Shown here piece after piece: positions 1 to 64,000 of a stretch of DNA of 64,000 nt. The notes beneath the pieces were generated by a model. That model did no database searches, had not been told where the DNA came from, and was given only the letters and a program-made list of their open reading frames with translations. Origin of the DNA: Takakia lepidozioides (taxonomy: Eukaryota > Plantae > Bryophyta); contig CM060734.1 of assembly GCA_030704615.1 (NCBI GenBank), positions 38,130,001 through 38,194,000 of the forward strand. Direction: 5' to 3'. Position 1 is the first letter of the stretch. Every line of letters begins with the position of its first letter. The translations under genes and the position numbers were made by a program.

Positions 1-2674
1 ACAACCCCCGTTCCCTTTTTAAAAAAAAAACTGCTATAGGCATCTCAAGAATATTTGAAGTACACTCGCTAAAAAAACAAATTGATACCATCTACTTGCA
101 AAACAGCTATAGCAGGTACAACTACCACACAACTTATGTGATCTCTCCTCTCCAAAACATCCAGCATGTCAAGTCTCAAAATGCTGAACATACCAGTGTT
201 GGTCTGGTATCTTGAATTGGAAATACCAGAAGGGTCCTGGTATGTATGCAGTGCTGATTTTTTTTAAGGCAGGTAGGTTTTCCAATAATGCATCCCCTGA
301 TTTTTTCAAGTATGAATCTGGTATGCATAGAGTGGTTTGTTAAGAAAATCAATCCGGATATGAGCAATGGTATCTGAATGTCAATAACCTAGAAATATGA
401 ACTCGAATATGGTATTAAAAAGATAAAAAAAAGATAAAAAAAGATACTAATATTCAAATTCAAATTCAATATTGAAATGGCCATTTGAATAATCAAGAAA
501 ACCACAAGGAAACCTGCTCATCTCATAGGATATCAACCCCCATAACAATTATACACTGAATCAGAATTGGCATAGTTAGTGTCTCGCAAAATGAAGATCA
601 TAAAGAGGCGCTCATAAACACATGAAACCCTCCACTATATGCATATTCATTTGATACCTGAACAGACCTGCATCGACGAGTGCTCTCTGGTAGGGGCCGG
701 GGGAAGGAGAACCTGAACTGCCGTCTGGTAGGGTTTGGGGGGCCGCCAGGGAACTTGAGAACCTTATGGTAGGGTACTACAAATGTTTACCGGGAGAGAG
801 AACAGTAGGTTAGGAGAGACCAGGGTTGATACCCGGCGAAACCCAGATACCAGACTAACACTAGAACATATGTTCGTTGTATCTCATAAATAACCTCCAT
901 ATCTAATCTCAAAATGTTGTATATACTATATACACTTGCTTCATCTATTCACTTCAGTCTTGTGATTGGTTATGTTTCAAGATGGAATCTTATCATAATC
1001 TAGCTAGAACTTATACAACTTTCTCCTCTTAGGTGAAGCCTTTATGGTACACTTAATATTTATGGAGGGCAAATTAACAAAGAGGGGAGTAGACAATCGT
1101 TAACAAATAACACTTAACATTTGCTAGTCTGCACAAGTAGGGGAGTAAAATTTTCTTAACATTTATGGTAGTTTAACGTTTATAGACCATTTATCCAGGG
1201 CAGACTGTAATGTGCCTCAAAAATCCTTAATGTGGATGAAAATGGGTGAGTGGGTTAATTGTTACTTCTAAGGTGTATTAATTGTTCTGAGTGAAAAACG
1301 TCTTGCAGAGAATGTTTTATGTGATTCGAGAATCCCTAGCCTGGCAAGGTGGGCCTCGCCTTACGTAACAGTCGTTTTCCAAAACTTTTTAATACAGGAA
1401 ACCTGAGAGCGACAGCCCAAAATTCAGGCCCTTGAGGAGGGGGAAGTATAACCCCCTTTCATTTATGGGCCTTTGAGACACACTGGACGAATAACGCCAA
1501 GGCAAAGCACCACGAACAATACACACACGGTGCAGGGCAGCGGGTTTGACCCGCGACCCACCAGGGTGCCACACTGTGCACTTACCAGCTGATCTCCTGA
1601 ATTCTTTGATGTGCATTTTTGGTTGGTAATAAGTGTATCTGAATTTGCAGCTGACTGTTATTAGGCGTTCAGAAAACAGCCTGGCTTATTGTGGTTTCTA
1701 TTAATTAATTGATTCATGTTTGCTCTTTTTTTTTGGGGGCCATGCCTTTGCAGAGCCCACTATTTACTAACGTGGTAGGTAGGAAGTTAGTAGGTAGTAA
1801 GAGGGGGGCATCCCTTATATACCCTCTATGGGCGGTGGGACCCTTCTAGAACCCCTATGACCCTTGGACCCTTCTAGAAGGCCCTGGACACATGTCAACC
1901 CTACAAGACTCCCTATTCTAAATTTGGCCAATTCATCCATTTTATTTTTTTTGACCCCCTCATCTCATTCTTTAATACACATGGCCTTCCTACATAAGCG
2001 CCCCACTCTAATTCCTTGGCCACAGTAATTTCTGGACCACTCTAGAATGAGGGTCCGGCTGAAACTGCTCTACATATTGGGTTCTTTCCGGCCTGAGGTA
2101 AGGAACTGGTTCAAGACAATTTACTTTACGTCGGGATTCAACATTTTCTGGCGGCTTTTATGTGCCAGACCCTAACCGGTAGAGAGAGACTACGCCAAAC
2201 GAAGTTAGGTTAATACGAGCCCCTTCCCCGTTTGTGCGATATAGAAGAGGTGGCGGTGAAGCAAGTTCAGCAGCTCGCCATGTTTTCATAGACGTTGTAG
2301 CATGAATGTTTCGTGCCAAGAGAAGCAAGCAATACCGATATCGAGGATAGGCACAGACAGAAAGTTGCACCTCATGTCCGAAGATTTGCAACTGGGTCGA
2401 GGAAGGAGGAAGGAAGAGAATTAATGCAAGGTACAGACATAGAAGGAGCCACGGGCAAAGGAATTGGCCCTGGGACTGCTACTGGCACCTGCACCTCATA
2501 AGGCTCACTGCTAGAGCATGCAACCCCTAAATTTAGCCCCTGAGGAGGCTCAACAACTGATCCATTCAACTCATTGTTGGTCCTAATATCCTCAAGCTCC
2601 TTCGAAGCATCCTCAAAAGTGTGACGTACACCATTACCAAAAGGCTCAGCAATACGACTCATAGCTGTTCTTTT

Positions 2675-3614
2675 CTACACCTCAATAGTCTGGTCATAGC
2701 TCCTATAGGAAGTCTCATTTCGATGGCCAGTAAGGAGCATTCTCACCTTTGTAGGGACCCCTGCTTGAATCATAGTCTGGATTGCAGCGTAGTGTGGACT
2801 TTTATTAGTGTAACCATGCCATGTAGTAGCATCAATAAATGTCATCATGTTTTTTATCCAACTCCCAAGGGGCTTCACCAAGATTATTGGTGTTCTACCA
2901 AGCATGGGATTGAGGATTTCCAGCAATAGGCTGCAAGAAAATGTGTCGACCTTGCTAGGATCATCTTTCCTGGGAGAATGCGTCAGAAGCTGCCTATATG
3001 TCAACACAACATCTTCCTCATAGCAAGGAACTGAGTCTCTAAAATGTTCCTCCTGGAATCTACTCATAGAGATAGCATAATTTTCAGAGTGCCTTTGAGA
3101 AAACGGTACAAAGGTTCCATACATATCAGCCCCTTTCTTAAAGTCAATGTCCTGCAATGCATGGACCTCTTTCTGACCACGCACCATGAAGCATGACAGA
3201 CAGTAGAAGCACCACCTTTTCAGCAAACTTGTAGCCCTAGTAATCTGGTGATCCGGATCATTGTAAAGGTCAACATGATCTCTCCAAGTAATTGGAGTAT
3301 TTTTTTTTCCTCTTCTTATTAGCTCCGTTTTTCACACTCCTATCCATGTGTAAAACCAGAGCACCACGTGCACGCTGAAAGCAAGGTGAGTCTGAATCAA
3401 AATTGGAATCTCATCTGCATGGTTCCTCATAATACGAGCAAGCTGAGCACGACTTACCAGAAGCAGAAAATGTCATGGAGAGTGTTGCACTAGGGTACAA
3501 ATTTCCATTCAGCTTCCTAAGAGAAAGGATAAATGACATCATGTATTCACCAAGCACATCAAGGGGCAAGTCCTCTGGTTTTACAACACTGTCCATGCCA
3601 GAGCTTCCCTCCAA
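2675..3614 (-). pseudogene. Crypton/DUF3504-like tyrosine recombinase, fragmented
   Basis: ORF 3411-3614 (FILSLRKLNGNLYPSATL) and ORF 2675-3226 (RGQKE...YTNKSPH...AGV...MLLTGHRNETSYRSY) carry the R...(H/K)SxR...TGH...Y pattern of Crypton/DUF3504 tyrosine recombinases. The frame is broken between the two ORFs. Confidence 0.65.
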
Positions 3615-6509
3615 AGATCAAAGCGCTTGCGGAACCAGATTTCCGGCCCCTTACTGCGATTAGTAACCATACCGACATATTAAGTAAGATAATGTCCATC
3701 CGTCGAAGCAATCTCAAATAATCCTCGCAGCAGACTCACTGCTCCCGCAGCTCGCCCTTAGCTCGGATTATTCTCGATAATGCTCCTCCACATTGATATT
3801 ATCTAGTACTTAATAGTTATATGGCTGTGTTTTTCCCTGAATCAGGTATGATATTATTAGCGATAATTGTCTCCATATGCAGGTGTCTCCATAATGAAAA
3901 CACGTTTTGGATGAAATGTTGGATGACAAATAGCCATGCCGATATACTAAGTAAGATAATGTCAAGCAGGTACACAATCTGACGGGCAATCTACGTAACA
4001 ATCATCAGCAGCAGGTACATAATCTGACTGGCAGTCTGCCGTAGCTTCGAGCAGTTCGGATAAGCGCGTAATAATAATCAAAACCAACCAGCCAGCAGAC
4101 CCCACCGCGTCACATGCTTGCCACTTTAGCATAGTCCTTGGGGTATTAATCCTAAGCAGCAGGAAACTTGATTAATCTGCCGGTCGTTCATCACACGCGA
4201 AACTCGGTGTTAAGCGAGTATATCACAAGGTATTATTGAGTGGGCCCCACATGCCATTAGGGCGGGTAAGGTGGTGCCGGAGTTCTGCTTTTTAATCCTC
4301 CTCCAAATCGCCGTACTAGGCAGGCAAAATCCTTTACTACCTAAGGTTATACTGGAAAACTTGTCAAACCCCGAAGCAGCAGGTGCTCTCAAGACACGAT
4401 CGTCGATAACCAGCCAACTCTCTTTACTCTCTCTTTTACTGAGGATGGCAATTGCGAGTGGGACCTCCGACCTTCCCTGCGCTCATCGAAATCTTACAAC
4501 CGTAAACGTTGCACGTATGTCTTGGAGATACTTGGATACTGAAAATCTTACAGTTGGGAAGCATTCTGCATATAGTTCAATGTTGGCTTTCTATGGCAAG
4601 AGACAAGATCGTGAGGAGGAAGAATTGGGAGTAAGGGGACAAGGATGGAAGAAGAAAAGAAACTACGTGACATCCACTGGGTTCCCAAGCCCCCATGGGA
4701 CAAGAAAAGAAAGAGCAGGAAAGAAAGAAAATATTGTACGTTCATGGGAGGCCCAAAAGCACCATGCAAACCACAACAAAAGAGCATCCGAGACACCCCT
4801 GCCACTCTAGCATTTAAATGCAGTTACAGACATGTGATCTTGATGAAAGAGGATAAGCATACCAAACCTTCATAGTATGTATGCCTCCGAATTGAAATGG
4901 CTGCGAGGCTGGTCGCATCTGCACCTTTACTCCACGTGAATACCACCCATCTTTTGCTCTTTGCAGACGATCTTGACAACGTGCCCTTTATCTTCAATGA
5001 GAACTTATCAAATTTTCAGTTCTTCCATATGGCTTCCTCACTTGCTCTGGTACGAGTATCCACATGCAATATTTATAACTATATATTAATTGTATGTATA
5101 TTGTATATATGTTGGAATTTACAATCTGTTTTTCTGCTGGATACTTGATAATTGATGAGACTGTACTTCAAAATGACGCCTAAACGACACCAGTCTTGAT
5201 ACCAGGGACGAGCCGGTATTGCGATCATGATATTCATACTAGTATTTAGGAAAAAAAACATCTGCCATACATATACTAGACTAGTATGTACATTTTGTGA
5301 AACCTTTGGTACTCGTACCAAGTCTGGTATGTGCTAAACGTGATACCATACCTAAATTTATCTGGAATTTCAGATGGTGATATACAACCTTCCGACCTTG
5401 CTATGGCAACAGCTTCAGTCTAAATTGTCGTAAAACTGTCTTCTATTTGAGACCTTGCAGTCTGCTTGGGCATTGCCCAAGCGGGTTGACAGCCATTAGT
5501 ATCTCTTGGTGGATGGTTGGAAGACTACAGTGGATATAGTCCTGCATGTTGATGACCTGGCTCCGCCCTCGTGGCAAGTCTCTAACACTCTTGAAGCACC
5601 TCGCGTGGGTTGCTTAAGTACCCTACACACTTTGATCGTCCAATCTCAACTCAATATCAACAACATGCACGACTAGCGGACGCTTGGATAGCCATGTTGT
5701 GCCCGTAGATGCTCGACCTGTCGCAGTAAACGGCCGGTTAAAGAACACTAGGTAACAATATCCAGGTGACGCACTAAGACTTAGCATGAGTTACATATAC
5801 CAGGATTTTCTCCCTAGACACGTGACATGCAAGCTTTGATTGATGTACAAGTTGGTATAAAGATCCCCGCTCAGCCAGCCTGGTGCATGATGGGGCAGAA
5901 CCATTAAGTTCGTTGGAGGTTCAATTCCTCTGAAAGTGAGAGATTTGCCTTATCATGGCTTTCAGTTGTGGATTAAGCATGGTGTTGTGGTGGGGTATCT
6001 CTTGATCCATAATGTACAAATTCCCTCACATCTTTTTATTTCATTTATGGCATGACAGTGTGCCAGGGACAGGGGGAGTTGCAGTATCCAAGTACTTGCG
6101 AGACAATCTCACAAGATGCCATGAATCTAATGACCCATCCGAACTGAATGTCGCTGCCCGGGCTGAAACTGCCCATAACCGAGTACATGAAGGCAAATGT
6201 GATGTTTGAAGACATACTTGCACAGGCGCTTGCCAACAAATAGTTCTGCCCAAGATAACGAGGCCAAACTAGTCATGCCAAGGCCCTTCACTACATGAAG
6301 CAGAAGTTTTTGACAAAAACAAGCTTTAAGAAGCTGTAAGAGAACAGACCGTGCAAAGGAAGTTGACCAGGTGTCCTCCCTAGCTGGGGGACCATGCTTT
6401 GTACTTTCAATCATAGACTCTAGCGAACAAACAGGCTTATTTATGTGAAAACTAAACAGAAGCAAGGAGCAGGGGGGAGCTGCAAGATCCAAGTATTTGC
6501 GAGACAATC

Positions 6510-8274
6510 TTACAAGCTGCTATGAATCCGGTGACGTATTGTCTCTTCAAACTTATCCACAACCATCGGAGGCAATCGTATTGCCTCTTCAAACTTCTCC
6601 ATAACCCTCGGTGGCAGTCCTATCATCACCTTCAAATTCTTTCCCCCCTCATTTCCATCAGGCATTGTAAAGAAAACCATCTCACGCCCTCGAGTGACAG
6701 GTCCACAGTAAATTGGCTTTCCCCACCCGAAGTCAGTCTCATAGAACGCCAATCGGGACCATTTGGAAATCATAAACGGCATATCCATCAAAGATGGCCT
6801 CATCTTCATGAACTGAAGGTAATCAATTGCGGATCTCAAGTATTTGTCTGTGATCAAAGCAATCCCTTCTTGTATAAGCCTCACTGCATAAGACAGAGGC
6901 TTGGATAGGAGCTCATAAGCTGTGGTCATAGCGTAAGCGTCATAAATTGAGTTACCAACATAGTCGGACGGAATAGGCGGCACAAACTTTGAACGCACAT
7001 CAACTGCCATGAGGAGTCTGGTTATCTGAGATGGCTCCATTCCAAGTGCTTTGGTGCGTGCGCGCCAAACATGAGCTGCGAGCGTCTCGAAAGTGGAGCA
7101 CTTGCTCACATAACCCCCGGGCTTTTCCAATGTTTGTCGTCTTAACTCTGTGAGGGTTTCACGGGTGAAATAGAAAATGTTGTAAACAAAATCATCATCC
7201 GAGAGATCTTTTGACAGATCGACTATCTCGTCGCATTCGTGGTGTGGGAAGTCAATCTGAATTGGAGATCGTGGGCGAAGGATTGTACGGTCCAAGAATG
7301 GAGTTTTCAAAGGGGTACTGTCTCCACGCGCTATAGCAGCCCAAGCATTTATAAACTGCATGGCTGCGGTGCCGTCCACAAACGCATGGTTGACGCCTAA
7401 GCCCAAGACGAACCCACCACACCTGAACCTTGTCATCTGCTGGCAGAGAGGGGGATCCACTGATTCAATCCAAACTTAGCTGTTTCTGAGTTCTACTTGA
7501 GGACTCAGACATGCAGTATTGAGCACATTATTATGACGTATGATATCGAATTTAAAAAACTTGCTGGGTCGTCGTCTAAAATCACCAAATGGACCTCAAT
7601 TACAATGTGCACAAGCATTTGAGGAAAGATGCATTCATATCCAAATATCAATCAATCAAAATTTACTCTATTCAGGAAGGGTTTTAAACACTTATGTACA
7701 GTGTGCAGGAAGTTTCAAATCTCGCACTACATGCATACATGGTGCCAACTATAAAACACGAAATTTCAAGGCTTCCGTTATGAGACTTTACCTGGACAAC
7801 CAACGGTGGCGTTACAAGTAGCTGATTCATTCCCTCCTGATTCTTTGCCTCTGGAACTAAGTAGACCAGTTGCATCAATTCCGGATCAGGCTTGCCAAAC
7901 TCAGTATAGTTTTCCAAGTAAGATATGGTGGCATCTGCCTCAGCTTCCACAAACACCGCCCCTTTGCCATTGCAGTTGACTTCGAGTCTCCCCTCCAAAT
8001 TGATCTGAAGCCTTCCTGCTAGAGGGTAGTACGGGACAAGTATCTTGGAAAGTGACTCTCTTATCGCTTTTGCTAGATAGCCATGATTTTTGGTAGGATT
8101 GGCGCGATACACGTAAATAGTGTGTTGTGTAATAGCCGCAGTCTGATCAATGTTGCTAAGATACATCACATGATTTCTGGTAGGCGCATCTGGAGCAACT
8201 ACAGTTGGGTCTTTCAAGATCACTTGTATCTTCGAAATTGGCTCAGCTACGACGATATCCATGCTATCTGGCAT
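6510..8274 (-). CDS. BAHD acyltransferase (HXXXD-type), 2 exons: 8274-7792, 7436-6510; ~469 aa
   Basis: YYPLAGR, HAFVDG (HXXXD) and DFGWG motifs. GT-AG phase-0 intron 7791-7437 after ...LVVQ, the conserved BAHD 'Q' intron position, joining to MTRFRCGGF. Confidence 0.93.
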
Positions 8275-11102
8275 TTCTATTTTTTTCTTCGACTAAAATG
8301 GAAGCGAGAACGTCAAAGTGTCCTCAAATCTGGATGTGTAAGATGTTTCGGAAGCTGATAGCATTCGAATGACCTCAAAACGGAAGTTACGAGGTTAGAT
8401 ACTTCGAACTTGATGTCGCGTCGTGGGTCTTCCTTCCTTCCCCTCCTTCCTCGACCCAGTTGCAGATCTTCGGACATGAGCTTATATGGCTGTACAAATT
8501 GTCTGTCTGTGCCTATCCTCAATCGTTCTTGCTTGTTTCTCTTCCTGAGAAGAAGCATTCAAGCTACAACGCCTATGAAAACATGATGGTCTGCTGAACT
8601 TGCTTCACCGCCACCTCTCCACCACCACCGGTAGCTCGGCACTATGTTCCAGACACAGATGGGATAGTGCCGGGATGCCTGGGGCCTCCAACCTGCCCGC
8701 CTGCCACGTCCCCTCCGCCACGCGGGCACACAAGCCCTTCTGACGTACGGTAGTCTCTCTACCGGCTAGGGTCTGGCGCAATAAAGGCGCTGTAATCAGC
8801 TCTTTAGGCTGATAACTCCAAATTTCAGTAGGATCTATCGGCCCAATCGGAATTCACTTTTGGTAAACTCCAAGTCTGTACCAGGACACAAGGGCCTCGT
8901 GATCGCCCTATGCAAGATTCTCGTGACCACACCGCCACTTCCCAAGTTCGTCTGACTTGCAGGGCCACCTGGCACACCCAGCCAGGTGGCAGGCGAGCCG
9001 CATGCAATGCTAATTTACCGTACAAATCTGTCAAAGATGTTCTTTGTATGCTGATGATCCGAGGCTGGAACTGAACATCGCAATCAAGCAGGTAGCCTAG
9101 ATCGTATGGGGATTGCTCCACTGCAACAGTCAGTTGACGGTATGAAGTCCGTTGCAGGAATTGGTACGATGAAGTAAGTACTCATGATGATGCTGACATC
9201 ACCTAACTTCTCGCAGATCGCGAAGCTAATTTAACGGATATCCAAATTGCTTCATCTATGAGAGCCGGACCGATTGGCCTCTCGGTGAGGATTCACACCT
9301 TTGGTCTCGTGGAATTTTGGGCCTCCAGGTTCTTCTCTCCGCATTAATCTTGTCTCTCCCTAAGTTGAGGGATCGCAGCTACATATTAGTAATATGTAGA
9401 TTTGAAGACTGCAACGCCCTTCAACTTGCAAAAATGCTCCATATGAAGGCCCCTTCAAATCAGGGCCCTTCAAAAGAAAGACCAGATAAAATCTGAACCT
9501 TTCATCATGGAGGGCTAAGAAAAAAAAAAACTTGCAAATGAAAGTCTAAGTTTAGTATTGAAGGGTTCAAGCCTCAAGGTACAAGTGCTTAATAATCAAG
9601 GTGCATCATTGCCCAAGTTGCAATAGCCATTGGAGGTTCCAAATTCCAATGGCTATTGCAGTTTTGCCAATGTGCCAAATTCCATTGCCATTGAGTGGGC
9701 CTACATGCACTGCACCGTGTACTGCTAGCAGCAAAATGTGTGTATGGCTATGGCAAATTCTTAAGTCTTTAGTGCATGTGACCTGCCCTACCGTGCAGCG
9801 GGCTGAAGCTTATCGTGTTGCTTATGGTTGTTCAGCTTGCTTCTAGTTTCTTCGGCCGCTTTTCTTTGATCAACAGCTAACAACTGCTTGTTGTCTAGCA
9901 GCTTGGTTTTGTGGCCCAGATTTTAGGTAGTCTGCACTCTCTTTCTGCTCTTAGTTCTATGTCCATTGGTTGGCCCTGCATCTTGGGCCTGCCTTCTCTA
10001 CTTAGTTAGTAATTCCTGGAGCTTAGCTTCCCGATTTCCTCAGGGCTGCAGGTGGTATTCTTAGAACTAGGATGGGGCATTTCCATACCCCATTTTGTCT
10101 GGTAAGGGTGTTACCCAATCCCTCAAAGATGTAAGCCTCATGGCCTTCTGTTCTGTTATTTTCCCAGAATCCTTTATTAATATGATTTAAAGGGCTTCTT
10201 CCCCTTTTTATGTAAAAAAAGAAAAAGAAAAGAAAAAGATTAATGTAGAAATAGATTGAAGTTGAGGATGCATTGACGCGAGTTTCTTTATGTGAGATTT
10301 GGAGTGGCATGAAGATGTTCCATTGGAAATAGATTCGGATTGAATTTCTCTCATAATTTTTATCATATGTGGACTTGTCAAATGTGAAAGGACTTTCATC
10401 TACGGTACGCTTAGCATGTTTGTAGGCTGGATATGTGGGCCATAGACTTCGTCCGATTACTTCGGTTGTCCCAAATTTCCTTTGTGCAGTAGACCTCATC
10501 TTGATCCGACTAGCCTACTGGTTCGCCATCATGCAACGATACACAGTATTAACATTGGTGGAAATTCTTTAGGGTGGTACTTCAAGGGCCAAGGAAAACG
10601 CAACAGCTCACACTCTTGTTGTCTGCACCCTTCTGATGAAGCCAGGGTGCCAAATTCGGATATTCAAGGCATCTTTGCTACCGTCCTTTCTACTGAGAAA
10701 TGAGTTCTCACTTTTGAAATGCCTGGTGGTCAGGTCACACCACCCACGAGTCGGACGACACTGCAACAACAGTATGGCAGCTATTGATGGCAACTATTGA
10801 TGGTAACTTGTCAGGATCCCATGTGTCTTTTCACGAAACTTCCAACGACGCGTCACCGCACTCAACCCAGTATCCCCGCACGGAAGAGAGCTTTTATACC
10901 ACAAAATCCGCGAAAAGGATAAATAATCATAAGTGCCCTGCAAAATGACATTCTGCCCGGTTCTCTGCCCGCTCGAAACTTTTGGGTCGCCCGAGAATCC
11001 GATATGTAAGTTCAAGGCATTCTTATTGATTCATGTGATAGTCTCTCTCTCACTGAGCCCAGCTGATGTCCGAGTTGGTCTCTGGATTCGTGGGCCACAG
11101 CA

Positions 11103-14100
11103 ATGGGTAGGGAAGGACTGCATCCAGGATGTGGATTGGGCACACAGAAATTGTTGTGGGTGATTATGCTAGTATCTATGGCGTCGTGTTGTAGGAAGAT
11201 ACACACTGTGCGTGCCGCTCCGGTGGGCATGGACTTGACCAGGTGCGACCCTGCAATTGTCGACGAGCTTCCACTAGACTGCTGCTTTCTGCCCCACAAG
11301 AGACCCGAAATCAACTTCCAATTCAACACAGACTTGCCTATGCGGGTAAGGCGATCCATACGCAACGTGGATCAGGCGTACATAGAGAAGCTCAATCGCG
11401 CATATGAACTGATGAAAGCGCTTCCAGATGATGACCCCCGATCGTTCCTTCGTCAGGCCAACACTCACTGTGCCTACTGTGCAGGAGTCTACAGGCAAGC
11501 ATTCTTTAAAGTTCGCCCTGGCAGTAGTTTTTCTCCCTCAATCTATTCAACACGTTTCTCCGAATTACTTAGTCCCTGATAGCTAATTTCAGGTGTTTGA
11601 GTCCCACTCTTCTATCCTCATGATGGCGCAATTTCCTGAACAGTTGATCTCGTTATATCAATGGGAAAGGATGCGGAAGTCGAAAGAACCGCTATATCTA
11701 TGTGTTCCATATCCTACTAGCTTTCTACTGAAAAATTCATTTGACAAAGGTTGACTGTTTCGTTCGGAGCATGCATTGACTTAAATTCATGTAGGAACAT
11801 ATTCGTCTTCATGGGCTTTCCTTCGTGGTACAAACCTGAACCATTCTCACTTGATCAGTGGCATCCACGATCCGCATCCACTTGAACAAGACCAGGACGT
11901 CCGTGTGATATGGATACACTCCCTTGAACACGATGTGCGCTATCACCGTGTTCACCGTGTGATGTGGACACACTCCTTAATTGGACTACTTACGATATGT
12001 CCCCTATATGTATAGCGCACATTTCATGCCACATTAACCAACCAAGCCCCAATTGCAAAAGAGATTGTGAGAGGCCCCAACAGACAATGAATATAGTGCA
12101 CATTTTAATCTCCTTCATGGGTCAAACTTTTCGTAGTTCTCTCCTCACGTGCATACATGTAGCCATCACAAAGTTGGTGGAACGCCCCCTTCTCCTGTCC
12201 CCTCTTTCTTACTAATTGTAAGCACGTTAGCAATGAGCAACTGCAGATTTGAAGCAGATTGTAATTTAACATGAAGGCTTTAGCTACAAAGCTACAGAAT
12301 GAGCTATGCAGCGCCTCTCCATGTAACATCACTTATCTTACCACTAGACTACTAGCCACGAGTTGGTGCCAGTTGTTGAAATCAAGTAGCTTTCAATTAT
12401 CTAACAGTGGATCCGTCTCTTTGTTCTCTCAGACAAGTGAACTCCACGGAGACGTTGTCAGTGCACGCCAACTGGCTGACCTTACCCTTCCATCGCTGGT
12501 ACGTGTATTTTCACGAGCGCATACTCGCAACGCTGCTGGGCGACGACACCTTCGCGCTGCCCTTGTGGCAATGGGACGACCAAGCCGACGTCGACCCGCC
12601 GTCCAACGTGCTCCCCTCGATGTACGTCGACCGCCGAAACCTCGGGCTGTACGACGAGAAACGCAACCCGGCCCATCAGCCCCCCGCTATTGTCGACTTC
12701 ACCTACGCTGTTGAGACCGCCGGGGCCGCAGTCGCCAGCCCGGAGGACCAGCGGGCGATCAATAGAAACGTGCTTTACACCAACTTAGTCGGCGCTTCCA
12801 CCCCGCTCCTGTTCCTGGGGCAACCTTTCCGCGGCGGCGACATCCCAGAAGTGAACCCGTCAAGCTTCGACTTTCACCCCCACGGCAGCATCCACTTTTG
12901 GATAGGTTCTTTACCAAACATTTCAGTCGTTACTTGCAAACTATCTGTTCTTTGCTTAGTTCATGATACGCTAGTTGAGCGTTTAAGTTGCGAGATATGG
13001 AAGGCAACAACCTCTGCAGCTTGTACTCTGGAATATTCTTCTGCTTTTGTGAGGTGAGTCTCCAAGGCGTCAAATGCATTAAACGTGTAAAGGAGAATTG
13101 CTGTTGGAAGGCGCCCTGCAATTTGTTTCGAGATCCTAGATATTCACAGTAACCTCTTTCTAGTTCTGGCCCTTCCTAAATGCAGTAAGGGTGGTGACAG
13201 TACGAGGATATAGTGCAATCTGATTTCCGTGTACATGTGGGTGCAGGAGATGCAGAGAGGGACCTATTTCAGGACATGGGCGCATGCTCTATGTCAGCAA
13301 GGGATCCCCTTTTCTTTGTACATCACACCAATGTGGACCGTCTATGGGAACTCTGGAAGCACCTGCCAGGAGATCAACGTGGCGACTTTACTGACCCCGA
13401 CTGGCTCAATTCGGAGTTTTTCTTCTACGATGAAAACGCTGATCTTGTTCGTGTGAAGGTTGGTTTCCCTATCTCGCCTTCCCTCTCTGGAATAGTTATA
13501 CCTGCATCTACGTCTATAAAGGAACAATTTTGGTCCAAATTTGGGACGGTCCAGTAACACTTGCTGATTTGTACAGGTAGCAGACTCTCTTGATATGGAA
13601 AAACTTCGCTACAAGTACGAAGAGGTAGAGAATGACTGGCTCCGGTTCAATTCTACCCGTCTGAGCACCAAGCCAGCTCCAGTTTCAGTGTCTTCAGATT
13701 GTGCTCCGGAGTTCTTGGAGCAACTCATGAGCGGCATCGCCAAGCTTGTAAGGTTCATCGTGCCTTCATGGCAGACAGAGCGGATTGCCACACGAGGACC
13801 ACAAAATTTGCATATTACCAACATTACTCTTACCGGTGCAGTTTTCCAGGCTCACATCTCAAGGCCAGTGCCCATTATCATCCAAACCAGGGAGCCTGAC
13901 GCTTTTGGATTGCAAGCAGAGGAACCAGAATTTCAAGAAGTCCTTGCCATTGAAGGCATAAGGATACCATCAGGCGAACCAGTAGGGTTTGTCTTGTTTT
14001 TGAATTTGCCGGAGGCGGATGAGCATACACCCTGGAGTTGTACAGAATATGCAGGCGCTTTCTATCCCTATCCGACTACTGGAAATTCCCTAGCACGCAC

Positions 14101-14254
14101 TCGCAGCCGTGATCATTCTTTGAAGGTAGGTATCAGCTCAAAGCTGAAGCAGCTTGGTCTTGAGAAGGAACCCAGCATTCTGGTCAGTCTTGTGCCTAGA
14201 AGCAAGGATACTGCCATTACCATTCAAACCATCCAGATAGAACTTGCCCAATAA
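11103..14254 (+). CDS. PPO: Polyphenol oxidase / catechol oxidase family, 4 exons: 11103-11494, 12433-12905, 13247-13458, 13577-14254
   Basis: CuA motifs HCAYC, H..W...PFHRWYVYFHERIL. CuB motifs PHGSIHFW...DMG...ARDPLFFVHHTNVDRLW. DWL domain (DPDWLNSEFFFYDEN) and C-terminal EYAGAF domain. Splice phases (2,1,0) join in frame. The start codon could be 11103 or a downstream ATG. Confidence 0.92.
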
Positions 14255-16435
14255 CATCACAAAGACTCCCGAATCAGTAAAAATACCAACCAGCAGTCTA
14301 TAGCTCTAGTTGGATGGAGTGTAGCAGTAAAAAAGATTCATGTTGGGTATCACTTTCCAAGCAAGAGGATTATGGGTGGATGGCTAGAGTAGTTGTAGTC
14401 TGTTTATCCTCAAATCTAAAAAGGAGGGACAGGGAACTCATACCTAGCTGTCATGTCTTACGTTATGAGCTGATTTCTGATAACAGTAGATAGTCATCGA
14501 AAATTGTGTGAGAGGATTGTGGAGTGTCGGAAATATAGAAGGCAAAGAGGGTAGAAAATCATAGTTAAGCCTACTACTCTGTGCCTACGTTGAGAACGAA
14601 GCAAGTGCAATTTGCAAAGGAAACTTTAAGATCATGGCCCGAGACATAAAAGCTGACGGAATCGAGACATCACACACAGCAAGTGGGCCTTTGAATGACG
14701 ATTCTTCCAGCAGCACTTCAGAACAAACTAGGATGAAAGGCAACAGTTAGGGCATCTCCACGGTGCTACGATACTTGCCCTAAAACGGTAATTTACCGGC
14801 GCGGGGTCTAAAAAAGTGGCGCAGCTCGCTCCATGGCAACTGATAAAAGAGGGCTCTGAAGTCGAATGCTGCCTCAGCAGCCTTGCCTGCGTGGACCCAC
14901 CTCCGCCTCTTCCCCCCCCCCCCGGCAGTGTTGTCGCCCACTCGCCGGCCCCGTGCCGGGAATATTGCTCCCGAAAATGCTGTCGGACAGTAAACTGGGT
15001 ATTACTCTATTTCACGCATCCATCATCCATGCCCCATGAATGCAAAGATAAAGATAAAGTTTCTTTAACGTCCAGTGAATTTACAGAGCCTACTGCTCAA
15101 CACCCGGGCCAAAGGCCCATTGGACGGTCTGAAGGCACATGTTGAAGGATTGAACCCAGGATCCCTAGGTTATGCACAGGCAAGGCACAAATACCCAACC
15201 ACTGGGCTACCTGCTCAAGTGCAAGAAATGCATCCATTGCATCATGACTTTGCCATCACAGAGTAGTGTATGTGTGCACATGCCTCTTCAAAGTCACATA
15301 TTGGAAATAGTGAACATTCAAATTTGAAATTTGAAACGCCATTGAATCTATCTCTAGAACAAATGGACATCATTTTTGTGGATGATTGTTTTCATCCATA
15401 TGATTGACCACTTGTCCCCAACGTCTTCATCCCGTCTTCATCCCCTCATTTTTTGTCTCCGAACTTGTGTGTGACGAATTTACACACACTGTCATGTTTT
15501 TTTGTGTGCTTCAACTTGTTTCCCAAGAAATATGTCTATGACATAACTGAAGAGTTTGTCCCTCCTGTTGTGCCCCATCTGAGAGTGTAAAGAATGCCCG
15601 TCAAGTGTTTGACAATATGGAGTGTACGCACAGATATGCGATGCGCATTATCAGCAGCCAGATTTCTCCCTCTCTCGCCAACGATGAAGTTGCCATGGAG
15701 ACTTAGGGAAGCCTGGCTATGGTGGCAATAGGCCTTTGGTCATGTTGCTTGTTAATCTCTCGCAAGTTGATGTTGGGGTGGTTTGTTTCCGGACGCAATT
15801 ACGGCGTGAGCCTAGCCGCGTGAGAGCCCAGGAGCTTGGCTCACACTTTGCCCTCTAAGCGTGAGCCCAGGGTTTAGAAGAGGGAGAAGCAAGTCCTATA
15901 ACCGAGGACAAGGTTTAGAGATGGTCCTATTACCGTGCAAACGTATATTTTGGAAGAAGAGGTGAACACGACAAAACTTCCAAACATGACAAACAAGGCA
16001 ATATTGAGTCCCATTTAGAAGCACAACGATCCCAATTCCCCCAGCCCTACTTCGTCAACTCCAAGCACCCCCACCCCAAGCACTTCACACAGCTGGTCCC
16101 ACCCTCCACCAGACCACCTTGAAGACGAGCCCCAACCGCGATCCCACCTGGCCCCACTCTCACCAAGCCCCAACCGTCTTTGGTCACTGTTCCTATAAAT
16201 TATACTCTTGCAGCAGCCACACCCACTAGTTAGTTGTTTTTCTATCCACTGACAATAGTAGAACTATCTAGAAAGTAGAACTCTCTAAAAAGTCATCTAG
16301 TGAACTAGGGAAGATGGCTATACCAACTCTGGCCCGCGACTTTTAAAATGAACCCGGGTCAGGGTCTGGGTTTAGGATGATGACACGGGTCCGGATCCGG
16401 ATAGGTAACCCGGACCCTAACCCACCGGGTACCCA

Positions 16436-17000
16436 TGTCAAGGACGAGAACATGACTGAACACAAACAAGAGGTCAAACTAAAGGTACAATACTAGACAA
16501 GAAGTCAAGGTCGGCGTGGCCGACTGCATGATGGGTAAACATGAATATTCAAGATGATCTTTATAACAATGGACAAGAGTACAAGATACTGAAACTCGAC
16601 TTGAATACTGGAATGCTGGAAACTGGACTGGAATACCAGATACTGGAAACTGGACTAGAGTACTGGGACTGGAAACAAGCTTGAACTTGTGTTGGCGAGA
16701 CTGAAGAGTGTCCAGTCTTGCCTCCTATATATACTAGCTACTAGGAAGTTCTATAAGAAGCTTCCCCAATGGAGGTTTTTTTATGGAGAAGTTTCCTCCA
16801 AATGAAACTTCTTGAGCAGTTTCCCAAGTTACTCTCGGTAATTTGGTAAATTCCCGGCAACTTGGTAATTAATGATAATTTATGGTAAATTATGGTAAAT
16901 TATGATAATTTTTGGTAATTTTTGGTATCTTGGTAACTTGGTAATTTTGTAACTTTTAGTATTTATTCCTAGTAAATTCCTCTAGGCTATGTCTGTGACA
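16436..17000 (-). mobile_element. LTR (3' LTR of chromovirus remnant)
   Basis: TGTCA...TGACA termini, immediately preceded on the - strand by a polypurine tract (plus strand tcaccccctcctcta, 17001-17015). Confidence 0.75.
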
Positions 17001-18100
17001 TCACCCCCTCCTCTAGCGCCGAGTTCTTCGAAGAGAGGTAAAATCTTGGACTTGTTTAGAGTTGGAGAAAATCCAAAATCCGACGAATGGTATTTCCCAA
17101 GTATTCGGCTCTTCGTTCTTGACTCAAATGATTTATAGGTCCCTGCAACCATCGATAGTGTCCATCACCTTGAACTTGGGACTACGTAGTGATTTGAGCA
17201 TTCTGATTTTCGAAACTGCCTTCAAACATGATTTCGTTGTCATCTGGATTCGAAGCCTCAACCTCCACCAGGATTATCAGACTTCGAGTAGGCTTCACTT
17301 GCCATCATACTGGGTCCAGACAAGGAAGTACGCGTCGTATTGGTGGCCCATCGTCTTGATAGCGTCGGCGTGATGTTGAAGGTCGTGAAAGTCGGAACGG
17401 CTGATCTGATAGTTGGGTAAGCGACAGCTCCAATGTATCTGGTGGACTATGACTCCATGCTGCCAATACAAGATGCAAGAGTGTTGGAAGTGTAGCTATG
17501 TATACTAATGGGTGGTGCTCCTCCTTCCTTAACATGTATCAGGTACACTGAATGTGGAGTCTTCAACTTGAAGCTAACTTGGCTGACATCATCGTAGTGA
17601 CGTTTTATTGACGTAGGGCTCGAGGCATAGCTGGATATCGTAAATGAAACTCTTAGACTTTGTCAGATGCATTGGCGAGGTTGGATGAAAGTTCCCACGT
17701 TCGTTCGCTAATGTCACAACCTTTCCAATGTACGAAATACTCATACTCGATGCCAGAGTCTAGGACTTCGTCGACTTCATACTCAATTTTCTGATTGACT
17801 TCGATTGGTAGAGGTGGTATGGAAACTCTCCCTGGAATATTCGATGGATGATACAACTCCAATAATGAAACATGAAAAATTGGATGGATGCGCATACTTC
17901 GTGGGAGTTCAAGCCGAAAACTAACCTAATTTATTGGTCGAATAATTTTGAATGGTCCTAGGCGTTGATAATCCAACTTCCTTGATGGTCGCAAGGTTTG
18001 TATGTTTCGTCGAAAAAGCCATACACATCTCCGACCTTGAACGTGTTCTTTGGGCTGCATATTCCTTATATTGTTTTTGAGCTTCAGCGAGGTGGAATTG
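17001..18100 (-). mobile_element. Ty3/Gypsy chromovirus pol 3' remnant (integrase C-terminus + chromodomain), degenerate
   Basis: GPF..I and IHPIFHVSLLE...EYEVDEVLDS...YFVHWKG..ISERTWE (ORF 17653-17895). Confidence 0.85.
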
Positions 18101-18252
18101 TTAGAAGGCTGTATGGGACTTCGACAATTTTACGGGTTCTTTGGGGTACCCTTAATTTTGCGTAGACCTACGGTGGTAGACTTAGACCAATATAGACCTT
18201 AGGGGTGACAGACACAGGCTTTTGGGGTTGTAGACAGGATCACATAGTCAAC

Positions 18253-18430
18253 TGTCACAGCCTTACACCTATCACAGCCTGACACAGCCTTACGCAACCT
18301 TACACAGCCTGTCACAGCCTGATACAGTCAGTCACAGCCCGACACAGTCAGTCACAGACTGACACGGCCAGTCACAGCTCGGCACAGTCACAGCCCGACA
18401 CAGCTTACCACAGTCCGTCACGGCGTTCAC
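18253..18430 (+). repeat. ~10-bp tandem repeat tract (gtcacagcct/gacacagcct), possibly inside an LTR-like unit starting TGTCACAG
   Basis: Many consecutive (G/T)(A/T)CACAGCC/T units. Confidence 0.6.
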
Positions 18431-19823
18431 AGGGAACGGTTATCATTGGCAGGGAACGACTGTATAGGAGCGACATCTGCAGAGGGAACGTGCATTCTGT
18501 CTTGGATGATAGTTAGTTAGTTAGGCAGTTAGAACAGCTTGTAGGTAGAATAGGCAGAGTAGCAACATGGAGGGGGGGACACTTCTTATATCACTTCTTG
18601 GACATGGGTTCGAGCATCACGGCGGAAAGACGATCTTGGAGCACAGGGATGGAGATTACACAAAAGAGAAGAAACAACGAGATGATGTTTGATACATGCA
18701 AGCTATAAAGATGCACTGTAGAGCAGATTAGAGACACCATGGCTTCGGCCTGATACATGATAGATATTAATATGATTCTTATTTCATACTCACACCGTGT
18801 AGAGAGATATGAGTGAAGTTGTGGAATGAATGCTTGAGTAAATGGAACATGGTAGATTGCAGAAGCAATCTGATACTTAATCATAGACAGTAAGATAATT
18901 TACTAACATGAATGCGAGAAAGAATACAAATAGGAAGCACCCCCATCATACACTAGTTGTAGGTTATGACTGATTGTTCTGAGCGGGATGAGTACTTAGA
19001 GATATCCAACTCTTCTATCTTGGAGTTTCCACCTCGAATAGCAAAGGGATGAGTGAGTAAAAGTTGCTCGTACTTAGATAGGCAGGTTGGGGACTTATCG
19101 TTTAGTGATTTTGTTCACACATTCGAGGTTGGGGTTTCAAATCCCAATAGCCACACTGCTTCCCTGTAGTTGGTTTTGATTCTCTTATTTTTTTTTGGCA
19201 ATATTAATATTGTTTGTTGGGCTGATCTTTTCCTTAGAATTATCTAATTGATTATATATTCTTGACTCACCTAAATTAATGGGTACTAGTAAAAACTAAA
19301 TAAATCAATATCTCTATCTTTTAAACATATACATAAAATTACTCAAAAGAAAAGAAATAATAAAGTTGGTTAATTGAAATTATTTTTTGTTGTTTATTGA
19401 ATAACTAATATTTACACTAGAATATCTCTCCTCTATAATAACCATAACTCTTTATACCGAGGGTAATTATACATTCGCATTACTTATTTCTGGACTATTG
19501 TTTTCATAAATACGTCAATGAGTTAGTACTAACTGTTGGTTACAAATTACAAACGCAAACACTTATAACATAGAAATTTATAAATCCACACTAGCAGCAC
19601 CCTTGGGGCTAGGCGGCGCCTTCGGGACCTAACCTAGCTCTGTTTAACACAAACCCTAAATTAAGAATGCAATCGTTAATGGGGAACATTAATGATTGAC
19701 ACCCCCGCGAAGAACTGAGTGCGTCAACGCACTCAATTTCTTGATGATCATCGACGACGTCTACCCAAATGCCGGAAAATTATATATATATATATATATT
19801 GAATTCTCATGTGCCTGACGCCC

Positions 19824-20160
19824 GCTTAATTCCAGCCCTGTTTCCTCCACGAACATGGCAGTTCGCTAAGGGTTAGGGTTAAGATTTGGGGTTACAATTT
19901 GCAGTGTTTCCTCGGTTTGTCGGTTTGCCGTGTTTCCGCGGTAATGATGTCAGCTTAATTCCCAACCTGTTTCCCTGCCAACCATGGCAGTTTGCTAAGG
20001 GTTAGGGTTAGGGTTGGGGTTAGGGCGGTTTGCTATGTTTGCCGTGTTTCCGCGGTAATGACGCCAGCTTAACTCCCAGCCTGTTTCCCTGCACGAACAT
20101 GGCAGTTCGCTAAGGGTCAGGGTTAGGGTTTGTCGTGTTTGTCATGTTTCCGCGGTAATG
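19824..20160 (+). repeat. Three ~95-130-bp tandem units, each containing TTAGGG telomere-like motifs
   Basis: Unit gcttaat/ctccc...catggcagtt(c/t)gctaagggttagggtt...gtgtttccgcggtaatg at ~19824, ~19953 and ~20067. Confidence 0.8.
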
Positions 20161-23100
20161 GGTGCTCATCCGTGGAAATATACCCTGCATCTTCCCCCAC
20201 GTGGACTGGGCTCACATCAAGCTCTTGGACTCACAGGCTCCTGGGCTCGCGTAGCTAGGCTCACACTTTAGCGTTCCCCTTCGTCTCCTACAAGTAAATG
20301 ACCCAAGTTCTTGCAGTATGCATTTGGTGCTTGATGTTGCAGAGAAAAGGGATTCCACATGGAGGAGACAATCATGTGGCAATTGATCTAATATTGCAAC
20401 ATATCCGCACTAAGCTTGGCCAACATGATCTTCGCAAAATTTATCCGAATGTTTATGTAATTCAATCTACATTTTAGGTTTGGTTATATTGGCCTATATT
20501 GTGAGCTAGGGTTGATAGTGTCTTACTTAGTTTTCCATGTCTGGTGTAGCTTGACATTGTGAGTGCATGTATTCTGTCAAATAGTTTTCTTGTTTGTCTC
20601 TTTGCCCTATCTGGCAGATTCGAGGCATGCATACTCTCATTTGTGATCAGGAGACAACGAAGCATGACTTTGTACTCTATGTGGACCGCCTCATACTACG
20701 CTTGGTATATATGTTACTTTTTGTTGATCTCATGCAGTTGCTTTCTTTTCTATGGAGAACTCAACCTCGATGGAGACACATGAAGAAGCCAAAAAATACA
20801 GGGTTGCCTTAGAGAGTAGTATATGTGATGTGCTATATTAGAAGTACCAAGGAATTGAGGAAGTGGAGATGATGCATGGAGGTGGTTGAACATGGGCTAG
20901 GCCATTTGCCTTCATTGAGAAGCAGGTTATCACTCCCACATGTATTGGTTGATGCCATAATTTGGGAGGGACTGCTCGTTTTGCAGAATCAAATGGTTTC
21001 AAATATTCAATGAGATATACCACAAACATCTTTAATCTCCATGAACTTGTTGTTTTATTTAGAGTTTAATTCTAGTGAAGATGCTTTGAGTAAGAACGGG
21101 GGATCATAGTATGTCTGTTTTAGAAGTGTGACTTGCATGACTGGGCTAATTACTGGATTTTGCTTATATGACCGGGAGATACAAAGCTTCACTGCTAAAA
21201 TATGTTCTCGTCTTCTTTTGGTGGTTGTGTGCAAGCGTGTTATCTATATTGGGGTGGATTTCTGCAAGCAGCTTTGAAGGGTTTCAATCATATGCAGGTA
21301 AAATGTCCATAAATGGGGCATGTCACCACATGTAGATGTTTTACTGCTGGATTTGGATTCGAGGCATGTTTCCTGCATTTCAACTACTTATTATGAACTT
21401 TGGCATTATTAGCGGCTAGTGTGGTCACTTACATTCAACTTTCTATCATTCGTGCCCTCTTAAAGTACTATAAATATTTTCTCAAGAAGGTGGGAACAGC
21501 TACTGAATAGAGGGCATATTTATGTGCGCATGAGCAAGAGATGCCTTGTTTTCACACGACTCTGAACCACTGTGCACCATGGATGTGACCAAAAGCACAA
21601 TATGATTTTTATTCTGATAAAATTATGATATGAGTGAACATTCAGATTTTGGACATTTGTGCAGACATGGATGTCTACTTGTTGAAAACCCTAGCCCTGG
21701 CACTAATGGACCTGACTCACAAGGAAGAAGAGCTCTGGGTTATTAATATGCTTAGGAGCAGGTTAAATTGTTACAACCTCTTGGGACAACCTCTTTGATC
21801 ACTGAAATGTTTGTCATGCTTTGTGAAATTCCAGATAGTTTTCTATTTGCACTTGAGTAGACCTGTAGCCCAGTGGTTGGGTTTGCCTTATATGCATGAG
21901 TACCTGGTTCTAGTATTTGGCGCTTCTGGTTTAAAATAGGGGCTAAAGATGGGTAGATGTGGGTGGGCTTCATAGCAGTTGTTTTGTGATAGGTATAGAG
22001 GTTTTGAGTTAGAGTTAGAGTGGTTGAATTGTCAAGTGTAGTGACGAATCGTAGGCGAGCCATCATTGGATCAGTTCTGCTTACAATCCATGTTGGTGTA
22101 TGGTTTCTGTTTTAGGGGTTGGTGTCAGATACTTTGTTGTTTGTTGTAGCCAGAGCAGCAATTGAATGTGGATGGTTTGGATGGAATGTATGATGTGAAT
22201 ATGTGTGCTTGGATATGCGTTCATACACATTTGTTCGCAATGTCCCTCCATGTCACATCTAGGAAGCATGTATCACCGCACCATGCTTTTGAAACCTCAT
22301 CTGTAATGCATGTGATATTGGCGGGAACATTGAACACAGGAGGCAATGAACACACACACTAGACCCTTAACAGACTGCATACACTGAATACAATGACAAG
22401 CAAATGCAGGAAGGCAGTGTGACAGACTGCACACACTGCATACAATGAGCTGAAAAACTTTATCCCCTCTTCAAAGTGTGTGTATGTGGCCCAGACGAGT
22501 AACATAATGTGGTCATGCACATTGTATCCCTGTTTGGGGGTGCATTAAAGTCTTCCTCCAAATTTGCACATATTCCAGGGCATGGTGGTTGTGTGTACAC
22601 TTTAGTGCAGCCCTTCACATGGATGCCATTGTGGACAATGGGTGCTGAACTTCCTACAAGAACAAAATCTTTGTAAGCCTACAATGAGAGCAATGGTGGT
22701 CATAGAATTAGTTTTGTTTCATACTGCCATACTTGTTCAAAATTTGGTTGAAATACTGAAATACTTCATGACATATGGCTGAAATGTTGTAATACTTGTT
22801 GATAGTCTTCATTGAAATATTGAAGTACTGAAATATTGTGGGCATTTCAATCTACTGAAATGCCTCCTTGATTTAAAGTCCCTAGAGCCTTTTCAATTGC
22901 ACATACCATGTGATCCAAACAGATAAGTGCAATCAGAAAACATATGCAACAACGTATTGTATTCATAAAGGGACCAAATGCCGAAGGTAACACAAGCTAT
23001 TCATAGATCAAATTGATAAATCTAACAACTTAGTTAACTTTATCCATCAAGGAGAATGAGGGTCCCATTGTCTTTCTGTAACTACATGTGCACACACCCA

Positions 23101-23557
23101 CATTTCTTTCAAAGAGATAAAGAAATATGGAAATCACGAAATGCACAAAGAATCCTATGTTTCCAGCTTAATACATACTCTTTATGAACCCCATTTTGAT
23201 TGATTCACGACATTAACCCCTAAAGGCCGGCGCGACCCGAATCGGGTCGCAGCCGTTTTCATCCACGGATAGCTTCCATGGATGTACTTGGATGACAAAA
23301 ATCGCCGAAAGAAAAGTAAGCGCGGCGCAAGGTTGCACACGTCAGTGACGTCACGTCATAACAGACCTGACACTGATGCGACCAACGTCACGTCAGTTTT
23401 GCCGAAAAATCAGTAAAACGTGAATTAGGTGAAAAATATGCCACGTAGGTGGATACATTGTATTCCAAGCGACACCTTGGCAAGTGAATAAATTGTTTTA
23501 TAAATTATTCCATCCTTCAGTACTTGAGGTCATTTTTAAATAATTATTGTTAAATTG

Positions 23558-24050
23558 GTGCGACCTCCAAATGTTGGTGGTCGCAAAATTTATCTTATTT
23601 TTTAATAGTTACGACCACCAGCAGAGGGGTGGTCGCATCATTTTTGTTTTTTTAAAATAGATGCGACCACCAGCAGGGGTGGTCGCATTTTTTCCTTTTC
23701 TTAAACAGTTGCGACCACCGCTACTGGTGGTCGCATAATTTTTATTTTATTTGTAATAGGTGCAACCACCATCAGGGGGGTGGTCGCAATATTTTTTTGT
23801 TTTTTTAATATCTGCGACCACCAGCATGGGGGTGGTCGCAACATTTTTCTTTTTTTTAATATGTGCGACCACCAACATGGGGTGGTCGCAACATTTTTCT
23901 GATTTTAATATCTGCGACCACCAACATAGGGGTGGTCGCAACAGTTTATTTTTATTTTTAATAGGTGTGACCACCAGCATGGGATGGTCGCAACATTTGT
24001 TAATTAATTTAAATAACATGCGATTTCCTCGTGCAACCTAGGGCGGTCGC
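23558..24050 (+). repeat. Left-arm array of ~9 palindromes GCGACCACC-N5-9-GGTGGTCGC with T-rich spacers, ~51-bp period
   Basis: Units at ~23560, 23611, 23663, 23711, 23762, 23814, 23865, 23914, 23967. Confidence 0.9.
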
Positions 24051-24419
24051 AGCATTGGATTCTGATTCGTCGAGCGTGTGAGGCTTGGAGGCTGGAGGGT
24101 ATATAAGGTGGTCACAGTGCCCATCACTTCTTTTGTGACAAACAGTTTTGTAGCGAGTGAATGTTCTCTATTCCTTGAGCAAGAGTGTAGCCCAAGATGA
24201 GGGTGCGGACCATTTGTTGTTGTGGCTTCCATCAGAGCCACTGCAGCAAATTATCGTAAAACACAATACTACATGGTGCATTGATCCACTTGGATTGATG
24301 CCGTAGTGTTGGGCCATTACATTCTGTTCTGCCTTCTATTGCTCTTGACAAATCTATCAAGTACACTAGTGTTCTTCGTTCAACCTTGAGTCTGTGGTTA
24401 GGGTTTTGGGTGTGAGGAT

Positions 24420-25800
24420 GAGGGAGGAGTGGATCCCTTGGTTCACGGTAGACCCGCACAAAAATGACGGTGTTCAATGCAATCTCTGTGCATTGAAGCT
24501 GGTGGGTTGCAAAGATCGCATTTATATCACCTCGGCTACAGAGATGGGAAGAATGTAGGGATTAGTTTGTGCCCAAAAACCTCCATGCGAGTGAAAGCCC
24601 ACTTTGCCCAATGTGGAGACAATATCCCACCGTCTCTTGATGTGGCCACGGCTTCTGAGCCAAACACTCCATGTTCCAATCAAAATGCCTCTCAGAGTTA
24701 TACCCAGGGGGATTCTTGCGAGGCGTCTGCTGTTCGTGGAGAAGCCGGTGGGTCATGAGCAACACCCAATTGTACGCCAGCACTTATACGGACCAGACCA
24801 TTGAGGCAACAATCAATGCAAAAATGCTAAATTTGTCACACATGAGGACTCTGGATAAGAAGTGGGCCCAATTTTTCTACGAGGCCAATATTCCGTTCAA
24901 TGTCTCGAGGCTTCCTGCGTTTATGGCTGCTGTCAAAGTCACGTCCGATTCCAAGTCCACGTACACACCTCCGAGTTATCGCGATCCCCGCACATGATTG
25001 CTAGAAAAGACTATGTCTGACCTCACCCAAAAGGTGAATGAAAAGACAAGTGATTCTCTCCGGAAATATGGAAGCACTACATGTCCAGACGGTTGGAGTT
25101 ATGTTACTAATCGACCATTGTTCAATGTTATGCTGGTCTGTCCTGCGGGGAAACATTTTTTGGGATCCGTTGAGACAAGCGGGGAGAGAAAATATGCACG
25201 TTATCAAGCAGGGTTATTGACGAGTTCATCGATACCATTGGAGCTGATAAAATTGTCTAATTGTGCACGGACAATGCATCTAACATGGTTAATATGGCCG
25301 ATATTTTGATGGTACGATATCCCCATCCATATTACTAAGGGTGTGTTGTTCATATCTTTGATCTCATTTTGGAGGATTGGGAAAAAGAATCATGGATGAA
25401 ACAGCTAGTAAAAATGACAAAGTTTCGAGACAGTTCCGCTCCAGTCCCATACGCTTTGCAATGGGAGCTAATGTTCTTGCTCCAGCTCCAATCAGATCCC
25501 ACCATTCATGTGGCAATATGCTCATTGTTTTTGGATCCGGCATGTCATGGAAAGAATTCTTACGATCCGAGAAGCACTGGTACTTGGACAAAGCAGTTAC
25601 TGTCTCGAGTGGGCGAGCGGAACTGGAGCAGTTACTCGTTTGTTCACAACAAGATTCACAACAGGTTTGACAAATTGGTTTATGTCTACACGAATTGTAG
25701 GATACTGCGAGAGAGGACAGCAAGTGACGTATCTGCATGGTACGAGAAGACTCTGTTGTCTGAAGAATCTGCCTCAGAGGTCTCATCTAGCAGCAATGAT
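24420..25800 (+). pseudogene. hAT-family (DUF659-type) transposase, frameshifted and internally deleted
   Basis: KKWAQFFYEANIPFNV..PAF, YTPPSY, DGWS..TNRPLFNVML, F..SVETSG, C..H..L.LED, and dimerisation-type ERNWSSYSFVHNKIHNR..KLVYVYTN. Part of the C-terminal region (PHEWWDLIG...LAPIAKR) lies inverted on the - strand (ORF 25364-25786). Confidence 0.85.
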
Positions 25801-26987
25801 GACACCGATGCCGCGAGGGACTTCGACTCCGACGGTTGGGATGGGTTCGATAATGTCGGCAATCCTCCACCTGACCCATATGATCAATTGCGGACCCCAT
25901 TCCATCACTGGAGCACACTCTCAATAATGAAGTTGAGGTCAACTCTCCCCCACCACGAGTTCCACGGACTGTGGGAGATGTGCAGGTCGAATCGTCGGAT
26001 GACAATCGGCCATTGTCATTCCTTCACCGACGTCCTGCCCCTGTGAACCGTGCTTCATCTCACGCCGCTCCATCTCATGTTTCTTTCTCAAGCCGGTCCA
26101 TCCCATGCTGATCCATCTAGTCTCTCTCCTCCTCATGTAATTCCTTTCATCGTTACTCCGATCCTGGGAGATGTTTCTTATGCTGCGGGACTTCTACAAG
26201 TCAATCCATCGGATGACGACGATCGGCCATTGTCGTTTCATCTGGCCCGACAACGTCCGTATGTGAACCGTGCTCCCTCGACCCTCACTGGTCCATCTCA
26301 TGCCCCTTCCTCTCATGTCGGCCCCTTTGATGTACGTGCGAGTAGTCTTCCTCATACGAGACCTACTCCAAGGCCACCATGAAATCCGGGACAAGCCCAG
26401 AAACGGCAGCGAATTGTGCAACCTTTTGTTGGTGACCGACCTGTGAACAGGCCTGATACCCTATATGGTATTCATGATAGGAGTGGAAATTGACTAGAGA
26501 GACAACTGAACGTACTCCGAGGATGACTACAGGTCCAACGGCTAGTCGCCTCTAGAAACGAAAGAACAGATGGAGATGATGATTCCAACACTGATCATGG
26601 GAACGGGGTGAAGTGAGTGGGGACGAAGATTTTGTACTGGGCGTGAGAACATACCATCATCGTCGTGCCAAACGGAATTAGGTACAACTATAACTTCTGT
26701 CACATGATGTGTAGTATGTTTCCATGGATATCCATGTTTCAGTTTGGGTACATGCATACGTGTATAGAAATAAAAATGGTGGAATATGTATACCCAAGAA
26801 AGGGTTTGGTGATTGTGTGTGTGTTTGTGTTTCGTCGTTACCTTTACATTGTTGATTTCTTATTATGGTTTCGAAAGCCACAAAGACCAGATGCAGCTCC
26901 CAACATTCATCTTCCCATTCACAAATCCATGGGAAGTCGATACATGTGCTTTTGATCTGCCTCTCCAAACATACATACAGGTGCAGG

Positions 26988-27400
26988 GGGACCAACCTCC
27001 TGGTGGTCGCACCTATTTAAAAAAAAACAATTGTGCGACCACCAGTAGCGGTCGTCGCAACTGTTAAAAGAAAAGAAAAATGTTGCGACCACACCCCTGC
27101 TGGTGGTCGCACCTATTTAACAAAAAGAAAAATGGTCGGACCACCCCTCTGCGCAGCTATTTAAAAAGGGAAAATTCTGCAACTACCCCCTTGCTGGTGG
27201 TCGCCCTTAAAAAAAATGGTGCGACCACCCCCCTGCTCGTGGTCGCAGTTATTAAAAAGAAGAAAAATTATGTGAGCACCCCCCTGCTGGTGGTCGCGCC
27301 TATTAAAAAAACGAAAAATTCTACGACCACCCCCTTGCTGGTGATCGCACATAATTAATAAATAAATAAATGATGTGACCACCCCCTGCTGGCGGTCGCA
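26988..27400 (-). repeat. Internal inverted copy of the palindrome array (~9 units, A-rich spacers)
   Basis: 27031-27150 is the reverse complement of 23620-23740, including the variant unit GCGACCACCGCTACTGGTGGTCGC. Confidence 0.88.
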
Positions 27401-28147
27401 GCTATTTCCAGCATGCGTAGTCATGATGACAGTGCGCGCCCCGAGTGTGGAAGGGCCTTCGAGGCCATTCTCTCCCTCACTTCTCTCCGCACCAGGACTT
27501 GGTGGGCGATGGGATGTTGCATTCCTTGTTGTTGAGTCCGAGTGGGGAGGGGTGCTATTGGTTGGGTGGGGGGTATTTTTGGACGTTGGTTTCTACGAAA
27601 TCGATGTTGAGTACCTCCCGGGAAGCCCTCCTCTGGCACCCACGTTTTTTTCATTGCACATTGCGTCATATCACTTAGAACTGCAGAGGGAGTGACACAT
27701 GCCTCTAGTACTTGGGGAGGATTCATTAGGGAGTAAGATTAGAGGTTAGCTCTTTCATGAGCATGAGCGGCATGAGCGGAGTAGCAAGACAATCGGTTTT
27801 CATGAGCAGAAGTACAAATTTTGAAAATAAAAAACATTATAAAACATTAATTTAATGGAATGTGTCAGAAAAAACAAATATATTATTCGGCACCTTGAAG
27901 GGGAAATTGTAGTTTTGAGAGTTGTGCTCATGATATTTTGTCTTCCGCTCATGCCAATTCCCAGCGACATGTGCAAAAATGGCGCCAAATTTCGCGGTAA
28001 TAGGGTCCGTAACTCTCCAAGCCTCCCGGGATTCCACGTGATTGGCTGTTCCCACAGCATCCGGTTCTCCGACCTTCCCAAACTGCCCAAATGAATTGGT
28101 ATACATAGACTTCTCATCATAGGTTAACCCTTAAACTAACAAGCTGT

Positions 28148-28250
28148 TTTTTGGTGGGCCACCCCAAAAGACGGGTATAGCTCCATGGATGAAGGGAGAT
28201 ATGTTTGGTGGGCCACCCCAAAAAACGTATATAGCTCCATGGATGAAGGC
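28148..28250 (+). repeat. ~55-bp direct tandem duplication
   Basis: tttggtgggccaccccaaaa.acg..tatagctccatggatgaagg occurs twice. Confidence 0.8.
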
Positions 28251-28481
28251 ATATCTCCCTGGCCCCAAACATCAAGGTAAATGAATCTTACAACTTCCAT
28301 CCTACCTACTACATGTTCCTACCTATAGGGAGCATATAAGATGACCATTAGTGGGGAGCCATTAGTGGGTATATGCTCCCGGTAGTGGCCATTAGTGGGG
28401 CCATAAGAGATTGCCTTCCAGTAGGAAGGTGGCACCTTTGTAACAATTTGAACCCACAACCACTCATAAGAGGGTATATAC

Positions 28482-28690
28482 CAGTGTTGGGCGGTTACCC
28501 GCCTGGGCCCGGGTAACTGCCGGTTCCGGTTATGTGGAACCGGACTGGAACCGGACCCGCCTGTGCAGAACTGGAACCGGAACCGGAAATTGGGGATTGC
28601 GTGGGAACTGGAACCGGCGGTTCCAGCTACGACCACATGTGTGGGAACCGGGTTTGGGGACTCCAAAGCGGTTCCGGTTCCGGTTCCACC
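28482..28690 (+). mobile_element. hAT-like MITE end (CAGTGTTGGGCGGTTACCC) with GGAACC subterminal repeats
   Basis: CAGTG start and dense ggaaccg/cggttcc repeats. The other end was not found. Confidence 0.45.
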
Positions 28691-31622
28691 CATGGGCTGT
28701 AGCCCTGAGTGTCTCTACAACTCATCCAACTCGCTCTCTCTCGCATACATCTTGCTCGCTACTCCAGTCCAGGTAAGGTTTGTGTTCCATGTCTCCATCT
28801 TCTACTTTATTGTTTGATTTCTCTCTCGCTCTCATTTCATCTCCATCTCCATTCTCTTTCCCTCTTAGATTGATTGATTTAATGTGTTGTTTGTTTACAT
28901 TGCCTATGCCATATGCAAACCACTCATGAAGAGACTCATTGAATTCCTCACAGACAGTGGATCAAGGCAAATGTCGAATTCCCCTATCCCCCATGTCCAC
29001 GACCAGAATTCGTCTAGGCCCATCCATGGCCTCATAGGTTTCAACCACAGTCCCATGGGCCCACTGCACATTGTCGGCATGCAAAACAGGGCCCTCACCT
29101 TCATACAGAACATTGACAATTACTCTAATTTAAGTAACAAATTGTCTAGGCACATGTGAAATCTCATAAGAACCCACAACATCATGCAATGGATCCAACA
29201 TGGACCGCATGACATTCGCAAAACAATTCACAAAGGTAGGACTTGCAAATATGGGGATCCCTTGCGGCCCATCATCAACTTTTCTTCTCAAGTGCCCCAT
29301 CGGAGGTGGGGAACTTGGAAGTCACAAACGCACGAACAGACCCCTTGGCACGAGCTAGTGCCTTCATGGATTTGACTGTCGGCATCGGGCCAAACTACTT
29401 CTCTCAAAATGTTGTTGACAGTGTCACTGAACCCCTATGGATCCCCCTCTTCCCATCTCTCTTTCCACCCCAACAACAAGGCCACTTGCCTATGAAACAA
29501 GAAACGAAAAATTGTGTGCCTTCGGGTGTCTCGGCCAACGATTAGCATGCGGAGGTTGGGGCAAACTAAGCAAGAAATCCAGTGAGAGACAACTAAGAAT
29601 GAGTTTCAACTGGGCCTTAGTGGCATGCTGTTCCTCTAACGCTTAAGAGGACAAGACTTCCACTGCCTTTTCTAGGTGCGATGGAGGTGGTGGTGGCTTG
29701 AGAGAAGCCAGCTGCTTTCGCTTATGAGCCATTACCACCCGCGCCCTTCCCATAACCTCCCATGTGCACTATGCAGGAATCAAAGCAACCGTCAAAACAT
29801 AACCACAAAACAAGGCCTCCCGTTCTGTTGTTGTATAATTGGTCTTAGCAACAACCAACTGAATGGGATGGTCAAAAGACCTCTCGTCTTTTTGGCTTAG
29901 AATACTTCTAATAGCATAACTGCACATGCAACAGAATGTTGATTGCAATATATAAGGTGAAGGAATGCCAAGATAAAACTACAAAGGACGTGGTGTCGCA
30001 CACCTCACTTCGGTAAGCTCCCCTTCAAGTCATAGTTACTCGCTTTGATGCGCGCACCTAACTCCCAAACTGGCCGCCGGGCCAACTCGGAGCTTCGGCT
30101 GCTCACTGGGACATAACGGTCCCCCTTTGTTCCTCCACAAGACCCTCGCTCACTTTGGGCCTAGTGGAAATTCCCTTTGGTTGTTGGCAGTCCGGAACAG
30201 CTCCCCACACCTTGGTCACTTTCCGGCTCGCACGCTTACTCACTAGTTTTTGGTCACCAACGGGCTTGCACCGTTCTCGGGGTTACTACTCCCTATATAT
30301 ACTTCTGTGACTGTCCGCAGGGGTTTCACAAACAACCCAGTCATTTTATGGCGAACCACCACGAAGACCCTCGATTCCCGGTGATGAGTCGTGGTGAGTC
30401 TTGGCCCACCCACCACGGCCCCAATGGACCGTGATGAGTCCCAAGACTCCCCACGACTCCCACCATAAGGTCTCCGCCCCATGGTGAGTCCTAAGCCACC
30501 CCCACTAAGAACTAAGCTATCACCACCCCTCGTGGACCCACCCCCACCGCGACCCGGTGTGCGGGGCTCCACCTAGCGAGCGACTCCGCCTCCTTGAGTG
30601 CCTTGGGCACTCAAGGGTGCTTCAGCCCCCATACCTATTGTTGCCACCGCCCCCACCACACGGGCAGCCCCTCTTGTGTCCCGACCCCCGGCCCTCAAGG
30701 CAAGGGGCCGCGACACACACCCCTACCAACAGGGAGTCGATGTCATCATCGACTTGTCCATTTTGTAGAAACTAACATCCAAGTTGTGGCGTCCAACATC
30801 AAGGAGTTTGTTTCCGTACCATGGCGTACCATGGCAAAGAACCAAACCCCCACTTGACTCTACTCTCCACTAGCTAGTTTGGCCAACTTCCTCCAAGTCT
30901 CGGCCGAGGGTGGAGCCTCTCAAGCTCCACCCAGTGCACTCTTCTTGACCCACTTCAAGGCCAAGGAACGATCTTCCTCGAGGATCGAATCGCCTTATTG
31001 CAACAACATTGCTTACGACCGCTCATGATGCCGCTTTTTGGCATCACCTTGAGCAAGGGTTCAACTTAAACCGATTTTTGACTAGGAAGATAACCTTGAA
31101 CCAACTGTGCGCCCCAATCACTACAATTGGTTCCGCCTTTGGAATGTTGGCCTGAGGTATGGGAACACGCCGAAGCCGCACTACGACTTCGTCTCGAGGC
31201 TACACGATTATAGTACGTGAACGGAAGCACGTAGCTTCCGTGTTAGCCCGCACTACAAGGCAACCCCTTGGTAGCGCAGTTATAGTACGCGCACGCGCCA
31301 GGTGCGCACTAGCACGTGAACTCCCAAAGAAGGCGCAAGTTTCCTTGCCCCTTGGATGGGAGTCACCCGATTTTGGCACTGCGCAAATACACGATTAATC
31401 CAATTTACCTCTCCCACTTTTGTAAGCTAGCATGCATTCTACACACTAGCCAACCATACCATGCATCACCATTCCCAACAACATATGACGCACAACATTT
31501 GGAAACCATTTCATTTATAAACAAAATTTGTACAACACAAGTTTTTGCAATCGGATTCCTGAGTTAGCTAAGCCGGACTAAGCATGCATTTCCTCCCCCA
31601 CTATCCAAGGTTGATGTCCCCA

Positions 31623-33425
31623 TCAACGTTTCGTCCGCTTTTGAGGTCGCCCTTCGAAAGCTGCAACCGCCTCGGATGCGTTTCCTATTTCCAAGGCACG
31701 CACCCAAGTTGCCTCTACTTGATGATAGCCCTTCCATTTCACGAGATACTCCGTTTCTCGATTCTTGAACCTCCTCGACTTAAGCACTGCCTCCACCTCG
31801 TACTCAGGTTCATTTTCATAATCCAACAGCACAAGTGGTGGACGCAACACTTGATGCCGATTCGGACACGCTTCATCTTTGAAGTAAGGCTTCAAAAGGA
31901 AGACGTTGAATACCAGATACACCTTGTTGTTTGCCGGCAGCTCCAATTCATACACATCCTCATTCATAACCTTCCGGATGCGAAAGGGCCCCGCATACGA
32001 AGGTACGAACTTCGGACTCACTTCCGGAGGTAGTCAAAAATTCTTGATGTTCAACCAGACCTCCGTGCCTGCCTCAAACTTAACTTCCCTCCGCTTCCGA
32101 TTCGCCTGCCGTTCATACCGTTTCCTAGCTTTGGCAATGTTGTACTTTGCGAGCTCCAACAAACGCTCACGTTCTTCCAGCACCGCTGCTGCTGCCGGTT
32201 CCACAACGTCCTGGGCGGCCCAACTTGTCGGCACCAGAGGTGCTTTTCCATAGACCAATACGAAAGGGGAAACTCCTGTTGTGGAGCGTTTTGTGTTATT
32301 ATAACAATACTCTGTCGCATCCAAGTGCTCCACCTAGTCTGATTGGTCTGCCGACACATAACTCCGCAAGATCTGCTTCACCACGGAATTCACTCTTTCC
32401 GTTTGGCCGTCCGTCGTAGGTTGGAAGGCGGTACTCATCTTGAGCCTCATCCCCATTTTCTTCCAAAGTGCCCTCCAAAATTTACTTATAGACTTTGGAT
32501 CGCGGTCCGAGACAGTATCATTCGGAAGTCCATGATGCTTGAAGACGTGGGCGAAGTAAAGTCGTCCCGTCTCCTGCGCCATTGTCGTCTCCTTAGTGGG
32601 AATGAAATGGCCCATTTTACTAAATCTATCCACCACCACCATGATTGTATTGAATCCTCTTGATAGCGGTATAGCAGTCATGACATCCATCGAGACACTT
32701 TCCCAAGACCCCTCTGGAATCGGCAAGGGTTGTAACAGCCCCGCTTGCTTTTTGTACTCGTTCCGGTTTTGTTGGCATGTGGTGCATGTTTTGACATACT
32801 CCTTGGCCTCCTCCCTCAATTTGGGCCAGAAATACTCTTTCTTCAAGAGTGCCGCGGTGCGCTTTGGCTCCGCCGTGGCCTGCAAGCGGGCCATCGTGGC
32901 ATTCTCTCAAGAGACTATCTCTGATCCCTCCTTTTAGCACGTAGAGACGCTTTTGCTTATACCGGAGCAGTCCATTGTGCAAGTGGAACTGCGATTTAAT
33001 CCCCAACCTCAAGTCCCGCATCACGGCCTTCGTCATCTCATCCTTTCAGTAAGCCTTCCGGATCTTCCTTTGGAGCGCTGTCTCGCCCCTTACACTAACA
33101 TGAGCTGTTGCTTTCTACTGAAAGCATCAGCCACCACATTGTCTCGTCCCGGTTTATACTGGATATCCACGTCGAACACTGACAAAGTGTCTTGTCACCT
33201 AAGTTGTTTTGGGGACAACTTAGGCTGTGTGGCAAAATACTTCACCATGACATTGTCTGTGAACACCTTCACCGGGTTGGAACCAACATAGTGGCGCCAA
33301 AGCTCAAGGCAATGCACCACCACCTTCATTTATTTCTCGTGCGTAGGCCACCGCCGCTCCACTTCATTCAGTTTCTTACTTTCGTAAGCTACTAGACATC
33401 CATCCTGCATGAGCACACCCCCAAA
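31623..33425 (-). mobile_element. Ty3/Gypsy chromovirus pol remnant (RNase H, integrase, chromodomain), 5'-truncated, nested in the giant element
   Basis: GGVLMQDG..VAYESKKL, IQYKPGRDNVVADAFS, ECHDGPLAGHGG, YFWPKL..YVKTCTTCQ, VVVDRFSKMGHF, TDGQTERVN, GPFRI, EYEVEAVL..YLVKWKGY..EATW. Stops and frameshifts are present. Confidence 0.92.
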
Positions 33426-34719
33426 TGAGAGCTCATATTCTGTCAGTTGCCAACGCAATTCCATCAGTGACGAAGGTCAACGAAGGTCAACACGAACATT
33501 TCAATCTGCCCAACGAACCTGCCCGGAAAAATTAAAATTTTAGAGTTTGAAATTGAATACAATATCACATTCCAAATGACAAAAGAGCCACCTTCGTTCA
33601 ACTTAGGTCCAACAAATTTATATTTTCACCTGCATCCCTGAACATTTTTGCAGCACACGATAAACCAAGGTAGAGATATAAATGGCTAAAAAACATGCAG
33701 ATTTCTTCCACGTACATGCAACCTAGTTTCGAATGTTGCAGTGACCAAAGAAGCCATAAAGAGGGTCACCTTCGTTCACCAAAGGTCATAGTCGATAGCT
33801 GGGCAACCCAAGATGTAAAAAATAGGAGGGCCGAAGGTACAAGCTTGACCCGGTCGAGTGTGATCAAATTCGGAGAAATCGACGGTGGGAATTCACATGC
33901 ATCTACCATAGGGCACAATTGATAAATGTAACAATAGAAAACGAGAGACCCTCGTACACTCTGGGTCATGTCAACTGCATGAATGGAATATATCTCTACA
34001 CAATGACGACCAAGGAAAAAACAAAATGCGACAAAATGGAAGAATGCATTAACTGGGGAATGCAGTTTTGAACATTCGAGGAGATGGGAGAATTTGACAT
34101 GCTTCATAAATGTAACACAGGTGGTAACAAATTGCAAGTATTTGACAAATATCTTCTGGGGTTGTGTCATCTGATCTTATACACCACAACAAGCAAGGAG
34201 ATCACATCGGACCTGGGATTAAATAGCATTATTACCCATTTTTTTGAAATGTGACATGTATGGTCCCAAAATGTAAATATCCCAAATGTGATGAAATGTG
34301 CTATTCAGAAGTATCCTCAGATCCCAAATCTATTACACAGTCGGGCAAAACATCGACTGAGCTTGTGCCCATACTACTGTTGGACATGTCACATGCCTCG
34401 GTAGCCTCGTCCAGAATATAAACATAACTATCATTCCCAAATAAGGACTTCTTCCGTGTCCAGGTGATGGTGTTATCCCACTCCTTGTCGTGATTTGATG
34501 CCGCTTGTCTTTGGGCTGCCACCTCTGCATACATTGGGAGCTCCGGAAACAATTGTGGGCTCAAGGCCAACTCAACGTCGTAGGTATACAATGGTCCTCC
34601 CATCCTCCGCCTCTTCACGACCGGTTGCCTGAACATTTGTGGTCATATGGTCAAAACCACATACTGAATGGAAACGATTAATACAGCAACGTTGCAAGCA
34701 GGGTAATGAAATGACTCAC

Positions 34720-35672
34720 TCACAAATCGCCCTCGCCATCTGATCCGTCCACAATATATTTGACCGCAGACTTTTGAGGAGGTTGCAAAGCAGCTCGTCT
34801 TTTCTTCTGACTGGAATCATTCAATCGCCGCAAAAGGTCTTCAAACAACTCTTTGTCCCCCTCCATTGCAACGATGTGTCTCCCGGATGTACTTGCCGCT
34901 TTCACCGAATTCCCTACAGTAGTAATTTAGACGGAATGAGATCCAGTGAGATGCAGTGTAACTGTTAAAGCATAATACCTAGGAAGCCAAAGCCAGAAGG
35001 CGCGATATGATGAAGGTTTTACAAGACAAAAAGTGTAAAAATGCCTACAAGCCAAACATATCCATAAATTTGTTAGAACTCCATATTGAAGGACCTCTGT
35101 CCCTAAATTGCTCACCTTGAAAGAACCGCAACTATTTGGACTCTTTTGGATACACGGCCACAGTCTGTCATTGCAAATGCCCAATCACCAGATAAGAGGA
35201 GGAATGAGAAAATATTACCTGTTGATGCCGTGATATCCAAAACCCTCGCACCCTCATAGGAACATAACTCCATGAGTGTTTGATAGAACGCAGGGGATTT
35301 TTCTTTGCGTCCTCTGTAAGGGTTGCCTTCGGGTGATACTGTCATCTCAGATGCTGGAAGATAGTGTCTCAACAGATCCCCGGTGAAACAATCCGAGTTC
35401 TTTGAAAAAGAGACCTTTGTTCACTGATCTGAAAGTCCTTGCAGGACTCCAGCACCAAACAATGCACTTCGAAGACAAATGTTTGTGCACATACAGAGGA
35501 AGGGAAACAGATTAGCACTCCAACAAATACCACCACAAGTGATGGAAATGTAAATCAAAAGGGAAATAGATTAGCACTCCAAGGAACACCACCACAAACG
35601 CCTGAAATGTAAAGCATAAGATCTCACCTTCCCTGTGTTGCAATTCAAAGCTTTGTCATTGATGCATGTCCA
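34720..35672 (-). pseudogene. 3' half of N4/N6 DNA-methyltransferase-like gene 1 (exons ~35672-35628, ~35490-35219, 34913-34720)
   Basis: PYRGRKEKSPAFYQTLMELCSYEGARVLDITASTG|NSVKAASTSGRHIVAMEGD resembles the K.P..l...S.eg..VLDpF.GSGt..AA..lgR..i..E signature of PF01555-type methylases. The GT-AG intron 35218-34914 restores the frame. Confidence 0.72.
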
Positions 35673-38600
35673 CACTAGAAGCATTCGTGTCATTTACCAC
35701 TGGGGTAACGACTCATTTTGAGTCGTAAAAGTCAAAAAGCTGGGATCGACTGGAAGTTACAAACGACTAGTTACAACAGACGTGGTTGGGTTGGACATCT
35801 AATGATTGGAGTGGTAAAGGACGCAGACGCGTGAACAACTTCTCAGCAATTAATGAAGAACCACGTGGCGTAACCAAGCGGGCCGCCCGTGTGTCTGACC
35901 TTTTGGGCTGACTTTGACTTTTCCCTCCTGATGAGTGGACCGACTCACCGAAGCGCGGGGACACATGGACGCGGACGTGTATGACGATGTGGATGCCGAC
36001 GTGGTGGCACCACGACGAGCAGCACTACTGCCACGTGGCCACGGGCCCGGGGCGCCACGTGGTAGTAGACCACATAACTTGCAGTGCTACATGCCCAGTG
36101 GCAATTGCGACTGCGGAAGTTGGCGCAACCACTGCTTTACTACTTTACATGAAGTGCTCGAAATTACTTGAACAATCATTCATAGTGATTCATGCTTTGG
36201 AGTTTTGGTGTTTGTAGTGAGTCGACTAGTAATGCCATACAAGAGAACTAATCATGCATTAGAAATGCACAAACGATGAAAGACATGCCATGAAACAAAA
36301 TGAAATGAAAATGAATGAAATGAAACAAAATGGTACTTTATTACATCTGCGGAAAGCTCAAAGAGCTTATGGGACAAGTAAAAAAGCAGCCCAAAAGCTA
36401 CTGCTGCTCTGGGGATTGCCTAAGGGTCAAGGCCTCGTGCAAGTAAGCTGCCAAGCAATTCTAATCCTCATAATGCAAGACTTCAGTGAGTTCCACGGAA
36501 TAGACCATCTACCCATGGAGGTTTCTTGTAGTTATTGATCCACAGGGAATCATAGGTAATCTTGTGCTTGAAATTTGGCCCTCTAGGATGAATCTGGACC
36601 ACACTCTATCCCTGCTCCTTCAGCTATCCATGCCCCCTGCACAAATCATGCATTCATCCTTGCCTTGCTGCTAGTAGCTGACAATGACAACCTACATTTG
36701 TTCTAGGAAACACCCAACTCAGCTTATCACACTAGTTCCTATGCTCAATTGCATCTGCTACTCTCTGAAATGTAGCAGGCATTCACCTTTTTGCCTCGGT
36801 TGTCCCATCATTGACTGGGGGCAGAAAAGTATTCATTCCACAGCTTCTCCTCATGTCTGTTACTTGTTTTTTGATACTTTCCTGTTGTCACATAGCAGTA
36901 TCATGTCAAAGTCACTCCAAACTAGATTCACTCAACCAGCTAACTTGCAGAATTCAACATGGAAATTTTGGGCCGATTCTGATAAGAGGGAAAAACAGGG
37001 TGAAATGTGCTGAAGAAGATGCCTTCATTAACAATGTCTGATTTTATCAATTGTGCCGTTGCTGCCAGTTGACCATCTACCCATGCAGGTTTCTTGTAGC
37101 TTCATAGTTAATCTGGAGCTTGAAGTCCGGCCCTCTTGGGTGAATCTGCTCCCACACTCTATCCTTGCTCCTTCAGCTATCCATGCCTCGCACGAATCAT
37201 GCATACAACCTTGCCTTGTTGCTAGCAGTTGACGATGACAGCCTAGACTTGTTCTAGGAAGCACCCAACTCAACTTATCACACTAGTTCCTACGCTCAAT
37301 TGCATCTGCTACTCTATATAATCCAACAAACATTCACCTTCTTGCCTCGATTGTCCCACCATTGACTGGGGTCAGAAAAGTATTCATTCCACAACTTCTC
37401 CTCGTCTGTGTTACCTGTTTCTGATACTTTCCTGTTGTCACATTAGCAGAATCATGTCAAAGTCACTCCAAACTATCAAAGCTTCACTCAACCAGCTAAC
37501 TTGCAAAATTCAGACATGAATAATTAGGGGCGATTATGATAAGAGGGGAAAACAAGGTGAAATTGAAGAAGGTGCCTTCATTAGCAGTCATTACACTCTA
37601 TCCTTCGCTCAGCCATATTGTTGAACACTCCCTGTCCACAAGGGTATTGTTCAGAATGACATTTGCCACAATTCCAGCTTTGACGATGCAACCATGGACA
37701 ACTTTGCCCTTCCCCAGCAGGCTCGCACATGCACTACAAATGCAAACAAAACTGGTTGTGGCAAACTGGGAGCAATATGTGTCAGAAGAAACCACTGATA
37801 CAAATTTACAGCTTACAGGCTGTCTCTATCCTCAAAATTGGCAGCACATCACCCGCTGCTATGACATTTATTGCCCTAGACACACATTGCTCTAACTGCC
37901 ATCCCCCAAGATGCTACCCCCACCAGACTTCTCTCACTTGGGTCCTTGCAAGGCTGACTTCCAGCTTTGACTCTGTGCGTGGGGCCTATCGGACAACATA
38001 CACCAGCAAGCCCTCCCCCTATCCTGCATCAATTCATCTCAGTCTTATCAACTGCACAACGTGTGATGGGAGTGAGTGCAACATGGGAAAGAGCCACAAC
38101 ACATGATGAGCTGTAGGGAAGAAGCAACATCGTGCAAGTAAAGCAAATGATGAAGCAGAAAGACAAGGCAACATGGGATAAGGGAAATGGGGTCCAAGGG
38201 CTGAGAAGGTCAACTGGTCAACAATGAGGAACTGGCTCTGGAGCACTATGTTGATGATTAAAGGGAGCAGCAAATACATGTGGGGCATCGCAGCAAAGTG
38301 CATGCCAACGAGGGTCAGAATAGTGCAAGAAAGACTCCACGGATGGTGGGCAGCCAAGGGAGATGCAGTGAGACAAGGCACTCATGGCAAGGGAGCTGCC
38401 AAGACAAAACAGTTGATTAAGCTACAGAGAAAAAGGAAAGCACAAGATCAACTACGAGGAAAAGTAGCAATTCAGGCATGGGAGCTGCTGCTAAAACATG
38501 AGGAGGAAGACATACGAGGTGAAGCATCAAGGGAACCGGTAGAAGATGAGGAAGATGGAGCACACTTTCCTGTCAAAGGTTGGCGGTCGAAGAATGCAAC

Positions 38601-39090
38601 CCAGCAATCAGAAAGTGAGGCACCCGTGGCTGGACTGCTGCAAAGAGGTACAAAGACAGGAGCTGAGAATGAGATGTTGCCTTTCGTTGAAGTTCCCCAC
38701 ACAAGGGCTGTTTGGCAAGCAAAACCCCAGGCAAGGATGAGAGGTGAATCTGGGATAAAACCAGCAGCTGGAAGTGAGGAAAGACACAAGGAAGGGCATC
38801 AATACCTTGTCAAATCTAAGGGTGATGGCTGAAGAAAATTAAACAAGGACTGGAAGTATGGGAGCAGCAATCGCATGAAGAAAAATCTGCCTGAGAGGCT
38901 GAAGAGTGAAAGGGAGGAAGACAGGCACCTCGCTTATGAAAAGTGGAAGGGCAGGGTAGAAAACCTGATGCCTGAAACTGATGGGAGCTCGTGGGAGAGA
39001 AAATGTTGTGAAGCGTTTCATGATGGGGCTATTCAATTAGCCTAAGCCCAAAAATTGTTGGAGGATGGATAGAAACTTGTAGACCTTTGA
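35673..39090. mobile_element. CACTA element, part 1 (terminus plus captured gene fragments)
   Basis: TIR CACTAGAAGCATTCGTGTC at 35673, preceded by cca (TGG on -). ACGAC/GTCGT subterminal motifs. Contains a PPR fragment (37598-37795). The right boundary is approximate. Confidence 0.75.
36590..37585 (+). repeat. Two diverged ~440-bp direct copies about 550 bp apart inside the CACTA
   Basis: gaatctg..ccacactctatcc.tgctccttcagctatccatgcc...gataagaggg.aaaaca.ggtgaaat...gccttcatta at ~36590-37030 and ~37142-37585. Confidence 0.85.
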
Positions 39091-39279
39091 CTGTACATCA
39101 TGATTGAATAAACGTTGTTTTCAATTGTGTTTGTCTCGTACCATCATGTGTTAATGGTTTGTTACTTGGCCATAGCACCTAGGTCCATCATATGGGATAA
39201 TCAAGCACCACACCCACGAATCTTGACACTCGCAAAGTTTCAAATCAATCTAAAATCATTTGGCAAGGGAACAATTGGT

Positions 39280-40047
39280 TCACCCATTGACCCGGTGTAC
39301 ACTGTGTGCCGACTCAGGCCCAGCAGGGACACGTCTTTTATTTCTCTTCTCCTCCGCTTTCGCGTGCAGATCTTTCTCCGATTCGTCAACAAGTCCGCCA
39401 GACATGTCTAGGTACCACGGGCATCCAACGAGATGCGCGACATGCCATTGTTTCTGCATGTTTGGTAGGTAGACACAGCTTGGGCCCGCCACGGTCCAAG
39501 CCATGAAGAACGGTGGCTCTTGAGCCAGGGCCCCTGTCTTAAGAAGCACGTATTTCATATACCTGCAAGACAGTCAGCATGCGTGAGCACAAGTTATGAC
39601 CATGTATTCGCAAAGTGCAACCGGAAAGATAAAGTGCGAATGCGGTGCCGCATTTCCTAGACAAACCTCATAACCCAGCTTTTGCAAACAACGGGAGCTG
39701 GGCTTCACCTGTACATAATTCACATTGCAGCTTTTCCTGCCCCCTCCTGGTGTGTAAACTCCATGCTCCTTGTTGTTGTTTGCAGCTCCTTGGCGAAGAG
39801 GTTGTCCTTGTACGCACATCTGAAACGTGTCACGTAATCTTCCAATGTCTGTGTTCCATCCCATTTAACGTACAAGCCGAACGAATTTGTATGCATTACG
39901 ACTTGCTCCTTCGCATTCGTCATTACCTGCGTTTCCAACATGCATGTCACGTAGCAATTCACGGAATTCATTCCAGCAAAGCAAAGCGGGGGAAGTACCT
40001 TGAATTACCTGGAACCACCAAGTCATGCGGTTGAGCCACACATCCAA
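39280..40047 (-). pseudogene. Spliced continuation of the kinase-like gene (middle exons)
   Basis: Exon-like frames LDVWLNRMTWWFQ|gtaatt, cag|VMTNAKEQ...FRCAYKDNLF and cag|..YMKYVLLKTG...HLVGCPWYLDM, with canonical splice signals. Confidence 0.5.
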
Positions 40048-40052
40048 TGCAG

Positions 40053-41928
40053 GGTCGGAAACTTCGAGTGGAAAAGACCACATGGTCCTTATACTCTCCG
40101 ATGCATTCCAGATCGGGCTCAGCAAAGAAGGCACTCTTCAACCCCCCGGAGGGGCACCCTTTCGAGCCGGTGGAAATGAAGAGGCCGAAAGTGGAGCCAG
40201 AAACAATAGTTCAGTGTGTCAATGAGAGTTTCTTGGCGGCTTTGGATGGACGTGCAGCCAAGTTGGCATACATCAAGACCATGGAGGGTCTGAAGGGCAG
40301 AGCACTGAAGAAGGCGGCTGAAGCAAAACCTTCCGACACCCCTGGGTTTCTGAAGATGGTCTCGTTCTTTGAGAAGGTGTGTGCAGGGAAGGATTGCAGG
40401 AGGGGCGGAAAAGCCACCGAGTGGTCTTGCGATATGATCATCTTGGATATTCCGGACGGAGAGCCTATGGAAGGACTGCAAGCTTTGCCATCTTGGAACA
40501 GGTACTCCGAGGACTTTTGGAAGAAAGGATTCGGGCTCGTCTGCATGGTGTTGGACGACAGAGGCTGTGTGGTTGTCCTGGCGAGCAGAGGCAAAAACAC
40601 GGAGACAGGAATTGCGAAGTGGAACCGCAAGAGCGCCGTCCCAATTCTGAAGAAGAAGTGGACTTGCATCAACACATTGGGCCTTCGGTCGGAAGGGAAG
40701 AAGGTAATTAGGACATTAGCAATCGTCCTTTCATTTTGTAACCTGTTTTGAAATGCGGTGCCGCATTCGATTTCTAATCGTTCCCCACTGTGTATGCAGA
40801 CGAAGCAGTTCGATGCATACTGCTTTGTGAAGGAGAACTTGACCTTTGCTTTTCGGAAGGAGGGATTGCTGGTTGACCCGAACTGCGACCCCATCGATTA
40901 CGACGTCCTGTTCAACAACGTTCCCACGGAACTCCTCCCCCATAGCCTCACTTCAACGGATCCCCTGCGGTATTCACGGACTCGGAGCCCTGCCTTCATC
41001 CAGACAATTATGGAGGCATGCACTGACTTAGAAGGCAGAGTGCTGGACCTCATCTGTGGAACAGGTATGCAGATTCTTGTACTATGCTGTTCTGTGAATT
41101 CTCATTCCGTTCAAATTCGCCATGTGTGAAGGGCCATTTATTAATGAGTGGATGGCATTGTAACATGTGCCTCAATGTGGGCTGGGCGATGTTCCGACCG
41201 ACACCTCTTTGCCTACGAGGAGGACACATCCGTCTAGGGATTCCATCTGGAAGTGCTTCAACGGAATGTGAAGGCTCCAATCGAAGCCAAAGATTCCCCG
41301 GATGAGGAGTCGGACTCGGAGGAAGAGACAGTGGACATTGATGCCGAGGAGAACCCGGAATACGAGTGAGTGCAAACATTGTAAGTTTGCAAAGCCTTCT
41401 GGGTGATTTTTTCTCACACGCATTTCCGGACTGTGGTGGGTGATTGTTATGTGCAGGATTCCAGGATCCGGGTCGAAACCTATAGGGCCTACATTTCTTG
41501 CCAGGAGGAATGTCCCGTTCTTTGCGAGGACCGACTTCATGAAGAGCCCGGTGAAGGACTACTCCCTTCCTAGTTATGCAGCTAAACTCGCAAAAACAGC
41601 GATTAGACGATATGAGAATCCCAGTAAAGTAGAGCTGATTTTGGAGAGGGCTAGGGAGGACAGAAGGATAAGGAAAGAGTTAGCAGCAACAGAGAAAGGT
41701 AGACGGGTGCGAAAGTATATATGTGATTCGGCGGAAGAGAGCGATGCAGACAGGGAGGACGACGACCCAACGGAGGTGAGATGGTCGGTTCCGCAAGGGG
41801 AAGATGGGATTTTCGAAAGCCTGGCCAACGAGCAGTCCGCTGGACATGAGAAAGGCAATGAAGGGGTGGAAGGGGAGCAGGACAGTCAAGGACAGGACGA
41901 CAATAGTGATGATTTTCAAGATTCATAG
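40053..41928 (+). pseudogene. N4/N6 DNA-methyltransferase-like gene 2 (exons ~40053-40703, 40800-41064, then degenerate/acidic C-terminal exons)
   Basis: CDMIILDIPDG (motif IV position), WN.YSEDFWKKGFGLVCMVLDDRGCVVV, and RSPAFIQTIMEACTDLEGRVLDLICGTG (motif I). Beta-class motif order. Introns fall after ...GK(K)| and ...TG|, the same positions as in gene 1. Confidence 0.7.
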
Positions 41929-42061
41929 AATTTTAATTAACTCTCTGTACATTTACATTCTCTTCCAGAGTATATAAAGGAAATTCTCCCCGTCCTTGAT
42001 GTCCCCTCTCCCATGTGCTTCTAAAGGACACCATCTTCCAAATCACGTCCTTCCCAAAACC

Positions 42062-42673
42062 GGAAATGCGGCACCGCATTTCCATAACCGGGGCAAGAAC
42101 AATTTTTCCGTTTCCTGGTTTGGACATCAGAAACTGTTCGGCCGAACGGAAATGCGGTGCCGCATTTCCGTTTTCGACATGGAAGTTCTGCCGATTGCCA
42201 CCTCCTTCCATGGAGGTAAATGGAAATGCGACACCGCATTCGGAGGTCGAACAAGTTATTTACATGGCTGACATGGAAATGCGGTGCCGCATTTCCATTT
42301 TGGAGATGGATGTTTTTCCAATTCCAGACCCTTCGACGGAAATGCAGCACCGCATTGTCCAATAAGAAATTTCGATGACGGACATGGAAATGCGGTGCCG
42401 CATTCCATTGTCGAATACGAAATTTTGATTACGGACAGGGAAATGCGGTACCGCATTTCCAGAACGGACACGGACACGCATTGGCGATTGGACATGCGTG
42501 GACAAATCAAGGTCCAATATGGAAATGCGGTGCAGCATTAGGATTTCGAAGTATGGAAATGCCATGTCAAGATATGAAATGCGGTACCGCATTTCCGTTA
42601 CGACCACAACAGAGGAAAGGGAGCTGCCAGAAATCGCTGCTTGGAGAAAAATGAAATGCGGTGCCGCATTTTC
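42062..42673. repeat. Array of ~10 palindromes GGAAATGCGG(T/C)(G/A)CCGCATTTCC with variable spacers
   Basis: Copies at ~42062, 42148, 42222, 42275, 42338, 42386, 42439, 42521, 42576, 42653. Single copies lie in introns at ~39637 and ~40750. Confidence 0.9.
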
Positions 42674-42948
42674 GACCTTGGGCATGGAGATGTTTCCTTT
42701 TACTCATACATGGATTTCCTTCACCGCAGGACTCTGATATCGCTGACTCTGATATATTCATGTGGACAGACACATTGTAGAAATGAGACCACAAATTGTA
42801 AACAGTGGGCCAATTACTGCAGTTCTTGAATACAATGAAACACAGCACACAAAAGTGAGGGACGATGAGTTGTTTTATTGATCGAACACAGTGTCTCACA
42901 ATTAGCAACTCCAGACAAATCTAAGCCCTTCTACCTTCTGCATGGGCG

Positions 42949-43848
42949 TCACCAAGTCGACGGAACTTCGATAGCACTCAAAACAAGCTCATTACTGATG
43001 CGACACCTCCAAGTAAACTGCAATGTGGTCGTTCTGGTGCCCTTGGTGGAGCTGACGACAATGTCATACCCATCAATGATACCACCATCATACATTGACA
43101 AGGTAACTGTGGGCCTCATGTGCCCGTGCGATTCGTCTTTGCAACTCAGCCGAATGTCTCCATACACTGGAAGAGCGGAGTGAACTCCACGAATATAGTT
43201 TTCCCCAGTGCCGTCCTCCCTGGTCCACTGGCAGCAGTTCCAGCGCCAAAGCAAGGCCGTGCGTGATCTGTCCGGCATCCTATTCCAGCTCGGTATATCG
43301 AGGTCAACAATTTGCAGCACCCACGGACCGCATTGACCCTCGCCCTCACCTTGCTCAAAGTGGTAATAACCCTCCAAATATTCCATTGTGCGCAAAGACT
43401 CCCGCTTGATTCCAGAAGCGTCAGTGAAAACAGAGAGCCACACAATGATGTCTCCTGATTCTGGTTTGAACATCGCATAATCGTGGCCATGATAAGGGCA
43501 ATCAGCAGGATTGCGGCGGCATGACATCCTTGCAAAAGATTAGCGGAGTATGCTCAATGACAGCAACTCGCGGATAGAGGAGGCAGCAGCGCGGTGGCTG
43601 GAAGAAGTTCAAGGACATGACAATGTGTTGCAAACGTTGCAATTCCTCACTAACACTCCAGGGCACATTTCAATTTCCCCCCAACAGGAACCTGCACGGA
43701 TGAAGATTGGTTGCTCCATGAATGTAACCGTTTCAGTTTCCTTCCGTGCCATGCAAACTATGGGCAGTAAGTGCCAGGTGGGCCTATAGCCACTCGAGAC
43801 AACGAAGTCCATCCCCCCTTCGATGTAAATGCGGCGCTGAATTTCCAT
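42949..43848 (-). pseudogene. Unknown protein, paralog B (interrupted)
   Basis: ORF 42949-43527 aligns over ~190 aa with ORF 43947-44663 (DYAM..SGDI..W, GPW.L.I.D.D.PS, RTA.L.RWNCCQWT, P.YGDI, DGG.I.G.DIVV, QFTWR..ELV..A.EVP.T). Confidence 0.65.
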
Positions 43849-43946
43849 CCGGGGGATGGACTTCGGTGGCAGATTTCAAACTATACCCTGTGGATGAGAA
43901 AGAGGTATAGGTTCATCCACCGCTGGCGTGATGAACACGTTACACG

Positions 43947-44663
43947 ATGATTGGTGGGTACATGGGACCGAGATGCTCCATTATTGGAGCCCGCACTGCT
44001 CTTCCGCTTCTCATTATTTCGAAAATCAAAGAGCTTCCTTGCTGTCCCAAGGTCATTGTCATCGACATCAAAGACGTCCTAAGGTCCTCCTTTGCAAGGA
44101 TGCCGTGCTTCCGGAACCGGGCTGACTACCCTTATGGAGGCTTTGATTATGCAATGTATTCGGCCACATCGGGAGACATCGTTATCTGGCACACAGTTTA
44201 CACAGAAGATAGTGGTTCGAATGTGGAAACATTGTCCGCTTTTGAGTATATCCCAGGCCACTACGCCTTCGAGCGGGGTGACGATCTTGGTCTAAGGAGT
44301 CCGTGGCTCCTGTGCATCCTTGATTCCGATTTTCCTAGCTACGACGGGCACCCATGCAGAAGAATGCGCACTGCTATGTTGTTGCGGTGGAACTGCTGCC
44401 AGTGGACGTGGGTGGACTCCATTGGAGAGACGTATACTCCTGAAGGAGTTCGCTCCTCTTCTCCATTGTATGGGGACATTTGCATTGGTGTGGACGACGA
44501 AAACGTGAAGCTTTCCATATTCGATGGTGGTATGATTGAAGGGCATGACATTGTGGTGAACATCAACAGGGGCGGTACAACGGCTGCAATCCAGTTTACC
44601 TGGAGGAGCCCGATGACTCATGAGCTAGTTTTCAGAGCAGTCGAAGTCCCATTGACAACGTGA
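43947..44663 (+). CDS. Unknown intronless protein (~238 aa), paralog A
   Basis: Open ORF with a clear diverged paralog in inverted orientation next to it. No family recognised, and the start codon is uncertain. Confidence 0.6.
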   Translation: MIGGYMGPRCSIIGARTALPLLIISKIKELPCCPKVIVIDIKDVLRSSFARMPCFRNRADYPYGGFDYAMYSATSGDIVIWHTVYTEDSGSNVETLSAFEYIPGHYAFERGDDLGLRSPWLLCILDSDFPSYDGHPCRRMRTAMLLRWNCCQWTWVDSIGETYTPEGVRSSSPLYGDICIGVDDENVKLSIFDGGMIEGHDIVVNINRGGTTAAIQFTWRSPMTHELVFRAVEVPLTT

Positions 44664-45128
44664 CTTGTATTCAGAAGGCACAGGGCTATAGATTTGTTTG
44701 CACCATCAGTACAGTAGACGTGCTTCAAATGCAATTCATGTGGATCAATAAAAACCCCCTTGTGCCCTCTTTTTTGTTCTATTTTGTATCCATCGTTCCC
44801 AGAATGCATCATTCCTCATTTCGTTTAGGATTGGGAGTGGGGGTGGATTTCGCAAGTGGTTGGTAGGTTGAAATGGCCCCCCATTGTATAGAGCAGTATA
44901 GCAGCCCCCCTTTAATCTGTACCCACCTTCGGTTGACGGAGGTGACAGTGTAGCCGTAATGACAGGTAGAATATAAATTATTTGAGTCCATTTATATTTA
45001 ATTTCAGTCTATTGATTCTACACTATAGTACATAATGTCGATAGACTAATCATATTGTCTATATAATTGTTGTAATGTGTTATACGACTATTCCAATGTA
45101 AAATCTTTAGACTACAATATACATGTAT

Positions 45129-45132
<4 letters not shown>

Positions 45133-45198
<66 letters not shown>
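45133..45198. repeat. (TA)n microsatellite
   Basis: ~33 TA units. Confidence 0.98.
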
Positions 45199-45203
<5 letters not shown>

Positions 45204-45936
45204 CACGACGTAGATACGGATTAAGTCTACGAATGTCTGTAATCGTGTGTAGTCATTTGCATACATAGTTTTAAATGCTATTCATCTTTGCTTTGGCCTT
45301 TAAGCCACCTTCGTTTTAGGGAGGTACCCTAGATTTGGAGGTGCGCAGGGAGCTGTGTGGCCCTAATGTCAGTACTACATAATGTTAAAATATTATGTGA
45401 TATGCAGTGACAGTTTAATATCTACGAAATATGTGATATTTAATCTATATTCTATGTACTGCTAGATGGATTAGTCATGACTAGATGATTATGACGAGTA
45501 ACGTGTATACTTGTGTTGTATTAGTGATGATTAATGATCCATAACTGATCCATCATATATATGCTATGTTATGATATCTGTATGTATCTCTCTGACTATG
45601 CAGATAGAAATCATATGATATGGTAATCAGATATATAAATTTTATTTAAATCTACACACTGTACACTAGTCTGCCGGCGATCAGCATCCGTCCTAGCAGC
45701 AGATATTTGCTATATTCTTTAACCTTCGTTTGACGTAGTGGGCAGTGGATGGGCTCGATTGACTGCATGGACCTCTGTATACCAACTTTTACAATGATGT
45801 ACATATTATAAGAGGAGCGTACACGCAGATTAACCTCGTATTGTCGTTGTCTCGGGTATCTTCTTGAGGTTCATGGAATTGATCATCTACCTTTGTCGCC
45901 GAGGCTTGGACGACTGTTGACAACGACATAATTACT

Positions 45937-46803
45937 ATGTACACAGCCGACCAGTCTGGGAATATCACCCCTGTTTGTGCATCTCTATGCCCCTGGTATC
46001 TGGACTACCCTGCCAAGGAAGGTCCGGTTGGTGAGAGACAGAAGATTGCTGCAGAGGAGGCCAAGGTTGGTAAGGACAATCCGACTGGGGCGTCCGATAC
46101 TGAGAATACCCAGCGACAACAACGACGTCGAGAGGCCCTCAACACCGCAACTGCTTTGGAAGATGAAAAGATTGCAGCTTTGGAAGCTGAAAAAGCAAAA
46201 AACAAACGGAGATAGTACATCACAGTGGGCAAGAGGAACAAGGGAGACAAAGAACAAACTGCATCTGATCATGGAGAGTCGAAACTTGCAGGAAGTGCAA
46301 ATGACGGAACCTAGAACAAGAAGAAGAGAAGACATAGTAAAACTAAAAGTGACGACATGGTCTGGGCAGCCAGGTACATTGGTTCTTCTTCTGCTGCCCC
46401 GGATTCCAAGGTTTTGTGTTTGCAGGGGGATGTAAAAACATTGGCAACCCTCATTAAATCCGAGAAGATGGAAAAGAAGTCCTTGTTGTATTCAAACTCC
46501 AAGTTCCTTGGTGATGTCGAATGTGAGAATACTGGGACACGTAACCTTGAAACTGCGGACATGGTGTTCTGCGAGCTTCCGGACGGTCACAGTGTCGAGC
46601 CTGTTGATCCGTCATTGACCCCCTACGATGATGATGTCCCAGAGTGGAATGAGTATTCTCATGAGAACATGCTTCACGCATTTGAGATAGCGTACCAACT
46701 CATGGATGATAATGGTTGCTTCATTGTTGTGGCGCCAAGTGATTTGCGGACGTCGATATATAGGCACATGAGGAAGAAGCAGATGAGACTGTTCAGGACG
46801 TGG
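45937..46803 (+). pseudogene. 5' half of N4/N6 DNA-methyltransferase-like gene 1, cut by the CACTA
   Basis: ADMVFCELPDG...PEWNEYSHENMLHAFEIAYQLMDDNGCFIVV...RLFRTW is homologous to gene 2. It ends exactly at TGG|CACTA. Confidence 0.72.
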
Positions 46804-49800
46804 CACTAGAAGCATTCGTGTCTTTTCCGAATCGACTGCATGTCCAAAACCACTGAGGGAACAACTTTGAGATGTTTGTTACTACTGCACAGTCGTAACG
46901 GATAAATTCGCATTTCTAATGGCGGATAGAAGTTGCATCAACGACTCCGCAGTTGGCGCAATATTCGCGTCGATTTAATTCAATTACGTAAATTGCTTTA
47001 AAAAAAAAAAAAAAAAAAACAGCAATTACAAGTGGTTTTAAGCACTAGAGAACGACTCTTAACAACTAGGCATTCATTGCACACCCTATTTAAAAATGGA
47101 ATTTTTATAAGTGCTCCACATAGCTCATGACGTGGAATATTTTAATGTATTTTAGGGCTTGTGTGGCTCGTAGAGATTGTTCTAATCGTCGGATGTAAAA
47201 TGATCTAAGGGTGGAAGAGTAACTTTGTCCTTTGCCTGAATTTGTCTAAGTGTTGGGAGAGGGATGGAGGCTTGAGAGAGAGACGAGCAAGTGATGCGAG
47301 AAGTATGGAGACCAAATCGAGGCCCATGTCTTGTTGTTGCAAGCGTTTATGGCGTCAAGGGCGCATTATGTGCAAATATGGGCTCTTGGCTTCCCTTTGT
47401 ACCATGATTTGGTATTCTTCCTGATGATCACAAGGTTCTTGGGGGAATCAGCTTGGTCTTAGCAGCCCATATTTTAATCTCTGCCCGCTCAGCTGCACCG
47501 TGGTGGTTCTTACAAACCAATCTCACATTACCTGACTACAGTTTCAAGCAGCACGCACAAGAGGTCTTCTTGGGTTCATGGTCAGTCTAATCCGCAATGG
47601 GTCATGACACAAGGTAGAGGACAATGTGGTGAGGGCAACGTCTTCTTCGAGCTATTTCAGCCTGTTTTGCCGAGATGTAGTGTCGTGGAGTGCGATGCTT
47701 GCAGGGTATGCACAGCAGGGACGTGGGATGGAGGCTTTGGAGACCTATGAAGTTGCGAAGGAGAGTTTGATAACATGGCTGAACGAGATGTTGTCTCAAG
47801 GAACACGCTGAATCTCGCAAGATATGGCTAGCATGTGTGCGGGATGAGGGCATTGGAGACATATGAGCAAATGTTGCGAGAAGGGGTGCAGCCTGACTGG
47901 GTCACGTTCATTTGTGTTTGCAATGCATGTGCAAACCTGGCAGCCCTGGAGACTTGGTAAAGGGCAAAGAGGTCCATCGTGACATCGTCAAAGCTGGAAC
48001 TGTACCAGATGTAACAATACCTCGTCGACATGTATGCCAAATGTGGGAGCATTCCCTTGTGGACAAGGAGTGTTCAACAATATGGCTGAGTGAAATGTGG
48101 TGTGGTGGAACGTGATGATCACAGGACATGCACAACATGGGCGGGGATTGCGGGTTTTGGAGACCTATGAGCAAATGATGTGGGTCTAGGGGGTGAAGTT
48201 GAGCACATTACGTTTGTTTGTGTTTGTAGTGCATGTACGAGCCTGTTAGAGAAGGGCAAAGAGGTCCATGGTTGCATCGTCAAAGATGAAATTGTGGTAG
48301 ATGTCATTCTGAACATGAATACCCTTCTGGATAGGGAGTGTTCAACAATATGGCTGAGCAAAATGTGGTGTCGTGGAAAGTGATGATCGCAAGACATGCA
48401 CAACAGGGGCGGGGATTGCAGGTTTTGGAGACCTATGAGCAGTTGATGTGGGAGGGGGTGAAGTCCGACCACATTACGTTCAGAGAGTTCAAATGCCTCT
48501 CCACCATGACCTTGCTTAGCTAACCATGCCTTGCTGATGTTGTTGTCTTGCACTTGAGTTGTTTTTGGACACTGGCTGGAACATCCACAAGGCGGCTCTG
48601 CTCGAGAGAGAAATCAGCTTGAATGCATGGGCAGATTTTGAGATCACAATCACCACTCAGAACGCTGTTCTTTGCACCGGCATGGCATGTCAGCATGCAT
48701 ATCAGCCCAAACTCATTACTCCATGAGCCTTCCACTGCCGGAGTGTGCCCATTCAAGCCAGATCTTCGAAACGCAGGGATGGAACGGGGTTTTGAAACCA
48801 GCATTGCCCAACTGGATACCCAATTCAGCTCCACATCTTGGTCCATTAATCTGCTGCACATTGTGAAGTTTGCTGCCCGTTCACCGCAAGTTGAAGAAGG
48901 AGTATTCTTAAAACACGGGTACTCATAATCTGAAAATGGCTCCAGCTTATGTTGCTTGAGTGCGAATATGAGTGTGGTTGGCTTGGCAGCTTTACATCTG
49001 GTCCATCCCACTCGATATGATGAGCAGGTTCAGCTTGACTTCTCTCACACAAAAGACGCTGCCAAGATGGGGTTTGCTGCCCTACTGTCGTTGTTCTGGG
49101 CTGCAACATACAATTAATCTGGCCCATGGCGAGGGGCCTTGCCTTCCACCAATCATCTGTAAGTCCTGTGAAACTGTTTTTGTGGCAATTTGTAAGCAGT
49201 GGGTAGCGATGTGGGCTGTTGTAGGATTTGATGAACTCAATGCCGTGTACTGACAGCAACCCCTCATCTCTTATGCAAACATTCAACAAGCCAAGTTGAC
49301 TGCAGAGCATATTCAGCCCCCCACGTTTCTAGTTGCCTAATGTTCTTCATCTCCTAGGCAGAGCATTTCCAAGGTCTCCATCTGTGATGACACACTATCT
49401 TCTCATGTGGGTTCAGCTTCTGGTCTTGCTCTTGTTTTGCACCACCCCAATGAAGGGCAGTTCCCACCTGCTTGATTCTCTCCATATGTTTGTCTTGGCA
49501 GGGTTTCCACAACCGCCTTTCCTTTTCAGACTGCCAATCATCAGCCTCGTTCTCCAATGCTTCACTTTCTTCCCAAGTGAAGTGCTCTCCTCTTTTATGC
49601 TTCAACGTCCCTGCAGGTGTCTTTTCCTTCATCTCCCGTGGTGCTTTCGAATGAATGAGCACTGATTTGCATGTGTTGGCAACACTTACGGTGTCCCTTT
49701 CCTTGCATGCCACTGCAGGCCCGTCATTGACTTTCTTGGCAGGGAAGTCTCCTCCTTCTCCCTCATTTTCAGCTCTGTTGGTGCCCACTCACCATGCTAT

Positions 49801-49874
49801 CAGGGCTGCATTATTTCGTGTGTGCGCCAACCAAGGGCGATCTTTCACTGGTCCGATTGTTGGCAGCAACTGAT
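46804..49874. mobile_element. CACTA element, part 2 (other terminus plus captured gene fragments)
   Basis: The identical 19-bp TIR CACTAGAAGCATTCGTGTC at 46804 follows TGG. Contains PPR fragments. Confidence 0.75.
47626..48500 (+). pseudogene. PLS-class pentatricopeptide repeat gene fragments (captured)
   Basis: RDVVSWSAMLAGYAQQGRGMEALETYE, REGVQPDWVTFICVCNAC, GKEVH..IVK, DMYAKCG. Frameshifted. Confidence 0.85.
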
Positions 49875-51150
49875 TGGAGTCTTCTTGTACAGCAACTCTA
49901 TTGTGTTTACACACAAGTTTTTCAGAGCCGAAGCAAAACAGGTTCCAGTAGACATATCGTTGAATAGGCTTGCATCGAACGTGTTACCCTCATTTATTGC
50001 CTGGGTTATTTTCCCAATTGTAAAGGTCTCTGATGGCACGGTTAGAGGGGGCCTACGAGGTATGTCATCTGACTGGTTGTTGGCAATATTATGAATAATT
50101 GCAATTTCAGGTGTAATCCACCATCTATGTGCGAGAGTCTTTATCATCTTGTCTCTGCTCTCGAAAATGTACAACGTGGTTTTTGGGTCATCCGTCGTGG
50201 AGGCATCCCCCAATCGCATACCCCAATTACACCTCTTCAGACCTTTGTGAAAATGCAATGCAACAGATGTTGTCAGGGGACATGTCGTTGTGCAAAGGTG
50301 TGATTATGGATGGACATTGAGCATGATGTACAAAAACGCCCATGCCAATTGGGTGCGATTCTATTGGAATTGAACCAGTCGGTTGACCTCCTGTATTTCC
50401 TGATCCGTCCTTCGTCGTTCCATTAACTCCATGTTATCCCGATCATTCCCCCATTTCCTGTCGATACTCAACCATGATCGTATTTCCCCCCCCATCCACA
50501 ATGTGTTTAATACCTTATTTCGACGTGGATTCAACGCAAAATACTTTATGATAACCGAAATGATGGAACTTTACAACCAACGCCTCATTGTTATGTTGGA
50601 CTTTGGTAAGCTTGACATTTGTTTCCCTGGGCGTTTTCTCTGCTATCTCCTAGGATGGAGGAATGAATTAATCCCCAACCCGTCTAACCCTCCGAATTAT
50701 ACCATACCCTCCACGTTTGGGCGTGTCGAGTTGTTGTACTTGTGCGTTTGTGGATATGTATCTCACGTTCAATGCCACATCCGCGGACGAGGACCCTGCC
50801 TTCCATGGGAGTGATTTTGTACGTCGTTTGGCGTGGGCTTTTGCCATGTCAGATCACCAATCCACAAACAACTCTCCTCCGAAGTTGGCATGCAACCTTC
50901 AGCTACATGTGTTCTCGTAACAAACTTGTCCATGGTTTGCCTCAGATTCTATGTAGCATCATGGGCCCGGTCTTCCATCCATTTCGTGAACTGGAAGTTT
51001 ACCCTGTCCTCCTCTTATTCATCCCCGGCCAAAGCCTCCCTCATTCTCATCTCTATATTGTGCTGGAATCTAAGGAAACCCTCATTCCTATGTGGGACAT
51101 ACAAAAGATTTAAACGCATTATGTCATTGTCCTTCAAATAATCCAGCACT
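49875..51150 (-). pseudogene. Protein-kinase-like gene, 5' part, degenerate
   Basis: Manual - strand translation gives RGGYGIIRRVR (~50715-50683, Gly loop), LAWAFLYIM, LHNDMSPDNI (50295-50266, catalytic loop), CNWGM (DFG/DWG position) and RWWITPE (APE position). Frameshifts and stops are present. Confidence 0.68.
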
Positions 51151-51669
51151 ACTTACTTCACCACCTTCACTGCCTCTGCACTTGGATAGTTTTTTTGTTG
51201 ACCTGACTCTCTCGTTCATGTGCATGTTTACGCTTCCTACCTATACGCCCATTTCCCGAGGAACCCCCTGATACTGCGTTCGAAGCAATGTTTCCGGACA
51301 TGATGAAAGTACTCTGCGGAATAGATGCGGCTTCGTATCGGAAACTACACCCAGACTATTTGATAACCTTATATACTAGCGAAACAATTTCCTCACCCTC
51401 TATTGGTATAGAACCCAAAGCAAACTATCTCCCGCAGTCCCAGGGAAAAAAAAGCAAAAACTCCTCTCCCACACAAATCCACTTCCCCCCCCCCCCCCCC
51501 CACGGCTCAGTCCTGGCCACCAGAGTTGAAACTCCAATAAGCCCCAAAACCGCACTCACAGAGAGGGAAAAAAGTGGGTTGGGAATGGGGGGTAGGCCCT
51601 TATATACTACCTGGAGAGGCCTGCTTTGAGCGGCACGCGACCGCCTTTGTTGCCCATTCGTGCCTCGCC

Positions 51670-52168
51670 ACGTGACCAGGTAGTGGTCGCACCTATGGGT
51701 GTCCGCAGCTAATAACAAAACAAAAAATCTACCGCGACCCCCCCTTGCTAGTGGTTGCACTCTTAAAAAACAAAACGAAAATGTGCGACCCCCCCTAAGC
51801 GGTCGCACCTAATAACAAAAAAGAAAAATTCTACGACCACCACCGGCTGGTGGTCGCACCCATTTAAGACATAATTAAAAATGTGCGACCACCCCCTGCT
51901 GGTGGTCGCACCTATTTTGAAAAAATGAAAATGCTACAACCACCACCTGCTGGTGGTCGCACCCAATTTAAAAATAAATAAAAATGTGTGACCACCCTCT
52001 GCTTGTGGTCGCACCTATTAAAAAAAAATGAAAATGCTGCGACCACTACATGTTGGTGGTCACACCCATTTAAAAAATAACTAAAAATGTGCAACCACCC
52101 CCTTCTGGTGGTCGCACCTATTTAAAGAGAAGAAAATTGTGCAACCAACTGTTGCTGACGGTCGCATA
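51670..52168 (-). repeat. Right-arm array of ~10 GCGACCACC...GGTGGTCGC palindromes, A-rich spacers, ~51-bp period
   Basis: Units at ~51672, 51734, 51785, 51834, 51885, 51937, 51987, 52039, 52091, 52141. Confidence 0.9.
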
Positions 52169-53810
52169 ATTGACGATATAAATCATAATATATGAATTTT
52201 ACAGATAAATAATGAAGTCCATGTAATGAGGCCACATCGGTTGCCATGTCGGTTCTCATAGTAAATAGTCAATAGTAAAGTAAAAAATAAACATAATTAT
52301 GTACAGTAACGTCCGTTTTGGACGTGACGTGATGCTCGTCCGTCGCTGACGTCAGACGTGACGCTGATGCATCAACGCCACGTCACATCCAAATTTGCAA
52401 CCAGGGCGCAGCGTGGAGCTACACACGAGGGAATTTAATGCGCCCCCATCGGACAAAATCTCAAGCCGCCACAATTTTTCTAAGCCCTGGAATCCATGGC
52501 CAAGGCCCATTGATCTGCCACGTGGCAGGTAACTGTGTGCACCCATCTACACTTGTACTTTTGGATTTTTCTACGAACAAATTCACATTCCTGTTCACCT
52601 TTGGGCATTGCAGGATTGCACCAGAGAAAAGTGCATTTGGTTACAATGTGCAGGATCTATGTAACATTTTCTATGTCACTGCCAAGTGCACCCCCTAATT
52701 GCACATACAAACCAGCTAGTAGATTTTTTTGGAATTTGCCTCCAATTTCATGCGGAGACCTCTAACCCGGCAAGGAATCTGTCTAAGTTGGTCCGGGACT
52801 GAGCAAAAAGATTGTGATGGTAAATTTCCTTGGTCAAAGTGATTTTTTCTGTCCATATTTGCTTGGACTTGATAAATCCACCATTGTAAATCGTTATAAT
52901 CTCCCTAAATGACGGTCATTTCTACTGAAATTTGATCAGTACCTCCGTGGAGTAGGTAAAAACCAGTTAGTACGGCTCAATTCCCTGGATGAACCCCTGC
53001 TGGCTGATACGGGGTTATTCATGACAGTGGGTCCCATTTTTGGGATGTTTTCCAATTTGGCTCCCGGCGCTTAGGGATTAAACTGGTGGAATGGACAAGA
53101 TCTCTTAGTAAGAACAACATATCTTTCTAGAGTACAAACGGTTAGAGGATGCACCCCCAGGCTTCTTTGTCCATCTACTTTTCCTCAATGACATACAAAG
53201 CCTTGAGCACTTCAGGCTCTACTCCAAAAATTGGTGGCCTATCTATCTCCAATCATGGCCCCCTTTCGTTGTCATTTTACTGTACGCTCAATCAAACGCT
53301 TATCCCTCTGAGATACAGGATGAGGCCACTGGCTAAGGATGAGACATGGTCAGGGGCAGAATTGGTTGAATTTTGTCGCCAGGCTCCCCTGGAATACAAG
53401 GAGCTGGTAGCTTACATGTGGGCAGTGGGGCAATTGAAGATTAATCCTACCCCGGCAGTAACCATTGTGATGGGATGCCCAAGTTTTTATATTGGCAGTT
53501 ACTTGTACCAGATGTTCGTGACAATGAGGGGAAGCTAGCAGCGCTATGAGAGTATTGAAAAAGATACTCACTGGGAATTACCCAAATTCCAGCCACCAGA
53601 GAGAGTCGCAGGCACTTCAGCATATATGAATAGGCCACTGTATGCTGAAGCATGGCACCAGGCGAAGGACCACTTTTCACCATTGGTCTTGGACAGAGAC
53701 CACCCTTTCAGAGAAACAAGGGTCCAAACTGTTAACTGGTTAATAGGCAGCAGGGCGACTCAACACATTACCCCCTGGACCAAGGAGGAGCTGCAAACCT
53801 ACTGTCAAGT

Positions 53811-54502
53811 TAAATAAACATAGTGTGAAACTAACTAGAATAAATTTAGTTATTTATATTTAACACTTGGAATTAGTTCAAGTGTTAAGTCAAGTGTCAA
53901 GTTTAGTTTGATACCTGAACCATCTTATCTTCACGAGCTCGTCAGTCGTGCGGCTCATCTCTCTCGAGTTGAGCCTGCATGACCGAGCTCCCTCGTTGCT
54001 TAGCATCTGAGTGTACTTATGGAGGGAGAGTAGGAAGTTGTGGGATGGAGTCCCCATAGCTTGGGGTGCCCCTGGCTTGATTCTTATTTTAACGAGTGAT
54101 TGTATTGTATTTCGTGTTTTTGTGTCAACAGATAGTGTGACTTTAGTTTTCATATCATAAATAAACACAATGTGAAACTAACTAGAATAAATCTAGTTAT
54201 TTGTATTTAACATTTGGAATTAGTTCAAGTGTTAAGTCAGGTATCAAGTTTAGCTTGACACCTGAACCATCTTATCTTCACAAGCTCGTTAGTCATGTGG
54301 TTCATCTCTCTCAAGTTGAGCTGCACGACCGAGCTCCCTTGCTGCTTAGCATCTGAGTGCACTTATGGAGAGAGAGTATGATGTTGTGGGGTGGAGTCCC
54401 CATAGCTTGGGGTGCCCCTGGCTTGACTCTTATTTTAACGAGTGATTATATTGTATTTCGTGTTTTGTGTCAACAGCCAGTGTGAGTTTAGTTTACATAT
54501 CA
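53811..54502. repeat. Head-to-tail ~346-bp tandem duplication (LTR-like units)
   Basis: 53811-54157 and 54158-54502 both run taaataaaca..tgtgaaactaactagaa...catatca. Confidence 0.88.
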
Positions 54503-56779
54503 CTCGAGAGAGATGAGCTTGTATCTGTGAGTGTAGGATATGAGTTTAGTTTTAGCACTTGTGGTTTTGGTTTTGAAGCCTGTGATAGCAAGGTTGTAGA
54601 GATTACCGACATTTAGGTACTCCGTATAGTTAGATGGAACATTTTTAAGCGATTAAGAAGGAGCGGCGATTGTTGTACAGCCACCGCTTGGTAACGGAAG
54701 TTGTTGTCGTATCAACTAGCTTATCAGGTTCAATGCTAGCAATCTTTTGTGGTTGACCAGTGGATGTCGAGCTGTTATGGCAGCAGAACTAGATATGTGT
54801 ATTTGATGCTACAAGGCGGAGCATGAACGTGGCCAAGGGTACTGGCCGTTTGGTGGATATACGCACATACTTTTCGCTATGTGGCATGTCGATGTTGCTT
54901 GCTCTGGTTGGATCAGCTGCCCTTGGAGCTATCTTTGTCATTTAATCATGACTGTAGGCACAAGGCTAGAGGTCGACGGTTGCTGCTCGGCAAGTTGGTG
55001 AAAATCTCGTAGGTATTTTGTTTTCATAAAATATTGCGAACGCTGGATCACCTGGCCGGAAACCCGATTGGCAGCAAACATCATAGTCATTGCATACCGG
55101 GGCTTTCATAAATTTACGAAGAAAGGGGCAACCCGCGAGATTGGGGATTATCGTGCGTTAAGGTGGCTGGCCGTAGCGTTGGACGATACTCCGGGTGCAA
55201 GAATTCTTTTGCTCAGATGGGTTTGGGAGCTGCCACGCTTATTTCCCTGCAAATGGAAAAGATGAGGTTGAACTAAGCACTGCCGCTGATCCAGGTTGTG
55301 AAATAAGCTGAAAAATTAGAAGTCATCGAGCAATTCTGATCAGGATACGATTTGTGAACACGGTCCTTGCATTGCCTCAATCGTTTCTGTTTTATGGGTT
55401 TCGACTTTGATATTTGCTGGTGCTAGGAGATGGGCATTTCTCAAGTACGAGGGTGTCAAGGTGGGAGTTAACAAATCAGAAAACCTCTGTAGGCAAGAGT
55501 CGTGGCATGGGTGTCCCTGGATGGAAGCCTAGTGGGCGAGCACAGCTCCATGGGATTGTAGTCGTTCTGCATTTTAGCATTTTGACTGTGAGAGAGATAA
55601 TTACCTGCATCAGGGTAGTTTCAGAATGGAATGATTTATAAGCTGAAAGCCAATGAAGGCGATTGAAGATTTGAATGAGGGCACGAAGCCAGTACCTGTG
55701 GTTCCTGCGTAGTTGAGATTCGTTAATCGCTGGTTCCCATGATGTCAGGGCAAACTTGAGTGTTTGTAGCGACATGCACCATCCCTACGGTGGCTTAGAA
55801 CGGATGGGGGCCGTGGTGATGGTGGGGCTTTGTTAATCAGCTAGGGCTGTCTAGATATGATCAGAGGTGGGGGCAGCTCATCGATCGTCGAAGACATGAG
55901 ATTTTGAGTGTGATAATTAGAGGCTGGTCGACGAAGAAGTCAGATTTTCAGAGCCGTTGGTGTTAGCAACAGGGACAGAAACGGGCTGGATCATAGCAGG
56001 CATTGGAGAAATGAACCTGAGAATATGGGCCCTAGAGCTACAATGGTGTTACATCTCCAGTGGGAGTTATTATCCGTAGATGTGATCTGCAGCGACGGTG
56101 GAAGTGACAGTGAAATCAGAGGAGAGCAGTATACTAGGAACCAAGAGCAAGCCTGTGGTGGTGCGTTTGTAAACACAAATGAAATCCTGGGAATTATAGT
56201 CGACGCTGCCAATGAGTCTGTGAGAACTACATGAACATGTTTGGAACCCGCAGATAACATGGGAGCAGCTTTTAAAATGGCGAGAACATTTGGGTGTTAA
56301 TAAAATAAATATTAAAAAAAAAACTTTCTTTTATTTAATTTAAATTGTGTAGGGCCTAGTTGGTCATATCTTTGTCAAATAAGCTCCGTTTGACGTAGTT
56401 TTTGGGGGGATAGCTGCAGAAAAGGGAAATCTACTTACCTAGTTCTAGTTTTAGTTTTTTGGACCTGACCAAAAATCTATAGAATTTTTCTAATGTAAAT
56501 TAGATCCTCCCCACATCTATTTGAGGTCTATTGAAGAAGCTGTTTCAAGTCAGGGATGATCACTTAACTTTCTATTTGTAACACACATGTTACTATTTGA
56601 TATTAGTGTATGGCTAGAGAGGAAATGGAGAGTGTCAGGATGAGGGCATGCTGGGGTTAGGAATTGCTTTAGTCTCTCCTCCCCATAGCTTTCCACCTTC
56701 TCGGTAGGCCAAAACCTTTCCATAGGTGGAGGCAAGCGTTAGTCCGGGTTTTTGGGCTGGGGTATTCTGCAAGAGCAAG

Positions 56780-58950
56780 TCAGCATTGGGCTCCACTAAC
56801 TGTTGCAACTGGCTATCCTATAAGAGGCCAGGTCCACCATCCCGGAAAGCATGAGATCCTGGAAAACTGAGCAGTGTAGGCAATGCTGCTTGTGGGTGAC
56901 CCATCTTATTGACCACTGCCAAAGGTGATCGGTCATCGTGTCTCACACGCTGATACTGCCTCCCTATGTCCAAAATGCTATCCACCGTCAGGTTTGGTGG
57001 CCGCTGCACCCCATCAAATGCACGCTTGAGTAGTGCAGGTGGCATCAAGTTGGTCCACCATAGTCGTGGGCGATGAGTCCGTGACCCCACTACAGCTGCA
57101 TCCAACAACACTGCTGACCCAAGTCAAGACCGCACTTGATGTACACTGGCCATCACCTTGGCCCGAGAATCACCCATCAATGGCACATTCTCCAAGATAT
57201 ATGCCGGAGAGTCTGTCTGCTGAAGTTGTAAATAACACAAGACCCTCAACATCTCCCAAAACAGGCGTGACCTTGAGTCTTGTAACCCATTGCCATACCC
57301 GGCTGATGAATGCCCTTGGCAGGGCCAACTTGCCACTACCAAGTGAATAGGGCCAACCCGCTCCAAATCATGCGCCCCCAGCAAAGAGATGTCTGCTGGC
57401 AAGGCTTGTTGGTATCCATGAACTGCAGACACTGGCAACAAATCAGGGTACTGCTGCACCAACTGAGCAACATGGCGTAGTGAGACGCGTTGTGCAGTCT
57501 CATCCCTCTCCACATACAGGTAACGTTGAACTCGTACACCTGCCTGCAGCACTGCAGCCAATCCAGTGCTGATCCTGCCAAACAAGTCCAGAAGGCATAT
57601 GTCTTTATCCGGGCACTGCCACACGAAAGGTGTGGTATCCAATGGTGACAACTAAGGTGGTCCTGGTGCAATCACCGCACTCTCCTCCTCTCCTGATGGT
57701 ACAAAGGTCTCTACCCAGGCTTGTTGCACCCGTCTATCAGCAGCCTGCTGCAAATCCTTGCTCGAACCTCACAATGGAGTGTGAGCAACCATGGCAGGAA
57801 ACTCCGCCGTACCATGCATGTCATCCTGCTCTGCTGAAGGTGGCACATCCTCTGTATGGGCATTGCCCTCCAGCAACTCTCCAGGCCAACTAACTGCAGC
57901 TGTGAAGGCTGCTAGTGTTGGCATCTTGCCCCGTTGGGCAGCAGCAACACCCCCAATGAATGTCACAGGGAACTGTACACGACGACCATCCCCTGACTGC
58001 CATCCAGGCCTGTAGGATGCTGACTCCTCCCAAAAATCCAGGGTGAAGCCCATGGGATACAACACTGCCCTACCAACGAGGACATCGTAAGAGACCGCGT
58101 CTGTCACAATGGCCTTGGCTCGCATCACTGAGCCATCTATAGGATGATCCGGCTGTAGTCTAATGGCCAACTCATGTCGTGTGATGCCCCGAGCTTGCTC
58201 TGATCATCCCAGAGATGTTTGTATCTGGAAAGGATAAGGTTCCATATCTGCCTCCATGAGGCCCAAACCTACAATAGCAGCTCTGCCCAACATCAGTGGC
58301 TGAGCTCCCGAGTCCAACAAGACCCGCAGTGGCCAGTACCTCTTGTCTGCCGGTCCACTCAAAGAGAAAATGTCATCTTGGTTGTCTAACAAGACAACTC
58401 CAGGTGTCACCATGACGTGCTCAAGGGGTGGCCTAGCTGGCAACTCCGTCAACCTGGCAGCTGCAGCTTGCCATGGCGTAGCCGTGACAACCTTGACCCT
58501 TAAATCCAAGGATCCCTCTGCCAGTATACCTTCCACTAACTCCGCAGAAGATGAAGTGACCTCTTCACTATCACAGAGTGTTGGTGCTAGTTTGAACATT
58601 GCAGCTGGTCTTACCCCTGGCGTCATAATCATGGTTGCCAAGAACAGTGGGGCCTGACACACAGAGGTGGCCGTCCCCAACAACACATTGGTTGTACTAG
58701 CCTTGGCAGCAGGTGTCAGTACTGCACGTGTAGCTCTCCCCAATGGCACAATAACGGCCTTTGTTTCGGTATCCGTCGGGCGAGAACTAAGTGCCATGGA
58801 TGTCGTCGACACTGTCTCTGCCAAGATGAATGATTGAGGCAACCTAGCTTGACGGCTTGCCTCCCCACGTTGTGGATCCAACTCCACCTCTGCACCTCGT
58901 GGCTCAAGAACTCGTGCTACTCCTCGAGTGACGGCTCTCGACTCCGACAC
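56780..58950 (-). mobile_element. Retroelement polyprotein remnant: aspartic protease followed in frame by a C5-cytosine methyltransferase domain
   Basis: VLLDSGAQPLMLG...YDVLVG (retropepsin). LDLFGRISTG (I), WPCQGHS (IV), ILENV (VI), HRPRLWWTN (VIII). ORFs 58204-59085, 57769-58170, 57124-57651 and 56818-57111 are all in one frame, separated by stops. Confidence 0.82.
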
Positions 58951-60346
58951 TGACATGCCCACGACAAACATGGCCGAATCAGTGCATTCTTCCTGGCGTG
59001 CCTCCTCTGCGGCGCATCTGGTGGACATCCTCACTGCCACAACGGAGGATATTATGAGGTCAATTATGCAGCAATGCAGGTACAACGAGTTCTTGAAAGG
59101 GAAAGAGTGGGGCTTGGGGCCGGACAGGCAGGAAATGCTGATGCGGACTGCCTCCAGATCAAAGAATCCTCGGAAGTGGGCGGCGGCCTTGCGAGAGGGC
59201 TTTCAGAACACGCCATTGCTTCGAAGAGGCCAACATTTGGAAGGAGATGTTCATACCCATCCAGTGAGACGAAGACTTGACGAGGCACCTGGCGGGGAAG
59301 AGGATTCATGGCGAGCTGACAAGAATATTCGCACGCTCCCTCGTGGTCCCGTGATGTTGCCCGAGGAGGTCTCGTCGAGCACCGCAAGTCCTGCACGTTC
59401 AAGATCGCCATCTCCTTTGAGCACATGGCACGTGCCCGAGGAACATAACGAGCCATCTGTAGTAACGCAGTACAACATACCCATTGTGGAGACAAGAGTG
59501 TCGGAGTCACAGTGGAGAATTGCAAGGACATTGCCGGCATTTCGAGGGAAGTGCTGCGCCATTCGGGTGGATACGAGAGCACGCTGTGGTGGGATGATTC
59601 GGAGAAACCCACATGGTGCTATACCTGCACCTTGTTTCAGCGGCACATTTTTGACTCCCACATTTGCTCACGCCACAACGCAGACGTTTTGGTTCTGTAG
59701 GCACGACATAATGACCTGTGTATTTGGCAAGCCCAAATACGGGATTCAGGGAATGCCGGAGCCTCCGGGCGTCTGGCCTGTTGCACCGGGTTGCAGCCTC
59801 TCTCAGAATGAGGCGGATGCTCTATCTGCAGCAGGATTTCGAATGGTGCAACGCACAGACGTCCCGGCCCACGCATTTCCAGTTCCTCAGACCCAGCCAT
59901 TGCAGACTGCTCGGTCCAGTAGAGACGGATTGGACAATTCTGCACATCCCACAATGCGATTTGGAATAGTGAAGAGACGACACCCTCCCAACAAGTTGAA
60001 TGAAACTCGGATTGCCAATGCTCTTGGGATGACTTGCACTATTCAGAGCTCCGTGGACGTACCTCCACCCGACCTTGGGCGTGTTTATCGGATGGCAACG
60101 GCCGGCTCGGCTGTTCGCGACGATGTATACACAATTACGATTGGAGTGGAGCCGACTTGCAATTGTACGGACTTCTCGTTGATGGAAGCAAAGAAGGGTT
60201 CAAAGTATTATCCGTACAAGCATCTGTATTACATTTACCTGAAGAGGTTGAGGATGAACGTGACTATTGATGACTTTATTCATGCACCGGCGTTGAGCAT
60301 GAACGAGCTGCACAAACTCCTCCTTAGGGATTCCAGAAATCATTGA
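58950..60346 (+). mobile_element. Mutator/MULE-like transposase C-terminal part with SWIM zinc finger, 5'-truncated
   Basis: TTNMAESVH (MULE catalytic-Glu motif) at the start of the ORF. YTITIG..PTCNCTDF...YKHLYYIY (SWIM-like; one Cys is Tyr). Confidence 0.65.
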
Positions 60347-60499
60347 TGGGGCAAAGAGAATACTCCATATGGATATTTTCAATTGCATTTTCATGTGTCA
60401 GATTTTTTTTTTGCAGTGTAATGAAATGCACCCCAAAACTCCTGGAATGAGGCAATATTCCATTCAAATTGAGATCCAACAGAAGCAGTTGTGGGGCCA

Positions 60500-60840
60500 T
60501 TTCTTGAAAAATGGCGCCGAATTTTTCTATTTTGGGCCGAAAACTGGCTAAGTCCCAACATGCACGGGTACCCGTGTCTGGAAAAATGGCGCCGAATTTC
60601 CCTATTTTGGGCCGAAAACTGGCTAAGTCCGAACATGCTCGGGAACGATGTCTGGAAAAATGGCGCCGAATTTCCAGTTACATGGCCCAGAACTGCCCAA
60701 TATCTGTGCAATCTCCGGCACCATGTACCGAATTCGGCGCCACATTTCCAAATTTTGGGCTTACACACCTGTCATGAGGGGACTTATAGCCGCGGAATTC
60801 GGCACCATTTTTTGCCAGAGAGACCTATTACCGCGAAATA
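60500..60840 (+). repeat. MULE-associated subterminal repeats (GAAAAATGGCGCCGAATTT; ~76-bp unit)
   Basis: Three to four copies. A related inverted terminus aaaatggcgccaaatttcgcggtaataggg lies at ~27975-28004. Confidence 0.75.
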
Positions 60841-61314
60841 CGTCCAGAAGCAGGATGGGGTGGTGCCCCTTCTAGAAGGCTCCACCACCGCCTTAAGAGA
60901 TATATAAAGCCGGTAAGGTATATACATTTTACTAGGTTTCTTCTGCCTCCCTTAGTTGGGCTCTGCAAGCATGCCCCCTTAGAAAATTCAAATTTGGAAC
61001 CTGAACCAACTTGAAATAAATAGAAGTGCTACATACAAACCACTCAGCAAGCTATTTTGGTTGATGAGGGCAACTTGACATGATAGAAGACCTGGCAGAT
61101 TTTGATGGCAGATAATGGGATATAATCTAACCCCCGAAAAGTCCAGAATTTCGAGCCAAAGCAAATTACGCCAAAGCAAATTACGGTTTCGTAAAAGTCC
61201 TGCTTGGGGCAGGGCCAACAAACTGGACTATTACATGTAAGAACAAAAGAGGGAAATACTTATGGTGGCAGCAGATATCTCAACTGAATTTCCATACCTA
61301 TTAAGGCTCGGAAG

Positions 61315-63555
61315 TTACACAACAGAAGCAATACCCCCAGCAGCCCACTGCACCGGCATCACGGCCATCAAACCAGTGTGGGGACCCCCTACTTTGCTGT
61401 ACTTCACTTCAAGTCGCAAACGCTCTCCCTGCACAATCTTTGAGACTTCACTCCCAGTGTAGCAGGACACAACTCCAACCACATGGCCCATCTCATTGCC
61501 AGCCTCGTGTCCAGTACCATAGATGGGAGGAGAGTGGCAAATCACACGCCCATCTTCCCCAAACAGAGTACAATCCAGGGCCGAAGCATGCACGTGAGAC
61601 CTTGCGTAGATCACATCGCCTCCAAAGGGGGCAACTACTATCATCTCCCGTGTATCTATACATTCCTGGGAAGAGGGATCACTGTTGCCACAACCCTCAA
61701 CATTGTACTCGCGCACTGTGTAGATGAACGTTTGTTCCAGGGGCACAACACACTCATCCCAGGTAAAATATTCCCATGTGTACTGCACCATACAGCAATT
61801 CCATATTTTGTCAGGAAATGGAAACCTGACTTGATATGGCACATACAAGTACCATCTCAAGTCATCTCTCATCATCAACAATAGCTAAACTTGCATTAGG
61901 GGAAGAACAACAAGTCACTTCAACGTCTACATGCATGCAGGGCAAAACGATGGACAGCCTAAGTACCCCATGCCGCACTCTTCCAAAAACTCACTGAGTA
62001 CTATCTGCAGTTGAAGGTTTACAATTCTGTCAAAAAAAGGGCATTTCAAAGTGAAGTTGCCTGCTGAAAACCAAGTGACAACAGTAAGGGGTAAAGCAGT
62101 TCACCTGTAGGTAGATAGTCATCTCAAGCTCCTCACGTTCAAAGCCCTCCTTCACAGCACAACGCTTCCCATCTGTGCAGCACTCAAGGCCTCCGAGATA
62201 ACTTTCTAATAAGGGATCTCCATTGGAGTCCACAGTCACATTGAAGAGATCACACCTACGAGTCCTCCCAAATTAGAACAACCATACAACAGATGCAAGT
62301 ACCCATTACACAATCATAGTATGATGTGCTCATCACTATCAAGTGAATGAGACGAGTAGCAAAATGGTTCAGGCACTAATGACATCGTGGCAGTACACTG
62401 ACCCACTAGATTCTTCTTTACTTTCTACTTTCCTTCTCGATACTGTTAACACGGCACATGATTACTTTGATAGTCTCTACTTCCGAGCTATCTGTGATGT
62501 CACGAGCAAATTTGATATTACTCTACAGTGTAGTTTGATAAGCTCGCCCTCACTCTTTTTCCCCCATGCCTTTATCTCTCGACAGCGTTTCACAGCACAT
62601 TTAAAAAAGACGTGTGTCCACCTGCCGCACGCTAGGGGGCTGGAGGAGCAGTGCTGCAATCGATCTCATGCTTTTAAAATGACATCAACATCGGCCCATA
62701 AGTTACCACTTAGTTCCCTACAAAGGATTCATGTGGTCGGCTATGGCTCAGTGCCTGCATGTTAATGGAAATTATGGGCTGAGTAAACCAGGCAGGCTCC
62801 ACCCATTGGGAGGGCATTTAGTAACTGGCGGGAGGCCCTTATATTCTGTCTTTCTGAGGAAAACTTCCTCAAAACATTGTTCAGGATTTCCGAGAAGAGC
62901 AGAATAGAACTAACCGACACTCAGTGCACCCCATTTTGTTGACGGCGCCCCGTGTGTCAATGCCGTGGACATTAAGAATCCAGATCGGCTCGTAACCCTC
63001 AGTAAGCATGGAAGGAGCTGCAGTCTCTCTTGCGAAGGGCGCGGGAATAGTGAAATTGGTGCGCCTGGTCTCTGCACCAGCACCAAAGAACTGCATCAAC
63101 CTCTGTCCGTCTGAGAGCTTCACGCCAGTGCCAGCAGCTGCCAGTGAGGCAGCTTGTGAGGTGAAGTAAGACGGAGTGTGCTTCTTCTCCATAGATTTCA
63201 GTAGCATCTCCTTGTGGGTGTCTACATCGTTGCTCGGTACAGCGAACTCATACATGCCCCAGTGGTGAAGGTACACATCGGTCAGAGGCACAGGCACGCC
63301 CTTCTCGTCCACAAGCTCCGCATGGAAGTCCCTAAGTCCCAGACGGCCCTTCGGAGCATCCATCTCGAAATATTTGTTATTCACGTCCCCAGGATGGAAC
63401 GTCAGTGGACGAGACAAAAAGGTTTTCTTCTGCAACCCACTAGCCTGCAGCGATTCACAAGCACTACCTCCCTCCTGCACAAATCCCCGCGCTGCAGCAC
63501 CTCCCCCTACCGCACACAGCAGTGCCACCATCCACAGCTGCGCTCTGCACTCCAT
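61315..63555 (-). CDS. Stress up-regulated Nod19 (SURNod19)-family protein, 3 exons: 63555-62915, 62255-62105, 61782-61315; ~419 aa
   Basis: Signal-peptide-like N-terminus. AELVDEKG.PVPL..VYLHHW, QFFG.GAETRRT, NVHGIDTRG....GCTECR|CDLFNVT, YLGGLECC, TLFGEDGRVICHS.PIYGTG.EAGNE.G.VVG, PHTGLMAV. Canonical GT-AG introns; exon sum 1260 nt. Confidence 0.9.
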
Positions 63556-64000
63556 CACACCTGCTTGCCCCCACCAAACCACCCCCTCTTCAACCAAACT
63601 GCAGCACCGGATCGCCGATCGTCTCTACGAGACCCATCGATGTCATCTAAGTCCAAATGCATTTTTTTTTCCACAGAGCTTACGACCAGATTTGAACCGC
63701 AGACCTTTCCCTTGATATCTCTCTTCTCAAGGCTCCAACCATTGTCCTTGGATTTCCCACTTTGCAATTTTTTGGGATTTTTTCAGCAACCCAAAGTACT
63801 TGAAATTCCACCTTCCCCTCTTTAAAAAAAAAAGGAAGGATATATAATATATATTGGCATGAACATTGATACTAATGAGAGACATCTCCTACTAATGAGA
63901 GACTCCTTCTTCTCGGCTCTCCTGGATGTTCTGGTACCCTAAGGCTTCTCTTCTCTCACTAGGATAATTCCATCAGGCTTCTTGGAACCTTCTAATCTTT

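Follow-up and report, generated by a model that had tools for sequence, protein, structure and literature searches.

A decayed pile-up of nested transposons in Takakia lepidozioides, with a candidate outer element bounded by palindrome-array arms

The question raised by this locus is whether some 30 kb of DNA lying between two TTAA sites is a single giant DNA transposon. An earlier, sequence-only reading of the window (the whole 64,000-nucleotide stretch of Takakia lepidozioides DNA that was analysed) had proposed as much, with a kinase and DNA amino-methyltransferases as cargo. We conclude that the DNA between the two sites is a nest of plant transposons, piled up and since decayed. It is most economically read as an outer element whose arms mirror each other and which carries methyltransferase-like accessory genes; the fuller proposal, that an outer DNA transposon (E1) with palindrome-array arms, a now dead hAT gene and helper genes received later nested insertions, we hold with about even confidence. 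What follows on arms, ends and TTAA context is drawn from one copy of the locus, and a metagenome pattern scan for further copies returned three matches, all of them chance hits in high-GC bacteria.

The arms are built around a palindrome, P1 (GCGACCACC-N5-8-GGTGGTCGC, 23-26 bp), which forms three arrays with 51-52-bp spacing. The arrays and their neighbouring features are the following.

23321-23395, plus strand: left ACGT-motif block, consisting of GCGCGGCGCAAGGTTGCA and GACGT/ACGTC repeats
23544-24050, plus strand: left P1 array, about 8-9 units with T-rich spacers
24100-24108, plus strand: TATATAAGG (TATA box) of the left arm, facing inward
26996-27407, minus strand: middle P1 array, in the orientation of the right array and opposite to the left one
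51598-51606, minus strand: TATATAAGG (TATA box) of the right arm, facing inward
51637-52165, minus strand: right P1 array, about 8 units, inverted relative to the left array
52309-52413, minus strand: right ACGT-motif block with TTTGCAACCAGGGCGCAGCG

On a narrower delimitation, the left and right palindrome arrays span 23544-23998 and 51735-52147, and the ACGT motifs 23339-23395 and 52309-52385. From the outside in, each arm runs from a short terminus through an ACGT block and a P1 array to a TATA box. Homology between the arms extends over the P1 arrays, which face each other in inverted orientation, and over part of the ACGT blocks; the distance from array to TATA box is similar on both sides. 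The mirror image described in the sequence-only reading holds for the ACGT block, the ~51-bp palindrome array and the inward TATA box, but not for the outer ends, where the ACGT block lies 105 nt from the TTAA in the left arm versus about 665 nt in the right, and where the outer parts of the arms have no significant similarity beyond an 18-nt terminus.

The proposed ends comprise four features.

23213-23216, no strand: left TTAA, candidate target-site duplication, from sequence
23217-23250, plus strand: left terminus CCCCTAAAGGCCGG, with the terminal palindrome GCGACCCGAATCGGGTCGC coming after it, from sequence
52414-53077, minus strand: right terminal segment, itself moderately repeated; its paralogues have boundaries at 52424, 52579, 52825 and 52996
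53078-53081, no strand: right TTAA, from sequence

Classical piggyBac ends have the form CCC...GGG. The left CCCCTAAAGGCCGG and the reverse complement of the right TCCCTAAGCGCCGG give terminal inverted repeats of this CCC.../...GGG type, and as in piggyBac there is a TTAA at both ends, with termini that start (C/T)CCCTAA and finish TTAGGG(G/A); they differ in one additional base between TTAA and CCCTAA, and a single insertion is seen. When TTAACCCCTAAAGGCCGG was compared with reverse-complemented TTAATCCCTAAGCGCCGG, 15 of 18 positions matched without gaps, TTAA included. An equally good match was found in 1.8% of shuffles (2.3-kb right zone) and in none of 48 real-sequence control windows, while chance would supply about 0.04-0.09 matches of this kind among the 40 TTAA pairs of both zones. 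The TTAA sites and imperfect inverted repeats reported earlier were recovered, and the agreement of the TTAA/CCC ends exceeds what chance would give (p about 0.02-0.09). On the single copy examined, we put the odds at about even that one element runs from 23217 to 53077.

It could also be that the terminal match arose by chance, that the real ends are the outer edges of the ACGT blocks, at ~23320 and ~52415, and that the TTAA sites belong to unrelated flanking repeats, which we think unlikely. Arm homology does halt at GCGC..GGTTGCA on both sides, and TTAA followed by CCCT occurs four times in the window, about the chance frequency. Moreover, summed contig word depth, which is not equivalent to copy number, drops to about a tenth near 52.40-52.42 kb, 650 bp inward of the right end proposed here, and the paralogue boundary at 52424 sits beside a TTAA at 52426. 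Against these observations stand the terminal match itself, the failure to find an inverted terminal repeat or a duplication of any length at ~23320/~52415, and the position of GCGACCCGAATCGGGTCGC, which has GCGACC/GGTCGC half-sites in common with the arrays and lies 15 nt from the left TTAA, beyond the boundary in question. The right terminal segment is unlike the left except in its last 14-18 nt (CCGGCGCTTAGGGA). Other observations speak for an end at 53077: at least four paralogous contigs connect ~52.85-52.91 kb to the final 30-60 nt before it, 8-15 such contigs cover the sequence from the arrays as far as 52960 but 3 are left at 53220, and another repeat piece begins at 53092. Against it, the summed word depth has no step at 53081.

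The left arm had been said to lead into an hAT/DUF659 transposase.

24370-26043, plus strand: hAT-type (DUF659) transposase pseudogene, recognised by Pfam profile and motifs

The assignment is borne out by a DUF659 match at 24998-25309 (E 5e-8; 33.2 bits, slightly below the 34.7 cutoff), a zinc-finger-like start, TDNASN, GCVVHIFDL (CxxH) and the C-terminal ERNWSSYSF..LVYVYTN, but the gene is dead: in this pseudogene a TGA interrupts the reading frame at 24995-97, there are frameshifts, and about 200 aa are missing through an internal deletion. In addition to this relic with its CxxH and C-terminal motifs, the locus resembles hAT (Ac/Ds-like) elements in having inverted subterminal short repeats in both arms, although the repeats here are 23-26-bp palindromes rather than the hexamers of Ac/Ds-like elements. 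We found no YARNG-type terminus at the locus, and no 8-bp duplication (at least 7/8) with an accompanying repeat (at least 10/12) between the left zone and either 27.4-28.3 kb or 52.15-53.3 kb. Likewise, none of about 60 ORF pieces taken from 24-51 kb matched a piggyBac transposase (PF13843, DDE_Tnp_1_7). We do observe the mismatch between the type of end and the encoded transposase, which had been noted as unusual; however, TTAA being the target itself, a single copy cannot demonstrate that it was duplicated. If E1 ends at the TTAA sites 23213 and 53081, then either piggyBac-like TTAA insertion would have been supplied in trans, or the ends would be atypical for an hAT-encoding element. The element may be a non-autonomous piggyBac member.

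The middle P1 array complicates this picture, as it could be a short hAT element's true right arm. More generally, the stretch might never have been one 30-kb insertion, and instead consist of two head-to-head members or fragments of the P1 family, the 18-nt end match being family-typical or due to chance. The first member would comprise the left arm, the dead hAT gene and the middle array (23217 to ~27.41 kb), with its right end lost, and the second would be a left-truncated copy with the helper genes and the right arm. We consider this rather improbable, though not negligible. The middle array is inverted with respect to the left and comes directly after the hAT gene, the 7 kb past it are unrelated material that includes a Ty3 fragment, and the left and middle arrays have in common a rare unit variant centred on CCGCTACTGG, their longest matches (80-85%) exceeding those between left and right (75-78%). 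Yet mean unit identity is 0.73-0.74 in every pairing of the three arrays, no ACGT block, terminus or TTAA/CCC end was found beside the middle array, and two outward CCC termini sit, correctly oriented, just outside the outer arms.

Returning to an outer element E1, its interior contains the following features.

31623-33036, minus strand: Ty3/gypsy integrase and chromodomain fragment, a nested remnant
34301-35420, minus strand: gene 2, 3' half, with the motif I region and an acidic tail
35673-38997, plus strand: left part of a CACTA element, E2, with terminus CACTAGAAGCATTCGTGTC at 35673-35691 and flanking triplet CCA
38998-49884, no strand: inverted segment of 10,887 bp
40035-41126, plus strand: gene 1, methyltransferase-like domain (C-terminal half), recognised by motifs and relatives
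45937-46803, plus strand: gene 2, 5' half, with a CPWYLD piece and the motif IV region as ELPDG, stopping exactly at the CACTA terminus
46804-49884, plus strand: right part of E2, now inverted, with terminus at 46804-46822 and flanking triplet TGG
49885-51560, minus strand: gene 1, N-terminal part, frameshifted, the 'kinase-like' gene of the sequence-only reading

E2, a non-autonomous CACTA element of 6.4 kb, landed in gene 2, and a 10.9-kb inversion, with breaks inside E2 and inside gene 1, then gave the present order. The E2 termini are today two identical 19-nt copies in direct orientation, of which none is expected by chance, and the triplet beside one, CCA, is the reverse complement of that beside the other, TGG. 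The termini adjoin the two halves of gene 2, the 5' half abutting exactly and the 3' half lying about 250 bp away. When 38998-49884 is un-inverted, E2 regains inverted ends with a CCA/CCA target-site duplication, gene 2 is rejoined, and the ORFs at both junctions are in frame. The un-inverted junction is itself present in a contig from an independent sample, where 39024-38998, reverse-complemented, runs directly into 49885. The right part of E2 is very abundant in the genome, and an independent-sample contig is about 97-98% identical to it. E2 resembles EnSpm/CACTA elements in its CACTA termini and 3-bp target-site duplication, but no TNP2-type transposase domain was found, none of its ORFs having a Pfam hit; we therefore regard it as non-autonomous. 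It carries an uncharacterised K/E-rich ORF. The Ty3/gypsy fragment has no LTR pair.

The two methyltransferase-like paralogues described earlier were recovered as genes 1 and 2 through their motifs and relatives, gene 2 being the shorter. In gene 1, an exon at 40035-40703 carries motif IV as DIPDG and a second, at 40800-41126, carries motif I as LDLICGTG; the intron between them (40704-40799, GT..AG) is described further below. A CPWYLD-like piece at 39280-39558 runs antisense to gene 1, which counts against E1. Sixteen relatives were found, P0014 and P0016 being full-length, and they have in common DLIxxDLPTG..VPxWN..DDxG followed by GxGT. The order of motif IV before motif I, with an FxGxG-type SAM loop, is the same in gene 1, P0014 and P0016, as in the beta class (PF01555). 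These proteins gave no Pfam or PDB sequence match. However, the best Foldseek matches of an AF2 model of P0016 (pLDDT 67) were M1.HpyAVI, CcrM and M.BceJIV (probability 1.0, E about 1e-4, with a TM of only 0.3-0.4), and the fold may be like that of beta-class N6-adenine methylases. What is missing is DPPY: a motif scan found no DPPY-type motif in gene 1 or gene 2. In place of the catalytic (D/N/S)PP(Y/F/W), gene 1 has DIPD, gene 2 has ELPD and the relatives have DLPT/DFPT, and this replacement makes a methylating 'toolkit' doubtful. When the first 480 aa of P0014 were used as a ParB-like domain query, they matched nothing significant in the window, in which the corresponding part of gene 1 is frameshifted.

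A kinase identity for 49885-51560, into which the right arm leads, was discarded. HRD, DFG and glycine-loop motifs are absent from every frame of 23-53.5 kb, motif scan, Pfam, PDB and Atlas revealed no kinase-like feature anywhere in 46.8-51.6 kb, and homologue searches with this N-terminal part of gene 1 were empty; its fold model (pLDDT 36) is unusable. A single giant 30-kb TTAA transposon whose kinase and DNA amino-methyltransferases form an integrated kit for modifying chromatin or DNA is very unlikely in our estimation, and its kinase and single-unit cargo are largely refuted. The TTAA and CCC-type ends, the mirror-image arms and the methyltransferase-fold genes inside speak for such an element, but there is no kinase, the hAT gene is dead, the catalytic motif is altered, and 6.4 kb of the presumed cargo arrived separately as a CACTA insertion that has a target-site duplication of its own. 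Together with the Ty3 fragment and the 10.9-kb inversion, this leaves of the ~30-kb cargo element an outer element with mirror-image arms, not one cargo unit.

A second palindrome array and a pair of uncharacterised paralogues, both noted previously, are indeed present.

42060-42670, no strand: P2 array, about 11 copies of GGAAATGCGGYRCCGCATTTCC spaced about 53 bp apart, lying downstream of gene 1
42949-43527 (minus strand) and 43947-44663 (plus strand): diverging intact ORF pair in an inverted duplication, 192 and 238 aa

Single P2 copies also occur upstream, at 39639, and at 40752, the latter in the gene 1 intron. Since gene 1 has P2 and the arms have P1, one element would own two sets of palindromes, which counts against E1. 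The two ORFs of the pair have 50% amino-acid identity and a dN/dS of about 0.46, and a search for homologues found none.

A precedent for an accessory protein that acts on repeated motifs is provided by the Arabidopsis VANDAL (Mutator-like) transposons, whose VANC anti-silencing proteins act on short tandem motifs in the non-coding parts of their own family, the targeted motifs differing from family to family (PMC5735166; PMC10398659). The locus described here is analogous in pairing a DNA transposon's accessory protein with short repeated family motifs, with binding that is putative; the proteins are unrelated in sequence, and the motifs here are palindromes at a fixed spacing of ~52 bp. In the E1 that we propose, the left arm would have driven the hAT-type (DUF659) transposase gene, now dead, and the right arm the long helper gene 1, with gene 2 and the ORF pair in between. 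The methyltransferase-like fold may work as a non-catalytic or altered module, and the palindrome arrays may be bound by a protein that the element encodes, namely the N-terminal part of the helper or the transposase. Through such binding the element would be able to recognise its ends or promoters, and to switch on or protect its own copies.

TTAA is present at both ends of the outer candidate element, E1 (~23217-53077), as the sequence-only reading had claimed (23213-16 and 53078-81). Read inward from each TTAA, the adjoining 18 nt are TTAACCCCTAAAGGCCGG and TTAATCCCTAAGCGCCGG, an ungapped match of 15/18. When the left end was held fixed and the 2.3-kb right zone was shuffled, an equal or better score arose in 1.8% of shuffles, and none of the 48 real-sequence control windows equalled the match. 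Agreement at 11 or more of the 16 positions beyond the TTAA is found in 0.1-0.2% of all TTAA pairs in the window, and for the 40 TTAA pairs in the two end zones the expected number of such matches is 0.04-0.09. The terminal match is suggestive of paired ends, without deciding the matter, and we regard a single element ending at both TTAA sites as having about an even chance of being correct. An 8-bp, hAT-type duplication was sought for E1 and none was found. Assignment to Kolobok was dropped, as the E1 ends are unlike those of that group (5'-RR..YY-3'; PMC9587614), and Sola was dropped too. Further TTAA + CCCT-type termini are seen at 28124 (TTAACCCTTAAAC, rightward) and 19875-19895 (AAGGGTTAGGGTTAA); they could be the ends of small piggyBac-type elements, and the count of such termini in the window is that predicted by chance.

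Inside these ends lie the two arms, whose components are given below together with the other repeats of the region.

Arm components, palindromes and retroelement fragment (window positions)
23339-23395: ACGT-motif block, left arm
23544-23998: left array of palindrome P1, GCGACCACC-N5-8-GGTGGTCGC, 51-52 bp spacing
24100: TATATAAGG, pointing inward, after the left array
26996-27407: third (middle) P1 array, oriented like the right array, directly beyond the hAT gene
31.6-33.0 kb: Ty3 integrase-chromodomain fragment, without LTRs
39639: single copy of a second palindrome, P2, outside its array and the intron that holds another copy
51598: TATATAAGG, pointing inward, after the right array
51735-52147: right P1 array, inverted, same unit and spacing as the left
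52309-52385: ACGT-motif block, right arm

The mirror-image arms that had been proposed are thus borne out for the ACGT block, the array and the inward motif, but their outer ends are asymmetric. From ACGT block to TTAA the distance is 105 nt on the left arm versus ~665 nt on the right, and these outer segments have no significant likeness except at the terminus; a colinear alignment of the two exists, but at p ~0.22 it is not significant and was left unused. A palindrome of P1 half-sites also lies 15 nt inward of the left TTAA. The middle array has no adjoining ACGT block and no adjoining terminus, and an Rfam search of 22-54.5 kb returned no match. A second explanation is that two adjacent members of one family are present; we consider it unlikely, though a credible minority view.

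The right end was examined by placing Logan contigs on 48400-54300 (5,901 nt). Thousands of contigs match this stretch at 80-100% identity, and most of it is therefore repeated in the genome. The number of contigs per variable position is 6-15 from the arrays to 52960 and 3 at 53220, and a different repeat piece starts at 53092. Four paralogous contigs with differing internal deletions link 52.85-52.91 kb to 53.02-53.05 kb and extend 20-54 nt, so the sequence immediately before the right TTAA and that lying 200 bp inward are parts of one repeat. Against this, summed contig depth, which is not copy number, drops ~tenfold near 52.40-52.42 kb with no step at 53081, and the paralogue pieces have inner boundaries at 52424, 52579, 52825, and 52996. 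The loose contig ends listed stop short of 53077-53092. Hence, the right end is compatible with 53077, but is not demonstrated there. Summed depth had suggested a clear boundary of the family at 52.4 kb; this was rejected, since the per-position contig counts disagree and depth is not a safe guide. The same observations bear on the possibility that the end match arose by chance and the real ends lie elsewhere, which we judge, with the shuffles and control windows also in mind, to be distinctly improbable.

Close to this end, a 10/13 inverted pair is made up of CCCTAAATGACGG (52903) and CCGGCGCTTAGGG (53065), 175 bp apart. In several paralogues the sequence between the two repeats carries deletions, and the left flank of 52903-53077 is not TTAA; this segment may represent a small MITE of TTAA type that provides E1 with its "right terminus". 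Beyond it lies a tandem duplication (53719-54502; ~345-bp unit, 53811-54157 and 54158-54502, 91% identical), which forms part of an extremely abundant repeat and gives the peak contig depth of 48400-54300. Farther out, an ORF at 57127-57651 (-) carries the cytosine-C5 methyltransferase motifs SWPCQGHSSAG and ILENVP and adjoins retroelement sequence.

The interior of E1 has been rearranged. Two plus-strand copies of CACTAGAAGCATTCGTGTC are present, at 35673 and 46804, where chance predicts none. The CACTA terminus at 46804 begins exactly at the end of the 5' half of gene 2 (+), one of two methyltransferase-like paralogs; the one at 35673 is separated from the gene's 3' half (-) by 250 bp. Each terminus is preceded by a triplet, CCA in one case and its reverse complement, TGG, in the other. 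In an independent sample, X5, a contig matching from 49885 rightwards carries 27 leftward letters that are the reverse complement of 39024-38998. We undid an inversion of 38998-49884 in a script, and used the de-inverted sequence for reading junctions only. In that sequence the CACTA ends are correctly inverted with respect to each other, lie 6,407 bp apart and are flanked by CCA on either side, and the halves of gene 2 reunite on the minus strand around the CACTA insertion. The CACTA ORF is in frame over one junction (...DGSSWE/EDSNQLL...) and the other paralog, gene 1, over the other (...ELLYK/ENVVKRF...). On this basis, gene 1 starts at the TATA box of the right arm and runs leftward to 49885, and the de-inversion implies that it originally ran on into what is now 38998-41928 (+).

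Over the CACTA part (48400-49887), a 2,880-nt contig from X5 is ~97-98% identical to the window, and the source sample's contigs there show word depths of 1,500-2,700 versus ~30-60 in single-copy contigs, depths again not being copy numbers. The family of the nested CACTA element appears young as well as highly abundant. The element itself, E2, has no recognisable transposase; it encodes nothing beyond a K/E-rich ORF, whose match to DUF2921_N is weak (E 7e-4). With a CACTA insertion, the Ty3 fragment and an inversion inside it, the region is not the one 30-kb cargo unit that had been proposed.

The kinase cargo fared no better. Kinase motifs are absent from all six frames in a motif scan, and neither Pfam on ~20 ORFs of 46.8-51.6 kb nor PDB phmmer and Atlas searches with the "kinase-like" ORFs gave any support for a kinase. 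A homologue search with the "kinase-like" gene was empty, and its single-sequence fold (pLDDT 36) was unusable. The gene is a composite of the CACTA ORF (48.5-49.8 kb) and the N-terminal part of gene 1 (49.9-51.5 kb). The window copy of that part is frameshifted, as judged from single bases that are absent from or extra in many paralogues relative to the window; an X5 contig is 93% identical over 50354-51621 of gene 1, and other copies of this gene, which are abundant, have 91-93% identity. The strict form of the original proposal, a single giant TTAA transposon with a kinase and amino-methyltransferases as cargo, keeps its TTAA ends and inner arms, and is in our view highly improbable.

At the left, an hAT-type gene is indeed present as claimed (DUF659, E 5e-8), with TDNASN, GCVVHIFDL (CxxH), and ERNWSSYSF...LVYVYTN still readable, but it is dead, with a TGA at 24995-97 in conserved sequence, with frameshifts, and with ~200 residues gone. 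A homologue search with the C-terminal hAT ORF was empty.

The two methyltransferase-like paralogs, or helper genes, also exist, but their catalytic DPPY is replaced. For spliced or restored gene models, each exon served as a separate query. The paralogs are divergent (25-37% identity), and an exhaustive search yielded no more than 16 relatives, of which P0014 (729 aa) and P0016 (487 aa) are full length. Common to the family are DLIxxDLPTG..VPxWN..DDxG and then RSPAF...LD.GCGT, the motif order (IV then I) of the beta class with DPPY substituted. No Pfam model fits the family, full-length relatives included. The best Foldseek matches of a model of P0016:225-487 (pLDDT 67, pTM 0.62) are the N6-adenine methylases M1.HpyAVI, CcrM, and M.BceJIV (probability 1.0, E ~1e-4), but with TM-scores of just 0.3-0.4. 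Given the replaced DPPY, the Pfam result and these scores, we speak of a methyltransferase-like fold; the predicted proteins are probably not working amino-methyltransferases.

An in-frame stop in gene 1 was considered and rejected: the apparent stop at 40749 falls within a GT..AG intron (40704-40799), whose flanking exons are in frame and which holds one copy of P2, GGAAATGCGGYRCCGCATTTCC. The second palindrome array was confirmed as ~11 copies of P2 at 42060-42670, spaced by ~53 bp. The 2.3-kb contig encoding the relative P0005 has no palindromes, and when metagenomes were scanned for the array pattern, only three matches arose, all high-GC bacterial and due to chance. Within the presumed 1-kb intron of gene 1, and antisense to that gene, a CPWYLD-containing piece (39280-39558, -) resembles the N-terminal regions of gene 2 and P0005, and may be what is left of a third copy of a helper gene. 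A gag-like reading of minus-strand ORFs at 39.7-40.1 kb was dropped, as Pfam gives no support.

The proposed pair of paralogs of other kind stands at 42949-43527 (-) and 43947-44663 (+), both ORFs intact, 50% identical and diverging within an inverted duplication. With dS ~0.84 and dN/dS ~0.46, they were kept as coding for a while. They have no Pfam match and no homologue in a search of 5.8 billion proteins; an exact-sequence look-up of 10 window ORFs in the protein collection found 0/10.

The most economical model is an old outer element with two arms, carrying an hAT-type transposase at the left and the helper genes at the right, into which the CACTA element inserted next, the inversion coming last. 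The P1 arrays lie between termini and TATA boxes in both arms, and P2 in and around a helper gene. By analogy, a protein encoded by the element would bind these palindromes and mark or activate the element's own copies; in its logic, VANC of the Arabidopsis VANDAL elements (PMC5735166, PMC10398659) is the nearest published parallel. Such binding, any effect on methylation, and transposition itself are what we infer. The fuller proposal is that E1 is a true single hAT-encoding transposon with TTAA integration and piggyBac-like CCC...GGG ends. It would represent either a lineage that is hybrid or not yet described, or a giant element that piggyBac moves in trans, and would rely on its two private palindrome sets, together with methyltransferase-fold helpers of altered catalytic motif, to recognise its own copies and lift their repression; this we hold to be very unlikely.

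The locus in itself is a dead, rearranged copy, and the most striking claims first made for it, the kinase and the single 30-kb cargo unit, do not survive. It is also a clean, internally dated series, from outer element to CACTA insertion to inversion. If the ends hold, the helper-gene-plus-palindrome module would stand in an hAT-type, TTAA-ended context, which would strengthen the idea of a mobile self-recognition or anti-silencing cassette that crosses transposon superfamilies in early land plants.
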